Virus record (IMG/VR): IMGVR_UViG_3300037483_000361 | Coordinates: 32,881 to 96,880 of that record | DNA from: a virus | Strand: one strand, 5' to 3' | Length of the DNA stretch: 64,000 bases | Part shown: one piece after another, positions 1 through 64,000 of the stretch | How positions within the stretch are numbered: position 1 is the stretch's first letter | Layout: every line of letters begins with the position of its first letter | Made by a program: the position numbers and the translations under genes | The notes under the pieces: generated by a model | The model's database searches: none | Told to the model about the DNA's origin: nothing | Seen by the model: the letters and a program-made list of their open reading frames with translations, nothing else

Positions 1-1754
1 TCTTCTTTGCTCATACGCTTCAACGCACCTTTGCTCTCCTTCATTTCGTCAAGAGCTAGGTTATAAAGCATATCGAAGATATTGATGCCCATAAACTGGC
101 TGAGCAAATCTTTACGTTCTGACTGGCTCTTATCAATGAACAGAGCGTTGTTATTTTGAACACTGAGACTAGTGAGAATGAAGTCTTCATAAGTCCCAAC
201 ATATCGGCGAATAACAGCATCAGTAGCTCGACGATCTTCAGCGTTAAGCGAAACTTGCTCACCCTCGTCATCAATCTTCCAGAAATCCACATCGACTTTC
301 ACATCATTATTGGGTTTTCGTATCCCTACTCGGCGAATTCCATACTCAACACCATTGATTTCAAACTTCAATTGACACCTAAATCGATTCTTGCGATTAT
401 TTATGATGTGCGAGGCTTTGAATGCACGCGGCGTCTTATCGTAAAGACAGAACATGAATGCATCAAATGCTGCAGTCTTGCCCGACGCATTAGGTGAGAA
501 CAAACCATGAACACCTTGCATAGATTCAAAATCTATGGCATTGCCCTCACCATACGAAAACATATTGCTAAACTCGAATAATAGCGGACGCCAGCGAACA
601 TTGCGTGATAAATCCTCCAAAGCAACTTTGGAGTTCAATTCCTTGTTAATCTCAAAAATTCGCTCCATCAGTTCCGAATCAACAACAGCATAATGGCGGG
701 TGAGATACTCCTCAATAAGTTTATTCTGAACATCAACATTCTGCACATCAACCATAGCAGTGCTATGATGCTGATTGCCAATTTGAAGTTGATCGTCACG
801 CATCTTATTGACGATGAACTCTTGTAGATTGAATTTCTTCTTTAGAATAGATTCAATCTTCTTGACTTTGCTTGCATCCAAATCTTTGACGAATACTCGC
901 AGTCGAGCATTCTCAGGAATGTGCGACAAGTCTGGTATCTTGCCATTTTCTATAATGAGCGTGGCAAAACCATACTTGTTCGGAACCTCATGGTGTGTAA
1001 AAGAGCGTTTCTTGACATCCCATTCCAACCAGCCGTGTCCTTCTAACTTTTCACCATGATTTTGCTGAATGAGTGAGCCAGCATAAACGATACATGGCTT
1101 CTTATTGGCCGCCTCATATTCTTGCAATGTTTGATGCCGATGAATATCTCCAAGCAATACCATGTGGTATCCATTGAATGTTTCAAGTGACACATGCCGT
1201 GACGTGACTGTAAATCCGGTGTCTGTCAGAGCCGCATCAACCGGTGCATGAAGAATGGCAACCTTGTTAGGCGACTTGCACTGTCTAACCTTCGGCCAAT
1301 CTTTGCGGTCACCGATGATAGAATAGACAGCAAGGTCGGTATCGGCAACAGTGTAAATGCCGCTATCTTTTAAATAATACAGATCGGGGTGGGAAATGTT
1401 TTCAAGAATTGGGGAGAGCGAATCCAACCGGAAAGTATTGGCCAGATTCAAATCATGATTTCCTACAACAACCAAAGTCGGTGCTATGTCGGCTAATCGA
1501 TTCAAGAAGTCCGATGCAAGGGCCACCATCTCTGGTGAGAGATCCGTTTTCGCGTGTAGCAAATCTCCGGTAAATAGAATAACGGAGTTGGCAAACATCG
1601 ACCCCTTATGAATGATCTGATCGTATAGTGCAGCGAAGATTTCTTTGTATTCTTTGTGTCGCTTAAACAACCGGATATGAACATCCGAGATATGAATGAT
1701 CGTGTCCAATTCTTGAAACGGAACCTTTATTGTTCGTGGGTTAATTTGCGCCAT
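1..1754 (-). CDS. SbcD/Mre11 nuclease fused to SbcC/Rad50 ATPase (T4 gp47-gp46-like), runs off window start
   Basis: Manual translation from ATG at 1754: IIHISDVH, VVGNHD, GDIH phosphoesterase motifs, then FSNMFSYG and Walker A SPNASGKT in the same frame. Confidence 0.88.
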   Translation of the reverse strand, partial: MAQINPRTIKVPFQELDTIIHISDVHIRLFKRHKEYKEIFAALYDQIIHKGSMFANSVILFTGDLLHAKTDLSPEMVALASDFLNRLADIAPTLVVVGNHDLNLANTFRLDSLSPILENISHPDLYYLKDSGIYTVADTDLAVYSIIGDRKDWPKVRQCKSPNKVAILHAPVDAALTDTGFTVTSRHVSLETFNGYHMVLLGDIHRHQTLQEYEAANKKPCIVYAGSLIQQNHGEKLEGHGWLEWDVKKRSFTHHEVPNKYGFATLIIENGKIPDLSHIPENARLRVFVKDLDASKVKKIESILKKKFNLQEFIVNKMRDDQLQIGNQHHSTAMVDVQNVDVQNKLIEEYLTRHYAVVDSELMERIFEINKELNSKVALEDLSRNVRWRPLLFEFSNMFSYGEGNAIDFESMQGVHGLFSPNASGKTAAFDAFMFCLYDKTPRAFKASHIINNRKNRFRCQLKFEINGVEYGIRRVGIRKPNNDVKVDVDFWKIDDEGEQVSLNAEDRRATDAVIRRYVGTYEDFILTSLSVQNNNALFIDKSQSERKDLLSQFMGINIFDMLYNLALDEMKESKGALKRMSKE

Positions 1755-1760
1755 AGGCCC

Positions 1761-2681
1761 TCATAGTAACGCCACTCGTTCCTTCGTCAAATCACCGAAG
1801 GTGAGTTTGCTAGTGGTGTTGCGAATTGCTTCGATCATTCCCCCAAAGCCAATCATACCGGGGTCTTTTCCTGGTATCTTAACAAGATATACACTCATCT
1901 CGTGGCTTAAAAGAGTTTGTGCAATCCGTAATGCATCACTGCGAGCGTCGGCATCAAGGGCCAAATAAACATCCGTTACGCCTTTGGATGTAATTGCTTC
2001 CAGTACTTTTGACTGCATCGATTTGCCGAATAACGGAATAGCATTTCGGCGAATCGCGATTGCATCCATTGGTCCCTCACATATAACTATCGGAAATTTC
2101 CATGAGATGAGCGACTCAAAGCCCACAATGTTTTTGCTGACGTGCGGATTACGATACGGCATGGTCGATTCATAATAAGATCGGCCGACAAAATAGTTCA
2201 ACTTACCAGTTTCGTCATAACTTGGAATGATGATGCGGTTGGCAAACTCACCGGTTTCGCAATAGCCAATTTGATACTTCATAATATCAGAAAGCGTGAC
2301 GTTGCGGCGATGAAGATACGCCAATGCATTTTTGTATTCGTAACTGCGACTGCTTTCCCACAAAGGTATAAACCCCATCGGGAGTGTTAATAACACCACT
2401 TCTTTCGGAATGTTGTCAAACTTGATTTTCTGGTCTAGTGCGGCTGCTAATTCCGCAAAATGCTTCTTGGAAGCATTCATTCGTTTGAGCAAACTAAAAA
2501 GGCTGCGACCTTTGGTATTACAAACCCAACAGTGCCACTGCCCCATTGCTACATTAACGGCAAGTTTTCGTCTGTGGTGGGAGCAAAACGGGCAGAACCA
2601 AGCATATTCATTTTGTTGCTGTGGTGCGTGACTCCCAAGAACATTGTCCAAAATAGACAATAATTGAATTACATCGGCCAT
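1761..2681 (-). CDS. DNA primase (Zn finger + Toprim)
   Basis: CPFC..H..CWVC Zn finger; ICEGPMDA and LALDAD Toprim motifs. Confidence 0.9.
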   Translation of the reverse strand: MADVIQLLSILDNVLGSHAPQQQNEYAWFCPFCSHHRRKLAVNVAMGQWHCWVCNTKGRSLFSLLKRMNASKKHFAELAAALDQKIKFDNIPKEVVLLTLPMGFIPLWESSRSYEYKNALAYLHRRNVTLSDIMKYQIGYCETGEFANRIIIPSYDETGKLNYFVGRSYYESTMPYRNPHVSKNIVGFESLISWKFPIVICEGPMDAIAIRRNAIPLFGKSMQSKVLEAITSKGVTDVYLALDADARSDALRIAQTLLSHEMSVYLVKIPGKDPGMIGFGGMIEAIRNTTSKLTFGDLTKERVALL

Positions 2682-2742
2682 AAACTATTTTGAATTATAC
2701 TCCGTAGTTATCAGCAATGAACAACTACGGAGTATACTGCGT

Positions 2743-3108
2743 TCACTCTAACTTGTCAAGTCTAGATTGTAATAGCTTTAGAAAAGTTTCCATTCGGAGC
2801 GACACATAGGTTTCTGACCGGTTTCTCTTAAATACAAGGAGTGCATCGGTGTTAGGAACACAATTCTCCTCGGCCTGTTCCAAAGATTGCCAGATGTTGA
2901 TCTTCTCTTGATTCTTACATTCTACAGAAAATGGAAACACCCGCTTGGCTGCCGGAGAGAGTTTCAGATCGGTGCCTGACTCGCCCATGATGGCCTTGCG
3001 GATGTCGTCCGGTTCCAGTGTATCTTTGAATTGTTCGAGTAACCTAATTTGAACATCGTCTTGCAGGCGACGGCCCTTTGCTTTTCTACTGCGCGGCGTA
3101 TTAGCCAT
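2743..3108 (-). CDS. PD-(D/E)XK Holliday-junction resolvase-like protein
   Basis: KAKGRRLQ, GESGTD, SVECKNQE motifs. Confidence 0.7.
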   Translation of the reverse strand: MANTPRSRKAKGRRLQDDVQIRLLEQFKDTLEPDDIRKAIMGESGTDLKLSPAAKRVFPFSVECKNQEKINIWQSLEQAEENCVPNTDALLVFKRNRSETYVSLRMETFLKLLQSRLDKLE

Positions 3109-3216
3109 TCATTTTGTCCTCAAATAAAAGATTGACTTGAGCGCCAATGTCTAAATACCTATGAAAACACCAACCTTGAGCACCTTTTGATTTCATTGTA
3201 ACCCCTTTATTCTTGA

Positions 3217-3705
3217 TTATCTCATCTCATCTTGCCAGTCAAGATAACAGTCCCTACATACATCGCCGCGGCCTGGGACATTTTTGAATATCTCAGGAGA
3301 ACCACACCGGGCGCATTTCTTCTTTGCGACCGTAGGTTCGGCTGCTTCGGCCATTCCGTGTTGTTTTGCCCACTGTTCGTAGTATTTCTTGTAGCGTTGA
3401 AAACGATCATAAAAGATTGGCCATGAATATCGTGCCCGCGATCCTATTCCACGAGGATGTTCCCTAAACCAGGCCTCAGCGGCTTTTAACCCAAGGCGTT
3501 TAATAACCCCAAACATCGTCTTATCGACAGGACCAATATATCCTTGATCTGTGATGTTGGGCGGATTAGATCGTGTTTTAGTAGCATCATCACCAGTGCT
3601 GGTTCGATCTATATATTTGCCCGGAACTGACTTATCAATGACGGCTTCGTTGAGCACACGGTTGATCTCTTCACGGATCATTTGCTTGAAACGTGACTGC
3701 TTCAT
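3217..3705 (-). CDS. hypothetical protein with N-terminal IREE..LxE leader
   Basis: ORF with AGGAG SD; leader shared with 18661..19200 and 33260..33529. Confidence 0.65.
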   Translation of the reverse strand: MKQSRFKQMIREEINRVLNEAVIDKSVPGKYIDRTSTGDDATKTRSNPPNITDQGYIGPVDKTMFGVIKRLGLKAAEAWFREHPRGIGSRARYSWPIFYDRFQRYKKYYEQWAKQHGMAEAAEPTVAKKKCARCGSPEIFKNVPGRGDVCRDCYLDWQDEMR

Positions 3706-3717
3706 AGAAATCTCCTA

Positions 3718-4023
3718 TTAACTCTTCGGCTGACCGATTGGTGAGAACGGAGTTTCGGGCGTGTACCGATGCAACGGCGTGGCGGGATCATACGATTGTG
3801 GAGGAACGAGGTTGTTTCGTTCGGTCGTATATTCATCCTGCGCAGCCTGTGTGAATTCTGTTGGACTGAGTTTGTCACGGCCTACGGTGAAACCACCAGC
3901 AAACTTGTGGTCACGGTCAAAGAAATCTGTACCGCCGCCGGGAATCAGCGTACGTGACTCCACCGGGCGAAGTTTCTTAGTGCTGTTGTATAAATCTACT
4001 AGATTGCTCATGCTAATCTCCAT
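3718..4023 (-). CDS. hypothetical protein
   Basis: ORF packed in operon. Confidence 0.6.
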   Translation of the reverse strand: MEISMSNLVDLYNSTKKLRPVESRTLIPGGGTDFFDRDHKFAGGFTVGRDKLSPTEFTQAAQDEYTTERNNLVPPQSYDPATPLHRYTPETPFSPIGQPKS

Positions 4024-4527
4024 TTAGAGATGCGGTACCTGTACGGTTTTAATTCGTATTTGAGGATATTTTAGTTGTAACGTGCTGACCGCGGCGATGT
4101 TTTTGGGCGAGTCGTCATAAAACTCAATGTCAGTTGCTCCTCGTCGGGTGATCAGCTCTTCAATGTAATCCCTCTTAAGATTCGGATCGGGATTGCCCAT
4201 CGTCTTAATTTTAACACCACCACGAATGCCTATTGCACGAAGGAATTCTGCAACGGGCTGCGAATCATGGCGCGCCGTCAAAATAATAACTGTTGCCGCT
4301 CCTGAATAAACGGTTGTGAGTAACAACCGCACATACTTTTCAATCATCCGTGGATTAATGAGTTCGCCTCCAAACTGCGACACATCTGTCTTATCCGACG
4401 GGTCTAGTTTATAAGTAGCAAACTCCGTCGATGACAATTCACGACGACCACGTTTTCCGGTAATGACTACCTTTGCGTCAGTCTTGACTAATGTGTCATC
4501 AAAGTCAAAAATACGAAACTTAGACAT
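4024..4527 (-). CDS. HAD-superfamily phosphatase
   Basis: FDFDDTL, ILTAR, FYDDSPKN motifs. Confidence 0.8.
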   Translation of the reverse strand: MSKFRIFDFDDTLVKTDAKVVITGKRGRRELSSTEFATYKLDPSDKTDVSQFGGELINPRMIEKYVRLLLTTVYSGAATVIILTARHDSQPVAEFLRAIGIRGGVKIKTMGNPDPNLKRDYIEELITRRGATDIEFYDDSPKNIAAVSTLQLKYPQIRIKTVQVPHL

Positions 4528-5431
4528 CGAACCGTATCACCACACTTTGCTGACTGGTTGCCAACCGCTTGAGCGGGCGAGGAACCTTTGCTACTGCCAC
4601 CAACTGCTGGCGGTCGTTGTACAAACCAATCGTTGTGATATACGGACTGAGTGTGCCACTCTCCACGAGATCGAGGACTTTTTCTACCTCTATACTTCCC
4701 GACAGAGTTTTCTTGAAGAACGACGGGTTATTCGAAAAGTTGAACTCCATCGGCTCCATTGTTGCGAGAATCGTGTATTCGTATAACTGCTGAGTTGCTT
4801 CAAAGTCAGCTTGCAGTGTTGAACCGCTTGGAAGATAGGACCCCGATTCTTGAATCAGCTCATCGCCGGTTGCACTGGTCAGGCGGTGAACAATCGCAAC
4901 TCCTAGATTATAGAAGATGTTTCCCACCACACTACCCGAACCACCAACATAAAGATGTCCCCGCGCATCATCAATTATGCTGCCCGAGCCAGCCGATGGC
5001 GTTGTCAATACAAACGAGCCTGGCCGAATTCCCTCCCCCCAAAGAGCCTGGGCGATATTCACTACATACGCGGACCCGCTCAATAAAAAATTACGATAAC
5101 CGTCGCCAGCAGCAGCAAAACGGAATGTTCCAGAAATCGATCCAGACTGTGATGCAGATTCGTAAAACAGATGCTTTACAGAGCTGAACAGAGGTTCTTG
5201 AAAAGTTCCATCTTCATTCGTTGCCGCAGTAGGTACAAAATCGTCGAGCACAAGTACCTGACTACCCGAATCGGGTCCGACCGTAACTGTAGAGAGAGGA
5301 AACTGTTTCGCCGTAGCGACATTTATCTCAGCAATTGCGGTCGAGCCCGAAATGTAGGTTACTACTTGGCTTTTATGGACTTTGAACGGACGGACGATTA
5401 CATTTTCCGAACCCAAAATCTTGAATGCCAT
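4520..5431 (-). CDS. putative virion structural (baseplate/tail) protein
   Basis: C-terminus ITTIGLYND..LVAVAK..P paralogous to next gene; structural context. Confidence 0.6.
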   Translation of the reverse strand: MAFKILGSENVIVRPFKVHKSQVVTYISGSTAIAEINVATAKQFPLSTVTVGPDSGSQVLVLDDFVPTAATNEDGTFQEPLFSSVKHLFYESASQSGSISGTFRFAAAGDGYRNFLLSGSAYVVNIAQALWGEGIRPGSFVLTTPSAGSGSIIDDARGHLYVGGSGSVVGNIFYNLGVAIVHRLTSATGDELIQESGSYLPSGSTLQADFEATQQLYEYTILATMEPMEFNFSNNPSFFKKTLSGSIEVEKVLDLVESGTLSPYITTIGLYNDRQQLVAVAKVPRPLKRLATSQQSVVIRFDV

Positions 5432-5444
5432 TTATCTCGTTCCG

Positions 5445-6521
5445 TTAAAAGTCTAACCGCACCCTAATCAACAGTTCACGGTCAAAGCTCTTGCGTGTAG
5501 GTTGACTCAACTTACCAACTGCAAGCAACTCGTTGGCATCATTATACAAACCAACTGTCGTCACGAAGACTTGTGGGTCTTGGATAAAGCCAGAATTCAA
5601 GATGACACCGTTTGCTTCATTGAAGAATGATGGGTTGTTGGAGTAGTTAAGCTCCTTGTTGCGTAAACGAACAAAGTAATGCGTTGACGCTATGTTCTCG
5701 GCCGACCGTGCCTGGAAATCCGCGGTAAGCGATGTTGGCGCGCCATTGGTTGGATCACCACCAATCATAGAATTCAGCAATACTTTTTGGTTTCCTGCCG
5801 ATCCCAAATCAGGATTAGTTGTAACTGTTGCTGCGCTTGCACTAACAGCGAACAATGCCCGTGGATTGAGAATAATAATTCCCATATCTGGATACACCAA
5901 ACCGAAGCCGCCTGATACGGAAGACGATGCTACGACGGTAGAACCAGAAACTCCTGTCAGCGAACCGCTAACAACATTGAACACTCGGCCCGAAGTGCCG
6001 AATTGCTCACCAAGAGTTTGTCCACTATCATCAATGAACGAACGCGTGATTAGGCCGCCGGCCTCATATGCTAATGTTAATGACCAGTTGCCCGGATCAA
6101 GCTTTTCCTTTAGGCGCTGACGGTGGATATTGATTACAAAGATTTCATCTGCGTTGAATGTGGCTCCATCCGAAGTTGGTAAGAAGGTAAAATGTGTATC
6201 GCCTGGATCGAGAAGAACATTGCGATACTGGAAATATACTGCTTTAGTTGCTAACAGTGCATTGTCATCATCGGCCAATACTGATGCTCCCCCACCGTTG
6301 ATATTACCATATGCGAGAGAAAATTGAATCTCTGCTAATGACGATGATGGATTGATATTGTAGATATCCCAAAAATGCTGACCGGCAGCGGAGGCGGTTT
6401 GCTCACTGGATGTGTAGAATGCTACCAAACTGCCAGTGTCGCTCGACCACAGTCCAGTCGATACTTGTGTGGGATTTGCCCGTACAATATCGTCCTCTTC
6501 AAATCTCTTAAAGACTTCCAT
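5445..6521 (-). CDS. putative virion structural (baseplate/tail) protein
   Basis: C-terminus VTTVGLYNDANELLAVGKLSQP, tail-collar-like. Confidence 0.6.
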   Translation of the reverse strand: MEVFKRFEEDDIVRANPTQVSTGLWSSDTGSLVAFYTSSEQTASAAGQHFWDIYNINPSSSLAEIQFSLAYGNINGGGASVLADDDNALLATKAVYFQYRNVLLDPGDTHFTFLPTSDGATFNADEIFVINIHRQRLKEKLDPGNWSLTLAYEAGGLITRSFIDDSGQTLGEQFGTSGRVFNVVSGSLTGVSGSTVVASSSVSGGFGLVYPDMGIIILNPRALFAVSASAATVTTNPDLGSAGNQKVLLNSMIGGDPTNGAPTSLTADFQARSAENIASTHYFVRLRNKELNYSNNPSFFNEANGVILNSGFIQDPQVFVTTVGLYNDANELLAVGKLSQPTRKSFDRELLIRVRLDF

Positions 6522-6532
6522 TGTTTATCCCC

Positions 6533-7168
6533 TTATACCGTAGGCTGTGGATTGACCACCACAGTTATTGTCAATGAAGCACCGGTTTGGTTTCCAATGA
6601 TCGTCAACTGCGTGGTGATGGCCGTTGCTACGTCACGAGGCGTGAGCGTAAACTCCAATCCCCGTGCAACAGTTGCGTTTGCAGACTGTACATCACTGAG
6701 GAATGTTGGGGTTGTTGCTTGTGCCGTCGCGGCGAGGCCAGTTCCGACCAGAATGGCTGCGTCGGAATTGTAAAGTATTGCTGTATAGCCAAACCCTGCT
6801 CCGTTGAGCCCTTGCGAGGTCGTAGGACGGATTGGGAAGGCGTTAGATCGTCCGGCTGTCAGGGTGATCAAGGTTGTACCAATCGTGATGATTGGAATCT
6901 CCTTGGTGCCTCTTGGTAGCGTGACGAGCTTGAAACGCATGTTCTGTGTTTCGTCAGGTGAAGCTTCGAGCACGGGCATATTTTCAATAATTGACCCAAA
7001 GTAATTTGTGCCGAGCGGATGAGAAGTGGTAAATAGTGAGTAATCTACCTCATCATCCCCTACGGCGAATTGGGTAATTGCAAATCCCTCGCCCTTAGCT
7101 AGCAGCTCACGACCCTTCTTAGTCAGAATCGCGTCTACTGTCAAAGTTGCATTGTTTAAATATCCCAT
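6533..7168 (-). CDS. putative virion structural protein
   Basis: LTKKGRELLA..ITQFAVGDDEVDY tail-collar-like N-terminus. Confidence 0.6.
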   Translation of the reverse strand: MGYLNNATLTVDAILTKKGRELLAKGEGFAITQFAVGDDEVDYSLFTTSHPLGTNYFGSIIENMPVLEASPDETQNMRFKLVTLPRGTKEIPIITIGTTLITLTAGRSNAFPIRPTTSQGLNGAGFGYTAILYNSDAAILVGTGLAATAQATTPTFLSDVQSANATVARGLEFTLTPRDVATAITTQLTIIGNQTGASLTITVVVNPQPTV

Positions 7169-7242
7169 GTACGAACTCCTAAAGTGGTGATGATACTAAT
7201 ACATATCATGTTACTGAAAATTAAGTAGTTTAATACCATATG

Positions 7243-10200
7243 TTAAGCATTTGGCGTATTGGGCCGAACCTCTAGTATTGGACCGGACTCGTCTGTTACG
7301 GTCTGCCGCGGCGTACCATCCTTAACGAATAGTTGTGCATCAGAGCTAAGTGTGATTTCGATAGGCGGCTTTCCATCTATCGTGGTGTCCTGTGTATTCT
7401 TGACACCCGAAAACCGGGATCGAATATACGCCGTATAGGTCGGGCGGAAAAATTTGTAGTGATTAGATGAATAACCAACAAACGGCGTCGCGGCCGTGCT
7501 CACGCCGGTCGCAAACGGAACAAGTGCGATACCGCCGGGGCCAGAATAACTGCTTCCACTAACCACGGCCATAAACAACACCGGAATTGCCACAATCCGA
7601 GCCGACACCGGCACCCAATTACGCTGATCTTTGTCTGGCGTAATATAGCTGACAAATCCAGCCACGGTTCCGGCGGCCGTCAATATTGTCGAAGTCAAAC
7701 AACGGAATTCACTACCACTAACCGTTACCATATCGTGCTCGACATATGCGGTTCCGTATACCCACGCACCTTTATCGACAAGAATGCCTTGGCGAAGACG
7801 AACCCGCTTGTAACCCGTCAATGCGAATGAACCACTTATGTGTGTGAAAAATGTAGCATTGCGGGGGTCATCCAAATCGTTTTGGGACTTGATCTCAGGA
7901 ACCATGAAATCGCCGCCAATGCTAGCCGACGGTAGCGTGAAAATAATATTGCAATCAATTGTTGGATTGAGCACATTCATCAATGCTTCGAATGTGCGAG
8001 TATCATCAATCGTAACAAGTGCTAATTCGGTCAATTCTGCGCCTGCTAATGCGAGAATGTCATTCTGATTGATTCGAGCAGTTAGTTGTGAAACACCTGC
8101 GATCAAGCTCTGCGTTGTTTGCTGCACCACCACAGCCAGCGGCGTGGTGTCGGCGGTAGCGCTCTCCGCAAACTGCTGCCCCACGAGGGCAGTGAGCTGC
8201 GTCATCGTAGCTGACCACGAGCCCGAGAGTGAGCGGTCGATGCGTGCGTCTACGTTGCGAGCGGACGGGAGCGAACCGCTCTGCTGAAGGATCGTGTAAG
8301 CATTTCTCTCGCGTCGAGTACCTGCACCCTCAAGGTTGAGCGGACGGACCAAGCGTACTCGATTGCGCTCGAGGATGGTAGGTTCAACAACAATGCCAGT
8401 GATCAACTTCGTCGAGATTGGAACAATCTTACGAGCATGATCAAAGAATGCGTCTAGCAAACCTTCCACCGAACGAATGAAGCCATTCTGATCAAATGTT
8501 GGCGCATAGTTGCTCTTGTAAAACGTGTTCAGCGCAATCAAGTCAGAATATTCGTCGGAATACAAATTGCGTGGATCGCCGATCAAATCGTTCAAATCAA
8601 AGTTTCCAAGTGATCGCAAAATGCTGTCATTGATGCTTTCTGCAAGCGTAAGATACAATCCCACTCGATTGTCTCCCTTGGTAGCATTTTTTCGATCAAT
8701 GTTCGTGCGAACCGCAGACTTGGTGCGGCTGAGTACTGGGAAGGCGGAGCTTCCAGTAATAGCAAGCGCATCGCTTCTAAATGACGACGATGGCGCAATG
8801 GTGATCTTAGCGGAACTAAACTGGCTGCCACCAGCACCAGGCGTGAAACGCTTCGTTTGTCGAGTGGTTCGCTTGTATTGATGCGGGAATGTGGATATGT
8901 TGTAAAATCCCGCGGCGACCGATGCGGTCAAAGCAGACGGATATGCCGAACCTGAATTTATGAACGGCGTCTCATTGGGCATTGATGCAGAGATAAACAA
9001 GTTTTGTGGAATGCCAAAGGAATGACGAACGAGTAAATTTTCGTTTGCGGAATCACCCTCATTACCAGCATACATGCCCGGAAACTCGGCATGGAATCTG
9101 AAGGTTTCGTCGGTGATACTTTCTCGCCACAAACGGAATTCATCAACCAACATATCGTTGCTAGCTGTGCTGTTCGCAGTGCCGATAACCACCGAATCAG
9201 AACGGAATGATGCGGTTACAGATTGTGTAACGGAAGTGTTATACACATACTCAAATACGTCATCATCAAACTGTCTGATCTCAAGAGCAATAGCGGATGT
9301 GGAAGTATCTTGCCGTAGCATGATACTATAGAAGTCACCATTATAGAACTTTGCAATATCACTCGTTGCGATATATGCTCCCAATCCATCAAGCAACGAA
9401 ATATGACCACGATGATTTTCGGCGCTCCCGGTTGGTTCAAGAATGAGCGACCAACTCGGTGATGACGACAGCAATGCGGTTGATACGAACGATCCAGTTG
9501 TCGTCATTGCGAAACGGAGTTCAATAGTGGTCGGCGTCGATGCTGAAATGAATGTGGACGCAACAAATGGAACAGTCACCGATGCAGTGGTATTGAATAG
9601 TACAGTCCGCGTCAATTCATTGAACAGCTCAAAAGAACCCGTAGTAAACAGTGGTGATGGTGTTGCGCTTTCACGTACACGCATCAACTCGGGCGGAATG
9701 CCATAGATGTTGAGTAGTGCATAAAGAGACGTGATGGTTCCCTTGGACTTAGCAATCAAGATATGATTGTGAATGAACCGCTTCCAAGTCTCAGCAATAG
9801 CTTGCTTGTACGTCTTTTGTGTAAGAGTTGCTTGGCCGACGCCGAATTCCAACAGTTCTTTGATAGCATACTGGTTTGGTAATTCAATGCCAAGAGATTG
9901 CGCTACATGCCACATCAACTCTTTAGCTAGGCCACGATCCGGGCTCGGATCACGATCATAAATGGTTGTCATGTTATCAATATACAACTTGAGCATATCG
10001 AAAAAATGACCGACCATATTCAAAAATGTCAAGAAGTCAACAGACTTATCATCTCGCTTCAAATACAACGGAATGTTGTTCACAAGCGAAGTCGCATTCA
10101 ACGCATCATACTCTTGAGCATATCCCAGCTGTGTGGTATAATAGGTGACGGACGCGGAACTCGTGACCGATGCTGGAATTCCAGCCGAAGCAGTCGGCCA

Positions 10201-11661
10201 CGATACATTGCTGATAACGATGATTGGGTCTTCCGGCAGTCCTGACAAGGACCCCGAGAAGGTGCCACTAGCAAAGTAGAGAAATCGTTCATACCCATCA
10301 AAGCCGCGAATTAGTGCTTCTCGTTGTGCAAGTAAGTCCTGTGTGGAAGTATACACTGCACTCGACGATACATGTATTAAACCACCACTAGATGAGATTG
10401 CGGCTATTACGGACATATTCTGTAATGCAATATTGCTGTTGAGTGCCTCAATCTGAATGAGCTTTTCGCGAAAAGCGGTAAGCCGGGCCGCCGCAGAACT
10501 AAAGTGAACAAACTTCGTATAGTCAGTATAATCTACATTAAGTTCTACGCCAGCAACATCTGTTCCAAAGAACTGGCGAAGTGTAGGGTCTTCTAAAGTG
10601 ATTTCATTAGAACCGGAAATTTGCAGCGATCCACTTGGAAGTAGGTCATTAAGCGTAACATTGCTGAGTTCCCTGCCGAACAATTGAACCGTTTGCGTTG
10701 ATCGATTTGGGGGCCGCAAGAAATAAACGATCTGACGTTCTGGCGTAATAATAACTACTGCATTATCTACCCACGTAGGCGACAATTCTCGTGATATCCA
10801 AACTAGAGATTTTGTGCCAATGTTCACTGGCAGCGGTCGATACAATTTTACGAGAATACCACCTTCCGCCAAATTCGTCGCATCACGTTGCCAATTAGTC
10901 AAAAGTGACTGGAAGTCGTTTCCAAAATTCAAGACTGTTTTAAGTTCACGATCTGGATCGAAATAGCCAGCAATCTTGCCAGCAGTTAGATGCTGAGCAA
11001 TATTTTCAATGGCCATCGCCATATCAATCGGCAATGGACGTATGTCAATGTGCGTTGGTGTAGTATTGGGTATACGAGTAATGACCGGCGCCGGCGGCAG
11101 AACACTCAAGAACACATTTATGGATGTATTTTGCGACGCTGGTTTGGCAATCAACTTAAGTTGTAGGGGAATTGATACTAGATTGGCCGGCGTGGCGCCG
11201 GTCATAGTAGAGATAATTTCGTTTTCGTTACGAATGGTTAGCCCACCATAGAAAATTAAGCCCTCTGCGGCAGCTGGATGTAGCTCAATGCGCCGTATCC
11301 CGCTTATTTCAAGTCGTTTGGTACTAACGGGATTTTGGTTCGTACTAGTGACGCCAAGTAATGAAAAAATTTGGCCAAAGTCAAACTCAGCTTCGCCAAT
11401 TTGCTTACCATCTTTATTGAAAACTACTATCTTATTGCCGGGAACGGTGCTGTTCTTTGCAGTAATTTGAACATAATCGATTGGCTGCTCAAAGATAATG
11501 ACGACGATTCCACTCTTTGCTCCGATGTTTGCAGCAAAATCCCCCACGGCGGGAGTAGGCAATACAGTAGAAACCGGTCGAGCCAATGGTGCAAATTTGA
11601 CTGCGTTGGTTCCAACCGTTCCATTTCCCGTTACGGAATAGAGTTTTCCTGTTGTTGCCAT
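7243..11661 (-). CDS. large baseplate/tail structural protein (1472 aa)
   Basis: KSKGT..LLNIYGIP baseplate-like motif, LamG-like VDEFRLW; S/T/G-rich. Confidence 0.6.
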   Translation of the reverse strand: MATTGKLYSVTGNGTVGTNAVKFAPLARPVSTVLPTPAVGDFAANIGAKSGIVVIIFEQPIDYVQITAKNSTVPGNKIVVFNKDGKQIGEAEFDFGQIFSLLGVTSTNQNPVSTKRLEISGIRRIELHPAAAEGLIFYGGLTIRNENEIISTMTGATPANLVSIPLQLKLIAKPASQNTSINVFLSVLPPAPVITRIPNTTPTHIDIRPLPIDMAMAIENIAQHLTAGKIAGYFDPDRELKTVLNFGNDFQSLLTNWQRDATNLAEGGILVKLYRPLPVNIGTKSLVWISRELSPTWVDNAVVIITPERQIVYFLRPPNRSTQTVQLFGRELSNVTLNDLLPSGSLQISGSNEITLEDPTLRQFFGTDVAGVELNVDYTDYTKFVHFSSAAARLTAFREKLIQIEALNSNIALQNMSVIAAISSSGGLIHVSSSAVYTSTQDLLAQREALIRGFDGYERFLYFASGTFSGSLSGLPEDPIIVISNVSWPTASAGIPASVTSSASVTYYTTQLGYAQEYDALNATSLVNNIPLYLKRDDKSVDFLTFLNMVGHFFDMLKLYIDNMTTIYDRDPSPDRGLAKELMWHVAQSLGIELPNQYAIKELLEFGVGQATLTQKTYKQAIAETWKRFIHNHILIAKSKGTITSLYALLNIYGIPPELMRVRESATPSPLFTTGSFELFNELTRTVLFNTTASVTVPFVASTFISASTPTTIELRFAMTTTGSFVSTALLSSSPSWSLILEPTGSAENHRGHISLLDGLGAYIATSDIAKFYNGDFYSIMLRQDTSTSAIALEIRQFDDDVFEYVYNTSVTQSVTASFRSDSVVIGTANSTASNDMLVDEFRLWRESITDETFRFHAEFPGMYAGNEGDSANENLLVRHSFGIPQNLFISASMPNETPFINSGSAYPSALTASVAAGFYNISTFPHQYKRTTRQTKRFTPGAGGSQFSSAKITIAPSSSFRSDALAITGSSAFPVLSRTKSAVRTNIDRKNATKGDNRVGLYLTLAESINDSILRSLGNFDLNDLIGDPRNLYSDEYSDLIALNTFYKSNYAPTFDQNGFIRSVEGLLDAFFDHARKIVPISTKLITGIVVEPTILERNRVRLVRPLNLEGAGTRRERNAYTILQQSGSLPSARNVDARIDRSLSGSWSATMTQLTALVGQQFAESATADTTPLAVVVQQTTQSLIAGVSQLTARINQNDILALAGAELTELALVTIDDTRTFEALMNVLNPTIDCNIIFTLPSASIGGDFMVPEIKSQNDLDDPRNATFFTHISGSFALTGYKRVRLRQGILVDKGAWVYGTAYVEHDMVTVSGSEFRCLTSTILTAAGTVAGFVSYITPDKDQRNWVPVSARIVAIPVLFMAVVSGSSYSGPGGIALVPFATGVSTAATPFVGYSSNHYKFFRPTYTAYIRSRFSGVKNTQDTTIDGKPPIEITLSSDAQLFVKDGTPRQTVTDESGPILEVRPNTPNA

Positions 11662-13004
11662 TATTGTATCGGTTCTCCTTCACCGTTTGTGTTGATCTCG
11701 GTCAGAATGGATGCTGCCAGTCCCACAATACGAATGCTCTGAAATCGCTCATCGTTAAGCTCGGCGGGCACTTGTATTTTCACACCTTCATTAACGAGTT
11801 GATTTGTGGCATTAACATTCAAAGCAAGCGGTTGCGACGCAGAGAAAATCGTCAATGAGGGAATTATTCCCTCTTTTACTAAGCTTACCACTTCGCTCGC
11901 TGCATTCTCCGAAGCTCGAGCTTGTGCTGCTAAAAAGTTTGCAGCAATCGCGCCCACATTAGAACCACTCTCATATCCCACGGCCTTAATGATCTTGAAC
12001 TTTGTGTCGCCCCGAACACTGTCTGCAACTACGAGGCGTGGCTCAACACGAGCAATGCGATTCGTCTGAATGCCTTCGAGGAATGGTAACACGTCAATGA
12101 CGTATACACGGCGCAACGTTAGTGAACCAAATGATGGCGGGATCGAACGAGCATCAAGCAGCAGTTGATTTGTCGACGACAGGGTATCGTCGGTTCCTGT
12201 AGGATTGGCCGCGTCACATGGATTGGTTGGGATAGGCGGATATGAACGACCATCCACTTCCGTGCGCCAGCCGGCCGGCGGTGAGCCCGGAACAAGTGAA
12301 TCGGCCGAATACATCGTTCCGTCCACTGTGATTTCGACTCCGTTGCGCCAATATGGTGCGATGATCGGTACTTCGACAGACTGCGTAACGTAAACCGGAA
12401 TTTTGACCACAGGCGGTCGAGGCGGTTCGAGCGGCACATCATCATCTACCGGAACGCTACCAGTAATAATCACGCCATTCAAGTCCTGTGGCGGTGCAAT
12501 CGTGCGATCAATAAAAATCGGCGATGTCAACACATCTCGCGGAGCAAAATCAAAAATGATTGCATCATCGGTTCCCGGCGGGATCAAAGTATTTGCTTGT
12601 GCTTCGCTGAACGAAACCACAACGTTGATCAGTCCTTTTCCGGTGCCAGTTCCAAAGGTTCCGCTAGCAGGAGCAGATAATTGAATCGGATGTGTTTGTG
12701 TGTCACCTACAAAGGGAATATCAAAAACATTTCCCAAACTAGATCGTAAATACGGTGGTAACGTCAACGTGCAGCGCAATGCTGTATTGATGGAGCGATT
12801 CTGAATACTGAAAATATACGGCTTGATTTTAGGATCAACCCCCACATCAAATACGAAGTGTGAAAACTTTTCTCTATTAGGCACTATATAGAAAGTATCC
12901 GTGATTGTATACGCACGAAATGTATTCACAGGGTCTTGGAATGAACGGACAAGCCGCATCGGTCTATGGTCGCCAGAAATTAATCCAATAATAGGTGCTG
13001 TCAT
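11661..13004 (-). CDS. hypothetical, probably structural
   Basis: 447-aa ORF translationally coupled to neighbour. Confidence 0.6.
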   Translation of the reverse strand: MTAPIIGLISGDHRPMRLVRSFQDPVNTFRAYTITDTFYIVPNREKFSHFVFDVGVDPKIKPYIFSIQNRSINTALRCTLTLPPYLRSSLGNVFDIPFVGDTQTHPIQLSAPASGTFGTGTGKGLINVVVSFSEAQANTLIPPGTDDAIIFDFAPRDVLTSPIFIDRTIAPPQDLNGVIITGSVPVDDDVPLEPPRPPVVKIPVYVTQSVEVPIIAPYWRNGVEITVDGTMYSADSLVPGSPPAGWRTEVDGRSYPPIPTNPCDAANPTGTDDTLSSTNQLLLDARSIPPSFGSLTLRRVYVIDVLPFLEGIQTNRIARVEPRLVVADSVRGDTKFKIIKAVGYESGSNVGAIAANFLAAQARASENAASEVVSLVKEGIIPSLTIFSASQPLALNVNATNQLVNEGVKIQVPAELNDERFQSIRIVGLAASILTEINTNGEGEPIQ

Positions 13005-13010
13005 CTATCC

Positions 13011-13826
13011 TTATAATGTCAGAGTCTTAAGTGACGGCGCTATTCTCACCAAAGGAGCCATCGGCGCAACATATACTCCATCAGAACGAAGAATGTAATT
13101 TACCGGCGGAAATCCTTCTCGAACCACAATCGTGCCAGAGGTGCCATCCTTCCAGGTCGGCGTTGGTGCTACTGTAGGTGCTGATGCCGGCGGTGGCGTT
13201 ATAGGCGACGCAATATTAATAACAGGAGTAGTAACAAAAATGATATCCTCTTGATCCTTTGCTATCGTGACCGTTCCAGCCGCGAGCGTCACAAGAATAT
13301 CCGATTGAACAACTCCCTCTGGCAATTTATTCAATTCTGCCTGAAGAAATTGTATATCAACCTGGCGCCCTTGCTGCGGCTGTAATTCAAAACTATCCGA
13401 AGCAATATTCTGACCGACAACAAACTTCAATGGCAGTGGACCGGTTAATTTTACAATCACCGACATATTTGTGGATTGATTAAAAAACGTAAGCCGGTGT
13501 GGCTCCAATGCCACTCCGCTTCCTATCACATAAGATCGTTCAATGCGATCTAATACTGACGGCGTAATATTTACAACTTGTCGTAAATCAACCGAATTGG
13601 TCGGTCCAGACCCCGGAGGCATATAACAACCCCGTGCCGTTAAAATCCAATCATCGGGCGGGGGTCCTTGCCGTTTTCGACCATCTTCACAACTTATCCA
13701 CGAACTAATATCCTCATTGGGTATATCAACAATTGGTTCTTCTGGTGGACGGGGGGTCGTTGGCGCGGTTGCTGTCGGGCCACTAGGCTGCGGCTCATCG
13801 GGCTCAAACGATATTGGGGAACTCAT
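13011..13826 (-). CDS. hypothetical Pro-rich protein, probably structural
   Basis: 271-aa ORF in operon. Confidence 0.6.
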   Translation of the reverse strand: MSSPISFEPDEPQPSGPTATAPTTPRPPEEPIVDIPNEDISSWISCEDGRKRQGPPPDDWILTARGCYMPPGSGPTNSVDLRQVVNITPSVLDRIERSYVIGSGVALEPHRLTFFNQSTNMSVIVKLTGPLPLKFVVGQNIASDSFELQPQQGRQVDIQFLQAELNKLPEGVVQSDILVTLAAGTVTIAKDQEDIIFVTTPVINIASPITPPPASAPTVAPTPTWKDGTSGTIVVREGFPPVNYILRSDGVYVAPMAPLVRIAPSLKTLTL

Positions 13827-14848
13827 AATGTCACTCCAAGCCTGACTGGTCTGACAGGCGATGTGAATATTGGTGAATTAGTAGTAGTGGGTGTAATTGC
13901 AGTGCCATCACTATCATTAATTTGTAGTCTTCGATCTACCTCACCAGTGCTAACCATTGCAATTAATACTTTGGTCACGCTTTTTCTAATAAACTCTTGT
14001 AGTTCTGAGTCTTGAATTTGTAGATCGCCGATATCTGCTTCCAACTCATTCAACACTTGCTCTCGAATTCGAGGAAGAGAAGCATCATAGATCGATTGAA
14101 AATGTGGTTCAAGTCTTGATCGTTGTAATCGAGCCGCAGTAGTCAATTCCGTTGCTTTATCTGCATCCAATGCCGCCACCGCAGTCTTAAAGGCGGCATA
14201 AGAAACATCAACGCCTTGCCCCCCATCAGTGATAGACGAAAGTGCTACCCCAAACGTCTCATCTATGATTGCTTGCGCAACAAATCGAGGAACCGAGGGT
14301 TCGACAAACTCATGTATTTCCGATACCATTTGTGCATCGTTTTCAACAGAAACAAGGCGTAATTCCGTTCGTGAGGGTGAAATCTCACTAATAAAAAGTC
14401 GGCGATTATTACCGCCCGCTTCTTGGCCAACCTCATCTCGAAAAACATTAGCAACAAGATTATATCGTCCCGGCGGAAGGCCTATGGGAATCCCGGTCAT
14501 TGGGTCGGCAGGGCCCATCTGTTTAAGAATGCGAACCAAATCCAGCTGAAGAACATCAGGCGTCTTGTCCTGACCAATACCAACCTGTTGGCTGGGCACA
14601 AATGCTATTAGTCGTAATGCATCATTTTCTGGACGAATATTAATATGGCCAACAATGTTGTTGAGTTCATCATAAGCATAAACTTCAATAATGTCCCGGG
14701 CAGTTTGGCCGAAAACTACTTCCTTCTCTTGTGGAAGGTCACCAACATCCGTACGTCGAACGAGTGCCAGGTCCTGCTGCGAAAGACGACGAGGGCGGCT
14801 GTTCGGAACATTGACAATTGGGTTTGGAAAATTCTTAGAATTGGCCAT
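13823..14848 (-). CDS. hypothetical structural protein
   Basis: LFISEISPSRTELRL motif; overlapping start/stop. Confidence 0.6.
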   Translation of the reverse strand: MANSKNFPNPIVNVPNSRPRRLSQQDLALVRRTDVGDLPQEKEVVFGQTARDIIEVYAYDELNNIVGHINIRPENDALRLIAFVPSQQVGIGQDKTPDVLQLDLVRILKQMGPADPMTGIPIGLPPGRYNLVANVFRDEVGQEAGGNNRRLFISEISPSRTELRLVSVENDAQMVSEIHEFVEPSVPRFVAQAIIDETFGVALSSITDGGQGVDVSYAAFKTAVAALDADKATELTTAARLQRSRLEPHFQSIYDASLPRIREQVLNELEADIGDLQIQDSELQEFIRKSVTKVLIAMVSTGEVDRRLQINDSDGTAITPTTTNSPIFTSPVRPVRLGVTL

Positions 14849-15231
14849 TATACAAACTCTCTAAATTCAATATCGATAATCTTGTTCACTTGCTCCGGGC
14901 GAAATACATCGTGCTTCATAAGAACGGACGCATACGTTGCCTTGCTTCCGTTTTCATCAACAGCAAGTGCACTGGACAAATCTCGTTGTGTCTGTTCTTT
15001 CTCGGGATCAAAGACATTTGCGCGGTCGATCAATTCTTGTAATGCACTATCGACTTGTTCACGAAATCGTTCGTCAAGTACAAACTCTATACTTCCCCTC
15101 TGTTCACCAGCGACAAAGTTATCTATGACAAGAATCGTGCGAGAAATCTTAGGCGGCTTAGCGTCAGCGGGCACTTGGATGCTAGACCGAACGACAGGCG
15201 CATCACCGCTCAAATCAAATATCTGTGTCAT
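14848..15231 (-). CDS. hypothetical protein
   Basis: coupled ORF. Confidence 0.6.
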   Translation of the reverse strand: MTQIFDLSGDAPVVRSSIQVPADAKPPKISRTILVIDNFVAGEQRGSIEFVLDERFREQVDSALQELIDRANVFDPEKEQTQRDLSSALAVDENGSKATYASVLMKHDVFRPEQVNKIIDIEFREFV

Positions 15232-16256
15232 TATACTACTCTAAAAGCGTTTCCCGTGTGCATCACTTCAAACCCCCACGGTTTTGTAACTTGAACCAAT
15301 ACTTCATATGTGCGACCGATAAACATGTTTTCAATCTTCAAATCAAAGTAACTTCCGGTATTGTCAGCACTGAGGAGTGAGCCTGTATCAAATGGAATGA
15401 CCATTGCTTTGGTCGCTACATCTTGAATGCCAATGTATGAACCGGAGGATAGATAGTATTTGGCACCATAACGAGACACGTCGGCAAAAGACTTAATCGG
15501 ATGTATCGGTCGAGCGCTAAAGCGAATACGTTGCATTGATCCAGACGCAAATGTCTGTTTGAGTGCCGGAACATACACGTCGTATTCATCGGGCGTAGAA
15601 ACCAAGTTACTTGCCGGTGTAATACTCATTGTTTGTGAGTTCCACACTGCTTCTATTGTCGGCGGATAGATCGTATGCGTATTACGTGAAAAGAATTTGA
15701 TATTAGACAATACTTTACTATTCGTTTCGTCTGATTCTGGCAATTTAAACAATAAACCGTAGTTTATACTGCCCGTAATCCATCCCCTAACGACACCGCT
15801 AATATCGATGCGAATGTCCGTTGGTTTGAATCCGAAACTATGCGAGCCGATTAGCGATCCCGTTGAACCACCCAATGTAGCCCAATTAGTATTGATTGCA
15901 TCTCTTGTTCGCCACGTTACCCCATCGTAGGGATTCACAAGGTCTTGAGCAAAAAAGCCCGTTCCTTCATCCCATAGTTGTGTAATAGGATAAATCTCGA
16001 TATATTGTGAACGATGAAAATTAGTGGCGTCGGCGACCCGCAAATTCAGATAAAAAGTCGAGCCCAACGGAACACTACCAGACAAATCATTGGCAATGTC
16101 GAATTGCACCAGCCCATGAACCGATCCACTAAATGCGCGCGTTTTACCAACCTCAACGATTTCATCGAAGCCAGTATTGCGATACGGATATTGTTCGTAG
16201 AGCGACGCATCCATTGATGGAATTATGAACTTTCGTGCCATTATATGTATCTCCAA
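15231..16256 (-). CDS. DNRLRE-like domain structural protein
   Basis: DASLY..NTG, WDEGTG, DGVTW, NYGLLFK, FFSRNT pattern. Confidence 0.6.
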   Translation of the reverse strand: MEIHIMARKFIIPSMDASLYEQYPYRNTGFDEIVEVGKTRAFSGSVHGLVQFDIANDLSGSVPLGSTFYLNLRVADATNFHRSQYIEIYPITQLWDEGTGFFAQDLVNPYDGVTWRTRDAINTNWATLGGSTGSLIGSHSFGFKPTDIRIDISGVVRGWITGSINYGLLFKLPESDETNSKVLSNIKFFSRNTHTIYPPTIEAVWNSQTMSITPASNLVSTPDEYDVYVPALKQTFASGSMQRIRFSARPIHPIKSFADVSRYGAKYYLSSGSYIGIQDVATKAMVIPFDTGSLLSADNTGSYFDLKIENMFIGRTYEVLVQVTKPWGFEVMHTGNAFRVV

Positions 16257-16272
16257 TTCTATAACTTACGAT

Positions 16273-18276
16273 TTACTGCAACGCGCGGCCAATAATATCT
16301 GAGTCGGGAAATCGCACTTCAAAGATCATCGGGTCTAGTGATGGAAAAATGATTTGCAAGTTCTCATCAAGAGCATTTCCCGCTATGTCATAACGGAAGT
16401 TTTCATAATCTCCGCCATCTTTGAAAGCGTATCTATTAAAAACTTCAAGTTCCACAACACTCTGTACGCCCTCGACGGATGCCAACGTAAGATACAAATC
16501 ATTCAATACAATGGGTTGGTTAACATCCCACCGAGAGATGTCAAAGAAATTCTTAACTGCATCGATGGCATTTGCCAATACGACATTCACATTCTTGTTC
16601 TTGTACACTACAACTTTAAACTTGATGCCGATATTAACTACAAAAGCGTCAAGAATCTGAATATCATCAGTCAACATCTTGAATTGACTAAGATATCGTT
16701 TCAGATTGAGTTTCACTTGATCATTCAATCGGCGAAGTCGTTTGTTGTTGTCAAATCCTAAAACATAAATGTTAATCAGTCGTGGGTTACCAGCATTCTG
16801 AACTAATACATCTGTAGAAGAAATGGGTGCTATGCTATTATCCACGCGAACATCGGCCAAACGAGAATTCTCAACTGCTGCTAACTGATCGTCCTGAATG
16901 ACAAAAGATTTTGCAATACCACCAAAACGGGGCGACATCGCATGAACGCGTGCTTTATAGTCTGCTACGGTAACCAACCGGTTTTGTGAATTGAAAAATG
17001 CTAGAGTCGATTGACGAATTTCTTCAACTGAATCTTGACCCTTACCGCCCGTGGCCGGATCGGGATTATTGACCGCGAGCGAACGAATTGCATCGTCAAA
17101 CAGTGGTTGCTCTTCTACGCTAAACACATCACGATCATTAGACACCGAAACTTGACGGATGCGAGTGATTGTGTTAGCAGGAACATTGCTCTCTATGCCA
17201 CCGCCGGTAACATAAGTAATGGTAAGTGCAGTATTAGACGGCGCCAAACCGAAGGAATTGCTCGATAGAAAGTCTGCCGGGTCCAACGAAGTAGAACCTA
17301 ATCGAGTTTGAAATTCATCCGAAGCAATCTTGCTTGCGTCGAGTGTAATCAACTCATCCTCATCATGTAAGACCCCCGAACCAAAGATAATTTCCAGTTT
17401 GAAATCAGAATTATACCGGCTAACAAATCGGCGAGCAGTCTTCTTAAATTTGATAATCTTCGAAGGACCAAGACTAACTTCATTGCCAACCGAACCCATT
17501 AGTGAAGCGATATTTGTCTTTTCATCAATGATCACGTCCTGTGCCAGATAGTCAACTTCACTCCATTCATTTCCATTCGAATCAACAATGCTCAAAATAC
17601 CCAGCACATTCTCATCAGAAAGTTGAATTTTACTGAATCGAATTGGGTCTGTAAAGATACGAGCAATAGTCTTAATTACTCCAGCTTCAAGCTTAACCTT
17701 CTTGCGAACAAGATAGGTCAGTGGGTTATTATTGCCATCAATAGAAAATACAGTAACTTTGCGATTGTCTGCATCGCCGGCACCAAAATCAATATCCTCT
17801 ACATTACGAAAGTCAACTTGGCCAAATTCTTGAGAACGTTGAAAAACACTATTAGCTGCGATCTTGAGATAGAATCGAGAGTCGGGCGCAAAGCCCGAAC
17901 CGCTTGCTAAAGCAGGAACCAATTGAAACATATCTGCTATGGTAGAGGCGGCGGCGGCTGGCTTGGGCTTATATCCAAACGCCTGCGCAATACTGATAAT
18001 GCTTTCATTTTCTTGAGCGAAATTTACAAGGTTCTCTCGAAACTGATTGTCGATGTAGTAGGAAAGCACATCACCAATATATGATGTCATTTCAATAAAC
18101 ATCATACCCGGCGATGCTTCGTTGAAGTCTGTATAGCTGTCAGGAAAATAAACCTTAGCAAAATCAATCAAGCTTTGTCGAAACTCAGGAAATGTTTTGT
18201 TGAGGAAACGAATCTCCTTTGAGATCGGCGCAAAGTCTTTTGACAGGCGTGGTATATTAGCTATATGTGTAGCCAC
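16273..18276 (-). CDS. baseplate wedge subunit (T4 gp6/baseplate J-like)
   Basis: YTDFNEASPG, FGSG, YVTGGG..SN, QNRLVT..DY motifs. Confidence 0.85.
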   Translation of the reverse strand: MATHIANIPRLSKDFAPISKEIRFLNKTFPEFRQSLIDFAKVYFPDSYTDFNEASPGMMFIEMTSYIGDVLSYYIDNQFRENLVNFAQENESIISIAQAFGYKPKPAAAASTIADMFQLVPALASGSGFAPDSRFYLKIAANSVFQRSQEFGQVDFRNVEDIDFGAGDADNRKVTVFSIDGNNNPLTYLVRKKVKLEAGVIKTIARIFTDPIRFSKIQLSDENVLGILSIVDSNGNEWSEVDYLAQDVIIDEKTNIASLMGSVGNEVSLGPSKIIKFKKTARRFVSRYNSDFKLEIIFGSGVLHDEDELITLDASKIASDEFQTRLGSTSLDPADFLSSNSFGLAPSNTALTITYVTGGGIESNVPANTITRIRQVSVSNDRDVFSVEEQPLFDDAIRSLAVNNPDPATGGKGQDSVEEIRQSTLAFFNSQNRLVTVADYKARVHAMSPRFGGIAKSFVIQDDQLAAVENSRLADVRVDNSIAPISSTDVLVQNAGNPRLINIYVLGFDNNKRLRRLNDQVKLNLKRYLSQFKMLTDDIQILDAFVVNIGIKFKVVVYKNKNVNVVLANAIDAVKNFFDISRWDVNQPIVLNDLYLTLASVEGVQSVVELEVFNRYAFKDGGDYENFRYDIAGNALDENLQIIFPSLDPMIFEVRFPDSDIIGRALQ

Positions 18277-18286
18277 AACTATCTCC

Positions 18287-18661
18287 TTAGAATTCTATAA
18301 CTATAGTTGCAGTGATAACCGTGTTAATGCGTAAACTAAAAGTTATCTCAACTAGTGTGAAATTGCGGTCTTCGTTGCGTGTAACAATTTGATCTTCAAT
18401 ATTAAGAAACGGCATCCATTTGGACACAGCACTGACAATTGATTGCTTGACGTTTTGTTCATATTGTTCGTCCATTTGTGTAAAAACAAGCAAGTGAATG
18501 TCACATCCAAACGTAGGCTGAAAAACTCTCTCACCCTTGCGAGTCAGAAGCAAATTGATAAGATTGGACTTGACTTGTTCAATGGGCGTGAATGCCTGCG
18601 CAAAAAAACCGGTCTTGCCCCGCGTAATCGGTAAAGTGATCCCCAGTGCTATATCTGCCAT
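18287..18661 (-). CDS. baseplate wedge subunit gp25-like
   Basis: NLINLLLTRKGERVFQPTFGC motif. Confidence 0.88.
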   Translation of the reverse strand: MADIALGITLPITRGKTGFFAQAFTPIEQVKSNLINLLLTRKGERVFQPTFGCDIHLLVFTQMDEQYEQNVKQSIVSAVSKWMPFLNIEDQIVTRNEDRNFTLVEITFSLRINTVITATIVIEF

Positions 18662-19200
18662 TAACTTCTCGATTTCATGCCAGGGCGCCAATTAGATTTC
18701 TGTTCTGCTGCTTCGAGCACCTTCTTTGCGTTCTTACCAAGTGCTTGAACTATCTGTGCTGGAACTTCAGCGCCGGCGGGCATTGCTGGAATATTGGTGA
18801 ATTGAGGGTCATATGCTTCATCAACTTCCGACGGAATTGCTTCGGACACTTTTGTATTATAATCTCGTAGATGCGCTACGCCGGCTGCTAGCTCATGTTC
18901 CATTAGACCACCAACAACCGGAACTCCCGCAATCTTTCGGATAGGCGGTACAGCGGCAGACCGTAAGCCTGGCTTCATATCTCCATAACCAAACATCGCG
19001 GCCAACTTCGTTCTGTCCAGAGGTGCGGCTGGTTTGCGTGGCTTGCGGGATTCTGCCACAACGCGCCGTTTGGCTGGCGGGCGCGCAGAACCTTGAGCCA
19101 AGACATCTCGAATTGCCTCTGAGATAAGTTGGGGAAGTATCTCGTATAATTCTTTTCTAACTTCTTCTCGAACCATTTTTCTGAGTTCTTCTTTATTCAT
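18661..19200 (-). CDS. hypothetical protein with N-terminal VREE..LxE leader
   Basis: ORF with SD. Confidence 0.65.
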   Translation of the reverse strand: MNKEELRKMVREEVRKELYEILPQLISEAIRDVLAQGSARPPAKRRVVAESRKPRKPAAPLDRTKLAAMFGYGDMKPGLRSAAVPPIRKIAGVPVVGGLMEHELAAGVAHLRDYNTKVSEAIPSEVDEAYDPQFTNIPAMPAGAEVPAQIVQALGKNAKKVLEAAEQKSNWRPGMKSRS

Positions 19201-19209
19201 AACATCCTC

Positions 19210-20553
19210 TTAGACTACAAAATTGGTTTGCGACTCAAAGGGAGCTTTCTTAGACCCAGCTACCTTAGTTCGAAGAGTTTGAAGAGCGGCCACCACAGCA
19301 GGAGACAGCGGCCCAATACCAATAGTTGGTAGTGTGTGCGACGTAGCGTTCTTCAAATGTGCATCAATAAACTCCAAAAGAAATGCACGAAGGTCTTCGC
19401 CGCGAACAAGTGGTTGCGCTTCATTATCCAAACTTCCAATGAAAATTTTTGGTGCTACAATTGCGTAAGTATCATTGCTTCGTTCAATCGTCTTTCCCGT
19501 TACTTCGGAAGTTTTGCTTGCGCCTACCTTCAATAAGTAATCAGCACCTACAGTTATGAGGTACTTTTGGCCAATTTCTATTTCACGATTAACCGCTGCA
19601 TAACTTCTATAATTCTTTTCTGTATCTACAGTATGATCCTGCATTGTACTGAAATGCGTACCAAGAAAAGTGCTCACCAAAAGTTTGTCAGCTCTGGTAT
19701 TAAGAACAATGCGGTCGGAATTAAGAATGATCTGATTGCCATCCAAAGTGCCCGGAGCAGTTGCCGATTTGAAATGAGTTTGACCACGAATTGTGGCGAA
19801 AGTTAGTGGAATCGTTTGATTCGCCACCATCCATATCGATGACCGATCTTCGTTAATATCTTCATCAATCAAACTATATGGACTATCCGTGCTGCGTTGT
19901 GCATTAGGATTCGGGCCACAACGAAGAAGAAGAGTTGGGCTTAATTCTACATCTGGCGTGGAACCTAGTCGAATAGACTGCCCGGTGCGGCCTTCGTAGA
20001 TGATGTCGCCCTCACGAGAGCGGAGGCGGTAGACCGTCGGCTTGTCCTCGAAGTAGGCGCCGAGGCGGTCGCTCTCTTGCTGCTGGTCGTCGCGCACGGG
20101 CGCGCCCGAGTCGGACACACGGGACATTTCAGAAGTTTGCTGCTCAGTGCTCGGCCGAGCCTTGAGACCATCGTTGAGACCGAAGAGCGGCTGCGCGGTG
20201 ACGCGGTTGGACACGTTGAGCCGGCGGGTGTAGTAGAATCGATTCAGCGCTGGCATGACTAAAACGATTTCGTTCAAAAGCGGATAATCTGTGACATTAG
20301 AAGACATCGGAAATGCCCACGTCAAGTTGCTAGCTTGCTCAAACGCATCACTACTCAACATGCGAACCTTCACTGCGCCGACATTGTAACCATCAGTATC
20401 ATAGTCGGGATGTTGATCATTAACAACCACATCAACAACAATTGCTTCTTCTAATTGAAATGTTTCTTGGTATGATGTGCCAAAAGAACCCTGATTAAAC
20501 GGGTTGGCTTGTGTAAACCGGAAAGTATAATTGGCGCGTTTGACTCTGGACAT
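19210..20553 (-). CDS. baseplate hub/spike protein (gp5/VgrG-like)
   Basis: N-terminal OB-like PLLNEIV, EGRTGQSIRLG, beta-helix-like C-terminus. Confidence 0.6.
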   Translation of the reverse strand: MSRVKRANYTFRFTQANPFNQGSFGTSYQETFQLEEAIVVDVVVNDQHPDYDTDGYNVGAVKVRMLSSDAFEQASNLTWAFPMSSNVTDYPLLNEIVLVMPALNRFYYTRRLNVSNRVTAQPLFGLNDGLKARPSTEQQTSEMSRVSDSGAPVRDDQQQESDRLGAYFEDKPTVYRLRSREGDIIYEGRTGQSIRLGSTPDVELSPTLLLRCGPNPNAQRSTDSPYSLIDEDINEDRSSIWMVANQTIPLTFATIRGQTHFKSATAPGTLDGNQIILNSDRIVLNTRADKLLVSTFLGTHFSTMQDHTVDTEKNYRSYAAVNREIEIGQKYLITVGADYLLKVGASKTSEVTGKTIERSNDTYAIVAPKIFIGSLDNEAQPLVRGEDLRAFLLEFIDAHLKNATSHTLPTIGIGPLSPAVVAALQTLRTKVAGSKKAPFESQTNFVV

Positions 20554-21005
20554 TATTGCTTCTTGATCTTAGAAACAGCTTCTTTCGTTTTTTCGGTGAG
20601 CTGACGCACTTCTTCATCGGCGGCGATTGCTTCTTCAAGTTCGGTAACTGCATCAACAGCAGCTTCTTCCGCAGATGCTTTTACTTCATCAAGTAGCGTC
20701 CGCTTTTCTTCCTCCGTCAACAATTCTTCCAGGGCGTGACCCGTTGCGTGGGTTTCTGCAGTCATTAAGCGCTGGATGATAGTGGCCATTTTAACAAGAT
20801 GTTCGTCGTTTTTAACTGCCACGTCCATAAACTCCCGAACGAGCGGTGCTACTACAGCAGCGTCGTGGGGGGACGTAATCATTTTGGATAGGGTGTCCAT
20901 AAGCATTTTGATCTGCTCTCGTTTATTCGCAGCGTGCTCATGAATTTCACGCATGATGTCTTGAAAATTCTTTCCCTCAAAAACTTCAGGGTTTCGCATA
21001 GTCAT
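20553..21005 (-). CDS. conserved helical hypothetical protein
   Basis: ORF with GGAGG SD. Confidence 0.6.
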   Translation of the reverse strand: MTMRNPEVFEGKNFQDIMREIHEHAANKREQIKMLMDTLSKMITSPHDAAVVAPLVREFMDVAVKNDEHLVKMATIIQRLMTAETHATGHALEELLTEEEKRTLLDEVKASAEEAAVDAVTELEEAIAADEEVRQLTEKTKEAVSKIKKQ

Positions 21006-21040
21006 AATGTAACCTCCCTAATATACATAGTTTGAAGCAC

Positions 21041-21067
21041 AAAAATGGCGTCCGATTAGGACGCCAT
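21041..21067 (-). terminator. intrinsic terminator
   Basis: ATGGCGTCC-TAATC-GGACGCCAT followed by T tract. Confidence 0.8.
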
Positions 21068-21074
21068 GGATGGT

Positions 21075-21791
21075 CTAGTGGTAGATGAAATATTGCGATT
21101 GATCTGCTATGGTTCCTTTATCTCTGAACTCTGCTCGATGGGCATCAACGTATTCAGACATCTTGTTGACCACTCTAGTAATGTTACTAGTCTTATATCC
21201 AGTCATTTCTCGAACCATCAAATACAAAGCTTTTTTATTGAAATTATCAATTCCCTCTGCCCGGCGAAACAGCATAAGAATCGCCTCGACAATTTCCTGA
21301 TCCTTGGATTTCTTAAAAACACGAGCAAGATTGTGATCCCAATATTCTAACATCAACCGAACAAATTCCTTAGCATCTTTCCGTGTATCATTTTGCCGTT
21401 CATCGGTCGAAAGAACATCTTCAAGCGGTGCTTGGCCATCTTCGGAATCGGAAAAATAGACCGATCTTTTCTCATGCTTGTATCGATTGTTGTTGTTGAG
21501 AATGAGATAATTCTTTGCGATCACCGACAAATAGGAAAATGCTTTGCCCTTACCTTCCGAATACTTGGAAAGGTTGAGAACCAAAAACGAAACCACTTGA
21601 TCCTTCACATCTTTAAACGAACTATCCATATATGGAAATTTGAACCGATTAATGATGTTCTCGGCTAACTTATCCAGCGGATAGTAAATATGCTCCCGAA
21701 AGATGCGATTGCGTTCATCGGAATCATCACAATTGTTATATTGAATTATGGCGTTTTCGGTTTCTTTAGTAAAATAATTCTTACTGCTCAT
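21075..21791 (-). CDS. late-transcription sigma factor (T4 gp55-like)
   Basis: NYFT..E N-terminus, KLAENII, KY..GKGKAFSYLS.IAKN region-2-like motif. Confidence 0.7.
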   Translation of the reverse strand: MSSKNYFTKETENAIIQYNNCDDSDERNRIFREHIYYPLDKLAENIINRFKFPYMDSSFKDVKDQVVSFLVLNLSKYSEGKGKAFSYLSVIAKNYLILNNNNRYKHEKRSVYFSDSEDGQAPLEDVLSTDERQNDTRKDAKEFVRLMLEYWDHNLARVFKKSKDQEIVEAILMLFRRAEGIDNFNKKALYLMVREMTGYKTSNITRVVNKMSEYVDAHRAEFRDKGTIADQSQYFIYH

Positions 21792-22062
21792 TGGATTCGT
21801 CCATTGCTTCTTCCACACCAATGAACTTTGCATAATCCGCGACAATTTCTTTCAGTGAGCGAAATACTAGCCCGACCTCATCATCCGCAGCAAACGCGCC
21901 ACGTTCATCAAGGTCTCTCATATCTTGATATGCGTGGTGCGCCGCAATATAGGACTGGTCTAGGAAATTCTCTGTGATTTCTGCTTTTCGTGAAAGGTTC
22001 CATGTCGCGAACCCCAATACACAGTTCAATAGGAAGGAAATAATTAGTGCGGTTAAAATCAT
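21781..22062 (-). CDS. small membrane protein
   Basis: N-terminal TM segment. Confidence 0.55.
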   Translation of the reverse strand: MILTALIISFLLNCVLGFATWNLSRKAEITENFLDQSYIAAHHAYQDMRDLDERGAFAADDEVGLVFRSLKEIVADYAKFIGVEEAMDESNEQ

Positions 22063-22092
22063 TGTAAACCTCTATATTGTAAACTACAACTA

Positions 22093-22713
22093 CTAGTCCA
22101 ACATGTCAAGCGTATATCCCGAGAATTTGGAAAGATATTCTCCAACCGAGGTACCATTGCCATCAATCGTTCGTGGGCGGATAAGTCGTCCGTTAACCGA
22201 AATAGTATATGCTGGATCAAAAAATGCTCTAAGACCATGCGGACCCACAAGATGTGCTCCTGCTAGAAGTCCCGATTCCGTAATATAAATTCCTTGATAC
22301 CATCTGCCATTAAATCTACCAATGATATCATCAATATTTATACGATTGTCTCGGAGATACTGCGCCATTGCGCTATCTTGTAGTGCAGCATTTCCAAGAA
22401 ACTCTTCCCGAGTAACCTTGAATTGCTTACCCATCGCCCATAATGTACGAGGACTAAACTGATACTTGCCAAGATTTCCATAGCGATTGACTACAGTATC
22501 ATTACCACGAGATTCGCGTTCCGCAATAGCGGCCATAAACACATACAAGTCGCCGCGATCCGACACCGGCGGCCTAATGATATGAGCGGTTTCAAGTACC
22601 TTAATGGTTCCCATCTCATTAAGAATACTGCTGCCCCTTTGATATTGAACGATGGACAACAGCCATAGTAACGGCACAAAAAGACTATATACTACATGCG
22701 TCGTTGCTTTCAT
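22093..22713 (-). CDS. lysozyme-like/lytic transglycosylase with N-terminal anchor (endolysin candidate)
   Basis: IAERES.G...VNRYGNLGKYQF, LAGAHLVG. Confidence 0.7.
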   Translation of the reverse strand: MKATTHVVYSLFVPLLWLLSIVQYQRGSSILNEMGTIKVLETAHIIRPPVSDRGDLYVFMAAIAERESRGNDTVVNRYGNLGKYQFSPRTLWAMGKQFKVTREEFLGNAALQDSAMAQYLRDNRINIDDIIGRFNGRWYQGIYITESGLLAGAHLVGPHGLRAFFDPAYTISVNGRLIRPRTIDGNGTSVGEYLSKFSGYTLDMLD

Positions 22714-22732
22714 ATATATCCTCATAATTGAG

Positions 22733-23386
22733 TTATTCAAGCTCCACATTGTCCTGAAGGATTTGGGCATAGAATGCATTCTGTGCTTCCTGGCGGTCAA
22801 TGTGCTTGTGGTGTAAGAGAGCGAATGTTTCCTCGGCGGGAAGATGACTAAAAGCGTCAAACCCATCGATGCGTTCATGCACTCGGCCAATCCACATAAT
22901 CTCTGGACTGTTACGATACAACCGTGTTTGATAATCCGGCCACATAATCCATCCCCGATCATTAACACGCCAATTCCATTCTCGAATATGCTCATCCGTC
23001 AATCCCATAACGGTATTCACTCGCGGGACCAAAAACAAATCTACTTTAGAATTGGCGTTGAGAATGTCGTGAAGATTATCCAGCAGGTCGGGCGACAAGG
23101 TTTCATCAGCATCGATCTGAAAGATGTAATCGCCCTTACAGAGAGCGTTCAAATAACTTTTGTGTGCTCCGAAATCACGTTCGAGAGCATGCTGATACGA
23201 TGTGACGTATGAAAGACTTGCATACTCTTCAAGAATGCTTACGGTATCGGCGTCCGTCGAAAAATCATCCAGAATGACGATTTCGTCATCGGTGTCATTC
23301 TCTTCAATAAAATCACGAAGTTGCGCTAGTAAATCGCCGAGCCGCTCACCTTCGTTATGTACGGTTACTGCAAATGATATTCGCAT
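22733..23386 (-). CDS. glycosyltransferase family 2
   Basis: TVHNE, ILDDFS, IFQIDADE, PDYQTRLY. Confidence 0.85.
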   Translation of the reverse strand: MRISFAVTVHNEGERLGDLLAQLRDFIEENDTDDEIVILDDFSTDADTVSILEEYASLSYVTSYQHALERDFGAHKSYLNALCKGDYIFQIDADETLSPDLLDNLHDILNANSKVDLFLVPRVNTVMGLTDEHIREWNWRVNDRGWIMWPDYQTRLYRNSPEIMWIGRVHERIDGFDAFSHLPAEETFALLHHKHIDRQEAQNAFYAQILQDNVELE

Positions 23387-23423
23387 AAAACCCTTTTGTA
23401 ACAATTACTCTATAAGTATATGA

Positions 23424-24605
23424 CTATTCTTTAGAAGTGTCAAGCGTAGGCTTGATGTGCATGCGATAGTACTCTACAGCATCCGGGTGTCTTTCCCACT
23501 CGGCTCTACGTCCTTTCCAATCATAGCCAGGACGTTCAAAGAACGGATGTTCGTCATAGTTGATCAGATGTTTCGGCTCTCGCTTGAAAATGTGACTAGC
23601 TAACTGGTCGGCGTGACGCATGTGCATAATGCGGTCAGGCGTGTCCGGCGTACCATGTACGATTTCTTGCTGAATGGCGTCCGCGTCTTTGCCGGTCACG
23701 GTCGGCGTTGCGGGGATCGCCGCCAACATGGACTTCGTGCGCTCGTGTGCAACGGAGACACGATTCGCAGACATACGTTTGCGTAAGTTAGAAAACGGCC
23801 GTGCCATGACTTCCATTCCCGGATCGATTTCGTCTGCTTGACCTTTGCGTTCACGCATGACGATATTGTTGTAAGCCAGGATGAGCGATACAGCAAGGGG
23901 ATCAAACACAAAAACGATAACCAATACGAACCACTTCACCACCGTATCCAATGGAACATTCAACGCTCGAGCGATGTAAACGAACGTACCAATCTTGCTA
24001 TTCGTATTCAGTTCGGCATTGAGACCAACCTTAACCGTCTCTAAACTATCTCGCTCGGATTGAGCCGTTGTAATAAAGAGTTGATTAGTGCGGCGTTCTG
24101 CATCTAACTGCGCGATTTCATTCCTGAGATTAGCAAACGCACTGCGTTGACTGAGTTCCGTATTGCCTGCCAATACATTGTCGAGTGACCGTTGCGCTTG
24201 TGCTTGGCGTCCTCCCAATGTGTTATTGTCGTTTGCCCACCGAGTGATGTTGTCGTTCAAAGTTGTTTGCCGGGATTCAACCGCGGTAATTTGATTAAGC
24301 GTATTCTGTGGAACTGACGCGATTGAAGCATATGCCGCAGAAAGATACGCGTAGATGCCCAATGATGTGATCATCATGAGAACAACTACACCTGAAATCA
24401 AGTAACCCTTGAGAGGCCGAGGCGTTCCTTTCCAATACCGATACAAGAATGATGCTGCTACCAGCTTTCCAACTTCTAGTGAGGCCGCCATAACAAGCAC
24501 CGCATAGAATTTTCCCGAAAACAGCGTAGCAATGCCGGTGACGGAAAAGAAAGCTGCGCAGAGCGCAATGAAAATGGCTGAAAACCAGACGATGAATTTA
24601 AACAT
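23424..24605 (-). CDS. membrane protein with coiled coil
   Basis: 3 N-terminal TMs, coiled coil, IVFVFDPLA TM. Confidence 0.7.
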   Translation of the reverse strand: MFKFIVWFSAIFIALCAAFFSVTGIATLFSGKFYAVLVMAASLEVGKLVAASFLYRYWKGTPRPLKGYLISGVVVLMMITSLGIYAYLSAAYASIASVPQNTLNQITAVESRQTTLNDNITRWANDNNTLGGRQAQAQRSLDNVLAGNTELSQRSAFANLRNEIAQLDAERRTNQLFITTAQSERDSLETVKVGLNAELNTNSKIGTFVYIARALNVPLDTVVKWFVLVIVFVFDPLAVSLILAYNNIVMRERKGQADEIDPGMEVMARPFSNLRKRMSANRVSVAHERTKSMLAAIPATPTVTGKDADAIQQEIVHGTPDTPDRIMHMRHADQLASHIFKREPKHLINYDEHPFFERPGYDWKGRRAEWERHPDAVEYYRMHIKPTLDTSKE

Positions 24606-24636
24606 TATGTACTATAAGTAGTCCGCCGAACTACTC

Positions 24637-25260
24637 TTAGGTCCACATGCTTCCGCGAACTTGAATCAGGCGAATGAGCTGTTCATTGTCTTCCGTAGTA
24701 AATAGTTCCTCTTCATTGAACGCCTTAGTTCCTGCGGCGGCGGCCTCGGGGTCTGGTTCAACACTGCCGCCCTCCCGAATGGTGATGATCGGATCAGGCA
24801 GAGCATTCCACGGATCGATTCTCGCTGGGCGAACATCCTTGTACCACAAATACAAATCTTTGATGATGGCAGATGACTGAGACTGATGTGGGGAATCATC
24901 CCCCAACTGAACTTCCCACGCCAAATAACGGAGGCCAAGTTCTCGGCCATTCTTAATCGGAACCCATCGATGATACCAACGAGCATGGCCTTCCGTAAGC
25001 AACTGCATCCACGCCAATTCCTTTTCCACATAGTCTACGAGAATCTGAAAACAGGCCTCGAAAACACGAGTATCAGAATCGTACCATTCGCCACGACGGA
25101 GAGCATGCATGCATACTACATTGTGCCGCCTAAGCAGATTGATGATAGTGCGCCGCAACTGAATAAGGTACCAATGAATGGTACGAATCACGGGAAAATC
25201 GTACCAATACGAATCTTTTCGATTCAAAACATTGGGGGAAATGGCTCGAACTTTGGTCAT
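24637..25260 (-). CDS. hypothetical protein
   Basis: ORF with SD. Confidence 0.6.
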   Translation of the reverse strand: MTKVRAISPNVLNRKDSYWYDFPVIRTIHWYLIQLRRTIINLLRRHNVVCMHALRRGEWYDSDTRVFEACFQILVDYVEKELAWMQLLTEGHARWYHRWVPIKNGRELGLRYLAWEVQLGDDSPHQSQSSAIIKDLYLWYKDVRPARIDPWNALPDPIITIREGGSVEPDPEAAAAGTKAFNEEELFTTEDNEQLIRLIQVRGSMWT

Positions 25261-25272
25261 GTTAAATGCCTC

Positions 25273-25926
25273 TTAGCTGTTGAGTCTCCACTGGTCACGT
25301 TCACCAATCGTAGACATATGATCTGCGAAGTGCAACACATAGTGCAGATTGGTGTGAAACGCCTGCGGCGGATACGAATAACTAATGAAATATGGTTCGT
25401 TTCCCTTGGAGTACAAACCATCATGAACCAGAATAGCCTTCCATTCCTTTGGGGTGATCGCGACGCCGAAGTGGTTTAGTAAATGTAATGAGCGATCTGG
25501 AACCGCCATGAACGTCAGATCGGTATTATGCTTATACAGCTCGCCACGATTTTCACGATGCCAATCGGATGTTTGCGGAACATAATAGGGGAGATCTAGA
25601 TCGCCCAGCTTCCCTAGATCATGAAACATGGCGGTAAAAATTGCTTCTTCTTTGGTGAAATCAATTTGCGCACCACGTTTCTTGAGAATAACGGCGACTT
25701 GAATCACACCCTCAATGACGTTGTGAACGTGATCCAGATACCCACCAGGATAGCAGTTATGATAATGTGCCATCCCGGAGGCTGGTGCCGACACCATGCG
25801 TTCTGCAAAGTGTTCGAACAACTTCTCAATTTTTGCAAACCGTTCCGGTGAAAAGTTGTCTTTTGCGATCTGTATCATTTTCTCTAACTGATCGACCGCG
25901 GTTGGTTTTGCTACGGATTTGGTCAT
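25273..25926 (-). CDS. HD-domain phosphohydrolase
   Basis: APAS..HYH..GGYLDH, FHDLGK, HDG, HFAD. Confidence 0.85.
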   Translation of the reverse strand: MTKSVAKPTAVDQLEKMIQIAKDNFSPERFAKIEKLFEHFAERMVSAPASGMAHYHNCYPGGYLDHVHNVIEGVIQVAVILKKRGAQIDFTKEEAIFTAMFHDLGKLGDLDLPYYVPQTSDWHRENRGELYKHNTDLTFMAVPDRSLHLLNHFGVAITPKEWKAILVHDGLYSKGNEPYFISYSYPPQAFHTNLHYVLHFADHMSTIGERDQWRLNS

Positions 25927-25931
25927 ACCTT

Positions 25932-26552
25932 TTACTCTCCATTATTAGGTAACTTGAGCGTTCCAGACGAAGCCCAGAGTTGCAGAATCGTTGGCGCTCG
26001 TGGCTTCAACTTCGTATCTACGAGATACTTAGAAATCCATTCCGCGGTTTCTTTAGACGCTTTTCGCGTCTCGAAAAGTGCCGCAGTTTTAGCCTGTTCG
26101 TCAAGCTTGAAATACAAGTCTTCCATCTCAGACAAAAGATAGTCAGCCTTGATGTTATTACACTTGCGGCAGGCGGTGACAACATTAGTCCACGAAGTCT
26201 TGCCATTTCGTGTTTCTGGAACGATGTGGTCACGAGTCAAATACTCGCCTGGCTCCAACTGCTTGCGCATACGACCACAGTACTGACACGTATACCTGTC
26301 CCGAAGGAACAAGTTACGTTGGGTCAGCTGCGCTGGTACCCTTGATGCCGGGTGACTCCTAATCATTTCCTTCATGCGAATCTGCGTTGGAAGTGGAAAC
26401 TTCTTCGTTGCCGTTCGCACGGAACCATTAGGGTGAGCTTCTGTAAGGAAGGCCCGGCCCTCAATAACGAGCCGAAGGCCCCGCTTAGCAGAGATCACGG
26501 ACAATGGTTCATAGGATGTATTGAGAACCACGCATCGCGTGTTTTCTAACAT
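25932..26552 (-). CDS. HNH endonuclease (McrA-like)
   Basis: VLNTSYEPL, RDRYTCQYCG, TRDHIVP, ACRKCN. Confidence 0.88.
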   Translation of the reverse strand: MLENTRCVVLNTSYEPLSVISAKRGLRLVIEGRAFLTEAHPNGSVRTATKKFPLPTQIRMKEMIRSHPASRVPAQLTQRNLFLRDRYTCQYCGRMRKQLEPGEYLTRDHIVPETRNGKTSWTNVVTACRKCNNIKADYLLSEMEDLYFKLDEQAKTAALFETRKASKETAEWISKYLVDTKLKPRAPTILQLWASSGTLKLPNNGE

Positions 26553-26573
26553 GAATTAACACTTTCTCCAAAC

Positions 26574-26957
26574 TTACTCGGTTTGAGTGTTGTGGATTAC
26601 ATCTTCTATCTTGATTTTCGTAAGTAAATCCCTGCACTTCGCCGCATCCTCATACATCTCTTGGGGAATAAAAAAGTCCATTGCTTGATCCAGAATAACT
26701 ACAAATTCTTCTCGGCGAGCGGCAGCGCGGAACCCCGTATTCCCAAACCTGAACAAGTCTACTCGTGAGGCGTGTCGGGCTAGCCCCTTAGAAATTTCGG
26801 ACATGATATACCGAAACATCAAGCCGCGATTATCCGTGAGAAATTTCTTAAGCGTGCCAGATGATGTAGTGGGAAGTGTTATCACAATCTCAACCTCCTG
26901 TTTTCGTTCCGTTTTGCATAAATTCCTTCTCGTAGTTTGGATACATATAAAGTTCAT
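26574..26957 (-). CDS. hypothetical protein with UvrB/C-like motif
   Basis: EMYEDAAKCRD; start uncertain. Confidence 0.55.
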   Translation of the reverse strand: MNFICIQTTRRNLCKTERKQEVEIVITLPTTSSGTLKKFLTDNRGLMFRYIMSEISKGLARHASRVDLFRFGNTGFRAAARREEFVVILDQAMDFFIPQEMYEDAAKCRDLLTKIKIEDVIHNTQTE

Positions 26958-27585
26958 TTATGTCTAGTATTCGACAGGTGCCAACGACGAGTGACCTGTG
27001 CATATGTCCACAAATCAGCGGCGGAAGTCCTAGGCGGCGCCAAAGAGTTTCAATAGCAACTGCCGATGGATCAATCCACGTTGCGGGATGTCCATAGTAA
27101 AGTAGTGTAGACTTGGTGAAAAATCCTTGCACGATTGAGTTTGGTGGTGCATGCGTCACCAACAAGTCTACATGATCAACGCCATCCATGCGTGCTAAGT
27201 CTGCATCGGTGATGACTTCCGCCGAGAACCACGACAATCCAGGCTGACGATACACCTTATCGATTGAGCTTGCCCCACCCATAAACCCGATTTTCATGCC
27301 CTCGATGTTGAGAACTGTTCCGCGTGGAACGTAAATCGCACCTTCCCAAAACTCAGTCGGAACTCGAATGCCGCTGAAATAGGGAAAGTATTCGTGATTG
27401 CCATCAATTACGTACATGGGACGCTCAAACTTGAGCTTTTCCCATATACTGTCCCACAACTTATATGTGTATGGCCAGAAGCCAAAGTCTCCCACTTGGA
27501 TCAACGTTGCGTCCCGCGGAACATGCTCCAATATGCTCGGAAGCCATTCAAATCCTCCATGCAGATCACCAATAAAAACAAGCAT
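26890..27585 (-). CDS. metallophosphoesterase
   Basis: GDLHG, GDFG, GNHE, THAP, GHMH. Confidence 0.88.
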   Translation of the reverse strand: MLVFIGDLHGGFEWLPSILEHVPRDATLIQVGDFGFWPYTYKLWDSIWEKLKFERPMYVIDGNHEYFPYFSGIRVPTEFWEGAIYVPRGTVLNIEGMKIGFMGGASSIDKVYRQPGLSWFSAEVITDADLARMDGVDHVDLLVTHAPPNSIVQGFFTKSTLLYYGHPATWIDPSAVAIETLWRRLGLPPLICGHMHRSLVVGTCRILDINELYMYPNYEKEFMQNGTKTGG

Positions 27586-27588
27586 GTG

Positions 27589-27870
27589 TTATTGTCTTTC
27601 TGTCTTTCGTTTTGCCATTTTCTTATTATGACCGACAACATAATAGGTTCCAATTCCACTACCAAATGCGTAGGCAATGAGAATCAATATGTTGTTGCCA
27701 CTTTCTGACCAAAGCGTTAACGTAAGTGCGCTGGCGAGAAGGATAACGATGATATCCCACATTGCGGCGATGCGTTTACTATAGCTGGATACGGCGGCGA
27801 GATACTTGCCCCAACCCCACGCTAATGGGATTCCTGCCAAAAATGCTAGAACTATCATCCAAATCAACAC
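27589..27870 (-). CDS. small 3-TM membrane protein
   Basis: hydrophobic segments, basic C-tail. Confidence 0.6.
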   Translation of the reverse strand: MLIWMIVLAFLAGIPLAWGWGKYLAAVSSYSKRIAAMWDIIVILLASALTLTLWSESGNNILILIAYAFGSGIGTYYVVGHNKKMAKRKTERQ

Positions 27871-27904
27871 TACATTGCTCCTCGCATGAGTCTCACCTTA
27901 TTGA

Positions 27905-27933
27905 AATTTACTACATTTGTAGTCGTTTGTCAA
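27905..27933 (-). promoter_or_regulatory. sigma70-type promoter
   Basis: TTGACA-17-TAAATT. Confidence 0.75.
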
Positions 27934-28041
27934 GGGGTCTGACCGGGGTTTTGGTGTCCCTAAGTCCTTACCTGGCCTTACTATAAGTAGCAAGCCAGAC
28001 GCAAACCTGGCGCATTCTGGCTACATTCGACGGATAGCACC

Positions 28042-28076
28042 AAACGGCCCCGGGCCCTTACGAGCCACGGGGCCGT
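28042..28076 (-). terminator. terminator-like hairpin closing the RNA island
   Basis: ACGGCCCCG..CGGGGCCGT then TT. Confidence 0.55.
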
Positions 28077-28106
28077 GGAACCGACCACCATACAATTACA
28101 AGACAA

Positions 28107-28595
28107 CTACTCGACCGAGAGTTCTTCTGGCCCGGCCGATGAAACGGGATGGTCACCAGAATCGTCTCGGAATCGGCCGACAGTAATGCGTTGGTAAAGA
28201 CGATGCTTACGCTTACGATCTTCCCACTCATCCTCATCAACTTCGTAATACTCATATGTCGTCTGACCGATGGCATGTGCAATCAACTGCAATGCATCTT
28301 CGATGTTCGCTACATAGAGTTCCTGAGTCGCACCGGCGAAAGACACCTTACCACCCGGCATTTCAACCATGTAGCCGCCACTGTCAAGACACAAAACGCT
28401 GATACGATCAATCTTCACCGGATGACGAACACGAACAACGCCGATGGTCTCTTCGTAAGAAGCGTTATCCCGAGGCGGAATAATCGGTATTTCGATCTTC
28501 CGCATCTCGGTGGGCGCATTCATCACGATCTTCGAGCTGCCCAAATCTTCAGGCTGCGCAACGATGGCGTTGGTCTCCGGTGCTACCGTTTTCAT
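28107..28595 (-). CDS. hypothetical protein
   Basis: GAGG SD and ATG just after tmRNA. Confidence 0.6.
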   Translation of the reverse strand: MKTVAPETNAIVAQPEDLGSSKIVMNAPTEMRKIEIPIIPPRDNASYEETIGVVRVRHPVKIDRISVLCLDSGGYMVEMPGGKVSFAGATQELYVANIEDALQLIAHAIGQTTYEYYEVDEDEWEDRKRKHRLYQRITVGRFRDDSGDHPVSSAGPEELSVE

Positions 28596-28616
28596 AGTAA
28601 CCTCTTTCGAAAATAG

Positions 28617-28963
28617 TGGAGCTGGCGGCATCGAAGCCGCGTCCAGCAAAAAATACAACCTTGACTTCTCCGTGCGCAGTCACCTGTAAAGGTTTCACGC
28701 TTGTAGAACAAATGACAAATCTACTTTGCGTTATCCATCATCTGCAACAATATGACCGATGGCATGTCACACCGTTAGTCGGTTGTGCTGTCGTCCTAGC
28801 CTTGCTCCACGACTATCAGCTCAGTAGGACGGCTGCTAACGATTAAGCAGCGAGCTTAAGTGGTTCTGCACTTATCAGTTTGACACAGAGATTACGAGAG
28901 GTAGTGTCATCTCTCGGCACGCTTCTCTCAGTTTACTTTAGCTGTCGAATCCAGTTCAGCCCC
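28617..28963 (-). ncRNA. ssrA: tmRNA, tag peptide (A)AEPLKLAA* at 28843..28869
   Basis: 5' GGGGCTGAACTGGATTCGAC, 3' GCGGCTTCGATGCCGCCAGCTCCA with G3:U70; ATAAGT-GCA resume context; LAA stop. Confidence 0.93.
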
Positions 28964-28969
28964 GAGATA

Positions 28970-29425
28970 CTACTCCAACTGTTTGTCTATCATCTTCCAC
29001 AGATTTTCAAACTCACCTTTCTTGTAAAGAATAGACTTAAACGTTGGGTGTTGCTTTCGATACATATTAATCTTTGCTCCTGCCGTGACGTTTGCCAACC
29101 GGTCACACAACTTCACAAACACCGCGGATTTGCTAGCCCGGATGCGTTGGAACGTTGCTTCTTTTGACTCACGATTGGAAACCAAGTCTACGATGTTTGC
29201 AATGTTGGAACCAAATTGCTGTTGAAGTTCTGCTTTGGTGACAGAAGTATCTTCAAGAACATCATGCAACCATGCGGCTGCTTGTTCATCAGTTGAGCCG
29301 CCAAATCGTCGAGCGAGCGTATAGACTTGCGCGAGATGGTACGTATAGGGCGTCCCTACGCCGTATTGTTGGCCGCCGTGTGCTTTGATGGCGAACTTGG
29401 CTGCCTCTTTAATCACATCGTTCAT
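28970..29425 (-). CDS. small alarmone (ppGpp) hydrolase-like HD protein
   Basis: AHGGQ..PY..HL, AAWLHDVLEDT, VKLCDRLAN. Confidence 0.8.
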   Translation of the reverse strand: MNDVIKEAAKFAIKAHGGQQYGVGTPYTYHLAQVYTLARRFGGSTDEQAAAWLHDVLEDTSVTKAELQQQFGSNIANIVDLVSNRESKEATFQRIRASKSAVFVKLCDRLANVTAGAKINMYRKQHPTFKSILYKKGEFENLWKMIDKQLE

Positions 29426-29427
29426 AG

Positions 29428-29501
29428 AGCTACCTCGGGGAGTTGAACCCCGGACCTCATCTTTACCAAAGATGCGCTCTGACCACCTGAGCTAAGGCAG
29501 C
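29428..29501 (-). tRNA. tRNA-Thr(GGT)
   Basis: cloverleaf, loop TTGGTAA. Confidence 0.9.
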
Positions 29502-29502
29502 G

Positions 29503-29578
29503 TAGCGGGGCAAGGAGTTGAACCTTGTACACCATTCACCTTATGAGGGTGATGAGCCGCCGTTGCTCGATCCCCGCG
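29503..29578 (-). tRNA. tRNA-Met(CAT), initiator-like C1:U72 mismatch
   Basis: loop CTCATAA. Confidence 0.8.
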
Positions 29579-29596
29579 GCAATTAACCTGTATATA

Positions 29597-29670
29597 TGGC
29601 AGGGGTGGGATTTGAACCCACGACCTCCGCATTATGAGCGCGGCGAGCTACCGGCCTGCTCCACCCTGCG
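29597..29670 (-). tRNA. tRNA-Met(CAT), initiator-like C1:C72 mismatch
   Basis: loop CTCATAA. Confidence 0.88.
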
Positions 29671-29675
29671 TCGAA

Positions 29676-29870
29676 TTAAATTCTATCGAACATTTTACTC
29701 ATATCGTCAAACATCCGGTTCATATGATCGAACAACTTGTCCATTTGCTGTTCAATCACTCTTTGTTTTTCTGGCGGGAGCTTAACATCATTTGCTGATC
29801 CCATCTTCTTATCGGGTGAATCCGAAATGGTCACGGTGACAGTTTTGAACATAGATGATGGACTCCTCAC
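29676..29870 (-). CDS. hypothetical protein
   Basis: short ORF, start uncertain. Confidence 0.45.
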   Translation of the reverse strand: MRSPSSMFKTVTVTISDSPDKKMGSANDVKLPPEKQRVIEQQMDKLFDHMNRMFDDMSKMFDRI

Positions 29871-29896
29871 TGCCGCTAATGTCTGGTTAAGATTGA

Positions 29897-30187
29897 TTAG
29901 TTACTTTGACTAACTTTTTCGGGGTGCAAACTAACAGGGCAACACGGTTCAATACAAACGGATGCTGCTGCTTCGTCATGATATGTGGTAGTCTGCCCAT
30001 TCCCCTTTACATCTTTGACGGTCGTCCTTAAGCGGCGACCGTCAGTTGTTGGACGAGTAATTTCTATAGTTGCTGTCTCTGATCCTACATTATATCCCAT
30101 TGCTACGCGGACAGCAACATCCCCTACATTTACGATGATTTGATCACCATCATCGAGATCGAATACATTTACCTTTCTTGTTTTCAT
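29897..30187 (-). CDS. hypothetical protein
   Basis: GGAG SD. Confidence 0.55.
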   Translation of the reverse strand: MKTRKVNVFDLDDGDQIIVNVGDVAVRVAMGYNVGSETATIEITRPTTDGRRLRTTVKDVKGNGQTTTYHDEAAASVCIEPCCPVSLHPEKVSQSN

Positions 30188-30229
30188 ACTTTCTCCCTAC
30201 GACATGCATGTCGCAGCGGAGTCCATCAG

Positions 30230-30313
30230 AGGAAGCAGTGGGACTCGAACCCACAAGACCTTGCGGTCATACTTGCTTTCGAGGCAAGCTCCTAATCCAG
30301 CCGGGTTACTTCC
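30230..30313 (-). tRNA. tRNA-Ser(CGA)
   Basis: long variable arm, loop CTCGAAA. Confidence 0.88.
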
Positions 30314-30965
30314 GTTCAATTGCTAATCCGTTTCTTCTGACTCCTTTGCGTGACCAATGTTCATCATCTTCTTCAAGCACCTTGATGAATCCAGGCTTCA
30401 CGATCTTCCCGCGAAAGTATCCATGCTTTGCGTACCGCTTGACCACAACACCCTCGGCGAGAGCGCCATAAGCGGACTTGACCGGAACGATACTGTGAAG
30501 CTCATCCGCGGTGAACGCTCCACGGGCGACGAGCGGAACCATATGAAAGCCGTGCTCCTGGCAAAACTCTGCTCGTTCGTTGTAATTCAACCATGATCCA
30601 TTATCCCGGATGTCAAATACGAGAAAGTACTCGGGAAGGCGGTCATAGACGATGTGATGAACGGCATATAGCAATTCACCATAAATCAAATATCCCCCCG
30701 GGACACTCATGATGCGGTCATAGGCGACTGTGTTTGCCCAATTGTAGAAGTAGTCAAACTGCTCGTGGACAGATGGGCCAACTAACGAGTTTCGCTTTTG
30801 GAGTGAGAATCCCTTAGAGTGACGAATGATGCCAGTATTGGAACCATCCATCTTCTCTTCGACAACCACTTCGCCGGCCAACAGTCGCTTGAACGTTGTG
30901 TTGTCCAAGTTGTATTTGCTGGTCACTGGAAAGACGTGATATGTCTTTTCATATTTTACGAACAT
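30306..30965 (-). CDS. ATP-dependent RNA ligase (Rnl2-like nucleotidyltransferase domain)
   Basis: EEKMDGSN (KxDG), YGEL, FLVFDI, EGVVVK, GKIV. Confidence 0.85.
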   Translation of the reverse strand: MFVKYEKTYHVFPVTSKYNLDNTTFKRLLAGEVVVEEKMDGSNTGIIRHSKGFSLQKRNSLVGPSVHEQFDYFYNWANTVAYDRIMSVPGGYLIYGELLYAVHHIVYDRLPEYFLVFDIRDNGSWLNYNERAEFCQEHGFHMVPLVARGAFTADELHSIVPVKSAYGALAEGVVVKRYAKHGYFRGKIVKPGFIKVLEEDDEHWSRKGVRRNGLAIERK

Positions 30966-31012
30966 GGCTTGAGCCTTTCAAGATAACCTCTAATGAACGC
31001 TAACTGCCAAGA

Positions 31013-31097
31013 CGGAAGCGGAGGGACTCGAACCCCCAACGGTGATTAGCCGTTACCAGTTTTCAAGACTGGGCCCTCATCCAGCCGGATCACTTCC
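31013..31097 (-). tRNA. tRNA-Ser(TGA)
   Basis: long variable arm, loop CTTGAAA. Confidence 0.9.
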
Positions 31098-31266
31098 AGT
31101 CCGATATTTTTGAATCGCGTCGGTATACGACGAGTTTCACGTCGAGCGCGATATTCCCCCGCTACCATCACAAATTTAGCGTGCTGTGCTGCACGGCTGG
31201 CGTGGTAAAATTTTCCACTTCCCCGGCACCAATCACTCTGACTTTATCCAGCGGAGTGATACGCTG

Positions 31267-31353
31267 TTATTTCTTGTGGCGGCGCTTCCATTGAGCTCTA
31301 CGCTTTGCGGAGCCCTTCTTGCGGCGGCCGCGATGCTTTTTTGGGTAAGGCAT
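31267..31353 (-). CDS. 28-aa highly basic peptide MPYPKKHRGRRKKGSAKRRAQWKRRHKK
   Basis: GAGGA SD, ATG..TAA. Confidence 0.6.
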   Translation of the reverse strand: MPYPKKHRGRRKKGSAKRRAQWKRRHKK

Positions 31354-31372
31354 GTCAGTTCCTCAGTTATAA

Positions 31373-31455
31373 CGGAAGTGACAGGACTCGAACCTGCAAG
31401 GGCTTTCGCCCGTGCCTCATTTCCAGTGAGGTTCCTCACCACTCGGATCACTTCC
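31373..31455 (-). tRNA. tRNA-Ser(GGA)
   Basis: long variable arm, loop CTGGAAA. Confidence 0.9.
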
Positions 31456-31532
31456 ATAACCACAGCGTTGTCTTGCGGAAGCGTATCCGCCCACCAATCG
31501 TGATGGGACTAAACGCTCGCTGCGGTCACTTC

Positions 31533-31982
31533 CTAAATATGAATCAGCGTCACACCAGCTTCACGGTACAACGATTCTGCCAACTGCATGTCATCCATCC
31601 AACGAGCCATGAATGAGTTTGCCGGATCAAACACAGGCGATACAACCGTTGAAATGCCCGCTTGGATGACATGAACAGCACATCGTGAACAACTTTGCCC
31701 CGGCCAATTGTAGAGCGTGTAACCGTCTAGACGTTCTCGTGCATTCAAGATTGCGTTCATTTCACTATGAATGACTCGCTTATACTTCTCATCCCGGTTA
31801 TTGAGAAACTCGGGTGTGTCCGCAATCTTGCGTGGGAATCCATTGAATCCCACCGATGCTATCGTTTTGTCAGGACGGACAATCACCCCACCAGTTTTCG
31901 TTGAGGGGTCCTTTGAAGCAGTAGCTACATGTGCTGCTAATTGTAAATACCACACATGCCACCAATTTGGATCACGATGCAT
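31533..31982 (-). CDS. dCMP deaminase
   Basis: SKDPSTK, GFNGFP, HSEMNA, CSRC. Confidence 0.9.
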   Translation of the reverse strand: MHRDPNWWHVWYLQLAAHVATASKDPSTKTGGVIVRPDKTIASVGFNGFPRKIADTPEFLNNRDEKYKRVIHSEMNAILNARERLDGYTLYNWPGQSCSRCAVHVIQAGISTVVSPVFDPANSFMARWMDDMQLAESLYREAGVTLIHI

Positions 31983-32391
31983 GTTTTAACTCCTGCAATC
32001 TATTTGCTAACCACTTTCTCTGTTCAATAATGTCTAGTGGTATTCCAGCTTTACCACTGTTAGTCTTTGATTTAGTTTGCTGAATTGCAATTATCAATAA
32101 TGCTTGCTCCGCTTTCTCTTTTAGAAATGGAGCCAAAATTTGACAAACCTTTGCTGCTTCATTATCAGCCACCGACCATCTATACAACTGCTTATGATGT
32201 TTTTGTCGTCGTTTTTCACAAGCAAATTGACCACCAAATATTTTATGGAGCCACTCTATAGTAGGCCGATGTGAATTAGTGCAAGTAACAGCTGCTTTAC
32301 AATAACGATCTTTGGATGAATAAAAGCATCCTTCACCATCCAAAAACCCTGCCGCATATGCTAGTATAGCTTCATCCAACTTATCTGTCAT
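31972..32391 (-). CDS. free-standing LAGLIDADG homing endonuclease
   Basis: YAAGFLDGEGC; lower GC than flanks. Confidence 0.85.
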   Translation of the reverse strand: MTDKLDEAILAYAAGFLDGEGCFYSSKDRYCKAAVTCTNSHRPTIEWLHKIFGGQFACEKRRQKHHKQLYRWSVADNEAAKVCQILAPFLKEKAEQALLIIAIQQTKSKTNSGKAGIPLDIIEQRKWLANRLQELKHAS

Positions 32392-32412
32392 AACCTTTCC
32401 TATGATGATTGA

Positions 32413-32488
32413 TGATCGCTACTGGATTCGGACCAGTGGCCTCTTGCGTGTCGAGCAAGCGCTCTGAACCAGGCTGAGCTAAGCGATC
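32413..32488 (-). tRNA. tRNA-Val(GAC)
   Basis: loop TCGACAC (C33). Confidence 0.85.
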
Positions 32489-32812
32489 TTATAGTTCGTG
32501 ATTCCAAAGAATTTTTGCGTCTCCATAGGCACGCTCGAGTCCTGCGATCCGTTCACGGCGTTCGGACTGTTCCTGTTCTGAAATTCTCATATCTCCCATC
32601 TCATCTAAGTCTCTGCGTACTTCTGCAACAAACTCAGGATCGGGGCCGCGCTGGCGATAATATTGAACGGTGCCTTCAATGCGGTTGAGAAGATCGGTCC
32701 AATATTCGCCGGCCGATTCCCATCTGCGTCGAATCAAAAACGCGTTCGTCCATTGATACAATCGAATGCCAAGCAAGGTGCCAAAAACACCAATAAATAA
32801 CCCTAGAAACAT
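32489..32812 (-). CDS. membrane-anchored hypothetical protein
   Basis: GGAGG SD, N-terminal TM. Confidence 0.6.
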   Translation of the reverse strand: MFLGLFIGVFGTLLGIRLYQWTNAFLIRRRWESAGEYWTDLLNRIEGTVQYYRQRGPDPEFVAEVRRDLDEMGDMRISEQEQSERRERIAGLERAYGDAKILWNHEL

Positions 32813-32827
32813 ATAACCTCCGTTGAG

Positions 32828-33178
32828 TGGCGACCGCATAGCCGGAATTTTGTTTTAAGCCATCATCTGTCTCACGAATAAACCGTGGTCATTTCTGACT
32901 GCCGCTACCCGACTTCACAGGGCGAAAGGATGGGCCCTCAGTCTGTTTGCGTTGCATTCTCACTCGTAGTGCGAACGAAGTTGGATGTCTCTGGCCACGC
33001 TGTATTCCAAGCGTAGAAACATTCTAAGGGTCGTCCACCAGAGCTTGCCGACGCCAATAGTCCACCCAACTTCTCCTACGTCCCTTCACGAATGTCCCGA
33101 GCTTCCTCAATAACATAAACTAGGATTTCGATTCCGACTCAACGGACTAGTCTTGTTACTGCGATGGCCGGGTCACCA
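32828..33178 (-). ncRNA. rnpB: RNase P RNA (divergent)
   Basis: P1 TGGTGACC/GGTCGCCA; GAGGAAGCTCGG (CR I); AGACAGATGATGG (CR IV); ACAAAATTCCGGCTA (CR V). Confidence 0.8.
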
Positions 33179-33179
33179 G

Positions 33180-33254
33180 TCCGTTCGGGAGGATTTGAAC
33201 CTCCACATGCTGCTGTATCAGAGCAGTGCCTTCACCGGGTTTGGCTACGAACGG
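33180..33254 (-). tRNA. tRNA-Ile(GAT)
   Basis: loop CTGATAC. Confidence 0.85.
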
Positions 33255-33259
33255 ATAAA

Positions 33260-33529
33260 CTACGACTTCTTCTTTCTACTCTTTTCTCGGCGGCCGCGAT
33301 TCTTCGACTCTGCTTCAAAGCCGCTAATCTTGCCGCCTTTATGCGACGCATCTTTGCCGTCGCCATTACCATAGGTTCCCCTTTTGCGATTATACTGATT
33401 GAGTTCTGCTCGGTATTTCTTCATCTTCTTTGATGACTGAAATTTCCGATACTCGTCTTTGTAATCGCGATCTTCGAGAAGTTTGCTGACTTCTTCTTGA
33501 ATGATTTCTCTCAATTCACTTAGCTTCAT
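33260..33529 (-). CDS. small basic HNH-like protein with IIQEE..LLE leader
   Basis: RDYKDEY..GDGKDASH..NRGR. Confidence 0.6.
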   Translation of the reverse strand: MKLSELREIIQEEVSKLLEDRDYKDEYRKFQSSKKMKKYRAELNQYNRKRGTYGNGDGKDASHKGGKISGFEAESKNRGRREKSRKKKS

Positions 33530-33530
33530 A

Positions 33531-33616
33531 CGGAAGGTAAGAGATTCGAACTCTTACACCCTTTCGGATGCATCGTTTAGCAAACGAGCCCGGCACACCA
33601 TCTCCGGCGACCTTCC
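33531..33616 (-). tRNA. tRNA-Ser(GCT)
   Basis: long variable arm, loop TTGCTAA. Confidence 0.85.
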
Positions 33617-33618
33617 AA

Positions 33619-33812
33619 GCAGTAGAGCGGACTTTTGTCAGGCCAATATATGAGCGAGCAATTGCCAACTGTGAGTAGACGCTCGTTTATTACCTTCTCA
33701 ACTCAGGCGAGCGGTCGCTTCACAATCGGGCATTTGCACCAACTTTTACTGGCGTCCGTTGAGGGGACCGTGGCGATTGGAGCTTCTATTTCAGCCCTTT
33801 TCACTCTACTAC
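33619..33812 (-). ncRNA. ~194-nt long imperfect hairpin RNA (6S-like size and shape)
   Basis: GTAGTAGAGTG/CGCTCTACTGC closing stem plus nested helices. Confidence 0.45.
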
Positions 33813-33814
33813 AG

Positions 33815-33888
33815 TATCCCCGGAGGGATTCGAACCCCCAACCCCGAGCTTCGTAGGCTCGTGCTCTATCCAGTTGAGCTACGGAGAT
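33815..33888 (-). tRNA. tRNA-Arg(ACG)
   Basis: loop CTACGAA. Confidence 0.9.
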
Positions 33889-33889
33889 A

Positions 33890-34835
33890 TGAAGGGCTGA
33901 GACTACACCCTTTTCCAGTGCCACCTTTGTCAGATTATCCTACAGTGTCCCCACCATAGGTTCCCGACGTATCCACCCCTCCACGAGAGGTCTGACACCA
34001 AGACTGCTTTTGTTAAAGCGGTAGCGATTCCGCTGTCGCGACAGGCGCGCTCGACGTTTCGAATTCCGTCAGTCTTGCGGACTGTAAATGGGCGCTAACC
34101 CAAACGTGCATTTTCACATCAACGGTGCATCTCTCTTGGGGAGAGATTCCCGCCTCTGTTGTCCCGAAGGACCAGAGGATTAAGCCTCTTTTCCTCCCGT
34201 CACCGAGTCGGTCTTTCCATTTTTGGTGCTTAGCGTAGGAGTTGAACCTACAACCATTAGTTTAGCATACTAGTGCTCTACCATTGAGCTAGATAAGCGA
34301 CTTACCCGTGAAGTGCCGACTCTGTAGTTGCCAATCTCTTTTGGAGATCAGAATGCCACACTTCACTGCTGACTTTCGTTGTCACTACTCATCCAGACTT
34401 CAAGAGACATAGGCCAATTAACTCCGCTTGCTAGTGGTCCAGCGAGGACCGGCGGAATTGACCCTTCCCTATGATCATACTATCGAGCCCTTGTGATACC
34501 ACACTCGGACCAAACAATAACACTCCTTGCTAATCTACCGTCGCGTAGGGGTATATAGGGAGTCCAGCACCACCTGTCAATCTTCTCCTACGGCCGTTCC
34601 CGTTACCCTTAAGGGCCATTCACGGCGGTTACATAGAAGTTTTTCCCCTAACTACGCTTCCGGCCTATCTCCAACACTCGCGTGCTGAAGCTGTGGCCTC
34701 GCGGCCACAAAGGCGGAGCTTGCTTGGATGAACCGACCGGAATCGGCGCGGGTTGGTAAGCCTCACCGCTTTACACGTCTTGCGACGTGCTGTTCTTTTC
34801 CCCGAAGGGACGGGGCGCCAAACCGCCCCGTAAAC
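33890..34835 (-). ncRNA. giant ornate ncRNA, GOLLD-like, with embedded tRNA
   Basis: ~945 nt without a credible ORF; many GNRA/UUCG hairpins on minus strand; own promoter. Confidence 0.6.
34224..34298 (-). tRNA. atypical tRNA (GCT anticodon, short variable loop, encoded CCA) inside large ncRNA
   Basis: canonical D/T arms, loop ATGCTAA, stem mismatches. Confidence 0.6.
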
Positions 34836-34838
34836 CTG

Positions 34839-34886
34839 TTGTCAAAGATCGATACTAAATCTACTGCCTTACTGCGTATTTGTCAA
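34839..34886 (-). promoter_or_regulatory. sigma70 promoter plus boxA-like element
   Basis: TTGACA-17-TAGATT then GATCTTTGACAA. Confidence 0.7.
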
Positions 34887-34896
34887 GTGCCTATAA

Positions 34897-35445
34897 CTAG
34901 AGAGTCAATAACACTTTAGCGATGTTTTTGCTATCATCGATGCCGCGGTGAGCGGTTCCGTCAAACGGGATACCAAGATGTTCAACCGCCTTGCCGAGAC
35001 CACAACTGAATCCGTGCTTCCAACAAAACAGAGACTTCACATTCAAGTGATTGTTGTTGAACGGATTTGCTACCTGCTCACGAAGGCATTGCCGAAGGAT
35101 GATGTCTCGATCATAACAGCCCCAGCTTGCCCACATGTTCCGGTCACATCGATATTGCTTCTCTAAAAGTTCGAGTGCCTTCCTAAACGAATAGCCGTGT
35201 TCATCGACATACGCAGGCGTGAGCGTCGTTAATGCCGTACAGAACGGGCTAATCGCCGACGTAGTAGGTCGAACGATAATAGCTCGCGACTCAACAATCG
35301 TTTTCTTGTCTAGTTCGATAACTGTCAAACCAAACTCGATGATTTCGGAGTCACGCTTCTGCTGATCGGTGAAATTGCCCTGAGCGTCATGCTCCCAGCA
35401 TGTTGCTTCAACGTCAATGACCAAACAAATTTTTGGAGTGCTCAT
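34897..35445 (-). CDS. DEDDh 3'-5' exonuclease (ERI-1/KapD-like)
   Basis: IDVEATC, EIIEFG, WG.YD, HRGIDD. Confidence 0.88.
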   Translation of the reverse strand: MSTPKICLVIDVEATCWEHDAQGNFTDQQKRDSEIIEFGLTVIELDKKTIVESRAIIVRPTTSAISPFCTALTTLTPAYVDEHGYSFRKALELLEKQYRCDRNMWASWGCYDRDIILRQCLREQVANPFNNNHLNVKSLFCWKHGFSCGLGKAVEHLGIPFDGTAHRGIDDSKNIAKVLLTL

Positions 35446-35463
35446 ATAACCTTTTGCTAGTTA

Positions 35464-35619
35464 TTACTCCGTTGGAATTTCTGGTTTATCCGAATCATCA
35501 CCATTGCTGCGAGGCCGACCAATGCCGAGCCGTGAGGACGAGCTCTTTCGCGTTTTAACCAAAACAAATATTCCACCGGCCAATAGAGCTAGCGCTATCA
35601 AACCTCCAAGAAATTCCAT
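35464..35619 (-). CDS. 51-aa single-TM protein
   Basis: GGAG SD; MEFLGGLIALALLAGGIFVLVK. Confidence 0.55.
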   Translation of the reverse strand: MEFLGGLIALALLAGGIFVLVKTRKSSSSRLGIGRPRSNGDDSDKPEIPTE

Positions 35620-35623
35620 TGTG

Positions 35624-35851
35624 TTATCTCCCTATAAATGATTCTACAAACCCACGATAACTGATCAACGGATGCGTTGCGTCGCCAAACGTCATCTCAA
35701 CTCCGTTGCTAAACTTCACGATGATATACTTGTGTGGACCCCATACATATCGGTCCACAATTGCACCCATCATTCCTACAGGAACCTCTAGAGTCATGCC
35801 CTTGCCTGTTCCGTTGTAGATGTTCTTACGTGCTTGGACCACTTGATTCAC
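35624..35851 (-). CDS. hypothetical protein
   Basis: short ORF. Confidence 0.5.
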   Translation of the reverse strand: MNQVVQARKNIYNGTGKGMTLEVPVGMMGAIVDRYVWGPHKYIIVKFSNGVEMTFGDATHPLISYRGFVESFIGR

Positions 35852-35961
35852 TTATCAGGCGAAGATCGGTAATGTGCAGCGGAACATATTGGGAATAAAC
35901 ATATTCGTTCCAATTACGTGCTCTTGCCCACTGCGTAAGATATTCAACGAGAGTGACTTGC

Positions 35962-36357
35962 TTAATCATGCGACTTCAACGCCTGATGGCGTGCCTCTAT
36001 CATTGGTCCAATGTCGGCCATAATCTGAGAATACGATGACGTGAAGCCGCTTTTATGATCCTTGACTCGATTATCTGGCTCATGATACGTGCGGATGCAC
36101 TCATTAGAGATGACGTGCTCCTTCCGTTCTTGAGCCTTGACATGCGAGACGATCTTATCTGCAAGACGACGAAAGGCGATCTTGCGATTCTGTCCTTGAC
36201 TTCGTGTCTCACGACATTCAGCAAACAATCCCGTGTCAAGATGGGTGATGCGAACGCCACTATCCGATTTGTTCTGATGCTGACCGCCGGGGCCGCCAGA
36301 ACGAAATGTGTCGATTCGAAAGTCTTTGCGTCGTGCTTGAAATATGACTTGTTTCAT
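35962..36357 (-). CDS. class I release-factor-like GGQ peptidyl-tRNA hydrolase (ArfB-like, no codon-recognition domain)
   Basis: RSGGPGGQHQNK, VRITH, RSQGQNR, IRTYH..NRVKDH. Confidence 0.85.
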   Translation of the reverse strand: MKQVIFQARRKDFRIDTFRSGGPGGQHQNKSDSGVRITHLDTGLFAECRETRSQGQNRKIAFRRLADKIVSHVKAQERKEHVISNECIRTYHEPDNRVKDHKSGFTSSYSQIMADIGPMIEARHQALKSHD

Positions 36358-36358
36358 A

Positions 36359-36432
36359 TACCGCTCGAGGGATTCGAACCCTCAACCTTTCGCTCTTGAG
36401 GCGAACGCCTCTGCCAGTTGGGCTACGGCGGC
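36359..36432 (-). tRNA. tRNA-Leu(CAA), short variable loop
   Basis: loop CTCAAGA. Confidence 0.85.
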
Positions 36433-36434
36433 CA

Positions 36435-36556
36435 GTGACACAAGCTACCTTCCCGATATTTTACCGCGGGCTTCTACCGTCTGCATTATGTGTAATATAC
36501 AAACGATTTACGACTGCCTCGGGACCGTCCTGTTTGCCACATCCTCACTCGTGTCA
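36435..36556 (-). ncRNA. unnamed stem-closed RNA
   Basis: TGACACGAGT/GCTTGTGTCA termini filling a tRNA spacer. Confidence 0.4.
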
Positions 36557-36630
36557 TACCCCTAGCAGGATTCGAACCTGCGACCCTTCCGTTAGGACCG
36601 GAATGCTCTAATCCTCTGAGCTATAGAGGC
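36557..36630 (-). tRNA. tRNA-Arg(CCT)
   Basis: loop GTCCTAA. Confidence 0.88.
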
Positions 36631-36633
36631 GTA

Positions 36634-36707
36634 TGTCATCGGAGGGAGTCGAACCCTCAACAACTGCGGTCTGAACGTAGTGCGTCTGCCAATTGCGCCA
36701 CGATGAC
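36634..36707 (-). tRNA. tRNA-Leu(CAG), short variable loop
   Basis: loop TTCAGAC. Confidence 0.85.
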
Positions 36708-36714
36708 AAAAATA

Positions 36715-36770
36715 TAGTGGTCTCCGTGCATGCTCCGGCGAGGGCGTGCTCAATGTGCCAGAGACCACTA
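36715..36770 (-). ncRNA. unnamed small hairpin RNA
   Basis: perfect 10-bp TAGTGGTCTC/GAGACCACTA. Confidence 0.35.
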
Positions 36771-36781
36771 GGGTTGTAAAG

Positions 36782-36853
36782 TTGGCCCACAGGGATTCGA
36801 ACCCCGACACTCAGCTTCAAAGGCTGATGTGCTATCCGTTACACTATAGGCCA
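36782..36853 (-). tRNA. tRNA-Gln(TTG)
   Basis: loop CTTTGAA. Confidence 0.9.
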
Positions 36854-36857
36854 GTAA

Positions 36858-36929
36858 TACCCCCGACAGGACTCGAACCCGTTCTAAAACGTTCGAAGCG
36901 TTTTGTGCTGTCCATTACACTACGGAGGT
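36858..36929 (-). tRNA. tRNA-Arg(TCG)
   Basis: loop CTTCGAA. Confidence 0.88.
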
Positions 36930-36940
36930 AAGACTACTAG

Positions 36941-37012
36941 TAGCGGCCGTGGGAGTCAAACCCACTACAAACGGCTTATGAAACCGTCCCCTAATCGGTC
37001 GGGCTGACCGCC
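36941..37012 (-). tRNA. tRNA-Met/Ile2(CAT)
   Basis: loop TTCATAA, paired 1:72. Confidence 0.75.
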
Positions 37013-37016
37013 ATGC

Positions 37017-37114
37017 TGATAGATTGATGTACGAAAGTCTGCGTAGCAGAACAATCTCGGCCGGAAACCATGTCCTAGGAGTATGGACTCAGCGATGTCA
37101 CCACCAATCTATCA
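37017..37114 (-). ncRNA. unnamed stem-closed RNA
   Basis: 13-bp TGATAGATTGGTG/CATCAATCTATCA termini. Confidence 0.4.
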
Positions 37115-37187
37115 AGCTTCTCGCCGGATTCGAACCGGCCCTCCAACTTTACGGGAGTTGTGTGCTAGCCGCTGACACTAGAGAAGC
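37115..37187 (-). tRNA. tRNA-Thr(CGT)
   Basis: loop CCCGTAA (C33). Confidence 0.85.
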
Positions 37188-37294
37188 ATTATTCTGTACA
37201 AGCAATAGCCGCCTGAAACAAGGTCATAATGTATAAGGCGGCTATCAAAAGGAATGTTGGGATCACAACCCAAAACAACAGAGTTCTGATCTGC

Positions 37295-37654
37295 TTATTC
37301 ATCAACCACTTTTGATGCTACCTTCTTTGTAGACTTTTTGACGGCCTTTATCGGTTCCACCACTTCCACTTCTGCGACCGGCGCTTCTACAGGTGCTTCT
37401 GCGACGGACGACTCTGCCGGCACTTCTGCGGGCGGCGTTTCTACTTCAACCGATATTTCTGTTGGTACTTCTACAACCGGTGCCTCTTCTACTGCGGGTG
37501 CGACGGGCGACGGTGCCACGTAGGGTCGGAAATGAGATTGTGGAGCGGCGAATCGGCGACCGGACTGTGTAACCACAGTCAGAGTTCCTGCCCGTTCATT
37601 CCGTCCAATTACTTCGGCAATTTCACCACTTCCTACTAGAACATATTCTCCCAT
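37295..37654 (-). CDS. hypothetical protein with acidic Pro/Val/Glu linker
   Basis: GAGG SD. Confidence 0.6.
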   Translation of the reverse strand: MGEYVLVGSGEIAEVIGRNERAGTLTVVTQSGRRFAAPQSHFRPYVAPSPVAPAVEEAPVVEVPTEISVEVETPPAEVPAESSVAEAPVEAPVAEVEVVEPIKAVKKSTKKVASKVVDE

Positions 37655-37759
37655 TGAATTTACCTCTTTTATTGGTTCAGATAACCTACGACTTCTTGAT
37701 TCAATCGGTTCACCACTCAAATTTGCTAATGATGTGATCATTTCTATTCCTCATTAAAA

Positions 37760-37835
37760 CAGGTCCGGTGGGAGTCGAACCCACAAGAATGGTCCGTTTT
37801 GGAGACGGATGGCCTTCCTATTGGCCCTCGGACCT
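37760..37835 (-). tRNA. tRNA-Trp(CCA)
   Basis: loop CTCCAAA. Confidence 0.85.
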
Positions 37836-37895
37836 AAGACGTGCTTCTTCTTTACGATGACATAGTTTTGGAGACTATCAATACCCGTATTCAAG

Positions 37896-37969
37896 GGTGA
37901 CCAACCGGTTCCGACCCGGTACCTCAAGGTTCACGGCCTTGAATGCAGAGCCACTACACCATGATCACC
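37896..37969 (-). tRNA. tRNA-His(GTG)
   Basis: G-1:C73, loop CCGTGAA. Confidence 0.8.
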
Positions 37970-37985
37970 ATGTTATTTTCGCTGA

Positions 37986-38378
37986 TTATTGAAGCATCAA
38001 TCCCAGCGCGATGCCGAGTAATCCGCCGAGAAAGGGAGTCAACGCATCCATCTTGTTGTCTAGGGTCATCGGCTCACCAGTGAACATCTTTTCCTTATGC
38101 CAGTACCAACCCACACCCATGCCGGTGACGAAAGCGGCCGTCAGGAGTCCCAACAACTCAGCCAGTGTGCCAAACGTTGCAAGTAACCCACCGAATATCA
38201 TAACATCAAATCCTAGGGTCAATAGGATCAGCCCGTGGGCTACCCACGTTCGCTCGTCCCGCTGCCACGTCCATTCTTCGATCCGCTGATAGAGCGAGCG
38301 GAGTGGACCAGCAGCGATCAATACGACCACAGCCGCTGTGGACAACGCCACAACACGAGCAATCAACTCAGCAGACAT
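37986..38378 (-). CDS. membrane protein
   Basis: 4 hydrophobic segments, SD. Confidence 0.65.
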   Translation of the reverse strand: MSAELIARVVALSTAAVVVLIAAGPLRSLYQRIEEWTWQRDERTWVAHGLILLTLGFDVMIFGGLLATFGTLAELLGLLTAAFVTGMGVGWYWHKEKMFTGEPMTLDNKMDALTPFLGGLLGIALGLMLQ

Positions 38379-38403
38379 TCCTTTCTCCCCGGTTCAACAA
38401 TTA

Positions 38404-38477
38404 TGGACGCGATGGGAATCGAACCCACCCCACCGACATTGCAAGTGTCAGTCGCCACCCTTGGAACATTCACGCCC
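38404..38477 (-). tRNA. tRNA-Ala(TGC)
   Basis: G3:U70, loop CTTGCAA, atypical D arm. Confidence 0.85.
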
Positions 38478-38482
38478 GTCAA

Positions 38483-38555
38483 TGACTGAGGAGGGATTCG
38501 AACCCCCGACGCCGAGCTCTTCAGGCTCGCGCTCTACCCGCTGAGCTACTCAGTC
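38483..38555 (-). tRNA. tRNA-Phe(GAA)
   Basis: loop CTGAAGA. Confidence 0.9.
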
Positions 38556-38575
38556 TTAGATGGTAAACTTTTCCC

Positions 38576-38749
38576 TTATTTCCGGCGTGACAAAGATTGT
38601 TGGCGTTCTAGTTCTTCTATGTAGGAACTCAACTTCGTTTTTGTTCGTGAAAATTCTGTACCGGAACCCGGCGTTTCCGTATTGTTATATAAGTCTGCCT
38701 TGTCAAGTAAATCTTCGATCAACGCTTGCGCTTTCTTACTTAGTGCCAT
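38576..38749 (-). CDS. 57-aa hypothetical protein
   Basis: AGGAG SD, MALSKKAQ.. Confidence 0.55.
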   Translation of the reverse strand: MALSKKAQALIEDLLDKADLYNNTETPGSGTEFSRTKTKLSSYIEELERQQSLSRRK

Positions 38750-38765
38750 ATGATTCTCCTAAAAT

Positions 38766-39047
38766 CTAAATTGGGAAAATGCGTTCGCCGCCCAGTATGC
38801 TACGATCTGGCGTGCGTTCAACTTCCTTCTTCCATTCTTGCCACTTCTTGTATTCTTCAGGATTCTCGGTGAGCCACTTGAAGTGTCGCTCCGGGGTCCT
38901 GAGTCGAGCACACAATTCAGAACAAAATCTCCCGCCACCATATATCTCTGGTGCTCGTTGATCGACGATGATTGGATGGTCACAGCACTCACACTTTCTC
39001 GGCGAGGCTCGCTGCGACCCTATGAAATAATTATTGGGCTGGAACAT
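38766..39047 (-). CDS. Zn-finger hypothetical protein
   Basis: CECC..FCS..C. Confidence 0.55.
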   Translation of the reverse strand: MFQPNNYFIGSQRASPRKCECCDHPIIVDQRAPEIYGGGRFCSELCARLRTPERHFKWLTENPEEYKKWQEWKKEVERTPDRSILGGERIFPI

Positions 39048-39492
39048 TTCTTACAATCCATCTTTGCTGCTTAGCAGTTTCTCGTTTATGACAATTGGCA
39101 CATAATACATCACACTTCTCCATCTCTCTAACTATTGACTCTTTCCAAACATCTTCCTTAGTAGTATTGAATGCCGCCAGTCTAGCCACCGAATCTATTT
39201 TGTCTTCTTTATTCTTATGGTGAAAATCTAAAACTATGCGATCTTTTTCTCCACATAAAACACACTGCTTATGGGTGAGTAGTTCGTACACAAATCGCTG
39301 TCTCAAATTACGATATTTTGTAGCCGAATCTATTTCTTGCTGTCGATGTTCAATATACCATTTACGCCTATACTTACTACGACACTCTTTACACTGTGAG
39401 TCCATCCATAAACGATTTTTTCTATGATAAAGTTTCCTAATTCTAAACTCTAGTTCGTCCTTTTCACAGAGACATTTTTTACATAATTTCAT
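39031..39492 (-). CDS. HNH homing endonuclease
   Basis: CVLCG, LDFHH, CDVLCANCH; low GC. Confidence 0.8.
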   Translation of the reverse strand: MKLCKKCLCEKDELEFRIRKLYHRKNRLWMDSQCKECRSKYRRKWYIEHRQQEIDSATKYRNLRQRFVYELLTHKQCVLCGEKDRIVLDFHHKNKEDKIDSVARLAAFNTTKEDVWKESIVREMEKCDVLCANCHKRETAKQQRWIVRNVPAQ

Positions 39493-39552
39493 AAGCGTTC
39501 CTCCAATAATACATATTAAAGAACGCTCCGAAAACAATATGTTTGGAACATA

Positions 39553-39640
39553 TGGCAGTAGAAGGAATCGAACCTTCCGCGCCCACTTAAGGGTCCTGAT
39601 CTACAGTCAGGTGCAACCAACCAATAGTTGCCTCACTGCC
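39553..39640 (-). tRNA. tRNA-Tyr(GTA)
   Basis: long variable arm, loop CTGTAGA. Confidence 0.85.
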
Positions 39641-39709
39641 CTGCGTGAGTCACGCCAGACGGTAAACGTCCAGCCACCCACTCTCTACCTCTGCGAGTAG
39701 AGCTCTCGC

Positions 39710-39913
39710 TTAGCGAGTTTTGATTCGCTTGGTGCGAACCGAAATCCAATACACATACGCCTCGTGCTCAGTCATACCATTGCAACGAACGAGATTGCGA
39801 ACCTTGTGCTTCTCCAATCGTCGTTCCGCCCAATATCGAGCGTGAGAGAGGCTTCGAGCTTGACGCCCATGTTTGCGGTTCTTCTTGCCCCCGCGATGGA
39901 CTTTCTCGGCCAT
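39710..39913 (-). CDS. small basic protein (GGKKNRKHGR)
   Basis: GGAGG SD. Confidence 0.65.
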   Translation of the reverse strand: MAEKVHRGGKKNRKHGRQARSLSHARYWAERRLEKHKVRNLVRCNGMTEHEAYVYWISVRTKRIKTR

Positions 39914-39962
39914 GACATTTCCTCCCGGTTAGGGACTAAATACTTGTCATGGTCGTGCTCCT
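39908..39962 (-). promoter_or_regulatory. mini-uORF MTSI* in hairpin occluding downstream start
   Basis: AGGAG-ATG ACA AGT ATT TAG; CCATGACA/TGTCATGG pairs both ATGs. Confidence 0.55.
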
Positions 39963-39985
39963 TGGATTGAGGTTTATACTTCTAG

Positions 39986-40066
39986 TGTTCCTACCGGGAG
40001 TCGAACCCGGATGCCCGAAGGCCTACGTTCTCAACGTAGTGTGTATGCCCATTCCACCATAGGAAC
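39986..40066 (-). tRNA. tRNA-Leu(GAG), long variable arm
   Basis: loop TTGAGAA. Confidence 0.88.
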
Positions 40067-40070
40067 TTAA

Positions 40071-40145
40071 TGCGAACGGAGGGATTCGAACCCACACTGT
40101 TTAGGCCCTCGACCTAACGCCTCCTGCCAATTGGGCTACATTCGC
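40071..40145 (-). tRNA. tRNA-Leu(GAG), short variable loop
   Basis: loop TCGAGGG (C33). Confidence 0.8.
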
Positions 40146-40150
40146 AATTA

Positions 40151-40222
40151 CTGCTCCACTGCGACTCGAACGCAGATTTCAAGTTTCAGAGACTTGTGTC
40201 CTTGCCATTGGACGATAGAGCA
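40151..40222 (-). tRNA. tRNA-Gln(CTG)
   Basis: loop CTCTGAA. Confidence 0.88.
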
Positions 40223-40560
40223 CTGTAACTTCGCTCGCGGTGACAGTTAGCACACACAACATCACATTTAACCACTTCATCTTTCAGCCGCTTCCAACCA
40301 GAGTTAACTAGATTTCCTACCTCTGTCTCCTTGAGAGAAGGGTCACGATGATCGAAATCAAGTTGATAATATCGGTACTTCTTTTCACAATCTTGACAAC
40401 CACGTTGCTCTTTATATTCAATTAACCACTGTCGTTTTGCACGACGAATTCGGTTGTTTCGTTCTCGGTAATATTGCTTATTTCTCTGGTAGTGCGATTG
40501 ACATTCCGTTCTATGTCGTATCTTCGATGCTTCGCTATTTCGATCTGATCGTTTATTCAT
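40186..40560 (-). CDS. HNH homing endonuclease
   Basis: CQDC, LDFDH, CDVVCANCH. Confidence 0.8.
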   Translation of the reverse strand: MNKRSDRNSEASKIRHRTECQSHYQRNKQYYRERNNRIRRAKRQWLIEYKEQRGCQDCEKKYRYYQLDFDHRDPSLKETEVGNLVNSGWKRLKDEVVKCDVVCANCHRERSYSALSSNGKDTSL

Positions 40561-40585
40561 AACTGCGTATTTTGACTTCAGTGAA

Positions 40586-40752
40586 GGTTGGTGTTCCCGA
40601 CATTACGACCCTCATAGACTATTGCGCTCATCACGCAAGGCAGTCGGGACACGGCGGAATAAGTGTGTCTCCCAATACCTCAATTGGCTTTATCGGTAAA
40701 GGGATGAAGCTATGAGCTCCTCTAGAGCGAAGCCAATCGCTCAACACCAACC
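40586..40752 (-). ncRNA. unnamed pseudoknot-capable RNA
   Basis: GGTTGGTGTT/AACACCAACC termini; CTCATAG/CTATGAG cross-pairing. Confidence 0.45.
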
Positions 40753-40753
40753 A

Positions 40754-40827
40754 AGCAACGAGTCAGATTCGAACTGACGAATATAGGTTTTGCAAACCTA
40801 CCCCTTAAGCCGCTTGGGTATCGTTGC
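40754..40827 (-). tRNA. tRNA-Cys(GCA)
   Basis: U73, loop TTGCAAA. Confidence 0.9.
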
Positions 40828-41047
40828 GAATGTTCCGTCTCTCTTTCTATCTGCTACGCTTACAGAACGGGAAGGTAGCTCTTAAGCCCGAAAGAGTGAG
40901 GCCCTAGTCATAATCACGGCCGTACGTCAGACTAGGAATTGAGTACGAGCCATTTCATAACGTGGCGGGGTCTGCCGACCCTCTTAGAAACGGAGGGCGG
41001 CAGCCACATCCGATCCTATCCCGACACCAAATACGAGACCACAATAA

Positions 41048-41121
41048 TGCCACCGGTGGGATTCGAACCCACAAGACTATCGGTTAAGAGCCGATTGCTT
41101 TCCCGGATAAGCTTCGGAGGC
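41048..41121 (-). tRNA. tRNA-Lys(CTT)
   Basis: loop CTCTTAA. Confidence 0.88.
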
Positions 41122-41129
41122 GTATACTA

Positions 41130-41158
41130 AATATACCTAATATTTCCTATTTTGTCAA
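41130..41158 (-). promoter_or_regulatory. sigma70-type promoter
   Basis: TTGACA-17-TATATT. Confidence 0.75.
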
Positions 41159-41190
41159 CCCCCAATAAGTTGTTGATATTACATACGTTA

Positions 41191-41424
41191 TCAATCGTGG
41201 CCGTTCTTTTTCTTTTCACAAACAAGATTGCCATGATGATCACGATGCGATCTACACACCAACGTATCGGTCACGGTTACAGTTATCGTGTCATGGACAG
41301 TGACCGTATCACGACAAAATGTCACTTCTGTAATCGCAGTCGCTGATTTTTCACATGCTGTGGTGGCAATGAGGGCCATCGTATAAACAACTAATGCTAC
41401 CACTGCCCCTGCCCCTAATTTCAT
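41191..41424 (-). CDS. small lipoprotein
   Basis: signal peptide ending ATTAC. Confidence 0.6.
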   Translation of the reverse strand: MKLGAGAVVALVVYTMALIATTACEKSATAITEVTFCRDTVTVHDTITVTVTDTLVCRSHRDHHGNLVCEKKKNGHD

Positions 41425-41425
41425 A

Positions 41426-41611
41426 TTATCCTCCCTTTACTGCTTTGATAATTTGAACGGCTTTGTCTGCAAAACTGGATAGCATGTCGGGGTCTAACTG
41501 TCCCCACAATAAGCCGCCGCCCACAATTACAATGAGCCAAAACCACCACTGTTTTAAAAGACCAAAAATACCTTCAACAAGCGCTGTGCCAATACTCTTC
41601 TCTTCGGACAT
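41426..41611 (-). CDS. small single-TM protein (holin-like)
   Basis: one TM. Confidence 0.5.
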   Translation of the reverse strand: MSEEKSIGTALVEGIFGLLKQWWFWLIVIVGGGLLWGQLDPDMLSSFADKAVQIIKAVKGG

Positions 41612-41614
41612 TCA

Positions 41615-42238
41615 TTAGAACCTCAAAGTGAAAATGCTCAACATAGACCTTGATTGCCGAAAGGACGATTGCTCATAACCTACGTAAACTCTTGAAGTAG
41701 CAGAATTCTCTCCGAGAATCCACCCCGTACCAAACCCTGCTGCAAATCCGGCGGTCGCCCATAACCCCTTACCCCACTCTGGTTCCAATACCGAACGAGA
41801 CTTCGTGACAAAATGGGTCACCGTGTCATAGAGTATGACCGTATCCCTTACAAATCGTTCGGGCCCAAGAACCATAACCGTATCGCGAACAACCATCGGA
41901 CCCATTACTAGCACACTATCCAACTGCTTTTGCGTTGCCGTAAGCGTGACCAATGCGGTGTCCAACGATGCATGGGTCTTGCGCGCGGCCCGCTGCGTTG
42001 TACCAAGATGCGACCGCAGTGTCTTTATTGTATCGCCACATGCCACGGCCTGCGTATATGCAACAACAAGCAAATGCTTGTATACGGCTGTGCTATCGGT
42101 CTGCGATTGTAACTGCTGCGTAAGTGCCGTGTTGGCCTTGCGTGCACCCATCCATTCACCGAACAACGTGCCTGTAGCGGCAAGTAGTAACACAACCACT
42201 ACAGCCGCTCGTATACGTGTTTTTGTAGATTGATTCAT
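41615..42238 (-). CDS. membrane-anchored coiled-coil protein (spanin-like)
   Basis: N-terminal TM, coiled coil, Gly-rich C-terminal TM. Confidence 0.5.
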   Translation of the reverse strand: MNQSTKTRIRAAVVVVLLLAATGTLFGEWMGARKANTALTQQLQSQTDSTAVYKHLLVVAYTQAVACGDTIKTLRSHLGTTQRAARKTHASLDTALVTLTATQKQLDSVLVMGPMVVRDTVMVLGPERFVRDTVILYDTVTHFVTKSRSVLEPEWGKGLWATAGFAAGFGTGWILGENSATSRVYVGYEQSSFRQSRSMLSIFTLRF

Positions 42239-42293
42239 ATGAAGCGTTCTCTGTTAAATATAAAAACGGCGGAGAAAAGAGCGAATTCTCTAA

Positions 42294-42368
42294 TACCCCG
42301 CCAGGGACTTGAACCCTGAACCTATCGCTTAAGAGGCGATTGCTCTAAACCAGTTGAGCTAGCGAGGC
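42294..42368 (-). tRNA. tRNA-Lys(CTT)
   Basis: loop CTCTTAA. Confidence 0.9.
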
Positions 42369-42376
42369 GAGAGTGA

Positions 42377-42447
42377 TGGGACGCCAGGGTATTGAACCCT
42401 GTTCTGCGAGTTAAAAGCTCGCTGCATCACCTTAATGCTTGCGACCC
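42377..42447 (-). tRNA. tRNA-Lys(TTT)
   Basis: loop CTTTTAA. Confidence 0.85.
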
Positions 42448-42494
42448 GTATAAACACGGAAACTAACGAGTCGTTTTCGTTTGATTTGCGTCAT
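42432..42494 (-). CDS. 20-aa uORF MTQIKRKRLVSFRVYTGRKH ending inside tRNA-Lys(TTT)
   Basis: GAGAGG SD; stop in D loop. Confidence 0.4.
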   Translation of the reverse strand: MTQIKRKRLVSFRVYTGRKH

Positions 42495-42615
42495 ACGGGT
42501 CCTCTCGATCTAGCAGTTGAATAAATTTGCGACTTTTTGGTAATGTTGCCATCTTGACGATAACACGAAGTATCTTGCGTGACCACTCTCGATCACGGAA
42601 CATCTCATCGTTCAT
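42463..42615 (-). CDS. 50-aa hypothetical protein
   Basis: AAAGG SD, MNDEMFRD.. Confidence 0.45.
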   Translation of the reverse strand: MNDEMFRDREWSRKILRVIVKMATLPKSRKFIQLLDREDPYDANQTKTTR

Positions 42616-42633
42616 GAGGCAACCTTTCTATAG

Positions 42634-42708
42634 AGCGAACAGCGGGATTTGAACCCGCGACATTCTGCTTGGCAAGCAGACATTCTAACCGGGCTGAATT
42701 ATGTTCGC
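42634..42708 (-). tRNA. tRNA-Gly(GCC)
   Basis: loop TTGCCAA. Confidence 0.88.
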
Positions 42709-42718
42709 TTGTAACCTA

Positions 42719-43180
42719 CTAATTTCGGCGTCTTGACGGCGGCGCTTGTCGTGCCGGCGGAGACTGCCGTGGGGCTGGCCGCTGAGGCGTTGCTTGCGGT
42801 GCCGGACGACGATCTCGCGGTGCTGCGCGTGGCGCCGGTCGCTCCTGCGGTCGTTCTCGTGGCTGAACCGCTGGCGGTGCATCGTGCTGCCGAATCACAT
42901 AACGATTCGGCGGTGCTGCCCGATGAATTTCTCTTGGGTGTACCGGGTAATCGTACCGCGGATAGTAATACCCGTGATAATAGTACACCGGATAATACAT
43001 ATCGCGGTAGTAATACATCGGCCTGTAGTGCCAATCCCGACCCCAACTTGTGTAGACCCACACCACGGACACCGACACCGGTGCATAGTATGGTTCCACA
43101 TATGCTACTTCGTATTGCGATGCCGGGATACAACTCGACATCAACAATGCCGCAACAACCAAACCAAGAATTCTCTTCAT
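42719..43180 (-). CDS. lipoprotein, Tyr-rich then Pro/Arg-rich
   Basis: lipobox MSSC, GAGG SD. Confidence 0.65.
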   Translation of the reverse strand: MKRILGLVVAALLMSSCIPASQYEVAYVEPYYAPVSVSVVWVYTSWGRDWHYRPMYYYRDMYYPVYYYHGYYYPRYDYPVHPREIHRAAPPNRYVIRQHDAPPAVQPRERPQERPAPRAAPRDRRPAPQATPQRPAPRQSPPARQAPPSRRRN

Positions 43181-43216
43181 AGGAATACCTCTTGGTGAAA
43201 ACACAGCAGCCTGGAG

Positions 43217-43290
43217 AGCGTCTTACCAGACTCGAACTGGTACCATGACTTTGGAAGAGTCACATGCTAACCATTGAACACCAAAGACGC
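43217..43290 (-). tRNA. tRNA-Gly(TCC)
   Basis: loop CTTCCAA. Confidence 0.88.
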
Positions 43291-43292
43291 AA

Positions 43293-43381
43293 ATGGACGT
43301 AGTTTTGAAATACCGTTTTGACCCACGGCTCAACGGGGTTTCCTGCAAGACAAATCTGAAAGCCGGCGTTTCTACGTCCAT
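43293..43381 (-). ncRNA. unnamed stem-closed RNA
   Basis: 10-bp ATGGACGTAG/CTACGTCCAT termini. Confidence 0.35.
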
Positions 43382-43433
43382 ACCCCTTCATTATAATGAA
43401 TCATGAGGCGCTTATTGCCAGCCGATTTGTCAA

Positions 43434-43514
43434 TACCCTTGGAGGGATTCGAACCCTCACTCCTTGCGGAACCAGCTCCTAAGGCTGGCGTGTCTGCCAT
43501 TCCACCACAAAGGC
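43434..43514 (-). tRNA. tRNA-Leu(TAG)
   Basis: long variable arm, loop CTTAGGA. Confidence 0.9.
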
Positions 43515-43602
43515 AAATGAAGTAGTTTTGATCACGCAGGTCATACTTCAAACTGCGGCCTTTCGGCTATGTCTACATCTATAAGTAGTCCCTAAAACTA
43601 AA

Positions 43603-44091
43603 TTACACCCGTCTGCGGATGTCAACTTTGTCATTCCACTTACGGTCGAGCATGGCGTTCGGTAAAGAGGTCAGTCGATATTTTGCCATCACTAAACTTC
43701 GGCCCATTGTCGTAACCATTTGCTCGTCCCACGTTTCCCGCGTCTGTTCTAGTTCGCCACTATCATCGCCGACGTGCTGAATAAGGCGGTCAGTCATAGA
43801 ATTAAGAGACCATGTTACACAGTGACAAAGTTCATGAACAACGAGTTCTTCAACATCAAAGTCGCACGTAATTTCGTCAAATATATTGAGAATGTAGAAG
43901 TTAAGTTCGGCCTTGAAATACTTAGGGTCAGCCCAACAGGTTGCTACATTTGCCTCACGCCAAAACGTTGTCTTGATCTGCCAATGACCTAACCCCAAAA
44001 GGGGCTGCCAGTCTTTCTTCAATTCTAGTATTGCTAGTTTGGCAGTGCTACGATCTTGAATCCACCGTTTACTTTTGAGTATTCGATTCAT
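43603..44091 (-). CDS. HExxH metallopeptidase-like protein
   Basis: LVVHELCH. Confidence 0.6.
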   Translation of the reverse strand: MNRILKSKRWIQDRSTAKLAILELKKDWQPLLGLGHWQIKTTFWREANVATCWADPKYFKAELNFYILNIFDEITCDFDVEELVVHELCHCVTWSLNSMTDRLIQHVGDDSGELEQTRETWDEQMVTTMGRSLVMAKYRLTSLPNAMLDRKWNDKVDIRRRV

Positions 44092-44109
44092 ATCTCCCTC
44101 ACGAAACTA

Positions 44110-44182
44110 TAGCCCCAAGGAGAATTGAACTCCTGTTTCCGGCTTGAAAGGCCAGCGTCCTAGTCCACTAGACGACGGGGCT
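44110..44182 (-). tRNA. tRNA-Glu(TTC)
   Basis: loop CTTTCAA. Confidence 0.88.
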
Positions 44183-44221
44183 GAATTGCCGCCCCGGGTG
44201 GAGCGACAATGTGTTTCGTGC

Positions 44222-44497
44222 TTAGTTCTGCGGGCGGTATGTCCACACGCAAATTCGGCGCGCCTTAGCTTCGGGACGCTTCGATGAAGCGGTGCGGTCG
44301 ATCCCAAACGGACCATTCTGCAAAACCGTCTGGATGACGCTCAGCCGATTACCACGGTAGTCACGCTGATCCAAGAGGGTGTGAATGTCGTCAGCAGTGA
44401 TGCCATATGACGAACGACGCAACGTTCTAGATACTAAACTATCACGAATCTCGCGGAGCATGGCTCTGCGATTCGTATTTTCTACTTGTTCAAACAT
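44222..44497 (-). CDS. hypothetical protein
   Basis: GGAGG SD. Confidence 0.6.
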   Translation of the reverse strand: MFEQVENTNRRAMLREIRDSLVSRTLRRSSYGITADDIHTLLDQRDYRGNRLSVIQTVLQNGPFGIDRTASSKRPEAKARRICVWTYRPQN

Positions 44498-44539
44498 ACA
44501 ATAACCTCCAAAATTATGAAACCTTCTCCCACAGTGGGA

Positions 44540-44610
44540 TGGAGACTAAGGGAGTCGAACCCTTGATCCTTCCGTGCAAAGGAAGAGTTATCCCATTTAA
44601 CTAAGCCCCC
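44540..44610 (-). tRNA. tRNA-Ala(TGC)
   Basis: G3:U70, loop TTTGCAC. Confidence 0.88.
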
Positions 44611-44627
44611 ATTAAAGGCAACGCAGT

Positions 44628-44656
44628 AATTTACTGCTAATCTTGGAAGTTGTCAA
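44628..44656 (-). promoter_or_regulatory. sigma70-type promoter
   Basis: TTGACA-17-TAAATT. Confidence 0.75.
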
Positions 44657-44697
44657 GTCCCGCCATAGAATCTATTTGTAATGCTATGTCGGTATTT

Positions 44698-44955
44698 TCA
44701 AATCCTGACGGGCTTACGTGTAAACTCGTCAAAGTGAAGGGACACGGCCGGAATCAACTGGTCAATAGTATCATCAGCTTTCTGCCCAAGCTTGATGCGA
44801 GGGTCTTGTAGAAAAGCCGCCAGAAACGTCGGCGTATCCGTTCCCGATGGAAGCAACTTTTCAATCCGATCCAATCGCACCTTGATCCAAGGTTTGCCAT
44901 AACGGCGGCGATTCTGAATCATCGCCTTGATTACATCGTCAATGAGGGTTTTCAT
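44698..44955 (-). CDS. hypothetical protein
   Basis: ORF. Confidence 0.55.
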   Translation of the reverse strand: MKTLIDDVIKAMIQNRRRYGKPWIKVRLDRIEKLLPSGTDTPTFLAAFLQDPRIKLGQKADDTIDQLIPAVSLHFDEFTRKPVRI

Positions 44956-45373
44956 GATGAAACTTCTCCACAGCCTTCAAGGCTCTCAATAACCAGTTGT
45001 CATTCTTGTGTGAGTCCAGCGTTGCATCGTAGAACGGAACCACAAATGCTCCATGTCCACTCTTCTGAACATGTGCAACCAGCGCCTCCATGTCATCGAT
45101 ATAAAACTTCGGCGACTCTTGTATCACCGGCGGTTCTGACTTGTCTGCATATCCGAAAACATACTGATCGAGATTGACTTGTGCATTAAGTGCATACGTC
45201 AAATGAGTCGAAACCATGTTGATCTTGCATTCAGCGTATTGAGCTCCGCCGGCGGACCATATAATGATCTGATACCCTGCGGCATAGAGCCGTTGAAGTA
45301 GCTCGATAACATGCGGTCGCGGGTTATCGTTTTGGTCGATGAGCGTTCCATCGACATCTATGAACACGAACAC
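44939..45373 (-). CDS. HAD-superfamily phosphatase
   Basis: FIDVDGTL, IWSAGG, YIDD; GTG start after tRNA. Confidence 0.8.
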   Translation of the reverse strand: MFVFIDVDGTLIDQNDNPRPHVIELLQRLYAAGYQIIIWSAGGAQYAECKINMVSTHLTYALNAQVNLDQYVFGYADKSEPPVIQESPKFYIDDMEALVAHVQKSGHGAFVVPFYDATLDSHKNDNWLLRALKAVEKFHHENPH

Positions 45374-45390
45374 AATTGAACCTTTCGTAA

Positions 45391-45463
45391 TAGCCCATAG
45401 GGGAATTGAACCCCTCTTTTCAGATTGAGAATCTGATGTCCTGAACCGATAGACGAATGAGCC
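45391..45463 (-). tRNA. tRNA-Glu(CTC)
   Basis: loop TTCTCAA. Confidence 0.9.
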
Positions 45464-45464
45464 G

Positions 45465-45790
45465 AGGATGTGGCCCCACACCGCGCGTGCGAACTTATCG
45501 GAAGGTACCGAACGAAATACCTTCACCACTAGAGTTACGGCCTTACGACCGTCATTAGGTTCTACCTAGGAGCGTGGTATTTTGTACTTCCCCACAGCAC
45601 CGATGGTGGCCCACTGTCGGAGATTCTCTGTCCATTCCTGTGGGAACATTGGACAGGCTACTCCGTAGGCGACCGTCGCTTTCCACGATGCTAGATAGAA
45701 CCAAGATGGCGGGAGTCCAGCCGTCAGACTGTTCAGGGCTTGCAGGACTCGAACCCACATGTTGCCATTTGACGGACCCTTAACTCCCAT
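45465..45790 (-). ncRNA. unnamed multi-domain RNA with a T-loop hairpin
   Basis: GTGGG-TTCGAGT-CCTGC; 12-bp GGTTCTATCTAG/CTAGGTAGAACC. Confidence 0.45.
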
Positions 45791-45796
45791 AACAAG

Positions 45797-45870
45797 TCGG
45801 GCGGAATGGTGATGGCCCATTATAGCCGGCTCTCATGGCCGGAGTCCTCACTCCTTAGACGACTGCCCGA
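45797..45870 (-). pseudogene. tRNA-like cloverleaf with aberrant T loop (GCCATCA) and anticodon loop CATGAGA
   Basis: Glu/Asp-type D arm, four stems. Confidence 0.5.
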
Positions 45871-45872
45871 TA

Positions 45873-45947
45873 TAGCCCCGCGGGGTGTCGATCCCCGTTC
45901 TCCACCTTGAAAGAGTGGCATCCTAGCCAAACGTAGACGATGGGGCC
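45873..45947 (-). tRNA. tRNA-Glu(TTC)
   Basis: loop CTTTCAA. Confidence 0.85.
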
Positions 45948-46570
45948 AAACATGCTGGTATACGTATTTTATTAGACATTTGCATCTCAATATTAGACCC
46001 AACCGCCTTCAATTTCAATGGGTCATTTTCATTGAGATAGAACTTTCCTTTAATCTCAACCCAATAATCGTGTTCTGGTAGGTAAAAATCGGGCCAATAC
46101 TTCCTTGACTTTCCATATTTGTCTCGGTATGGAAAAAACTTCGTAGTATTCTTCTCCCACCGTATTCCATGCAAATCCATCAGCTCGGCAAACGTTCTTT
46201 CTGCACCGCAATCCATCCAAGACCCTTTGTAGAAACTTCGAATCTTTCTAGTAGAGTTGGGCCTGTATCCGCCTTGGCCCGGACGTTTTCGGGCGCATGC
46301 ATCCGAACAATATTTCCTATGACGTTTCCAATACAAAACCATAAACTCTACATTGCAAGTTGGGCATATTTTGGATACAACTGGATTAGATGTTTTGTGG
46401 TAGATTGCTCCCCCCACTTTATAACCTGCCATTCGGCTGGATAGTCTACTCTTATGGCGCGCAGACCACGTTCTACTATTAGCACATGACCGAGAACAAA
46501 ATCGACCACTACTATATTTTCCACAAGGTGCTGAAATCTCTATACCACATTTTTCACACTTCATTGACAA
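45923..46570 (-). CDS. Zn-finger + PD-(D/E)XK endonuclease (homing-type)
   Basis: FCSRSC, YCS..C, YWPDFYL..WVEIKG. Confidence 0.75.
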   Translation of the reverse strand: MSMKCEKCGIEISAPCGKYSSGRFCSRSCANSRTWSARHKSRLSSRMAGYKVGGAIYHKTSNPVVSKICPTCNVEFMVLYWKRHRKYCSDACARKRPGQGGYRPNSTRKIRSFYKGSWMDCGAERTFAELMDLHGIRWEKNTTKFFPYRDKYGKSRKYWPDFYLPEHDYWVEIKGKFYLNENDPLKLKAVGSNIEMQMSNKIRIPACLAPSSTFG

Positions 46571-46624
46571 ATCCTCCTACTAAATAAGTAGTCGAACCCT
46601 TGTCTAAAAGCGTGATTTTCTACA

Positions 46625-46698
46625 CGGGTCGTAGGGGAATCGAACCCCTCTGGTGTCCTCCGTGACAGGGAGGCGGCCGGCCTTTGGCCCAACGACCC
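46625..46698 (-). tRNA. tRNA-Asp(GTC)
   Basis: G73, loop CTGTCAC. Confidence 0.85.
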
Positions 46699-46776
46699 AA
46701 CTTGGCGGGGAAGGATGTCAGTTCATCCTCCGAAGAAAATCAGGCGCTCGCCAGAACGCTTCCCCAAGTTTTACTA

Positions 46777-46849
46777 CGGAACCACGGGGAATTGAACCCC
46801 AATCCCCTACGTGACGAGCAGGTATCCTAAACCATTGAACGATGGTTCC
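46777..46849 (-). tRNA. tRNA-Asp(GTC)
   Basis: G73, loop TCGTCAC (C33). Confidence 0.88.
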
Positions 46850-46850
46850 A

Positions 46851-46933
46851 GTAAGGGAGTGTCCTTCCAGTTAGACGACCGTTCCTCGAAAGAAACGGGG
46901 TAGACTCGAACCACCATCTCCCCCCGCATTTAC
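46851..46933 (-). ncRNA. circularly permuted tRNA-like RNA (T arm - UUCG-capped acceptor - D arm)
   Basis: GGTGG-TTCGAGT-CTACC, CCGTTTCT-TTCG-AGGAACGG, TCGTCTAACTGGAAGGAC. Confidence 0.7.
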
Positions 46934-47036
46934 CCCTATGTGAGCTCCACCGAATTGCTTCGGCTTGTAGGCGTGAGCAGGTAGACTTTCCATTAACGCC
47001 TCGTTGTATTGATCCTCACACTAACCATGATGTGAA

Positions 47037-47288
47037 GGATGCACTGAAATGGGTTTTATTTCCCGTACGGAGCCGCACCCCATACGTTCTTTATCGGCGT
47101 GTAGATTGAGTCCCCTTGCGACCGAACAACTGGCCTTGAGGCTTTCTAGAATGCCTCTAGCAAGGGCGTCGTGTAATGGTCCGCACGTTTGAGACTCTCG
47201 CCCCGCGGTACACAGTTTCACTTGCAGCCTAGCTCGCTACTCCTGTCCCATCGCCCCACTTCAACTCGCCATCAGTTTTTATGCATCC
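47037..47288 (-). ncRNA. unnamed ~250-nt structured RNA
   Basis: GGATGCA/TGCATCC termini, internal hairpins, no credible ORF. Confidence 0.4.
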
Positions 47289-47290
47289 AG

Positions 47291-47365
47291 TCGGGAAGGT
47301 GGGATTTGAACCCACGATCTCCTGCTCCCAAGGCAGACGCGCTGGCCAGGCTACGCTACTTCCCG
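47291..47365 (-). tRNA. tRNA-Pro(TGG)
   Basis: loop CTTGGGA. Confidence 0.9.
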
Positions 47366-47366
47366 A

Positions 47367-47528
47367 TTACTTCCACGTCTTGCGAATCTCTTCGGCAACA
47401 AAGTTCGGGTTGCCGGGGATCGTGCAAGCACATTTGCTAGGTTCATACGTTCCATTCATCACAAACTGCCAATGGCTGATCTTGGCGCCTAAGTGACACT
47501 CACAAGAACATTCTGTTTTCTTATCCAT
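47367..47528 (-). CDS. small Cys-rich protein
   Basis: CSCECH..CAC. Confidence 0.45.
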   Translation of the reverse strand: MDKKTECSCECHLGAKISHWQFVMNGTYEPSKCACTIPGNPNFVAEEIRKTWK

Positions 47529-47542
47529 ATTGATTTCTCTAG

Positions 47543-47618
47543 TCGAGCGGGTGGGATTTGAACCCACGTATTCTGCGATCCGAACGCAGCAAGGGAAGCC
47601 GGGCTCCTTTACCGCTCG
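47543..47618 (-). tRNA. tRNA-Pro(CGG)
   Basis: loop TTCGGAT. Confidence 0.85.
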
Positions 47619-47789
47619 TTATTGCGTCTTTTCTACTATTGCCGCCAACTCCTGAATGCGCCTCTGCATCAAACTGATAAGATCACGGCCGAGTGAGTCT
47701 TGTAGACACTGCACAATACAATTGGTGAGAAACTCGATCTCTTCCACAACTGTATTGAACAACACGGTGCGATCAGTAGAATCGCTCAT
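47619..47789 (-). CDS. small hypothetical protein
   Basis: AAGGA SD, MSDSTDRT.. Confidence 0.5.
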   Translation of the reverse strand: MSDSTDRTVLFNTVVEEIEFLTNCIVQCLQDSLGRDLISLMQRRIQELAAIVEKTQ

Positions 47790-47800
47790 ATTTTTCCTTT

Positions 47801-48190
47801 CTACTTCTTATACCGACGGCGATTCACTTTGAAGAGTTCAAACGTGCTGAGCAACTTGTCTGACTCTTCACTCATGAGCGGACCAACACCGATGGCGGTC
47901 ACGATCTTCTTGCCGGTGAAGTCGGGCGGAAACACATGACCTTCATCCACCACCACGTAGTACGGAAGGCCAAACGCCCGAAATTTTTGTTCGAGCCGGC
48001 GAATTTGCCGAAGTGACGCCTTCAAAACGATCCGCGTTCCCATCGAACCGTTCGGATGATACAGCGTCAGTCGTTCCGGGCCAATGCGTTGTGCTTCCAA
48101 GGTCGTATGAACGAACGCGTGTCCGGCTTGCGCTGCGGCTTTTCCAGCATCCATAAAGATGTCGGATCGCAACACTGCATACATTTTCAT
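47801..48190 (-). CDS. peptidyl-tRNA hydrolase type II (Pth2)
   Basis: GKAAAQAGHA, IVLK, VVDEG, TAIGVGP. Confidence 0.85.
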   Translation of the reverse strand: MKMYAVLRSDIFMDAGKAAAQAGHAFVHTTLEAQRIGPERLTLYHPNGSMGTRIVLKASLRQIRRLEQKFRAFGLPYYVVVDEGHVFPPDFTGKKIVTAIGVGPLMSEESDKLLSTFELFKVNRRRYKK

Positions 48191-48208
48191 AGTACAACCT
48201 TTCTTTAG

Positions 48209-48283
48209 TACCCCCGGTGAGACTTGAACTCACAACCTATCGCTTAAAAGGCGAGTGCTCTAAACCAATTGAGCTACGGAGGC
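48209..48283 (-). tRNA. tRNA-Lys(TTT)
   Basis: loop CTTTTAA. Confidence 0.9.
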
Positions 48284-48360
48284 ATATCGTGCAACCCGGT
48301 ACCAGGCGGAGTCATATTTTATAGTGACCTATCCGTTAGTGCACGCCACTGAATTTTCAG

Positions 48361-48436
48361 TCTAGGTGGCTGGATTCGAACCAGCGTGACCCTGCTTCCA
48401 AAGCAGGTAAGGTAAACCGGACTCCTTAACACCTAG
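48361..48436 (-). tRNA. tRNA-Pro(TGG)
   Basis: loop TTTGGAA (A37). Confidence 0.85.
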
Positions 48437-48906
48437 CTATTAAGATGCTGAATGATCCTATCAGCGATCTCTGCGGTCAATCCCCCATGTTCAAAACTGG
48501 TCTGGAAGAATGATCCATCTTCTAAATCCGCATCTTCTTCATCATCGATGACCGCAATTTTTTCTATCTTTTGGTCGTTCCACCCAAAGGTCAACGGCCA
48601 TTCCCTTTGGAGCCAATCAAGAATCTCCACACGACGAGGCGTGTCTAGTGAGAGTGACTTTACAACCGTTTTTCCAATTATGGAACCACTTGCAATGACT
48701 TTGTTTAGGTGCGCACGGCCCTCATCAGAAAGTCGCCACGTACTGGAAAGAACGATCTTTGCTCCGGTTATGTGTAGAATACGGTTGAGCTGAAAGCAAC
48801 AATCCGTATCCAACACCCAACACGTCAGCGACCCATCGGGAAGTTTCCATCCCGGAGTATGGTCGTGATTGAGCACGCCGTCAACATCAAGAAAGATCAG
48901 TTTCAC
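48433..48906 (-). CDS. HAD phosphatase, Swiss-Army-knife RNA-repair type
   Basis: IFLDVDGVLN, IVLSSTWR, EI.DWL, AVIDD, GLT. Confidence 0.8.
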   Translation of the reverse strand: MKLIFLDVDGVLNHDHTPGWKLPDGSLTCWVLDTDCCFQLNRILHITGAKIVLSSTWRLSDEGRAHLNKVIASGSIIGKTVVKSLSLDTPRRVEILDWLQREWPLTFGWNDQKIEKIAVIDDEEDADLEDGSFFQTSFEHGGLTAEIADRIIQHLNS

Positions 48907-48924
48907 ATAACCTCACAACTTAAA

Positions 48925-49031
48925 TGGTACCGCGCGACAAGTCTCCATCCGTGCATGGAGAGGCTATGGGGTGCAGTGGTCTTTCGACTTGCTTTCCGCC
49001 TGCCGATGTCGCACGTCGCCTCGCGCGGTAC
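48925..49031 (-). ncRNA. unnamed stem-closed RNA
   Basis: 11-bp GTACCGCGCGA/TCGCGCGGTAC termini, GNRA loops. Confidence 0.45.
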
Positions 49032-49045
49032 TTCGTTGAATGACT

Positions 49046-49118
49046 GACCGATGGGTGGGAGTCGAACCCAACGTTACTGGTGCGAACCCGGCCGTCCTGT
49101 CCACTAGACGACTATCCC
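49046..49118 (-). pseudogene. degenerate tRNA
   Basis: intact D and T arms, mismatched acceptor and anticodon stems. Confidence 0.55.
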
Positions 49119-49195
49119 ACTTCTTTTCCATTGTTGAACCGACAACTTCCAAGAAGCACGTGCAAAGGTGGTTCAACCTTTGCCGATCAGTCAAA

Positions 49196-49267
49196 CTCAC
49201 TCGCCCGGATTCGAACCGGGAAGAGCTGGTTAACAGCCAGCCATGATAACCGTTTCATCACGAGTGA
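49196..49267 (-). tRNA. tRNA-Asn(GTT)
   Basis: loop CTGTTAA. Confidence 0.88.
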
Positions 49268-49271
49268 AAAG

Positions 49272-49346
49272 TGTTCGGTGGGGGATTTGAACCCCCGCAT
49301 CCTGCATGTGAAACAGGCGCTCTTAACCGGACTGAGCTAACCGAAC
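49272..49346 (-). tRNA. tRNA-Val(CAC)
   Basis: loop TTCACAT. Confidence 0.88.
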
Positions 49347-49347
49347 G

Positions 49348-49493
49348 TGGTGACCCAATCGAGGGCTTGCACCCCACACTCCGTCCGAAACAGTCTATCT
49401 CTGACGTTTACCGCGTCTAGAATACCGGGGCGTGCACTCTCCCTCTTCATGTCGCGCGGCGAGCAGCTGGGCTCTTAGTAACCAGCTTGGGTC
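49348..49493 (-). ncRNA. 146-nt tRNA-like RNA with acceptor stem, encoded ACCA and large insert
   Basis: GACCCAA/TTGGGTC-ACCA, D-like and T-like hairpins. Confidence 0.55.
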
Positions 49494-49497
49494 CTAA

Positions 49498-49571
49498 TGG
49501 ACACCATCGGAATCGAACCGACCGCATCGACGCTGCCAGCGTCAATCGCCACCCTTGGGACATGGGTGCCC
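49498..49571 (-). tRNA. tRNA-Ala(GGC)
   Basis: G3:U70, loop CTGGCAG. Confidence 0.85.
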
Positions 49572-49630
49572 AAAACGCGGACCGTAGTGCGTTGCTACGG
49601 CGTCCCGTCGAGCATGCTCGATATTGTCTA

Positions 49631-49704
49631 TGGACGCAAAGGGAATCGAACCCTTCTCACGGTACGTGCGAGGCACCATCGCCACCCTTGGTACATGTGC
49701 GCCC
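49631..49704 (-). tRNA. tRNA-Ala(CGC)
   Basis: G3:U70, loop CTCGCAC. Confidence 0.85.
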
Positions 49705-49859
49705 AAACTTGGGGCTCCTAGAGTTTGCCTCTAGCGTAATCGGATACTTTCGACTTCCACTCCAAAATACTCGGGAAGTGAAAACTAATCAGAGTTGGCG
49801 AGACTCACTTGCCGGGTGCCACCCGACTGGCTCAATTGGGCCATGCTTTCCCTTCCCTA

Positions 49860-49933
49860 ATCCGGTGACAGGGCTTGAACCTGCATCGCGTGAGTTAACA
49901 GCTCACTGCTCATGCCATTTGAGCTACACCGGA
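49860..49933 (-). tRNA. tRNA-Asn(GTT)
   Basis: loop CTGTTAA. Confidence 0.88.
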
Positions 49934-50018
49934 GAGACTAGAGTTGGCGCCCTCAACGATCTCCTTTCAAATCGTTTCAAACGGGCGCCAACCATAAGCG
50001 TGAATCTAAGGATACTTA

Positions 50019-50047
50019 AATATACCTACTATTTCGTAAAGTGTCAA
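50019..50047 (-). promoter_or_regulatory. sigma70-type promoter
   Basis: TTGACA-17-TATATT. Confidence 0.75.
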
Positions 50048-50080
50048 GGGGTCTTAAGTCGTTATAGCCCAAGGGGATAC

Positions 50081-50121
50081 AAAAAGAAATCCTCTCGTTC
50101 CGTTCGGTGGGAGAGGATTTC
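50081..50121 (-). terminator. intrinsic terminator (attenuator 3:4 stem)
   Basis: GAAATCCTCTC..GAGAGGATTTC-TTTTT. Confidence 0.8.
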
Positions 50122-50147
50122 AAGGTCACCAAAACTGCTGCATCGGC

Positions 50148-50237
50148 TTAACTCAAAATCGCACCCCACATCATATCCGCGGCCTTCGGCTCTGGATTTA
50201 CGGGCTGGTTATTTGGTTCTCGGTTAAGCTGAAACAT
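50148..50237 (-). CDS. 29-aa leader peptide MFQLNREPNNQPVNPEPKAADMMWGAILS
   Basis: AGGAG SD; precedes terminator; alternative pairings. Confidence 0.65.
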   Translation of the reverse strand: MFQLNREPNNQPVNPEPKAADMMWGAILS

Positions 50238-50263
50238 GTAGATGACTCCTGTTACGGTGTTGC

Positions 50264-50271
50264 TATAAGTA
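50264..50271 (-). promoter_or_regulatory. putative phage late promoter TACTTATA
   Basis: same intergenic motif at 23411, 24613, 27982, 43580, 56669, 61500. Confidence 0.55.
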
Positions 50272-50292
50272 GTGAGTAACGAGCTAAACGCG

Positions 50293-50811
50293 TTAGCTCG
50301 CAGTTGTAGCCCCGTACGGGGGCAAGTTCAATCGGCGACGAATGTGGTCCAACGTCTGATGGCGGGAGCCTGGGGGCAATTGATCGGCTTCATTAATCAC
50401 TCGTGCAACCATTTCCTCGTCTACCGATGCGGGCGATGTCGGCAAGCCCCGTTCATAGGTCGTGATCCACCGCGGGTCAGCAGACCGCGGTTGTACCGGC
50501 AACTCCAATTCGTAAGAAAGAATATCCTTCAAAATTTGTAACCACGTTTCTTCGTTGAATGGACCATCTGCTAGATCATTGCCACGGTGCCAATCTTCTC
50601 CTGCTCGCCAGCGGCGGCTAACCGCTATACAACCAAGATAGCCAGGCGTGAACGAAATGCTATAACGATTTTTGCTAGTCCAAAGACACAAGCGGCCGCG
50701 CTGTACACGATCTTCTAGACTGTGAAAAATCTTTTGAGAATCTGAATACCGACCCAAATCTCGTTCAACCCATTGCCGCACTTGCATTACTACATCTTCT
50801 TCTTTTAACAT
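50293..50811 (-). CDS. hypothetical protein
   Basis: GGAG SD. Confidence 0.6.
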   Translation of the reverse strand: MLKEEDVVMQVRQWVERDLGRYSDSQKIFHSLEDRVQRGRLCLWTSKNRYSISFTPGYLGCIAVSRRWRAGEDWHRGNDLADGPFNEETWLQILKDILSYELELPVQPRSADPRWITTYERGLPTSPASVDEEMVARVINEADQLPPGSRHQTLDHIRRRLNLPPYGATTAS

Positions 50812-50847
50812 ACATTCTCCGGGCGGATAGAGCCCAATTAAATGAAG

Positions 50848-50920
50848 TCCGCACGGGAGGACTTGAACCTCCAACCTTTGCCTTATAAGAGCACTGCTCT
50901 AACCATTGAGCTACGCACGG
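50848..50920 (-). tRNA. tRNA-Ile(TAT)
   Basis: loop CTTATAA. Confidence 0.88.
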
Positions 50921-50979
50921 ATATTATTTCCAAATGTCCATTCGGCATTAAAGCCACGGCCTTTGCTGATCTGGCAGCC

Positions 50980-51216
50980 TCACAGTAACTCTTGAGGATG
51001 ATAGTCAATTGAATCCCCTAATAGACGAAACCCCCAAACTATACTCCACGGATCATTGTCTAGAACTACTCTACGTTCAATTCGTTTCAACCACACCCAT
51101 TGCCAACTATTGTTGGGGCGTTTTACTTGTACTGGATGCCAAGCAAACCAACTTTCCCAAGAGGTTCCCCCATAGCCCGGCAAATCTCTGTAATAATCGT
51201 CAGCTTTGTACGACAT
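50980..51216 (-). CDS. Trp-rich hypothetical protein
   Basis: WFAWHPV..WVWL. Confidence 0.55.
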   Translation of the reverse strand: MSYKADDYYRDLPGYGGTSWESWFAWHPVQVKRPNNSWQWVWLKRIERRVVLDNDPWSIVWGFRLLGDSIDYHPQELL

Positions 51217-51244
51217 TTTAGCCTTCCCATATCTAGGGGTTACA

Positions 51245-51532
51245 TTACGGCTGAACTTCGAGAAGTGCCTGTTCGGGGAATGACCGAATGTCATTCGCCA
51301 TCGTATCAGGAACAACGTACAGCGTTTCCTTCAATGCCTCAGCGATCTTCTGGAGCTTGCTTCGTTCTTCAGTAATGCTGAGCGCTCCATACCAGAACTT
51401 GCCAAGGATGTGGGTGTAAAGACCCACGGTTTCGTACTGCGGATCGTCAAAGCGGAACATCCGACCCTGCGGACCAAGATGCTCTTCAACGATTTTGATG
51501 CCTTCGGACATTGCTATGGTATCGAAAAACAT
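51245..51532 (-). CDS. hypothetical protein
   Basis: GAGG SD. Confidence 0.55.
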   Translation of the reverse strand: MFFDTIAMSEGIKIVEEHLGPQGRMFRFDDPQYETVGLYTHILGKFWYGALSITEERSKLQKIAEALKETLYVVPDTMANDIRSFPEQALLEVQP

Positions 51533-51560
51533 ATACCCTCTTTTGCTGAAAATAACTGCT

Positions 51561-51860
51561 CTAGTCTACGAATCTAGACCAGCGAATTGTATTCTTGCGG
51601 TGCTGTGCTCGTGTCATGACTTGGCGTTCCATCTTTGCCATGTCTTCTTCATCTCCCCACTCGGGCCACATTTCTGTACTGACGAACCAATCGTTACCAT
51701 CACTATCAAAGGCCAGCACAAGCCAATCGTCGAGCGCGTCAATAGTCAGCCCTGGAATTTCACTGCCGAGTTTGGTAATCACACTACCCTCGGTAAGCAA
51801 TTGCTTGTATGTTCTCATACTATTAAATAGTCTGGAGCGTGCCTTGGACATCTCGTTCAT
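51561..51860 (-). CDS. hypothetical protein
   Basis: ORF. Confidence 0.5.
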   Translation of the reverse strand: MNEMSKARSRLFNSMRTYKQLLTEGSVITKLGSEIPGLTIDALDDWLVLAFDSDGNDWFVSTEMWPEWGDEEDMAKMERQVMTRAQHRKNTIRWSRFVD

Positions 51861-52179
51861 TGACAAGTTCAACGAAATGCTTGCGACAACGATTCGGACA
51901 ATCAGGAAGCGACTTGCGCCGGTATCCCTTCTCACCACATACTTCACAGACCTTCGAAGAACTGCGTTCGAATGTCCATGCGAGGCGGTCCAGTATGTCT
52001 TGCATCAGCGGATCACCCGTCAATGCTTTAACGCTTAACATACCGATTCGGTGACCAACCTCGGTAACTTCAATCTCATAGTCCGTTGCTTGCTGAAGAA
52101 GTTTGACCGCATCAAAGTACTTGCGGACAATCGGCCACCAACCCATACCGACTTGTTTTAGTGCTGTTTCTGATTTCAT
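51823..52179 (-). CDS. Zn-ribbon hypothetical protein
   Basis: GWWPI..CEVCG..RC..H. Confidence 0.6.
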   Translation of the reverse strand: MKSETALKQVGMGWWPIVRKYFDAVKLLQQATDYEIEVTEVGHRIGMLSVKALTGDPLMQDILDRLAWTFERSSSKVCEVCGEKGYRRKSLPDCPNRCRKHFVELVNERDVQGTLQTI

Positions 52180-52182
52180 AAA

Positions 52183-52254
52183 AGCGGCCCTCACGGAGTT
52201 AAACCGAATCTTCTTTACTGGATAGTAAAGTGTGCATCGCTACACCAGAGCCGC
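52183..52254 (-). pseudogene. tRNA-Gly-like with 8-nt anticodon loop
   Basis: GCGGCTC acceptor, U73, loop CTATCCAG, weak T stem. Confidence 0.5.
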
Positions 52255-52257
52255 GAG

Positions 52258-52493
52258 TGACGGTAGGTTGAATCGTCGTTCAACTATGCTGACCTTTCGC
52301 GACATCGCCTCCACGGCGAGGCTATACCTTCCCAATCCCGAATGTCCAGAGTCGTAGTCGCTCGGGGCTCGTTGCCTCTCAGACAACTACCGGTCGGTCC
52401 CGGCTGTCAGTCTTGACCCCACCACGCTTTGCGCCGTTCTCGAATACTTTGCGTGGCTACCTTTCAGTGTGTCCATCCACACCGCTACCGTCA
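52258..52493 (-). ncRNA. 236-nt tRNA-shell RNA
   Basis: TGACGGTAG/CTACCGTCA termini flanked by D-like and T-like hairpins. Confidence 0.55.
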
Positions 52494-52497
52494 ATTA

Positions 52498-52689
52498 CTA
52501 TGCTTCGATAAACGTGCGAGTGACCTGCACCTTACCGACACTCACCAACTCGTAAACTGCACAGTCTTCCGTCACCTCGACTTCCGGCATCTCGACATCG
52601 GTTAAAAAGTAAACCTCTTCGTCGTCGTCGATACCAGTGTCCCGGCGTACATACAGTTGTTTTGGAAACTTCACTTTCTTTGCACCCAT
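52498..52689 (-). CDS. hypothetical protein
   Basis: AGGAGG SD. Confidence 0.6.
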   Translation of the reverse strand: MGAKKVKFPKQLYVRRDTGIDDDEEVYFLTDVEMPEVEVTEDCAVYELVSVGKVQVTRTFIEA

Positions 52690-52721
52690 TGTGCCTCCTA
52701 ATAGAATTGATAAAATTGGGC

Positions 52722-52863
52722 TGGTGGTAGGCCGGATTCCCCACTCCGGCACCTCTCCATCTAGCAGCGGCTTCCCTTTAGTTGGCACCTTCAGGTCGCC
52801 TTTTGTGCTGCCTCTAGCCTAAACGCTAAAGCCTTACCCACTTGTGCCACAGTGCTACCACCA
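52722..52863 (-). ncRNA. 142-nt tRNA-shell RNA
   Basis: TGGTGGTAG/CTACCACCA termini, same layout as 52258..52493. Confidence 0.5.
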
Positions 52864-52875
52864 ATTTCCCACCAT

Positions 52876-53039
52876 TTCCCGTCTGACCATTAAGATCAGT
52901 TCCGGTGATGACTCGCGCCAACACCAATACACCACGCAGAGGTACTGTACCGCTCGCTCTCTGCCGTTCGCCGATACAGGCGGTACCGATCAGCTTTTAC
53001 GTTGTGGTCCAGCTACACTATGTTGTAGCGACACGGGAA
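52876..53039 (-). ncRNA. 164-nt tRNA-shell RNA
   Basis: TTCCCGT/ACGGGAA termini with flanking hairpins. Confidence 0.45.
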
Positions 53040-53044
53040 TAAAG

Positions 53045-53313
53045 TTTGTCTGTAGTGAAGAAGAAAATAATTCGACGGATCAACAATCACCTGACAATCA
53101 TCACAGTATCACAGGCTAGTTTCACACCCACATACCATCAATTATCATATGCCGAAGCATTCGTAAATATTGGGGTGGGTTTATCAACCAGCGATCCGTG
53201 TACAATATGGTTTCAAGTCATATCGAAATAATTGTCGCCTACCTTCTACTTGTCGGTAGCCCGTGCCACTCGAACGAGGAGAGTGGTCGGTACTGCCTAT
53301 CACTACAGACGAA
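53045..53313 (-). ncRNA. ~270-nt stem-closed RNA
   Basis: GTCTGTAGTGA/TCACTACAGAC termini. Confidence 0.45.
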
Positions 53314-53316
53314 TGT

Positions 53317-53931
53317 TTAGATTACGTCTGCTGCTACGAGGGCTGCGGCGAGACTACTTGGTAGTTCACGCGTGACCGACGTGTTGATGCGTTCGAGCCG
53401 ATCCTGTAGTTGGTCGATCCTCTTTCGAAGGACACGTTGCTCCAGCTCGAGCGCTTTGATCTGCTCGTCGGTGAGCGCCGACACTGTGAGGTCTGCTGAG
53501 GCGACGTTCACCCGACCGTAGATGTCGTGTGGTGCTGTTGCAGTGCGAGCAGCCATGATGCGTGCGTCGAGCTGCTCCTGCGTCAGCCGTTCAGATGCCA
53601 ATGCGACATCCGTAGCAGCCTTCAGTTGTTCATACTGCGCCTCAAGCGACCGCTGTTCGGTGACCAGTGCGTTGACGCCAGCCGTTTCGTTCACCGAACC
53701 AAGCAGTGTACGAACCGTTCCGCGAACCGTGGTTAGCGTACGAATCTTATCGATGAGTTCGAGCGCTTCTTGACGGTTTACGGTCAAACGGTTTGTAGAC
53801 ACGTCCACAGGATCATGAACGTTAATCGCGATGTACATCTTCGTGCGAAGTTGCTGACGCACCTCTTTGACTTGCGCGTCGAGCTTGCGCACAACTTTGG
53901 CGAGCGTGCGGAGAGATAGTTCAGTAGACAT
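53317..53931 (-). CDS. coiled-coil hypothetical protein
   Basis: GAGGA SD, helical. Confidence 0.65.
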   Translation of the reverse strand: MSTELSLRTLAKVVRKLDAQVKEVRQQLRTKMYIAINVHDPVDVSTNRLTVNRQEALELIDKIRTLTTVRGTVRTLLGSVNETAGVNALVTEQRSLEAQYEQLKAATDVALASERLTQEQLDARIMAARTATAPHDIYGRVNVASADLTVSALTDEQIKALELEQRVLRKRIDQLQDRLERINTSVTRELPSSLAAALVAADVI

Positions 53932-53971
53932 GGTTTCCTCGTTCTGTTGTGGGATATAGACTTTGGTACAG

Positions 53972-54044
53972 AGCCATCGGCGGGACTCGAACCCGCGTAT
54001 ACTGAGGTACAAGCTCAGCTCCGTTGCCGCTGGGACACGATGGC
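53972..54044 (-). tRNA. tRNA-Thr(TGT)
   Basis: loop CTTGTAC. Confidence 0.88.
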
Positions 54045-54467
54045 CTAATATGATTTACCTGCTTTATATCGTTGGCGCCGTGCATGCCTACCATTTCCTG
54101 CATTCAGTTTTTTATATGTTGGTGTCAAGGAGTGACAGTTGGGACAGATCAATTCAAGGTTGTCCAAATTTTTGTTTTCAGAATGTCCATCACGATGATT
54201 CAACTCAATAGGAACCTTCTCAGTAATTGGATTTCTTTCTGCCCACTTACACTTCATGCACTTCTCTCCGTTCTTACGGATAAGATAGGATTTCAGTATC
54301 CTGTCGTCGAACAAAAACGGATTCCCTTCTACATTCACATCAACCTGAGAAGAGTTACATTTGGATTGACATCCTCTAGAGTGACCACCCAAACTAGCAA
54401 CGGTTTGAAATATTTCTAAACAGTACTTACAGTGATACATGTTTCTTATTGACGACCTACTGTCCAT
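54045..54467 (-). CDS. HNH homing endonuclease
   Basis: CMKC, IELNHRDG..N...NLELICPNCHS. Confidence 0.85.
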   Translation of the reverse strand: MDSRSSIRNMYHCKYCLEIFQTVASLGGHSRGCQSKCNSSQVDVNVEGNPFLFDDRILKSYLIRKNGEKCMKCKWAERNPITEKVPIELNHRDGHSENKNLDNLELICPNCHSLTPTYKKLNAGNGRHARRQRYKAGKSY

Positions 54468-54709
54468 TCATCCCGGAAGCCTTCATCCGTCTTATGGACA
54501 AAGTTAAACGTTTCGCCGGTGTTGACGGACTTCGCGGTGATCTCCACATATGCGAAATCGAATCGTTCTGCAAGCTGTTCAGCGCCGCGCTTGATCAAAC
54601 CGGGAATGTTTTCACGAAACTCTCGAATCTGCTCCATGCCCTTCGGGTATTCGTCTCCATTCACCTTAAACACCTTAAACGTCATGTTCCAAATATCTTG
54701 CTTTGCCAT
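54446..54709 (-). CDS. hypothetical protein
   Basis: GGAG SD. Confidence 0.55.
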   Translation of the reverse strand: MAKQDIWNMTFKVFKVNGDEYPKGMEQIREFRENIPGLIKRGAEQLAERFDFAYVEITAKSVNTGETFNFVHKTDEGFRDEWTVGRQ

Positions 54710-54729
54710 ATAGACTCCAATTAGAAAAC

Positions 54730-54966
54730 CTATTGCCTAGGACGATTACCGTCCCATGCATTAATTGTTTCAAGTGGGCGATACCACTCTGCTGGATCGG
54801 GAAGTTCATCTTTCCCGTTCGGGCCTTCAGGTTCGTGGCCCGTAAATGCTATGTTCCAGGCTTGACGCAGCTCTTGCCACTCAGGATGATCGTCACAATA
54901 CTTGCATTCGCCTGGAGCGTGAAGAACTCGTGGATCACAATGCGGAAATTGTTGTATTACATTCAC
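54730..54966 (-). CDS. hypothetical protein
   Basis: FPHCD.RVLHAPGEC.YCD. Confidence 0.6.
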   Translation of the reverse strand: MNVIQQFPHCDPRVLHAPGECKYCDDHPEWQELRQAWNIAFTGHEPEGPNGKDELPDPAEWYRPLETINAWDGNRPRQ

Positions 54967-54985
54967 ACGTACAACCTTTGAAAAA

Positions 54986-55060
54986 TACCCCCGGTGGGAT
55001 TCGAACCCACACTGAAATGATCTTAAGTCATTTGCCTCCTGCCAGTTGGGCTACGAGGGC
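54986..55060 (-). tRNA. tRNA-Leu(TAA), short variable loop
   Basis: loop CTTAAGA. Confidence 0.88.
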
Positions 55061-55065
55061 ATATA

Positions 55066-55198
55066 AGCCGAGTGGATTCGCCTTTGTTCTCCACTATCAG
55101 TCACCGTCCGCTGAGGCTGGTACAAGCTCCACGAAGTCTTGGTTTGTTAACCAACCGCCGGATTCGTGATCGTGCGACGGACTGCCGTTTTGTCGGCC
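55066..55198 (-). ncRNA. unnamed stem-closed RNA
   Basis: GGCCGA/TCGGCT termini, nested helices. Confidence 0.35.
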
Positions 55199-55207
55199 CA
55201 CATGAAG

Positions 55208-55288
55208 TGTCACAGGAGGGATTCGAACCCTCATATCCGAAGATACTAGTTCTTGAGACTAGCGCGTAAGCCGTTCCGCCACTGTGAC
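55208..55288 (-). tRNA. tRNA-Leu(CAA), long variable arm
   Basis: loop CTCAAGA. Confidence 0.9.
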
Positions 55289-55291
55289 CAG

Positions 55292-55669
55292 ATTGAGGGG
55301 AGTGTTACAGAAAGTTGTCCGATTCAAGGTCGGCAAAGGCTATAAGGATTCGTGATAACATCGGAGTCAGAGGGACTAACTCATTCTCCTTGAGTAAGGT
55401 GCCGGTAGCACACCCACCAAATTATCACTCTATCGCTGTCAATCCTACGTATGTCAAGTAAAAGTAGTCAACTCTACTCAACAGGAACGTTCGCCACTCA
55501 CTATTGGCCAAGGATCATCATCCTCGGACTGTACCACGCTAACTGCATACACAGATACAACCAGTTTTGTCTTGTTAGCTCCGTGGTTATGCTCACCACG
55601 TCCTGCCCTACGAATGCTACCTTCAAGTACTACTTCATTATATCAACTAATACATTAACTAATCTCAAT
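55292..55669 (-). ncRNA. ~380-nt ornate pseudoknotted RNA (ROOL-like candidate)
   Basis: long-range pairs AAGTAGT/ACTACTT, GGTAGCA/TGCTACC, GTGATAA/TTATCAC, AGGATT/AATCCT. Confidence 0.5.
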
Positions 55670-55756
55670 TGTAATATTGGCGTCGTTTATCCTCCCGCTA
55701 CAGAGCAAGCATTTGTGAGCTGCCAAAACTCAACTGCGGTACCCGATTCCCCCCAA

Positions 55757-55769
55757 TTTTCAAAGAACA
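55757..55769 (-). promoter_or_regulatory. boxA-like element
   Basis: TGTTCTTTGAAAA. Confidence 0.5.
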
Positions 55770-55843
55770 TACCCGCTGAGGGATTCGAACCCCCGGTCTT
55801 CTGGATGTAAACCAGACATGTTTGACCACTACACCAAGCGGGC
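55770..55843 (-). tRNA. tRNA-Val(TAC)
   Basis: loop TTTACAT. Confidence 0.9.
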
Positions 55844-55848
55844 GTACA

Positions 55849-55953
55849 GTGATGTTGGCAGTGGAGCGCTGAGTTTCTCTGGACTCATCCACATTTGCGG
55901 CTCGGTCGTCACTACCAGAGAGTGTCAACCTACTAGGCTTAACTCAACATCAC
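55849..55953 (-). ncRNA. unnamed stem-closed RNA
   Basis: GTGATGTTG/CAACATCAC termini. Confidence 0.4.
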
Positions 55954-55959
55954 ATGCGC

Positions 55960-56133
55960 TTACTTCTCTTCGAAGGACTTGATCCATGTGAGAAGCCAAT
56001 GCGATGCTTCTTCGTGGGAACATTCCATGTCTCGTTCAAGATAGGGAACGGCGCCCCACATATTCGTGACGCCGCTTTTTCTCAAGGATTCGAGATACCT
56101 GAACACATCGTCTTGATTGAGTTTCAATTTCAT
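55960..56133 (-). CDS. conserved small phage protein
   Basis: YLESLRKSGVTNMWGA.PYL. Confidence 0.65.
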   Translation of the reverse strand: MKLKLNQDDVFRYLESLRKSGVTNMWGAVPYLERDMECSHEEASHWLLTWIKSFEEK

Positions 56134-56147
56134 GGCGAGCTCCCAAG

Positions 56148-56220
56148 TCTCCCCGGCGAGATTCGAACTCACAAATCAAGGATAGAAGCCTTGCAGTTTG
56201 TCCAGTTAGCCTACGGAGAG
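56148..56220 (-). tRNA. tRNA-Arg(TCT)
   Basis: loop CTTCTAT. Confidence 0.88.
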
Positions 56221-56448
56221 AGAAATTACCACTCTACTTCTTTCCAAAACATCCAAAAACAAATCATGGTCCACAAACCCATCTCCCAATGGCCAGTTAG
56301 AAAAAATCCAACCATAAGAACTGCATTGGGCGGGCCGGGCACCGTAAAGTCAAAAGCTCTCCGATATTTATTCATGTTTGAGGCGGTTCTAAGACGCGCC
56401 CGGCGAAGATAATTTGCGAGTAGCCCTGACTAGAAAGTGCCCAACCCA

Positions 56449-56622
56449 TTACATCTTCTCGAAGGTGTCGAAATTGAGTTCGTCCAGTTCATCCACTTCC
56501 AATGTGTGAATGACCCTTCGAATTGTAGATCGTGTTGGACGACTCTTCTTCACAGTCTTATCGGCCTGTTGCTCATCCCGTTCTTTGCGGGGGAGCGGCC
56601 GATCCTTCAATGTCTTGCTCAT
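56449..56622 (-). CDS. 57-aa hypothetical protein
   Basis: AAGGG SD, first ORF after promoter. Confidence 0.5.
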   Translation of the reverse strand: MSKTLKDRPLPRKERDEQQADKTVKKSRPTRSTIRRVIHTLEVDELDELNFDTFEKM

Positions 56623-56672
56623 ACCCTTCTCTACGTTGAGATTGCGGTTGCCTGCGCCGGCCTCACACTATA

Positions 56673-56701
56673 AGTATACTACTTTGTTGAGAAGTTGTCA
56701 A
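56673..56701 (-). promoter_or_regulatory. sigma70-type promoter at head of RNA island
   Basis: TTGACA-17-TATACT. Confidence 0.8.
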
Positions 56702-56751
56702 GCGGTATTTTGCTCGTCTAACTTCATACATGACACAATAGTAGAAAGTGT

Positions 56752-57522
56752 TTATATATCTACCAGTGCGGCGCGGAGCAAGTGCAGCATGATCCCTTCT
56801 GCTTTTTGAGTATTCGGTTCCGCAGGAAGTGGTGATCGTTCCTTGGCCGATTCCATACGAGCTCGGAGACGTTCTGCCTCGGCCTTGACCTGCTCAAGCG
56901 TCCACTTGCCCTGCTTGACGGCGAGCAACTCGTCTGCGTCAGGTCTGAGCACGGCCATCACACCGGTCTCCACGAACTCCGTACCCATGCGATACAGGCG
57001 GAGTAGGTGAGACGCGTTCTTCGTGTCGTACCCGAACTGCGTGACGAGCTTGCGGCGCTTCTCGCCCATGTACCCACTGGTCACGTTGAGCGTCATGCGT
57101 CGCAACTGGTCGTAGGCGTAACCCGAGAACGAATGGTACGCCCGAAGAGACGAAAAAATATCACGGTTGTTCTTAAGTTGCGTAAACGCAGGCGTCGTCA
57201 GCTCTGGATCATAATCCTCATCCCGATACCACAACGTTTCCAGTACGCTAGGGTTGTTTTTGAGGAGTAGCCCAACATACTTGCGAAGTGAGTAGACCAC
57301 TACGTCTACGGCGTCATCCTGAAACGTCCAGTTATCGAACGTGCTCAGTCCGAGCAACTTCTCAATCGGCGGAATGACCACGACAAAAAAGTCATCATCG
57401 CTGACGCTCGTGGCCGTTCCATACACCCGCGACCCGCGCCGGCAGGCCATGATGGCCGAACGCTCAAGGTCAAACCCCAACCGGTCATTAAACATAGCAA
57501 TAACATGATTTGGAAATTTCAT
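56752..57522 (-). CDS. Pol-beta-superfamily nucleotidyltransferase (RlaP/YcgL-like)
   Basis: RGSRVYGT...SDDD, LLKNNPSVLE, YDTKNASHLLRL. Confidence 0.8.
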   Translation of the reverse strand: MKFPNHVIAMFNDRLGFDLERSAIMACRRGSRVYGTATSVSDDDFFVVVIPPIEKLLGLSTFDNWTFQDDAVDVVVYSLRKYVGLLLKNNPSVLETLWYRDEDYDPELTTPAFTQLKNNRDIFSSLRAYHSFSGYAYDQLRRMTLNVTSGYMGEKRRKLVTQFGYDTKNASHLLRLYRMGTEFVETGVMAVLRPDADELLAVKQGKWTLEQVKAEAERLRARMESAKERSPLPAEPNTQKAEGIMLHLLRAALVDI

Positions 57523-58172
57523 TGTAGTGTCCACGGGTCTAATCCTGCTGTTTGAGGGCGGGGCGTCCATGCATCAAAGACTTTTTGTAAGTCTCTCACA
57601 GCTTTTTTGTAGGGCATGATGTTCAGTCCCCATTGTGCAAGTAAATTGGGGGATTCAAGTAAATACGCATGTGCTTCATCTACCCATGTCACTGCTCCGT
57701 ATGCGTATTTCTCTAAAATCTGAAAGATGGGAAGTAATGGACACTTTCCCAAAATGGATAGTACTTCGGCTTCGTAATCGTGCTCTGTCCCGAATAATGC
57801 ATGTGCCAATTCATGCTTCAGTGTGCGAAGATTCCCATTGACTGTTGCAACGAGATATCCTTCATAAGGAACATGATTGGTTACCTGAAGCAATGTGCGT
57901 TCACTCTTGGTGAGTGGATTGAATCGCCCCGCTGCGAATGGTACCATAATGCGTGCAGGAATGTTATACCCCTCCCAATCTCGATAGTAGGTGAACGCAC
58001 CATAGGTCTTGCGATACCATGCAGCATACTGACGAATGCTAAACACTTGACCGACAAACCGAGGGCTTTCATAATATTCTTGAAACCGGCAAAACATTTT
58101 TCCCATTTCGATTTCTGAGTTAAAATCAATCCACGAAATTTTTGGCGTCACGTTTATCAGTTTGAATGCCAT
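57519..58172 (-). CDS. HExxH hypothetical protein
   Basis: RFQEYYESP, LKHELAHA. Confidence 0.6.
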   Translation of the reverse strand: MAFKLINVTPKISWIDFNSEIEMGKMFCRFQEYYESPRFVGQVFSIRQYAAWYRKTYGAFTYYRDWEGYNIPARIMVPFAAGRFNPLTKSERTLLQVTNHVPYEGYLVATVNGNLRTLKHELAHALFGTEHDYEAEVLSILGKCPLLPIFQILEKYAYGAVTWVDEAHAYLLESPNLLAQWGLNIMPYKKAVRDLQKVFDAWTPRPQTAGLDPWTLQ

Positions 58173-58566
58173 TAATTAATTCCTTAAGTTCGGTTACGGC
58201 CGTTGCCAATGCATCTCGGGCAGTCGGCCCTTCTGGTTCAATTTTCTGGATGATATGTAATGCCATCGCGACGCCTTCTACCTGACGTATTCGTGAACGT
58301 TCTCGCATGTGTCGCAACTCCTTAAACGTACCGTCGAGACGCTTGCGTTGATATTCGATTTCTTGGAACATTTCGGTCACGCACAAAATGATCTCTAAGA
58401 ACAGCTCGGCGTAGAGCCGTTCTTTCAGAACGGAAGAATCGGATGATGTGAGGGTGAAGTGATGACCGTCAGGATCGATTAAGTTGATTCCGTCTTGTAG
58501 GTGCCATTCGCCTTTGGGAACCAATCGTAATAATTCTTGAAGTCTACTGAAGCTTGGAATAGACAT
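58126..58566 (-). CDS. hypothetical protein
   Basis: ORF. Confidence 0.55.
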   Translation of the reverse strand: MSIPSFSRLQELLRLVPKGEWHLQDGINLIDPDGHHFTLTSSDSSVLKERLYAELFLEIILCVTEMFQEIEYQRKRLDGTFKELRHMRERSRIRQVEGVAMALHIIQKIEPEGPTARDALATAVTELKELINGIQTDKRDAKNFVD

Positions 58567-58728
58567 GAGCAGCTTTTCTTTTTGCTACTTTTTCTTTGTA
58601 AGAAAAGAATGTAGGCACAACATATCTATCTGTGGGCCCAATGTAACACAGATGCTTTTCTTATTTCGCATGCGAACCTGCTTGTTAATATGTAGTAGGT
58701 ATCCGAAAATCGTGAAATTCGTAAAATA

Positions 58729-59151
58729 CTATTCTACTTTTAGACCGTTGCTAGCGTCTCGGGTTGGAATTCCAGCCTTCTTGAGCCGGTTTACCATATC
58801 CCGCGTTCCCTTGCTGTTGGTCAAGTCATGATGAAAGAAAAGAGCCAAGTCGATATCCGGGTTCTCATTCAACATTTTTTGATTACGAATGACGCCTGCG
58901 GGCCTACCAACCATTTCCTTACAGCTCTTTGGACACTGTTCAGTATGCCGCCAATGCGCGGGATACGGCTTTACTACCATTCCAATTCTCTCAGCCACTT
59001 CAGCTGCCATGCAATCGGCGCCACGGGCGGCGCCATGGATGATAGTGATTTTTGAAGGATCGATTTCGAACTCTTTCAATACGTCAAGTAAAGCATCAAT
59101 GACGGACTGATAATCGTTCCACTCTCTATCGCCCGTGATCAAGAGTTTCAT
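58729..59151 (-). CDS. SLOG/YspA-like (DUF2493) protein
   Basis: ITGDR, IIHGAARGAD, AG.IRNQKM, SKGTRDM. Confidence 0.8.
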   Translation of the reverse strand: MKLLITGDREWNDYQSVIDALLDVLKEFEIDPSKITIIHGAARGADCMAAEVAERIGMVVKPYPAHWRHTEQCPKSCKEMVGRPAGVIRNQKMLNENPDIDLALFFHHDLTNSKGTRDMVNRLKKAGIPTRDASNGLKVE

Positions 59152-59156
59152 TTGTC

Positions 59157-59426
59157 TTAATCCTGATAAGGCGGCTTTTTCATTTCCTTGAAGATCGACC
59201 GATGATCCGCGTCAACAATGAGCGAGTCTTTGGAACGATCCACATATGCATGATCTGTTTTCTTTCCTCGCGTCATGCCGCGCTTTTTCATTTCCTCACT
59301 CATGTTATCAAGCGATGCCTGTCGATTCTTGCGAGCGAGCGCCTCAATTTGTTTAGGATTCAGGTCTTTGAATGTTTTTCCAGTCATAGAATTTGATTGC
59401 TTGGGATAGGGTTTAGTGCGCGACAA
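59157..59426 (-). CDS. hypothetical protein
   Basis: ORF. Confidence 0.5.
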   Translation of the reverse strand: MSRTKPYPKQSNSMTGKTFKDLNPKQIEALARKNRQASLDNMSEEMKKRGMTRGKKTDHAYVDRSKDSLIVDADHRSIFKEMKKPPYQD

Positions 59427-59980
59427 AATTCGTCCAAATATGCTAAGTAATCTTGTACATACACATGCTCTGGTAGAACGAGAATGAATGGAACATCTCT
59501 TGCTGCTTGGATAGAGGGAAGTTGAAATACGTAATACTCCTCACTGAAAAGATACCGGCCGAATTCTATCATTTCGCTCGCGGGAGCGGTTGGATCATAG
59601 AGAACATCTGCTACATCGTAAATCACTTTCTTAGTCGTGCGAATCATGGAACATTCAGATCGAGTGAGCATGATCCGTGGCCACGGCCGTGGGATAGAGC
59701 ACTTGATTGGTACCAATATCTCTGCACCCTGCGGAACGATATATCGCTTGGAAAATGGTTTTCTCGCACCTAGATCATATCCCAGCGCGGCAAGATGATG
59801 CGTCAATTCTTCTATGCGAGCGATCACTTCTACCTCGTGACGATATGGTGCTGCAGGAGGACAAGCTGCTGGGAGCGGGGGCGCATTAGGAACCGACACT
59901 ACAGAACCCCGCCTATCCAATTGTTCTTGAATCGTTTTGGATATGAAATCGAATTCGTTTGAGTCGTTTGAGATTGACAT
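59384..59980 (-). CDS. hypothetical protein
   Basis: coupled ORF. Confidence 0.55.
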   Translation of the reverse strand: MSISNDSNEFDFISKTIQEQLDRRGSVVSVPNAPPLPAACPPAAPYRHEVEVIARIEELTHHLAALGYDLGARKPFSKRYIVPQGAEILVPIKCSIPRPWPRIMLTRSECSMIRTTKKVIYDVADVLYDPTAPASEMIEFGRYLFSEEYYVFQLPSIQAARDVPFILVLPEHVYVQDYLAYLDEFCRALNPIPSNQIL

Positions 59981-60288
59981 TAAATGAGCTTACCATTTTT
60001 ATGTGTAATCGGGGGCTGATTACTGCTATGTGCATGAGCGCCAGGACCGGAAGCAACGCCGGTAATGGCAGAGTTTGGCTGGTGGGCGGGGATAACTACG
60101 ACTGTATAATGTGTGAGTGCTTTGAAGAGCACATTGGCAAATGCCGTGGCCATCGTTATGCGTTCCACTTGTTTCTGTTGCGTGTTCACATCTTTGTCGA
60201 AATTGAGTCCGAGATTTCCCGCAAGTGAACGATCTGCACTTTCCAATGCGTCGTAGAATTCCTGGGCGAGAATGCGTGCGTCAAGCAT
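59980..60288 (-). CDS. hypothetical protein
   Basis: coupled ORF. Confidence 0.5.
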   Translation of the reverse strand: MLDARILAQEFYDALESADRSLAGNLGLNFDKDVNTQQKQVERITMATAFANVLFKALTHYTVVVIPAHQPNSAITGVASGPGAHAHSSNQPPITHKNGKLI

Positions 60289-60289
60289 A

Positions 60290-60763
60290 TTACTTCTCTT
60301 TCTTCCACTCATCGCCAGGGAGGTCCGGTATATCATCGTCATCGTCATTCTCGTCGTCATCGTCTTTGATATTTTTTTCGAATGCTTGACGCAACTTGTC
60401 GATGTCCTCTTCCTTCGCGACGCGATACCGTGGGTCTTGTGAGATTTTATGCATCAGTTCTTCAAATGTGTCAGCTACATGTCGGCCATCTTCGGTGACA
60501 AATTTACCTTCCTTCTGAATGATGCCCGTTGCGCCAATGATTGAGGCGTCCTGTGGACCGGGCGCGCCCTCCGAGGTGATCGTTTGGAAAATTGCGGTGA
60601 GCAGACGTTCCACAAAGATACCACGAGCCGCCATGATCTTTACTAGCACTTCCGTCGAACTTATGGACTTGTAAAGAAAGAATACAAGCGTGAGAAGCAC
60701 CAGTATTGCGACCAGCGTGGTAAACAATGCTCCTATTGCGATGGCGAGAATGAAGAGTTCCAT
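60290..60763 (-). CDS. membrane-anchored protein with acidic tail
   Basis: N-terminal TM, GAGG SD. Confidence 0.6.
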   Translation of the reverse strand: MELFILAIAIGALFTTLVAILVLLTLVFFLYKSISSTEVLVKIMAARGIFVERLLTAIFQTITSEGAPGPQDASIIGATGIIQKEGKFVTEDGRHVADTFEELMHKISQDPRYRVAKEEDIDKLRQAFEKNIKDDDDENDDDDDIPDLPGDEWKKEK

Positions 60764-60778
60764 TATAACCTCGTTATT

Positions 60779-61114
60779 TTAGCCAATTCCAAACCCAAAT
60801 GCACGAGCGTACATAGCAGGAACGGGCATTTCAACATACGTTTCCAATTCAGCATTCCACTTGAACCACCAACGATCTCGTATTGTTTGTTCAGTTTCAG
60901 GATACAACATATCCAGCGTCACCCTTTCGACTACTGCGTAAAGATTGTATCCTCGCTCGGCAAGGTCCATATCATTGTGTTTGACAGCTTGAACGGCACG
61001 CTCAAGACTTGTGAAAACGCCGGGCGTGCGGGTATAATACGGTTGATCTGGATCAGAGTCGTTAAAGACCGTAACCGTATAGATAAACTTATCTTCGGTC
61101 ATTTTGCTGCTCAA
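60779..61114 (-). CDS. hypothetical protein
   Basis: ORF. Confidence 0.55.
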   Translation of the reverse strand: MSSKMTEDKFIYTVTVFNDSDPDQPYYTRTPGVFTSLERAVQAVKHNDMDLAERGYNLYAVVERVTLDMLYPETEQTIRDRWWFKWNAELETYVEMPVPAMYARAFGFGIG

Positions 61115-61277
61115 TGGTGAGCCCTTTGATTTCTTCTTGAAGTAGCTGACTAATCTCTACTGCGATGCGTTCAGCTTCCATTTCGGTCAGTTGATGCATC
61201 GAGTCGGGGTCTTGCGCTATCTCTTTTGCAAGATGCGGGCTACTCATTTGGAGCCTGCGGAACAGATCGTTTTTCAT
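61089..61277 (-). CDS. hypothetical protein
   Basis: ORF. Confidence 0.5.
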   Translation of the reverse strand: MKNDLFRRLQMSSPHLAKEIAQDPDSMHQLTEMEAERIAVEISQLLQEEIKGLTIEQQNDRR

Positions 61278-61485
61278 AAGCAGCGTCTCCGTTGTAAGTG
61301 TCCTTGACGTATTGACGCACCCATTGGAGCCACATGTCTTGGTTGTAAGACTTGAATTTCTTGGCGTGTTGGGGTGCCACTTTTATTACTACTGACTCGC
61401 CCGTGATCCGTGCCTGAAAGTCGATGCCGTCAAGCCAAGGATCAACCTCAGACCCGTGGATAATGCAGACCGTGGGTTTGGTCAT
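61240..61485 (-). CDS. hypothetical protein
   Basis: SD. Confidence 0.55.
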   Translation of the reverse strand: MTKPTVCIIHGSEVDPWLDGIDFQARITGESVVIKVAPQHAKKFKSYNQDMWLQWVRQYVKDTYNGDAAYEKRSVPQAPNE

Positions 61486-61516
61486 ATTCCTCTATCTCCT
61501 ATAAGTAGTTTCGTTC

Positions 61517-61699
61517 TTAGAATGGAAGATCGATGTCAGCTTCATCAGACGGTGCCAGTTGAAAAAGTTTTTCAACTTCTGACGTTACATCTCCCAAAGT
61601 ACTGACACTGAGCTTGATAGCTTCGGCCCGAGACGCACCTGCTGCCATCAACCGCATGGCGCCTGCGTGAATGAGTTGTATCATTTCATCTTGTGTCAT
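61517..61699 (-). CDS. hypothetical protein ending DLPF
   Basis: SSB-like acidic tail. Confidence 0.55.
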   Translation of the reverse strand: MTQDEMIQLIHAGAMRLMAAGASRAEAIKLSVSTLGDVTSEVEKLFQLAPSDEADIDLPF

Positions 61700-61708
61700 A
61701 TTTCCTTC

Positions 61709-62170
61709 TTATGTGTGCGTTCTGCCGTTCGCGGCCGCAGTCATATGCTTACACTCTTGCCGACGAAACCGATGTGCGGGACACGAACATGATATAGGAA
61801 CATTGTATTCATTAAGTGTGACCGTATACACATTGGATTTGGAACCGTGAATCAGAGCCGTCTTGACTGATTTGTCGGTATTCGCCTCGACGACATGAAC
61901 CTCTCCGGCATACAAGTAATGAACTTCACTGGCCATTGAACCCTTGGTCCATAGTCCATTCACGTCAAACTTCCACGGGAGGTTCACACGATTCGATGAT
62001 GGAATTCCTTCTTTGTGATGCTCACTAAGGGGAGAAGCCAACAGGCGCTCTTTGGGAAGATCGATGGTGCGTTGCATCACAACAGCATCCAATGAACCAT
62101 AGAGCCTACCCGTGACTTTGTTTCCACGTTGAAGGAACACTTGTTGCCCCTTCAAAATACGATATGGCAT
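61709..62170 (-). CDS. SWIM Zn-finger protein
   Basis: YTV..CSCP..FR..CKH. Confidence 0.7.
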   Translation of the reverse strand: MPYRILKGQQVFLQRGNKVTGRLYGSLDAVVMQRTIDLPKERLLASPLSEHHKEGIPSSNRVNLPWKFDVNGLWTKGSMASEVHYLYAGEVHVVEANTDKSVKTALIHGSKSNVYTVTLNEYNVPISCSCPAHRFRRQECKHMTAAANGRTHT

Positions 62171-62172
62171 AT

Positions 62173-62499
62173 CTACCTCACCCTCAGTTCCTTCTTGAAC
62201 TCGTCGATGTGACGGCACTGCCGGCGGTAGATGTAGCCGTGACACGTGCAAGTATGGTGTCCGTCCGTACGGACAGTGACCGTGTAGGTATCAGAGCCCT
62301 TCGAGCTCCGAACCTTCCGAGTATACGACTCGAGCGGTTGGGGCTTGCGCCTGACTGGCGGTGTCCACACCACGTCAGTAAGGACCGTGCCTCGCGGAAC
62401 AGCAACCCACGAACGCCCAGAGATTGCATAGAGCTGACCACTGAGTTCTGCAAGAACAGGCGGATACGGTCCCTTAATACTAACCGATTGCGGCAGCAT
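62173..62499 (-). CDS. SWIM Zn-finger protein
   Basis: YTV..CTC.GY.YR..CRH. Confidence 0.7.
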   Translation of the reverse strand: MLPQSVSIKGPYPPVLAELSGQLYAISGRSWVAVPRGTVLTDVVWTPPVRRKPQPLESYTRKVRSSKGSDTYTVTVRTDGHHTCTCHGYIYRRQCRHIDEFKKELRVR

Positions 62500-62779
62500 T
62501 GTCAACCCCCGTAAGAACTTCAAGTGCATTGCGATGAATGTCACTCGGCCGCACAGGCGGTTCCCACTCATCCTCACTCAGACCCGCACCACGTTCGATT
62601 GCTCTCGCAAGTGTGCTGGCAAGGTTGGGACATCCACGGAGACTGCACACCCGTTTACCCATAAACTCCGCCTTCGCGTGCATGCCACCGCAGTTGCACG
62701 GCGCATCCAATGCTTCTTGGATTTGCTTGATGAATCGTGCATCATGCATGGTCAACCTCCCCGTGCGGCATCTGTTCAA
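62480..62779 (-). CDS. hypothetical protein
   Basis: ORF. Confidence 0.45.
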   Translation of the reverse strand: MNRCRTGRLTMHDARFIKQIQEALDAPCNCGGMHAKAEFMGKRVCSLRGCPNLASTLARAIERGAGLSEDEWEPPVRPSDIHRNALEVLTGVDNAAAIG

Positions 62780-62918
62780 TCACTTTATCGGGGCTAATCC
62801 AGAACTGATGACCGCTGATCGTTTCCACGGTCAAGTCGCCACCATTGCGCTTGTCGATTGCCACTATCATCACAAGCTCGTTAGTATGCTTGACCCAAAC
62901 ACTCTGGCCGCATTTCAT
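62742..62918 (-). CDS. small hypothetical protein
   Basis: ATGA-coupled ORF MKCGQSV.. Confidence 0.45.
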   Translation of the reverse strand: MKCGQSVWVKHTNELVMIVAIDKRNGGDLTVETISGHQFWISPDKVIEQMPHGEVDHA

Positions 62919-63637
62919 AGTCTGACCACCTTGGTCAATCGGGTTTCCTTGATGCCGCGGAATGTCTCGTGGCGTTTCACGGTTCCCTTGATGGTGACCG
63001 TCTCGTCCACTAGAAACAGAGTGGGCAACTGGCCGTCGAACCAACACACCCGATCCGTCGTTCCGACAACGGTGCCTTTGATCATGCTGCCCGGCTCACG
63101 ACGCGCCACCACGGTCCACCTCGATGGGCCTGCCGATACGTTACTGATAAGTTTGACTACCACTTTCAGTGTGATGGGATCGGTAGGAACACCAACCCAT
63201 TCACTTTTATCGGCTGGCAGATGGTGAGCGCGGGTGCTTCTATAGGCAGCGAGGATGCTGCATGCCGTCGCTACCTCACGTGCGGTGTGCACCCTTCCCG
63301 CAATTGCGATTGCCGCGATAACTAGTTGATACTCAGTAGGCTCCACCATTGTCGTTGAACCAATTCCGACCATTGCCGGGCTACTTGTTTTTGCCCACTC
63401 GATTGCCTTTTCGACTTCCTCTTTGTATTTCGGATCGAACAAGTCGATTCCCTGCACCTTCGCCTCGGCGAGAAGGTTCGCACGATGTTCAATGCCGACC
63501 TGCGTCAGGTCCAACATGTGTTGCACCCAATGCGCGGTTGACCAAACAGCGCGTTCTCGGCTCTTGGAAGCAGACATCCACCCATAGACCGCGATTTCAC
63601 AGGCGGTACAGAGTAGAATCTTGTCGAGCGGATACAT
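62915..63637 (-). CDS. hypothetical protein with C-terminal OB-fold
   Basis: IKGTVKRHETFRGIKETRLTKV. Confidence 0.6.
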   Translation of the reverse strand: MYPLDKILLCTACEIAVYGWMSASKSRERAVWSTAHWVQHMLDLTQVGIEHRANLLAEAKVQGIDLFDPKYKEEVEKAIEWAKTSSPAMVGIGSTTMVEPTEYQLVIAAIAIAGRVHTAREVATACSILAAYRSTRAHHLPADKSEWVGVPTDPITLKVVVKLISNVSAGPSRWTVVARREPGSMIKGTVVGTTDRVCWFDGQLPTLFLVDETVTIKGTVKRHETFRGIKETRLTKVVRL

Positions 63638-63646
63638 ATGCGTTCC

Positions 63647-63892
63647 TTAGCGAGCTTTCCACACTAGGATGTTTGACGGATATCCGTCGTGATTGATGAG
63701 CGAGTCCATCACTTCGGCGCGCTTCATGCTGACATCAAAGAACACCGTGTCGATTCGGTAATAGTCTTTTTCTCCACTGACTCGAACCAACGGTGCCTTT
63801 ATCGTAGCATGCGGAAGCCGAACTGTTCGTATCGGTCCATTGTGGTAGCTTGACGGAACCACTAGGTCTACGTCCCATGCTTGCGTTTTCAC
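63647..63892 (-). CDS. hypothetical protein
   Basis: IDTVFF..SLINHDGY; GGAGG SD. Confidence 0.6.
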   Translation of the reverse strand: MKTQAWDVDLVVPSSYHNGPIRTVRLPHATIKAPLVRVSGEKDYYRIDTVFFDVSMKRAEVMDSLINHDGYPSNILVWKAR

Positions 63893-64000
63893 TTGACAAC
63901 CTCCATCGTGACCCGAATCTTCGTGCCGGTCGGGAGCGTCTTAAACGACTCAACCATGTCGTGAAGAGGAACAAAACTCTCACGAAACGACGGGCTCGCG

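What the first reader, a model, noticed from the sequence alone, without database searches (positions are those of the whole stretch)
28617..57522. Self-contained translation-rescue and RNA-repair island
One co-oriented 29-kb region carries about 53 tRNAs for all 20 amino acids (no Pro-GGG, Gly-CCC or Arg-CCG seen), tmRNA and RNase P RNA. It also encodes a GGQ hydrolase, Pth2, ppGpp hydrolase, RNA ligase, two HAD phosphatases, a DEDDh exonuclease and a nucleotidyltransferase. Individual parts are known from large phages. Together they would cover tRNA supply, 5' and 3' maturation, end healing and sealing, ribosome rescue and stringent-response suppression (inference).
Basis: partly seen in the sequence, partly recalled or inferred. 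Interest (0 to 1): 0.7.

Follow-up and report, generated by a model that had tools for sequence, protein, structure and literature searches.

The report
Phage tRNA island with repair genes
An uncultured tailed phage packs 53 tRNA genes, a ribosome-rescue RNA, a giant GOLLD RNA, a shrunken RNase P-like ribozyme gene and a set of tRNA-repair and ribosome-rescue enzymes into one same-strand 29-kb block, a very rich example of a known kind of phage island that still depends on host factors.

Summary
ARAGORN finds 51 tRNAs and a tmRNA, all on the minus strand. Rfam adds two weak tRNAs (Ser-CGA, a Glu-UUC-like one), giving 53 for all 20 amino acids; Pro-GGG, Gly-CCC and Arg-CCG are absent, as reported. 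Every named enzyme domain is confirmed.

The "RNase P RNA" (32828-33178) matches no Rfam RNase P model. It does belong to a small covarying RNA family with the RNase P catalytic-core layout (P1-P5, P4 with bulged U). A bridging phage RNA matches both this family's model and RF00010. I read it as a minimal RNase P-like RNA; activity is untested.

A GOLLD RNA with an embedded tRNA lies next to it.

"Self-contained" is not supported. The 97-kb record holds no polynucleotide kinase, CCA-adding enzyme, SmpB or RnpA. The nucleotidyltransferase is RlaP, and the HD protein is a small alarmone hydrolase.

Relatives carry compact tRNA-GOLLD-tmRNA islands without most of these enzymes, so the block grew by accretion, with five homing-type endonuclease genes inside it.

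Five sigma-70-like promoters and 1-48-nt gene-tRNA gaps argue for tRNA-punctuated co-transcription.

This scan noted phage islands with their own RNase P RNA before, on other DNA.

The parts
28616..28963 (-). tmRNA, tag peptide AEPLKLAA
   Evidence: ARAGORN; Rfam RF00023, 116.8 bits against a gathering score of 47
28970..29425 (-). Small alarmone hydrolase-like HD protein (151 aa, LHD..ED motif)
   Evidence: Pfam HD_4, 54.3 bits. PDB matches to (p)ppApp hydrolase, Mesh1 and SAH. Starts 1 nt after tRNA-Thr and ends 6 nt before the tmRNA.
29427..56220 (-). Array of 51 ARAGORN tRNAs plus 2 Rfam-only tRNA-like genes (30231-30313 Ser-CGA; 45873-45947 Glu-UUC-like), interleaved with about 45 ORFs
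   Evidence: All 20 amino acids are covered. No encoded CCA except in the GOLLD-embedded tRNA.
30306..30965 (-). ATP-dependent RNA ligase, nucleotidyltransferase domain only (219 aa, KMDGSN motif I)
   Evidence: Pfam RNA_ligase PF09414, 110.5 bits. Weak PDB matches to Pab1020 and T4 Rnl2. A 52% homologue lies in the G006 tRNA island.
31533..31982 (-). dCMP/cytidine deaminase (HSEMNA, SCSRC motifs), probably nucleotide metabolism
   Evidence: Pfam dCMP_cyt_deam_1; NCBIfam ComEB/dCTP-deaminase type. Homologues lie outside the island in G003 and in L208.
31972..32391 (-). LAGLIDADG-type homing endonuclease (weak match), absent at this site in L208
   Evidence: Pfam PF00961, E 6e-4; L208 synteny
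32828..33178 (-). Minimal RNase P-like RNA: P1 33178-33171 with 32835-32828; CR-I-like GAGGAAGCUCGGGAC at 33108-33094; CR-V-like CAAAAUUCCGGCUA at 32852-32839
   Evidence: No Rfam hit. Five-member family with covarying P1-P5. Model R1 scores this RNA at 56 bits and the G028 RNA at 84 bits; the G028 RNA also scores 61 bits on RF00010.
33894..34886 (-). GOLLD RNA with its own TTGACA-N17-TAGATT promoter (34886-34858) and an embedded tRNA (34224-34298, GCU anticodon, no long arm, encoded CCA)
   Evidence: Rfam RF02032, 159.4 bits over 33894-34366. Promoter. 72% identical to L208 across this stretch.
34897..35445 (-). DEDDh 3'-5' exonuclease (RNase_T family), conserved just upstream of GOLLD in L208
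   Evidence: Pfam PF00929, 48.5 bits; KapD-like, below cut-off; 64% homologue in L208
35962..36357 (-). Mini release factor: GGQ domain plus an IRTYHEPDNRVKDH motif, with no codon-reading domain (131 aa)
   Evidence: Pfam RF-1, 93.5 bits. Best PDB match is RF1 domain 3; PrfH and C12orf65 are weaker. At least 493 homologues of about 130 aa.
39031..39537 (-). HNH homing endonuclease (others at 40186-40560 and 54045-54467; an HNH/resolvase-like endonuclease at 45923-46570)
   Evidence: PHROG phrog_2255/3106/14736/1271
44939..45390 (-). Second HAD phosphatase (DVDGT motif I). The start is uncertain because the long ORF runs over tRNA-Glu.
   Evidence: Weak Pfam HAD hits, including HAD_PNKP. phrog_505 matches its phosphatase part only. 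Motif.
47801..48190 (-). Peptidyl-tRNA hydrolase Pth2
   Evidence: Pfam PTH2, 60.5 bits; NCBIfam Pth2 59 bits, below the equivalog cut-off
48433..48906 (-). HAD phosphatase of the 'Swiss army knife' RNA-repair type
   Evidence: Pfam HAD_SAK_2, 70.2 bits; DVDGV motif
56752..57570 (-). RlaP (RNA-ligase-associated Pol-beta) nucleotidyltransferase. It lies upstream of the island's first internal promoter.
   Evidence: Pfam PF10127, 70.1 bits; phrog_388, E 1.6e-49
56673..56701 (-). Sigma-70-like promoter. Others lie at 50019-50047, 44628-44656, 41130-41158 and 34858-34886.
   Evidence: TTGACA-N17-TANNNT: 10 matches in the window, all on the minus strand, against 0.57 expected
26890..27585 (-). Calcineurin-like metallophosphoesterase just beyond the tmRNA end of the island, a possible 2',3'-cyclic/3'-phosphate healing enzyme (inference)
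   Evidence: Pfam Metallophos, 40 bits

Best explanation
This is an expanded phage tRNA and non-coding-RNA island, grown by accretion.

A backbone shared with relatives (tRNAs, GOLLD RNA, tmRNA, a DEDDh exonuclease and, in the closest relative, the RNase P-like RNA) has taken up extra tRNAs and genes that act on damaged tRNAs and stalled ribosomes. Several homing-endonuclease genes in the block suggest how it grew (inferred).

Host RNA polymerase would start at five or more sigma-70-like promoters and make long same-strand transcripts. In these, tRNAs punctuate the mRNAs and are cut out (inferred from spacing).

Proposed jobs of the products, all inferred from family membership:
- 53 tRNAs give a full decoding set that does not depend on host tRNAs a defence system may cut or block.
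- The ligase, RlaP, two HAD phosphatases and possibly the metallophosphoesterase mend cleaved tRNA ends.
- The small alarmone hydrolase removes alarmones or toxSAS pyrophosphate from tRNA CCA ends.
- The codon-independent mini release factor, Pth2 and the tmRNA free ribosomes and tRNAs trapped by such damage.
- The minimal RNase P-like RNA, probably with host RnpA, adds 5'-processing capacity for the pre-tRNA load.

The island is not autonomous. It needs host aminoacyl-tRNA synthetases, CCA-adding enzyme, SmpB, RnpA and, for ATP-dependent sealing of 5'-OH ends, a kinase not found here.
For: Parts.

Strand and promoters: all RNA genes and annotated ORFs are on the minus strand. Ten of ten strong promoters are on the minus strand against 0.57 expected, and five lie directly upstream of tRNAs or GOLLD. 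Enzyme genes sit 1-48 nt from tRNAs (coordinates).

Accretion:
- TerL relatives G003 and G004 have 25 tRNAs and GOLLD within about 6-7 kb, with a tmRNA alongside in G003.
- Complete G003 has no homologue of the ligase, RlaP, HAD-SAK, Pth2, GGQ, HD_4 or RNase_T genes.
- L208 shares tRNA order, GOLLD (72% identity), RNase_T, the RNase P-like RNA and the deaminase in 5.7 kb. It lacks the GGQ, HNH and LAGLIDADG genes.

Recurrence elsewhere:
- Of 80 viral loci with a mini-RF gene, 35 hold at least 5 tRNAs within 10 kb and 10 hold a tmRNA.
- G006 lacks a detectable TerL homologue. Within about 7 kb of a 32-tRNA, tmRNA island it combines an RF00010-positive RNase P RNA (103.5 bits), a 52% ligase homologue and a 56% GGQ homologue.

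Published function of the families: RNA ligase, HAD-SAK and RlaP as phage RNA-repair sets (PMC7824862); release-factor domains coupled to RNA repair (PMC6514570); a phage SAH that reverses toxSAS tRNA pyrophosphorylation (bioRxiv 10.1101/2024.07.05.602228); GOLLD in phage tRNA islands, sometimes carrying tRNAs (PMC12286853).

RNase P-like RNA:
- The P4 inner pairs covary: CGGG/UCCG, CCGG/CCGG, CGCG/CGCG, CAGG/CCUG.
- On three sequences, 21 of 53 pairs show compensatory changes against 0-2 in slid controls. On five sequences, 26 of 45 pairs do.
- The order P1, P2, P3, GAGGAAG....AAUGA, P2', ACAGAA..GGCUA, P1' equals that of the RF00010 consensus.
- The bridging G028 RNA scores on both models.
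Against: There are no expression or biochemical data, and the phage is uncultured.

Only about a dozen of roughly 45 island ORFs have any annotation, and five of those are homing-type endonucleases. The functional theme may therefore partly reflect what can be annotated.

The repair pathway is incomplete: no 5'-kinase and no 2',3'-cyclic phosphodiesterase were identified. The record is about 54% complete, so they could lie elsewhere.

The DEDDh exonuclease could act on DNA.

The ligase's 26-32% homologues in huge phages mostly lie away from tRNAs, and Bxz1-type mycobacteriophages keep their RF-1 gene among replication genes. Linkage to tRNAs is therefore frequent but not obligatory.

The RNase P-like RNA fails every Rfam RNase P model. 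It has no recognisable specificity domain or L15 CCA-binding loop, and its single-sequence fold is not better than shuffles (z = -0.77).
Confidence: 0.68

Rival explanations
1. Codon supply plus an insertion hotspot. The tRNAs only match phage codon usage. The enzymes are unrelated passengers that accumulate because homing endonucleases and tolerated intergenic sites make the tRNA region a dumping ground. There is no functional link between the enzymes and the tRNAs.
For: The enzyme genes other than the RNase_T and deaminase are absent from relatives with the same backbone. Five homing-type endonuclease genes lie in the block. About 30 ORFs have no recognisable function. A dCMP deaminase with no tRNA role also sits in the island.
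Against: The annotated passengers are strongly biased towards tRNA, ribosome and RNA-end chemistry. The same pairings recur in phage lineages that share no detectable, or only 31-33% identical, TerL: G006 has the ligase, GGQ gene, RNase P RNA and tmRNA; L122-L125 have HD_4, GGQ and 16-21 tRNAs. Of the 80 mini-RF loci, 35 lie in arrays of at least 5 tRNAs.
Confidence: 0.2
2. One reading: a self-contained system that by itself covers tRNA supply, 5' and 3' maturation, end healing and sealing, ribosome rescue and suppression of the stringent response.
For: All named parts exist. An RNase P-like RNA is present. The genes are co-oriented and tightly packed.
Against: The 97-kb record has no kinase, CCA-adding enzyme, SmpB or RnpA. 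The nucleotidyltransferase is RlaP. The DEDDh substrate is unknown. The set is not conserved as a unit.
Confidence: 0.1
3. The RNase P-like RNA is not an enzyme. It is a decoy that binds host RnpA or pre-tRNA, or a decaying relic of a captured rnpB gene.
For: It matches no Rfam RNase P family. The specificity domain and L15 are not recognisable. Sizes of 233-351 nt are well below the 377 nt of E. coli rnpB. Only five members of the family were found in the viral and metagenome pattern scans.
Against: Helices P1-P5 are kept by compensatory changes across phages whose TerL is only 31-33% identical, or not detected in the held fragment, so it is not a relic. The catalytic-core signatures are retained: GAGGAA, the bulged U in P4, and ACAGAA. 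A decoy would not obviously need these.
Confidence: 0.3

Closest known systems
Jumbo-phage tRNA sets with RNA-repair systems (ATP-dependent RNA ligases, HAD 'Swiss army knife' phosphatase, RlaP), described by Iyer et al. 2021 (PMC7824862) after Burroughs and Aravind 2016
   Same: The same three repair families occur together with many tRNAs, and the proposed role is to counter tRNA-cleaving effectors.
   Different: Here the repair genes are interleaved with the tRNAs in one co-oriented block. The block also holds a tmRNA, GOLLD, an RNase P-like RNA, a mini-RF, Pth2 and an SAH. No polynucleotide kinase accompanies the ligase. The estimated genome size is about 180 kb (CheckV 54% of 97 kb), below the usual jumbo range.
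GOLLD-bearing tRNA arrays of phages and mycobacteria (Rfam RF02032; Kretsch et al. 2025, PMC12286853; Morgado et al. 2020, cited there)
   Same: GOLLD lies inside a tRNA island and carries a tRNA in its linker.
   Different: The score is close to the gathering cut-off (159 against 150), whereas G003 and G004 score about 295. The embedded tRNA is the only one with an encoded CCA, and it has a Ser anticodon without the Ser long arm.
Bacterial class A RNase P RNA (rnpB, RF00010). By recollection only, the S-domain-poor type T RNA of Pyrobaculum.
   Same: P1-P2-P3-P4-P5 order; P4 with 3 bp, a bulged U and 4 bp; GAGGAA before the P4 5' strand; AAUGA, then P2 3', then ACAGAA before the P4 3' strand.
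   Different: There is no Rfam score. The RNA is 233-351 nt. P7-P14 and P15-P18 are not recognisable. The record has no RnpA. tRNA-rich phages encode it; for the two members whose flanks were examined in detail (this window and L208) it lies inside the tRNA array.
prfH-rtcB (release factor H with RNA ligase) and ArfB/ICT1/C12orf65 GGQ rescue factors (PMC6514570)
   Same: A GGQ hydrolase without full stop-codon reading is linked to an RNA ligase and to RNA damage.
   Different: At 131 aa it is shorter than PrfH and lacks PrfH's domain 2/4. It lacks the ArfB-type basic tail and keeps an RF1-like IRTY..NRV motif. The partner ligase is ATP-dependent (PF09414), not RtcB.
Phage small alarmone hydrolases, such as PaSpo of Salmonella phage SSU5
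   Same: A small HD_4 protein with the HD..ED motif is encoded by a phage. PaSpo reverses toxSAS pyrophosphorylation of tRNA CCA ends.
   Different: Identity to characterised SAHs is low (PDB matches at E 1e-9 to 1e-7). Its place between a tRNA and the tmRNA is specific to this island.
Phage T4 tRNA cluster with the SegB homing endonuclease, and Pnkp/Rnl1 repair of PrrC damage (PMC2330249, PMC13096335; the T4 repair pathway is from established knowledge)
   Same: Homing endonuclease genes sit inside a tRNA gene cluster, and tRNA repair serves as counter-defence.
   Different: T4 has 8 tRNAs and its repair genes lie elsewhere. T4 has the kinase that is missing here.

Membership tests
RNase P RNA, bacterial class A (RF00010) | Reaches the Rfam covariance-model score | tested here: not met
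   No RNase P family matches at E<=1 over 27000-59000, at E<=10 over 32700-33300, or in the whole record. E. coli rnpB scores 318.6 bits as a positive control.
RNase P RNA, bacterial class A (RF00010) | P4 long-range helix with a bulged U, preceded by GAGGAAAGUCC-type (CR-I) and ACAGAA..GGCUUA-type (CR-V) strands | tested here: met
   GAGGAAG(C/U)UCNNGAC pairs with CA(G/A)AA..NNNNGCUA in all five members, and the inner 4 bp change compensatorily. P4 on A6 is 100% paired, with 2 covarying pairs. Consensus for comparison.
RNase P RNA, bacterial class A (RF00010) | P1-P2-P3 then P4 5' strand ... P2 3', P4 3', P1 3' order (P2/P4 pseudoknot topology), with P5 directly after P4 | tested here: met
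   Helices 1-5 are 95-100% paired. 8 of 9 P1 pairs, 6 of 6 P3 pairs and 3 of 5 P5 pairs show changes on both sides.
RNase P RNA, bacterial class A (RF00010) | Specificity domain (P7-P14 with CR-II and CR-III) and the L15 loop that binds the tRNA CCA end | tested here: inconclusive
   P5 encloses only about 48-130 nt. Motifs resembling CR-II (AAACAGACCG) lie 3' of P5, which is not the canonical topology (read). No L15 was identified.
RNase P RNA, bacterial class A (RF00010) | Sequence-and-structure homology to accepted members through intermediates | tested here: met
   Model R1, built from the family, scores the G028 RNA at 84 bits, E 3e-24. The same RNA scores 61 bits, E 2.5e-19, on RF00010. 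The window scores 56.2 bits on R1. R1 does not hit E. coli rnpB (7 bits).
RNase P RNA, bacterial class A (RF00010) | Cleaves pre-tRNA at the mature 5' end | not testable with these tools
   Needs an in vitro assay or rnpB complementation.
GOLLD RNA (RF02032) | Rfam gathering score over the conserved 3' domain | tested here: met
   159.4 bits against 150, model positions 1-416.
tmRNA (RF00023) | tRNA-like ends plus a tag reading frame | tested here: met
   116.8 bits against 47; ARAGORN tag AEPLKLAA*. The partner SmpB is absent from the record.
ArfB / ICT1 rescue factors | GGQ domain followed by a basic C-terminal tail that probes the empty mRNA channel | tested here: not met
   GGQ is present. 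The NCBIfam ArfB model scores 34 bits against a cut-off of 100. The C-terminal part aligns with RF1 residues around IRTYNFPQNRV.
PrfH (release factor H) | GGQ domain plus a reduced domain 2/4, about 200 aa, paired with RtcB | tested here: not met
   69.7 bits against a cut-off of 166.65. The protein is 131 aa. Only residues 8-79 align. No RtcB was seen among the island ORFs.
Pth2 peptidyl-tRNA hydrolase (PF01981) | Pfam gathering score over the full domain | tested here: met
   60.5 bits against 23, profile positions 1-115 of 115. The NCBIfam equivalog cut-off is not reached (59 against 126).
T4-type tRNA repair (Pnkp plus Rnl) | A 5'-OH polynucleotide kinase that works with the ligase | tested here: not met
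   No ORF tested (26890-60763, covering the island) has a Walker A motif. phrog_505 matches only the phosphatase part of one HAD ORF. The record is about 54% complete.
RNA ligase (PF09414, Rnl2-like nucleotidyltransferase fold) | Pfam score and the KxDG adenylylation motif | tested here: met
   110.5 bits against 27; EEKMDGSN in the translation. The Rnl2 equivalog TIGR02307 is not reached (23.6 against 197). There is no C-terminal domain.
Small alarmone hydrolase (HD_4, RelA/SpoT hydrolase domain) | HD_4 score and the HD..ED catalytic motif | tested here: met
   54.3 bits against 27.2. LHDVLEDT aligns with LHDAVEDT of 4yf1. The substrate is untested.

The most novel reading that the evidence does not exclude
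The island encodes a working, phage-specific minimal RNase P ribozyme: a catalytic domain without a canonical specificity domain. With host RnpA it would cut the phage's CCA-less pre-tRNAs and the tRNA-punctuated mRNAs. On this reading it is one of several tRNA-island cargoes (minimal RNase P RNA, mini release factor, ATP-dependent ligase, tmRNA, GOLLD) that unrelated large phages assemble in varying combinations. That would make virus-encoded RNase P RNAs a real and so far undescribed class.
Probability: 0.4. Interest if true: 0.85.

Novelty: new variant of a known kind. Interest (0 to 1): 0.66.

Why it matters
Phage tRNAs are now understood largely as counter-measures to tRNA-targeting immunity. 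This island shows that logic taken far: a full decoding set sits physically interleaved with enzymes for three kinds of tRNA and ribosome damage (cleavage, CCA-end pyrophosphorylation, stalled peptidyl-tRNA).

It also gives a concrete, clonable candidate for a virus-encoded RNase P RNA, for which I found no published description in the library searched. The RNA is minimal (233-351 nt in this family), so it would also be useful for asking what the smallest natural bacterial-type RNase P core is.

The comparison with compact relatives gives a natural before-and-after series for how such islands grow.

Tried and rejected

2. The deaminase as TadA for tRNA-Arg-ACG. Rejected: the motifs are of dCMP-deaminase type (HSEMNA), NCBIfam hits are ComEB and dCTP deaminase, and the G003 homologue lies outside the island.

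3. The mini-RF as ArfB. Rejected.

4. The nucleotidyltransferase as a CCA-adding enzyme. Rejected: it is RlaP, and PF01743 is absent from the record.

5. A hidden kinase. None was found in a Walker A scan or with phrog_505.

6. Function for the ORFans. Pfam and PHROG gave nothing for about 25 ORFs. The ESM Atlas returned only viral hypothetical proteins for 57519-58172 and 41615-42238.

7. A protein partner of the RNase P-like RNA. The 116-aa ORF downstream (32489-32839) is acidic, with a hydrophobic N-terminus, and has no homologue next to the RNA in other phages. Three other phages do share a basic 172-213-aa ORF there, but the window lacks it.

8. Close cultured relatives. Megablast against phages hits only single tRNAs.

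9. Gene neighbourhoods of mini-RF homologues through the look-up of encoding contigs.

10. The single-sequence fold of the 351-nt RNA is not better than shuffles (z = -0.77). Single-sequence folding therefore gives no support; the case rests on covariation.

Full report
**Source.** The window is bases 32881-96880 of a 96,880-bp IMG/VR virus record. The record is linear and CheckV puts it at about 54% complete. It encodes a major head protein, a portal and a large terminase upstream of the window, and a baseplate wedge protein inside it. It is therefore a tailed phage, probably a myovirus. Megablast finds no close cultured relative.

**RNA genes.** ARAGORN finds 51 tRNAs and a tmRNA, all on the minus strand between 28616 and 56220. 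Rfam confirms the tmRNA (116.8 bits) and most of the tRNAs.
- Rfam adds two weak tRNA-like genes. One (30231-30313) has a CGA anticodon loop and a long variable arm, so I read it as Ser-CGA. The other (45873-45947) has a UUC loop.
- All 20 amino acids are covered. Pro-GGG, Gly-CCC and Arg-CCG are missing, as stated. Only CCU and CCC depend on extended wobble by Pro-UGG.
- No canonical tRNA has an encoded CCA. The only encoded CCA belongs to the tRNA inside GOLLD.

**Proteins.**
- RF-1/GGQ (35962-36357)
- PTH2 (47801-48190)
- HD_4 (28970-29425)
- RNA_ligase PF09414 (30306-30965)
- HAD_SAK_2 (48433-48906)
- a weak second HAD (44939-45390)
- RNase_T/DEDDh (34897-35445)
- RlaP (56752-57570)

Not in the finding are a dCMP-type deaminase, a LAGLIDADG gene, three HNH genes and one further endonuclease, and a metallophosphoesterase just beyond the tmRNA. 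About 30 further ORFs have no recognisable family.

**The RNase P question.** No Rfam RNase P model matches anywhere. Rfam instead finds a GOLLD RNA at 33894-34366, with a tRNA embedded in it. A lenient Rfam scan of that slice was again negative, and its single-sequence fold is unremarkable.

The region does have homologues:
- one in the tRNA-rich phage G008 (blastn);
- two more viral contigs (pattern scan);
- L208, a closer relative from a metagenome.

The five RNAs are 233-351 nt long and share a common architecture. A terminal helix P1 is followed by P2 and a P3 hairpin. Then comes GAGGAAG(C/U)UCNNGAC, with a P5 helix directly after it. A small enclosed domain and a conserved block with three hairpins follow. 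The RNA ends with AAUGA plus the P2 3' strand, ACAGAA..NNNNGCUA, and the P1 3' strand.

The two NNNN tracts pair, and they change together: CGGG/UCCG, CCGG/CCGG, CGCG/CGCG, CAGG/CCUG. This gives a P4-like helix of 3 bp, a bulged U and 4 bp.
- On the three compact members, my 53-pair structure is 99.4% paired. 21 pairs changed on both sides, against 0-2 when the partners are slid.
- On a model-fitted alignment of five distinct sequences, 26 of 45 pairs covary, against 3-7 in the slid controls. I derived the structure from these same sequences, so the slid controls overstate the contrast somewhat.

The element order equals that of the RF00010 consensus, printed for E. coli rnpB: GAGGAAAGUCCGG ... 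AGAugAAUG, P2 3', ACAGAACCCGGCUUA, P1 3'.

A chain of matches then links the family to RNase P:
- RF00010 was searched over 50 phage records. It hits G006 above the gathering score: 103.5 bits, 290 nt, flanked by tRNAs. It hits G028 at 61 bits (E 2.5e-19, 200 nt).
- My family model R1 scores that same G028 RNA at 84 bits (E 3e-24).
- R1 scores the window RNA at 56 bits and L208 at 107 bits.

I therefore accept the window RNA as a divergent, reduced homologue of RNase P RNA. The specificity domain and the L15 loop are not recognisable, and activity is unknown. I found no paper describing a phage-encoded RNase P RNA. The library lacks most subscription journals. Earlier notes of this scan report such RNAs in other phage islands.

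**Transcription.** The pattern TTGACA-N17-TANNNT occurs ten times in the window, always on the minus strand, against 0.57 expected. Five copies lie in the island, each just upstream of a tRNA or of GOLLD: 56701, 50047, 44656, 41158 and 34886. Terminator-like sites are no more frequent than in shuffles.

Enzyme genes abut tRNAs:
- HD_4 starts 1 nt after tRNA-Thr and ends 6 nt before the tmRNA.
- GGQ starts 1 nt after tRNA-Leu.
- Pth2 starts 17 nt after tRNA-Lys.
- The HAD_SAK_2 stop codon overlaps tRNA-Pro.

Co-transcription as tRNA-punctuated precursors is thus the simplest reading (inference). RlaP lies upstream of the first internal promoter.

**What is missing.** The 97 kb held contain:
- no Walker-A kinase in the ORFs tested, which cover the island; phrog_505 matches only a phosphatase part;
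- no CCA-adding enzyme;
- no SmpB;
- no RnpA.

An ATP-dependent ligase needs a 5'-phosphate, so sealing of 5'-OH ends left by anticodon nucleases is not covered here. 'Self-contained' is not supported.

**Evolution.** The terminase has 289 relatives in IMG/VR.
- G003 (195 kb, complete, 59% TerL) carries 25 tRNAs, GOLLD and a tmRNA within about 8 kb. G004 has 25 tRNAs and GOLLD next to the end of its contig, and no full tmRNA match was seen there.
- tblastn finds none of the enzymes in G003 except a deaminase homologue elsewhere in the genome.
- L208 is 72% identical to the window across GOLLD and the RNase_T gene. It keeps the same tRNA order, the RNase P-like RNA and the deaminase, with 21 tRNAs in 5.7 kb. 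It lacks the GGQ gene, the HNH and LAGLIDADG genes and several ORFans that swell the window's equivalent stretch to about 11 kb.

So the backbone is tRNAs, GOLLD, RNase_T, the RNase P-like RNA and the tmRNA. The rescue and repair genes are later additions.

**Recurrence in other phages.** The mini release factor has at least 493 homologues of about 130 aa and occurs in at least 235 viral contigs. Of the 80 best loci, 46 hold at least one tRNA within 10 kb, 35 hold at least five, and 10 hold a tmRNA. No matched control was run, so this is descriptive.

G006 has no detectable TerL homologue of this phage. Within about 7 kb of a 32-tRNA, tmRNA island it combines an RF00010-positive RNase P RNA, a 52% ligase homologue and a 56% mini-RF homologue. 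G009 and G010 combine GOLLD, a mini-RF and 33-39 tRNAs. L122-L125 combine HD_4, a mini-RF, HNH genes and 16-21 tRNAs.

The linkage is not universal. Most 26-32% ligase homologues lie away from tRNAs. Bxz1-type mycobacteriophages keep their RF-1 gene among replication genes.

**Reading of individual enzymes.**
- Mini-RF. It aligns with RF1 domain 3 and the following IRTY..NRV segment, with PrfH and C12orf65 weaker. It lacks an ArfB tail. I read it as a codon-independent peptidyl-tRNA hydrolase acting on stalled complexes, as proposed for RF domains coupled to RNA repair (PMC6514570).
- HD protein. It is a small alarmone hydrolase with the HD..ED motif. A phage SAH is known to remove toxSAS pyrophosphate from tRNA CCA ends, which fits a gene wedged between a tRNA and the tmRNA. 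The substrate is untested.
- Ligase, HAD-SAK and RlaP. Together these are a described phage RNA-repair set (PMC7824862).
- GOLLD. It occurs in phage tRNA islands, sometimes with a tRNA in its linker, and forms a 14-mer cage of unknown function (PMC12286853).

**Verdict.** The island is a very rich, accreted variant of the known phage tRNA and RNA-repair island. Its least ordinary part is the minimal RNase P-like RNA, which Rfam does not recognise.

Noticed in passing
window 36359-36432, 36633-36708, 40070-40146, 54985-55061 (minus strand): Four tRNAs with Leu anticodons (CAA, CAG, GAG, UAA) are only 74-77 nt long and lack the long variable arm of bacterial tRNA-Leu. Three other Leu tRNAs (82-83 nt) have a short version of the arm. 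Their charging identity is unclear.
   Followed up: no
window 34224-34298; L208 2119-2194: The tRNA embedded in GOLLD has a GCU (Ser) anticodon, no Ser long arm, stem mismatches, and the island's only encoded CCA. In the relative L208 the tRNA at the equivalent GOLLD position reads GAU (Ile). The embedded tRNA's anticodon is therefore not conserved.
   Followed up: partly
L205 4871-5512 (+), L204 9764-10306 (-), L206 2272-2790 (-): In three other phages a conserved basic ORF (172-213 aa, pI about 9.5, 27-38% mutual identity, no Pfam family) starts directly after the RNase P-like RNA. The window and L208 lack it. It could be a protein partner of the RNA.
   Followed up: partly
L212 1501-1790 (G006:C1:6298-6587); L213 1506-1699 (G028): Two phages with no detectable homologue of this phage's terminase carry slimmed RNase P class A matches. 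The first is 290 nt and scores 103.5 bits, above the gathering score, and is flanked by tRNAs. The second is 200 nt and scores 61 bits.
   Followed up: partly
window 2731-2759, 22081-22109, 23415-23443, 27905-27933, 62477-62505 (minus strand): Five further exact TTGACA-N17-TANNNT promoters lie outside the island, all on the minus strand. Many share AGTA just before the -10 element, which suggests one promoter class for the whole window.
   Followed up: no
window 52195-53316, 55289-55769, 56221-56672: These are ORF-poor stretches inside the island with no tRNA, no Rfam match and no blastn match in the loci held. Other first-reader notes propose tRNA-shaped RNAs in the first stretch. I did not examine them.
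   Followed up: no
window 29502-29578 and 29597-29670: Both CAU tRNAs begin with C at position 1, as initiator tRNAs do. The first scores only 36.7 bits on the tRNA model. AUA is read by a separate UAU tRNA (50847-50920). Whether an elongator tRNA-Met is present was not resolved.
   Followed up: no
window 34897-35445 with 34858-34886; L208 2823-3368: The DEDDh exonuclease gene ends 11 nt before the GOLLD promoter. This gene-GOLLD adjacency is conserved in L208 (64% protein identity), which hints at a functional link between the two.
   Followed up: partly
window 31972-32391: The LAGLIDADG-type ORF overlaps the start of the deaminase gene by 11 nt. It is absent between the equivalent genes of L208, consistent with a recent homing insertion.
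   Followed up: partly

Follow-up and report, generated by a model that had tools for sequence, protein, structure and literature searches.

A probable RNase P RNA of type-A descent with a remodelled specificity half in the tRNA array of a large phage

The locus described here raises the question of whether a large phage with its own array of tRNA genes also encodes the RNA of RNase P, one of the few universal ribozymes, which trims the 5' end of new tRNAs and which, to our knowledge, has so far been regarded as encoded by cells and organelles. The DNA analysed is a 64-kb stretch, called the window throughout, of an IMG/VR virus record of 96.9 kb with a completeness of about 54%; it derives from sediment and belongs to a large phage, with a T4-type baseplate wedge gene in the record. 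Judged from its fold and from its relatives, the element in question is likely a phage-encoded RNase P RNA of type-A descent, in which the whole catalytic domain is present and a small phage-specific module takes the place of the specificity domain.

The element lies inside an array on the minus strand of the window, where about 50 tRNA genes occur together with a tmRNA and a GOLLD RNA. It begins one base past tRNA-Ile(GAT) on the same strand, a gene without an encoded CCA, and RNA-handling genes occur among the tRNAs of the array across window positions 28970-36357 (-). The main features of this neighbourhood are as follows.

28970-29425 (-): HD hydrolase gene, interleaved with tRNAs
30306-30965 (-): RNA ligase gene, interleaved with tRNAs
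31533-31982 (-): TadA/dCMP-type deaminase gene, interleaved with tRNAs
31972-32391 (-): LAGLIDADG endonuclease gene, interleaved with tRNAs
32828..33178 (-): whole RNase P-like RNA, 351 nt, bounded by P1
33179-33254 (-): tRNA-Ile(GAT), directly 5' of the RNase P-like RNA, called by ARAGORN and Rfam
34897-35445 (-): RNase T-like exonuclease gene, interleaved with tRNAs
35962-36357 (-): RF-1-domain (ArfB-like) protein gene, interleaved with tRNAs

The sequence-only reading had placed the RNA at 33178 to 32828, directly 3' of tRNA-Ile within the array, and had seen no gene for the protein subunit RnpA. Its coordinates coincide with the exact ends of the P1 helix strands, the tRNA-Ile(GAT) gene at 33179-33254 lies on the same strand, and the search for RnpA gave no PF00825 match across the whole 96.9-kb record, itself about 54% complete. 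The gap between tRNA-Ile and the downstream small ORF holds no ORF longer than 43 amino acids, and the start of that small ORF is most likely the ATG at 32812, which follows a GGAGG ribosome-binding site.

Several other elements of the array were recorded alongside. The GOLLD RNA occupies window positions 33894-34366 (-), about 700 nt upstream of the RNase P-like RNA, and scores 159.4 bits against an Rfam gathering threshold of 150; a tRNA-like gene (34224-34298) is embedded in it. The phage tmRNA (28614-28963, minus strand, 116.8 bits) encodes the tag AEPLKLAA. An 89-aa ORF (phrog_6437; 33260-33529, minus strand) upstream of tRNA-Ile has about 370 relatives in viral contigs, and an RNase P RNA was adjacent in none of the 80 loci fetched for it; likewise, none of the 85 loci reached through two neighbouring small ORFs contained a homolog of the RNA.

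The anatomy of the window copy was read by hand from the sequence, 5' to 3', with RNA position p corresponding to window coordinate 33179-p. The parts identified are listed below in RNA order, together with the evidence for each; R2 denotes a covariance model and L087 a 301-nt relative, both introduced further on.

33171-33178 with 32828-32835 (-): P1, 5' strand UGGUGACC with 3' strand GGUCGCCA, 8 bp (RNA 1-8/344-351)
33163-33168 with 32859-32864 (-): P2, GCCAUC/GAUGGC (RNA 11-16/315-320); all 6 pairs covary
33108-33161 (-): P3, long irregular hairpin closed by C18-G71 (RNA 18-71); closing pairs covary, 97.8% paired
33095-33108 (-): CR-I, consisting of J3/4 GAGGA and then the P4 5' strand AGC-U-CGGGA (RNA 76-84); read from the sequence
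33090-33094 with 32955-32959 (-): P5, CAUUC/GAAUG; paired in the R2 alignment, 3 of 5 pairs covary
33082-33087 with 32924-32929 (-): P6, GAAGGG/CCUUUC, pseudoknot into the P17 loop; complementarity in relatives
32966-33079 (-): specificity-domain stand-in, comprising a P7-like helix, a conserved GGAG and an expanded arm (32970-33075)
33076-33079 with 32966-32969 (-): P7-like helix, GUAG/CUAC; paired by R2 in the window
32952-32954 (-): J5/15, CAA; aligns to GCAA of RNaseP_bact_a
32903-32951 (-): P15 CGC/GCG, P16 GACU/AGUC and P17 AGGGC/GCCCU; all pairs covary
32906-32910 (-): L15 loop, GGGUA; CGGGU aligns to CGGGUa of the Rfam model
32888-32899 (-): P18-like hairpin, GUCA-GAAA-UGAC; counterpart GCC-GAAA-GGC in L087
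32873-32887 (-): extra hairpin, CACGG-UUUAU-UCGUG, between the P18-like hairpin and J18/2; CGCGGA...UUCGUG in L087
32865-32872 (-): J18/2 (CR-IV-like), AGACAGAU; read from the sequence
32848-32858 (-): J2/4 (CR-V), UUAAAACAAAA, 11 nt, directly before the P4 3' strand; read from the sequence
32840-32847 (-): P4 3' strand, UUCCGGCU, pseudoknot partner complementing AGC-U-CGGGA (RNA 332-339)

In order and spacing, P1-P3, P4, P5, P6 and P15-P17 of the window copy match the catalytic domain of type A. P4 consists of 3 bp, a bulged U (at 33100) and 5 bp, the geometry of the bacterial P4, and CR-I stands in the same register as the Rfam consensus GAGGAAAGUCCGGg. The hairpin GUCA-GAAA-UGAC is putatively P18, and the extra hairpin beside it (32873-32887) is positioned, as we take it, like P19 of type B; both hairpins are missing from the short forms of the family. 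The P1 helix, GAGGA followed by P4, and ACAAAA ahead of the P4 3' strand bear out the claim that P1 and conserved regions I and V can be recognised, and the two strings quoted for P4, GAAGCTCGG and AAAATTCCGG, do occur, forming the helix as AGC-U-CGGGA / UUCCGGCU. For conserved region IV, claimed in the same breath, there is a CR-IV-like stretch, whose sequence AGACAGAU is off the family consensus.

Databases offered no direct help with the window copy. Rfam release 15 gave no RNase P match there at gathering thresholds, nor at E<=10 on stretches of 1061 nt and of 363 nt; the RF00010 model had zero matches over the whole record, the copy was unmatched by RNaseP-T (RF02357), and L087 likewise lacked an RNase P match at E<=10. 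A blastn comparison of the window RNA, and of the relative L209, with GenBank phages found no match, and the pattern GAGGAAGCTCGGG...TTCCGGCT had zero matches in viral contigs. The folding energy of the window copy is ordinary (z=-0.77), and an RNAalifold prediction from two sequences was partly wrong because P4 competes with P2. The expectation of an Rfam covariance-model match, with which the RNA had originally been put forward, thus failed for the window copy both at gathering thresholds and at E<=10; the absence of such a hit, taken literally as a refutation, is overturned by the evidence from the family.

Relatives were collected by several routes. The contig of L087, which also has a tmRNA (tag ADALPMAA), was reached through the neighbouring deaminase gene, and its homolog (L087:5191-5491) is 301 nt long, 76% identical and situated directly after a tRNA-Ile(GAT). 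It carries compensatory changes in P1 (C-G to U-A, the strands reading UGGUGAUC/GAUCACCA) and in P4 (CGG/CCG to CAG/CUG). A complete 163-kb phage and a close relative (L183/L184) contain a 197-nt form (L183:1475-1671) with a tRNA-Arg gene on either side, and a form of about 245 nt follows tRNA-Thr in L189, which was found with R1, a model of the 3' half; weaker R1 matches (L190-L196) were rejected as unstructured local matches. The P1 strands of L183 and L189 are wholly different in sequence and still complementary, P3 shrinks to 3 bp with a UACG loop in L183 and to 6 bp with GAAA in L189, and L087, L183 and L189 together show compensatory changes in P1, P2, P3, P4, P5, P6, P15 and P16. In L183, a 78-nt stem-closed element (L183:1397-1474, AUAAG.UAGCGC...GGCGCUUAU) fills the interval from tRNA-Arg(CCT) to the short RNase P RNA; ARAGORN makes no tRNA call for it.

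Pattern searches then widened the set. The pattern GTGAGACAGATGATGG returned the L087 contig and 12 chance matches, two of which were read and are coding sequence, and the one metagenome scan brought up mostly a coding motif of marine phages, besides L138, whose RNA sequence is the same as that of L087. The viral-contig scan used the pattern GAGGAAGNTCNNNACAN{8,20}GTRGGAG, drawn from four sequences, and yielded 49 loci, the longest of their contigs reaching 508 kb. Most of these loci have an 8-nt P4 partner downstream that is perfectly complementary and preceded by ACAGAA, and most have AGAUGAAU or AGAUAAAU ahead of P2'. In all, 36 distinct members with a full core were obtained, ranging from 188 to 351 nt, the window copy being the longest. 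J2/4 measures 11 nt in 27 of the 36 and is longer or shorter in the others; in L244:5420-5617 (-), a hairpin (GGUCGC-AGAU-GCGGCC) is inserted inside it. Beside a tRNA, L209:1299-1413 (-) gives a sub-threshold match to YrlA, a Y RNA-like family (37.7 bits, E=1e-4). The same pattern scan of bacterial and archaeal genome contigs produced at least 120 matches, approximately the chance expectation for 596 Gb, and of the 80 loci checked, two belong to the family, each on a short MAG contig (2.3 and 5.6 kb).

Near-identical DNA also occurs in two other data sets, from sediment and soil, with 3 substitutions within the RNA. The variant 32831 C>T turns a U.G pair of P1 into U-A and the variant at 32934 turns a C-G pair of P17 into U.G, both keeping the pairing, while 32936 C>T, seen at low depth and perhaps erroneous, breaks a P17 pair (G-C to A.C).

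Covariation among the relatives supports the fold predicted for the window copy. It was assessed in A8, a model alignment of 32 sequences, from which L087, L204, L218, L233, L235, L239, L243 and L244 were omitted because local alignment had lost their 3' or 5' part. Standard pairs fill 94.7% of the cells, against 71.5% after shuffling, with 0 of 500 shuffles reaching the observed value, and 29-42% are paired when the partners are slid by 1-3 columns. Both sides change in 28 of 37 pairs. For the nested helices, to which A8 was fitted, these figures are biased in favour of the structure. P4 stands apart in this respect, lying outside the model structure with its 3' strand outside the scan pattern: 98.4% of its cells are paired over the 32 sequences, both sides change in 4 of 8 pairs, and the alternations at three positions are CG/UG/GC/UA, AU/GC/UA and GC/AU/CG. 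In P2, 97.9% of cells are paired and each of the 6 pairs covaries. The P6 pseudoknot, examined with a custom script, reaches at least 5 bp in 23 of 26 relatives with at least 12 different sequence pairs, such as GAGAC/GUCUC, UUGCUUA/UGAGCAA and UCCAAG/CUUGGA. The constancy of GAGGAAG.TC...ACA and of GTRGGAG is partly a matter of ascertainment because the scan pattern forced these strings, but UGCAA, GGGU, ACAGAA and the A after P4', which the pattern did not force, are nearly invariant as well across the 32 sequences.

The family was tied to known RNase P RNA by searches in both directions. With E-value thresholds, Rfam searches of 11 member loci gave RNaseP_bact_a matches at two, L208:5318-5514 (56.3 bits, E=1.5e-14) and L201:809-1022 (48.9 bits, E=4.8e-12); RNaseP_arch matched L205, L244 and L227 with E-values of 1e-4 to 3e-4. 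All member matches lie under the curated cut-offs, the RF00010 gathering threshold of 100 bits not being reached. The L208 alignment spans RNaseP_bact_a from end to end, skipping P7-P14 and P18 and aligning P1, P2, P3, GAGGAA(A)GUC, P5, GCAA, P15-P17, CGGGUA, AGAUGAAUG and AACAGAA-CC-G-C-UAC.

In the opposite direction, 15 short-form relatives, the window not among them, went into model R2 (176 positions, 29 pairs). Over both strands of the 64-kb window this model gave a single match, at 32838-33116 (-), with 46.7 bits and E=2.8e-9, the E-values of the home-built models R1 and R2 being rough; the rest of the record yielded no further copy. Aligned to the window, R2 forms P5 and the P7-like helix just as in the hand-drawn structure; because of long insertions, this local alignment mis-assigns P2 and skips P16-P18, and the assignment of these helices in the window rests on hand mapping and on L087. 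In a 3-kb stretch of E. coli, the best R2 match falls inside rnpB, covering CR-IV, P2' and CR-V (E=3.5e-4). The features found include a long-range P4 helix with a bulged U between CR-I and CR-V, a P1-P2-P3 frame round the core, P5, P15, P16 and P17, the P6 pseudoknot and GGU in the L15 loop. Taken together, the type-A catalytic architecture, the compensatory changes in relatives and the sub-threshold RNaseP_bact_a matches uphold the proposed identity, and the window element is very probably homologous to RNase P RNA.

The other half of the molecule differs. Beyond P6, the family carries a module of three parts, a helix of 4 bp (GURG/CYAC), the conserved GGAG and a single arm. The helix takes the place of P7, is paired in 96.1% of cells and shows alternation of A-U and G-C. 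This phage-specific module is expanded in the window copy, where the arm has an 11-bp helix (RNA 106-116 with 192-202) and two inner hairpins; the arm is GGC-UAAA-GCC in L183, and in L087 it has 9 bp and a hairpin, with changes on both sides. P8-P14, CR-II and CR-III, the parts that read the tRNA elbow, could not be recognised in the window copy by hand, and the Rfam alignment of L208 skips P7-P14, in line with the earlier description of a remodelled specificity domain.

The description of the core as divergent was equally well founded, and the divergence in P4 is a trait of the family. The second P4 pair is G-C in 32 of 32 aligned members, as opposed to the A-U of cellular RNase P, the Rfam consensus being GAGGAAAGUCC. 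In J2/4, the bacterial form ACAGAA is the family norm (G166 in 26 of 32 sequences, A in 6 of 32), and the window, with ACAAAA, departs from both the family and the bacterial consensus. J18/2 reads AGAUGAAU or AGAUAAAU in the family, as in the Rfam consensus CuAGAugAAUG, and the AGACAGAU of the window again departs from both. For P18 with a GNRA loop followed by J18/2 AGAUGAAU, the window has GUCA-GAAA-UGAC, the further hairpin and AGACAGAU, and the short forms are without P18 and keep AGAUGAAU or AGAUAAAU. The J2/4 and J18/2 of the window copy are the least canonical in the family.

Proximity to tRNA genes is common among the members: 28 of the 36 have a tRNA within 3 kb, and in 18 of the 36 a same-strand tRNA lies within 100 nt, often at 0-11 nt. 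Among GenBank phages, BLAST located one copy, in an unannotated 642-kb uncultured phage (LR756502.1), and positions 105784-106007 of the cultured Stenotrophomonas phage vB_SmaS-DLP_6 hold an unannotated copy, matched by R2 with 64.5 bits and E=7.4e-13. The latter copy (L370:985-1208, KU682439.2) lies between AAY80_165, a hypothetical gene, and tRNA-Arg-CCG. Of 40 member records, 38 lack RnpA (PF00825), seven of these being at least 90% complete; the two that have it are LR756502.1 (L366:1435-1803) and a 508-kb IMG/VR record (L367:1378-1818). Both homologs score over the PF00825 cut-off and contain the motif KRA..RNRVKRLMRE. In these two records, RNA and RnpA would together make up a full RNase P carried by a phage, with the proviso that the 508-kb record is classed as 'provirus' and its RnpA could belong to the host flank.

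Judging by the conserved core and the position among tRNA genes, the window element is probably an active tRNA-processing ribozyme. It would be co-transcribed with the minus-strand tRNA array, and its 5' end could be freed by 3' maturation of tRNA-Ile, an RNase T-like exonuclease being encoded nearby. The RNA would then fold round P4 and, probably with host RnpA, remove the 5' leaders of about 50 phage pre-tRNAs and of the tmRNA precursor, so that tRNA-processing capacity might be raised or secured during infection. Catalytic domains of bacterial P RNA, together with the protein, retain activity. Having no normal reader of the tRNA elbow, the ribozyme may accept looser substrates, held through the acceptor stem and the 3' end at the GGGU loop. 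For the family as a whole we favour, on balance, a virus-specific lineage of miniature RNase P ribozymes that would act on their own tRNA arrays with host protein or none, a few of the largest phages adding RnpA to make up a complete viral RNase P.

Three other accounts of the same data have to be weighed against tRNA processing. An RNA derived from RNase P might no longer cleave tRNA and might serve instead as a decoy or regulator, binding host RnpA or pre-tRNAs and redirecting the host enzyme. The protein-binding surfaces of bacterial RNase P are P2/P3, J18/2 and J2/4, and their retention here would suit such a role, as would the lost specificity domain, the altered P4 core with its G-C second pair in 32/32 members and the missing RnpA in 38 of 40 records. 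A decoy, however, would not need the parts that serve catalysis and docking, so the conservation and covariation of the P4 bulged U, J5/15 CAA, L15 GGGU and P6/P16/P17 count against it, and we regard this account as quite unlikely. An active ribozyme of RNase P descent could also have turned mainly to substrates other than tRNA, such as stem-closed spacers, the GOLLD tRNA-like element, mRNA punctuation sites or host RNAs. The array does hold many odd tRNA-like elements and a GOLLD with an embedded tRNA, and recognition of the T-loop is probably looser in the absence of an elbow-reading module; yet the genes found nearest and most often beside the RNA are those of ordinary tRNAs, the family retains the GGGU loop for pairing with the tRNA 3' end, and nothing points to any particular alternative substrate, which leaves such a shift of substrates unlikely.

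That the element is a functionless, decaying fragment of a captured host rnpB, or a chance resemblance, would agree with the want of an Rfam match and the unremarkable folding energy of the window copy, but this account is highly improbable and already close to refuted. Compensatory changes preserve every helix across the 36 distinct members, which come from unrelated large phages; R2, from whose construction the window was excluded, finds a single site there at E=2.8e-9; and two of the three substitutions between near-identical copies preserve pairing. The preferred reading remains a viral RNase P RNA that processes tRNA.

If this reading is true, a ribozyme known only from cells and organelles is a viral gene too, and the 351-nt form of the window, with its rebuilt substrate arm, is a long variant in its own right. 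With a conserved viral lineage, the translation toolkit of phages, which includes tRNAs, tmRNA and release factors, would extend to tRNA maturation, and natural minimal type-A ribozymes of 188-351 nt without an elbow reader would be useful for probing the need for a specificity domain. Such a lineage would also account for ORF-free gaps in tRNA arrays, left blank by annotation pipelines because these RNAs fall under the Rfam cut-off. The unannotated copy in the cultured Stenotrophomonas phage DLP6 makes the idea directly testable.

This phage RNA family is missed by standard databases. Lui et al. applied all Rfam models to two megaphage genomes and obtained only tRNAs and a tmRNA (PMC8172020), so that such phage copies escaped notice. 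Al-Shayeb et al. make no mention of RNase P (PMC7162821), and no report of a virus-encoded RNase P RNA was found in the full-text literature outside subscription journals.

Among known systems, the nearest is the bacterial type-A RNase P RNA (RF00010; M1 RNA of E. coli, encoded by rnpB, 377 nt), with which the phage family shares P1-P6 and P15-P17, together with GAGGA, the bulged U after the third pair of P4, the A's of J5/15, the L15 GGU loop, J18/2 and ACAGAA followed by the P4 3' strand. The phage RNA differs in being encoded by a virus, in having a P7-like helix, GGAG and one variable arm in place of P8-P14 and CR-II/III, in the absence of P18 from its short forms and in a second P4 pair that is G-C, not A-U; unlike type A, the family scores entirely under the Rfam cut-off, the window copy going undetected. 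The P RNAs of the Candidate Phyla Radiation (PMC8172020) and of organelles are likewise reduced or rearranged and often missed by standard models, but they are cellular or organellar housekeeping genes, unlike the phage copies. The type-T RNase P RNA of Thermoproteaceae (Pyrobaculum; Lai et al. 2010), described in a passage of PMC7191817 as active despite near-total loss of the specificity domain, has in common with the phage family a catalytic domain that is kept and a specificity domain that is lost. Type T, however, is archaeal and cellular and is the sole RNase P RNA of its organism, whereas the phage RNAs, by their P6, P16, P17 and L15, are of bacterial type A and are extra copies carried on a virus.

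What the first reader, a model, noticed from the sequence alone, without database searches (positions are those of the whole stretch)
33890..34886. ~945-nt GOLLD-like RNA with an embedded non-canonical tRNA and its own promoter
The region has no credible ORF and is packed with GCAA/GCGA/GAAA/UUCG hairpins on the minus strand. A tRNA at 34224-34298 splits it into two domains. That tRNA has a GCT anticodon but no Ser variable arm, A32, stem mismatches and an encoded CCA, which canonical tRNAs here generally lack. Size, phage tRNA context and an embedded tRNA fit the GOLLD class; the assignment is from resemblance only. The tRNA may act as a processing signal that separates the domains.
Basis: partly seen in the sequence, partly recalled or inferred. 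Interest (0 to 1): 0.72.

Follow-up and report, generated by a model that had tools for sequence, protein, structure and literature searches.

The report
GOLLD phage RNA with built-in tRNA
This gene-free kilobase in an uncultured phage's tRNA cluster encodes a genuine member of the known GOLLD family of giant, cage-forming RNAs, with a tRNA-shaped piece in its central linker: a correct call, but a known kind of thing.

Summary
Rfam's GOLLD model (RF02032) matches window 33894-34366 (minus strand) end to end at 159.4 bits (cut-off 150, E 8e-43). The tRNA at 34224-34298 sits as an insertion in the linker where GOLLD RNAs are already known to carry tRNAs. The 485 nt upstream form a 5' domain that is homologous to, and covaries with, the 5' domains of about 16 other GOLLD loci. 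A TTGACA-17-TAGATT promoter is conserved in two closer relatives. tRNA-Arg starts 5 nt after the last GOLLD hairpin, so RNase P probably makes the 3' end. The whole RNA is about 960 nt.

The embedded tRNA folds as a good cloverleaf. It has a Ser anticodon (GCU) on a short-arm body, whereas every free tRNA-Ser examined has the long arm, so it should not be filed as tRNA-Ser. Across 120 GOLLD loci, 20 carry a linker tRNA. These form a distinct class: weak acceptor-stem tops, 7-nt D-loops, low G+C and mostly NNU anticodons.

Cage formation and the fate of the tRNA are inferred, not shown; no expression data could be obtained. This scan has already found GOLLD RNAs with linker tRNAs on other DNA. 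Verdict: new member of a known kind.

The parts
34858..34886 (-). Sigma-70-type promoter: -35 TTGACA (34886-34881), 17-nt spacer, -10 TAGATT (34863-34858). The start of transcription is predicted near 34851 (inferred).
   Evidence: Consensus scan, 10 of 12 matches. The -35 hexamer is invariant and the -10 is TAGATT/TAGGTT/TATATT in two syntenic relatives, L125 and L126. Sites with >=10/12 matches lie upstream of the 5' domain in 5 of 13 subfamily loci against 0.48 expected.
34367..34851 (-). GOLLD 5' domain (~485 nt). It is not covered by the Rfam model and is rich in GNRA/UUCG hairpins. It is about 50-90 nt larger than in relatives because of three extended hairpins.
   Evidence: Iterative nhmmer recruits 16 other GOLLD loci. 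RNAalifold gives 60 consensus pairs, 47 of them with compensatory changes. A Python run gives 94 pairs with 88.7% canonical cells against ~40% for slid controls. L125 and L126 covary in the first two hairpins.
34308..34366 (-). P14 hairpin, the first element of the Rfam 3'-domain model, with the conserved A-rich CAAAA loop.
   Evidence: cmscan alignment, model positions 1-62. Helix at columns 545-605 of alignment A1 with compensatory pairs.
34224..34298 (-). tRNA-shaped module in the J13/15 linker: anticodon GCU, 5-nt variable loop (short-arm body), 7-nt D-loop, A73 plus encoded CCA (34226-34224), 42.7% G+C.
   Evidence: ARAGORN. Rfam tRNA model, 61.7 bits. Treated as an insertion by the GOLLD model. 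19 other GOLLD loci carry a tRNA at the same site.
34195..34204 (-). Linker strand of the J13/15-L20 pseudoknot, reported as an intermolecular kissing bridge (B7) in the solved env-38 cage.
   Evidence: Bracketed positions in the cmscan alignment; 8 of 10 pairs are standard with 34037-34046. The role of this bridge is taken from PMC12286853.
34037..34046 (-). L20 strand of the same pseudoknot/kissing interaction.
   Evidence: cmscan alignment.
33894..34366 (-). GOLLD 3' domain as defined by Rfam RF02032 (includes P14, the linker tRNA and P15-P27). It ends in the invariant GGUGUAGUCUCAGCC hairpin (about 33895-33909).
   Evidence: 159.4 bits, cut-off 150, E 8.3e-43, model positions 1-416 of 416.
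33814..33888 (-). tRNA-Arg(ACG), starting 5 nt after the GOLLD 3' hairpin. Its RNase P site would define the mature GOLLD 3' end (inferred).
   Evidence: ARAGORN and Rfam. No terminator-like site on the minus strand in 33000-35600. 17 of 120 GOLLD loci have a same-strand tRNA starting within 60 nt downstream.

Best explanation
The region encodes one ~960-nt non-coding RNA of the GOLLD family, carried in the tRNA array of an uncultured myovirus.

Proposed mechanism, with the basis for each step:
1. Transcription starts from its own sigma-70-type promoter near 34851 and runs on into the downstream tRNAs (shown by sequence and comparison).
2. RNase P cleavage at the 5' end of tRNA-Arg (33888/33889) leaves the mature 3' end 5 nt after the terminal hairpin (inferred).
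3. The RNA folds into a 5' 'cap' domain (34851-34367) and a 3' domain (34366-33894) (shown by homology and covariation).
4. Like the two solved GOLLD RNAs, it assembles into a closed 10- to 14-subunit RNA-only cage through kissing loops and A-minor contacts (inferred from family membership).
5. The tRNA-shaped module sits in the flexible J13/15 linker, which in the solved structures points into the cage interior.
6. I judge it more likely (about 60:40) that this module stays covalently attached as a non-decoding tRNA look-alike than that it is released as a working tRNA.

The biological role of GOLLD cages is unknown. The context points to a role in the phage's takeover of translation or tRNA supply: 51 tRNAs, a tmRNA, an ArfB-like release-factor-domain protein and a DEDDh exonuclease.
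For: GOLLD membership:
- The GOLLD covariance model matches in full above the curated cut-off.
- The pseudoknot is kept at 8 of 10 pairs, and the A-rich L14 loop and the invariant 3' hairpin are present.
- 12 of 12 tested relatives with the same 5' domain are also Rfam GOLLD, at 158-230 bits.

5' domain and promoter:
- The 5' domain is homologous to relatives and covaries: 47 of 60 pairs compensatory; 88.7% paired cells against ~40% when partners are slid.
- The promoter hexamers are conserved in the syntenic relatives L125 and L126 while the stems downstream covary. Promoter-like sites are enriched upstream across the subfamily, p about 7e-5.

3' end and coding potential:
- There is no minus-strand terminator, and tRNA-Arg abuts the 3' end.
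- There is no credible ORF.

Linker tRNA as a non-decoding module:
- 20 of 120 GOLLD loci carry a tRNA at this exact site.
- Only 3 of 19 distinct embedded tRNAs have a full 7-bp acceptor stem, against 214 of 259 free tRNAs. 14 of 19 have a 7-nt D-loop, against 54 of 259. Their G+C is 43% against 53%.
- All 19 free tRNA-Ser in the loci are 86-93 nt long, while the three embedded tRNAs with Ser anticodons are 73-75 nt.
- A canonical long-arm tRNA-Ser(GCU) lies at 33530-33617, so the embedded one is redundant for decoding.
- Close subfamily members L114 and L006 have only a ~40-nt linker in its place.

Literature:
- tRNAs occur in the GOLLD linker, and the linker faces the cage interior (PMC12286853; PMC12990946).
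- A pseudo-tRNA inside a mycobacterial GOLLD was not detected as a separate RNA (PMC6582537).
Against:
- The GOLLD score is only 9 bits above the cut-off.
- The 5' domain was shown to be homologous only to a subfamily of GOLLD loci, not to the 5' domain of the solved env-38 RNA.
- Cage formation and subunit number are extrapolated from two solved homologues.
- This particular linker tRNA is more tRNA-like than most of its class. The top of its acceptor stem is intact (G1:C72, C2:G71, U3:A70), it has the G18G19 and T-loop tertiary nucleotides, an ACCA end and a mid-range tRNA score. RNase P cleavage and release therefore cannot be excluded.
- The embedded-versus-free statistics ignore shared ancestry among the loci, so the p-values are overstated.
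Confidence: 0.88

Rival explanations
1. It is a GOLLD RNA, but the linker tRNA is a working gene. RNase P and 3' trimming cut it out, releasing a mature tRNA and splitting GOLLD into a 5'-domain+P14 piece and a P15-P27 piece. These may stay together non-covalently or act as a timed store of the tRNA.
For: - The top of the acceptor stem is intact, with A73 and an encoded CCA.
- Rfam tRNA score of 61.7 bits, within the range of the window's free tRNAs.
- Standard tertiary nucleotides are visible in the sequence.
- A DEDDh (RNase_T family, KapD-like) exonuclease gene lies directly upstream.
- An 'inhibited storage' idea has been published (PMC12990946).
Against: - A short-arm body with a GCU anticodon lacks the long variable arm that every free tRNA-Ser here has. 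That arm is the main bacterial SerRS identity element (established knowledge), so there is no obvious synthetase for it.
- It is redundant with the canonical tRNA-Ser(GCU) at 33530-33617.
- It has the lowest G+C of the 51 tRNAs and two stem mismatches.
- 16 of 19 distinct linker tRNAs have defective acceptor stems.
- One CCA among 51 tRNAs is what chance predicts.
- No separate tRNA was seen for a mycobacterial GOLLD (PMC6582537).
Confidence: 0.3
2. It is a new RNA class that only resembles GOLLD in size, context and embedded tRNA.
For: The score is only 9 bits over the Rfam cut-off. BLASTN finds nothing but tRNA matches in 50,697 phage records. The three closest cultured or assembled relatives by baseplate protein have no GOLLD hit.
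Against: - Full-length model coverage at E 8e-43, with the pseudoknot and signature motifs in place.
- nhmmer links both halves to loci that Rfam scores at up to 230 bits.
Confidence: 0.03
3. It is not one RNA but a string of separate small structured spacer RNAs and a tRNA within a polycistronic tRNA transcript.
For: The window's tRNA array contains many structured spacers (first-reader notes). There is no terminator and transcription runs through the whole array.
Against: The two halves co-occur in the same order in about 17 loci. The Rfam model spans the tRNA with long-range pairs on both sides. Solved GOLLD RNAs are single chains (PMC12286853).
Confidence: 0.05

Closest known systems
GOLLD RNA (Rfam RF02032); solved examples are env-38 (14-mer, PDB 9MEE) and Streptococcus agalactiae GOLLD (12-mer, 9L0R)
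   Same: Complete 3' domain with pseudoknot, L14 A-rich loop and terminal hairpin. Large separate 5' domain. Phage tRNA-island context. Variable linker between P14 and P15.
   Different: Longer (~960 nt against 700-833 nt). The 5' domain belongs to a subfamily that shows no sequence similarity to the env-38-like loci in my sample. It carries a tRNA in the linker, which the two solved RNAs lack. Assembly was not tested here.
GOLLD RNAs with a tRNA or pseudo-tRNA in the J13/15 linker (Mycolicibacterium/Mycobacterium tRNA arrays: PMC6582537, PMC12990946; phage examples noted in PMC12286853)
   Same: Same insertion site, same setting inside a horizontally mobile tRNA array, and a tRNA of doubtful decoding function.
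   Different: The published example is called tRNA-Phe or a pseudo-tRNA. Here the anticodon is GCU on a short-arm body with an encoded CCA. The host is an uncultured myovirus distantly related to Microcystis and Flavobacterium phages, not a mycobacterial island.
ROOL RNA (Rfam RF03087)
   Same: A large ornate phage or prophage RNA near tRNA islands that forms an RNA-only cage with an internal disordered linker.
   Different: Unrelated sequence and fold. No ROOL match in the window at the gathering threshold.
Bacterial tRNA-Ser(GCU)
   Same: The anticodon GCU; a general cloverleaf.
   Different: It lacks the long variable arm that all free tRNA-Ser in this window and in the related loci have (85-93 nt against 75 nt).

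Membership tests
GOLLD RNA (RF02032) | Covariance-model score at or above the curated gathering score, over the whole model | tested here: met
   159.4 bits against 150, E 8.3e-43, model positions 1-416 of 416, not truncated.
GOLLD RNA (RF02032) | Pseudoknot/kissing complementarity between the J13/15 linker and L20 | tested here: met
   8 of 10 bracketed positions form standard pairs: 34196-34203 with 34038-34045.
GOLLD RNA (RF02032) | P14 hairpin with conserved A-rich loop, and the invariant 3'-terminal GGUGUA(A/G)UCUCAGCC hairpin | tested here: met
   Loop CAAAA in P14 and an exact 3' motif. The same motif retrieved 119 other viral loci.
GOLLD RNA (RF02032) | Large, separately folding, less conserved 5' domain directly upstream | tested here: met
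   A 485-nt region homologous to the 5' domains of 16 other GOLLD loci, with 47 of 60 covarying pairs. Equivalence to P1-P13 of env-38 was not tested.
GOLLD RNA (RF02032) | Phage or prophage location, typically next to tRNA genes | tested here: met
   Virus contig of 96.9 kb; 51 tRNAs and a tmRNA on the same strand; baseplate gene in the window.
GOLLD RNA (RF02032) | Homo-oligomeric closed cage (10-14 subunits) | not testable with these tools
   Known only from cryo-EM of two members (PMC12286853, PMC12990946).
GOLLD RNA (RF02032) | Expressed as a discrete long RNA during phage growth | not testable with these tools
tRNA-Ser (bacterial type) | Long variable arm (class II body), the main SerRS identity element | tested here: not met
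   5-nt variable loop, 75 nt in total. All 19 free tRNA-Ser in the related loci are 86-93 nt, and the window's own are 85-89 nt.
tRNA (generic cloverleaf) | Cloverleaf with D, anticodon and T arms and the tertiary-contact nucleotides | tested here: met
   Rfam tRNA model 61.7 bits against a cut-off of 29. ARAGORN score 109.8; 6 of 7 acceptor pairs and 4 of 5 anticodon-stem pairs.

The most novel reading that the evidence does not exclude
The tRNAs built into GOLLD linkers may be a dedicated lineage of non-decoding tRNA mimics rather than spare tRNA genes. They share weak acceptor-stem tops, 7-nt D-loops, low G+C, and anticodon loops of the form YU-NN-U-AA. These loops switch freely among Lys, Asn, Arg, 'Ser' and Ile anticodons, including the GCU-on-short-arm form seen here and in L053. 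On this reading the cage displays or hides 10-14 such anticodon loops as bait or decoy for host anticodon nucleases or other tRNA-binding factors during infection.
Probability: 0.1. Interest if true: 0.8.

Novelty: new member of a known kind. Interest (0 to 1): 0.3.

Why it matters
GOLLD is one of very few natural RNAs known to build closed cages without protein, and its function is still unknown. This member adds a full-length example from an uncultured aquatic-type myovirus with 51 tRNAs. It has a clear promoter and a 3' end set by a neighbouring tRNA. Its linker tRNA has an intact acceptor end and CCA but no plausible synthetase. That makes it a convenient construct for a direct test: is a caged linker tRNA accessible to RNase P, CCA-adding enzyme or synthetases? 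The comparative by-product may help frame experiments on what GOLLD cages do. It shows that linker tRNAs form a distinct class, are usually duplicated by a normal tRNA in the same array, and are absent from close relatives. None of this changes the classification.

Tried and rejected
- **Receptor for the anticodon loop.** UGCUAA has a 6-nt complement, UUAGCA, near 34530. Over 19 loci the best own-RNA complement averages 5.37 nt against 5.28 nt for mismatched loop/RNA pairs, and the positions are not conserved. Rejected.
- **Recent duplication of another phage tRNA.** The best identity is 72% to any window tRNA and 74% to any tRNA in the 119 loci. No donor was found.
- **Near-identical relatives, to test conservation of the GCU loop and CCA.** Two exact-pattern scans of viral contigs found nothing. 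A protein-anchored scan of viral contigs gave one truncated locus. The metagenome scan gave two syntenic relatives, L125 and L126, but both contigs end inside the 5' domain, so the tRNA region could not be compared.
- **BLASTN against phage records.** Only tRNA-Arg matches.
- **GOLLD in the closest phages by baseplate protein** (Microcystis phage Mel-JY01, Flavobacterium phage immuto, a 484-kb uncultured phage). No match, though the tool warns that this does not prove absence.
- **CCA as a special signal.** One CCA in 51 tRNAs is the chance expectation, and no other linker tRNA has one.
- **Sub-threshold YrlA (Y-RNA-like) hit at 34244-34347.** 22 bits, E 0.16. It merely reflects the tRNA shape.
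- **Papers that could not be read.** Weinberg 2009, Morgado 2020 and the Harris & Breaker review are not held in the library.

Full report
**What is there.**
The window is part of a 96,880-bp IMG/VR virus contig estimated to be about 54% complete. It encodes a myovirus-type baseplate wedge protein. That protein is 37-39% identical to those of Microcystis phage Mel-JY01, Flavobacterium phage immuto and a 484-kb uncultured phage. From about 29.4 to 56.2 kb, the minus strand carries 51 tRNA genes and a tmRNA.

The flagged stretch lies between a DEDDh/KapD-like exonuclease gene (34897-35445) and tRNA-Arg(ACG) (33814-33888). It holds no ORF longer than 63 aa, and the five longest have no Pfam match. 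The minus strand folds far better than shuffled controls, z = -6.2.

**Family assignment.**
Rfam's GOLLD model RF02032 matches 33894-34366 on the minus strand. The score is 159.4 bits against a curated cut-off of 150, E = 8e-43, and all 416 model positions are covered. The alignment shows these features:
- the P14 hairpin with its CAAAA loop
- the J13/15-L20 pseudoknot, with 8 of 10 pairs kept
- the GGAUA...AUAAUC element
- the invariant terminal hairpin GGUGUAGUCUCAGCC

The tRNA at 34224-34298 is handled by the model as an insertion in the A/U-rich linker after P14. This is exactly where published work places tRNAs in some GOLLD RNAs. [quoted passage not shown] PMC12990946 reports a tRNA-Phe in J13/15 of a Mycolicibacterium GOLLD. 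PMC6582537 reports a pseudo-tRNA inside a mycobacterial GOLLD within a 32-tRNA cluster.

**The 5' half.**
The Rfam model covers only the conserved 3' domain, so I tested the upstream 485 nt by comparison.
- A scan of viral contigs for the 3' signature motif returned 119 loci.
- Iterative nhmmer from this window's 5' region recruited 16 of them.
- All 12 of those that I checked are Rfam GOLLD, at 158-230 bits.
- RNAalifold on 13 sequences predicts 60 pairs, 47 with compensatory changes.
- An independent run gave 94 pairs with 88.7% canonical cells, against about 40% when partners are slid by 1-3 columns.

This member has three longer hairpins than its relatives, which explains its size. I did not show homology to the 5' domain of the solved env-38 RNA: env-like loci in the sample were not recruited. 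That agrees with the literature's description of a "less conserved 5' region" but leaves the P1-P13 equivalence untested.

**Ends of the RNA.**
A TTGACA-17-TAGATT site lies at 34886-34858. Alone it is not significant: 2 sites were found in 2.6 kb against 2.1 expected. Two lines of comparison support it.
- Two closer relatives, found through the upstream exonuclease (82% and 60% protein identity; L125 and L126), keep the same gene order.
- They have an invariant -35 hexamer and -10 hexamers TAGGTT and TATATT. The first two hairpins downstream change on both sides of the stem, for example CACGUC/GACGUG becoming CAGUGA/UCACUG around a kept GCAA loop.
- Across the subfamily, sites with >=10/12 matches lie just upstream of the 5' domain in 5 of 13 loci, against 0.48 expected.

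At the other end there is no terminator. tRNA-Arg begins 5 nt after the last hairpin, and 17 of 120 loci likewise have a tRNA starting within 60 nt downstream. The simplest reading is that RNase P cleavage of the next tRNA sets the 3' end.

**The embedded tRNA.**
It is a good cloverleaf (61.7 bits) with these features:
- G1:C72, C2:G71 and U3:A70 at the top of the acceptor stem
- a U6.C67 mismatch and a C27.A43 mismatch
- a 7-nt D-loop
- the anticodon loop AUGCUAA
- a 5-nt variable loop
- A73 followed by CCA

It cannot be filed as tRNA-Ser. Every free tRNA-Ser in the window is 85-89 nt, and all 19 in the related loci are 86-93 nt, so all have the long arm. This one is 75 nt. A canonical tRNA-Ser(GCU) lies 600 nt downstream.

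Its CCA is unique among the 51 tRNAs, but that is what chance predicts (0.8 expected). No other linker tRNA has a CCA.

**Linker tRNAs as a class.**
Of 120 loci, 20 carry a tRNA at the same site, 320-420 nt before the 3' end. The table compares the 19 distinct linker tRNAs with 259 distinct free tRNAs from the same loci.

| Feature | Linker tRNAs | Free tRNAs | p |
|---|---|---|---|
| Full 7-bp acceptor stem | 3 of 19 | 214 of 259 | 3e-9 |
| 7-nt D-loop | 14 of 19 | 54 of 259 | 4e-6 |
| Anticodon ending in U | 14 of 19 | 85 of 259 | 7e-4 |
| Mean G+C | 43% | 53% | not tested |

Further points:
- The acceptor-stem defects are mostly at pairs 2:71 and 3:70.
- The U-ending anticodons are Lys UUU/CUU, Arg UCU, Asn GUU, 'Ser' GCU and Ile UAU.
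- Linker tRNAs resemble each other more than they resemble free tRNAs with the same anticodon. Mean identity is 0.594 against 0.537, and the nearest neighbour is another linker tRNA in 8 of 17 cases against a 10% base rate.
- L053 (GCU) and L033 (UCU) share the same anticodon stem but differ in the anticodon.
- In 4 of the 6 distinct arrays with at least 10 free tRNAs, a normal free tRNA with the same anticodon is also present.
- Two close subfamily members, L114 and L006, have only a ~40-nt hairpin linker.

These loci are related to one another, so the p-values overstate independence. Still, the picture is of an optional, drifting, tRNA-shaped module rather than a needed decoder. This window's copy is at the more tRNA-like end of the class, which keeps the release model alive; I put it at about 30-40%.

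**How it most likely works.**
- Shown: family membership, two-domain architecture, linker insertion, promoter conservation, abutting tRNA.
- Inferred from solved homologues: assembly into a 10- to 14-subunit cage with the linker, and hence the tRNA module, inside (PMC12286853; PMC12990946).
- Unknown: the function.

The neighbourhood fits a translation or tRNA-related role during infection. It contains the tRNA array, the tmRNA at 28614-28963, an RF-1-domain (ArfB-like) protein at 35962-36357 and the exonuclease. Related arrays also carry tmRNAs.

**Novelty.**
GOLLD, its tRNA-island context and its linker tRNAs are all published. This scan has already reported GOLLD RNAs with linker tRNAs on other DNA, including permuted and amber-reading ones. 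This is a new member of a known kind. The GCU-on-short-arm tRNA and the class-level features of linker tRNAs are modest additions.

Noticed in passing
window 32828-33178: A first-reader note calls this a phage-encoded RNase P RNA. A permissive Rfam search of 32400-35000 (E<=1) gave no RNase P match of any type here.
   Followed up: partly
No Rfam family, 6S included, matches at E<=1. It was not examined further.
   Followed up: partly
window 34897-35445 and 35962-36357 (minus strand): Directly upstream of GOLLD lie a DEDDh exonuclease (Pfam RNase_T, closest NCBIfam KapD, below cut-off) and a 131-aa RF-1/GGQ-domain protein (ArfB-like). Together with the tmRNA at 28614-28963 they form a ribosome-rescue and RNA-processing theme around the array. 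The exonuclease-GOLLD gene order is kept in metagenome contigs L125 and L126.
   Followed up: partly
window 29427-56220, all 51 tRNAs: After the discriminator base, 26 tRNAs have T and 20 have C (often C then T). Only the GOLLD-embedded tRNA has CCA. This uniform 3' context suggests a host that matures tRNAs by endonucleolytic cutting plus CCA addition.
   Followed up: no
L079:7158-7524 and L116:2259-2440: Other phage contigs with tRNA-bearing GOLLD RNAs also encode tmRNAs (two-piece/permuted type by Rfam) in the same array, as this window does.
   Followed up: no
L114 (oriented -365..-322 from the GOLLD 3' end) and L006: Two GOLLD loci with the same 5'-domain type lack the tRNA and have a ~40-nt hairpin linker instead. 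The tRNA module has therefore been gained or lost within a closely related group.
   Followed up: partly
window 34838-34846, 34579-34584 and 34386-34392 (minus strand): The motif UUGACA/GUGACAAC recurs three times in the RNA. The first copy, just after the predicted start, is invariant in L125 and L126. Its meaning is unknown; it is not a complement of another segment.
   Followed up: no
window 31972-32391 (minus strand): A 139-aa ORF with a weak, sub-threshold LAGLIDADG homing-endonuclease match (E 6e-4), lying inside the tRNA array.
   Followed up: no
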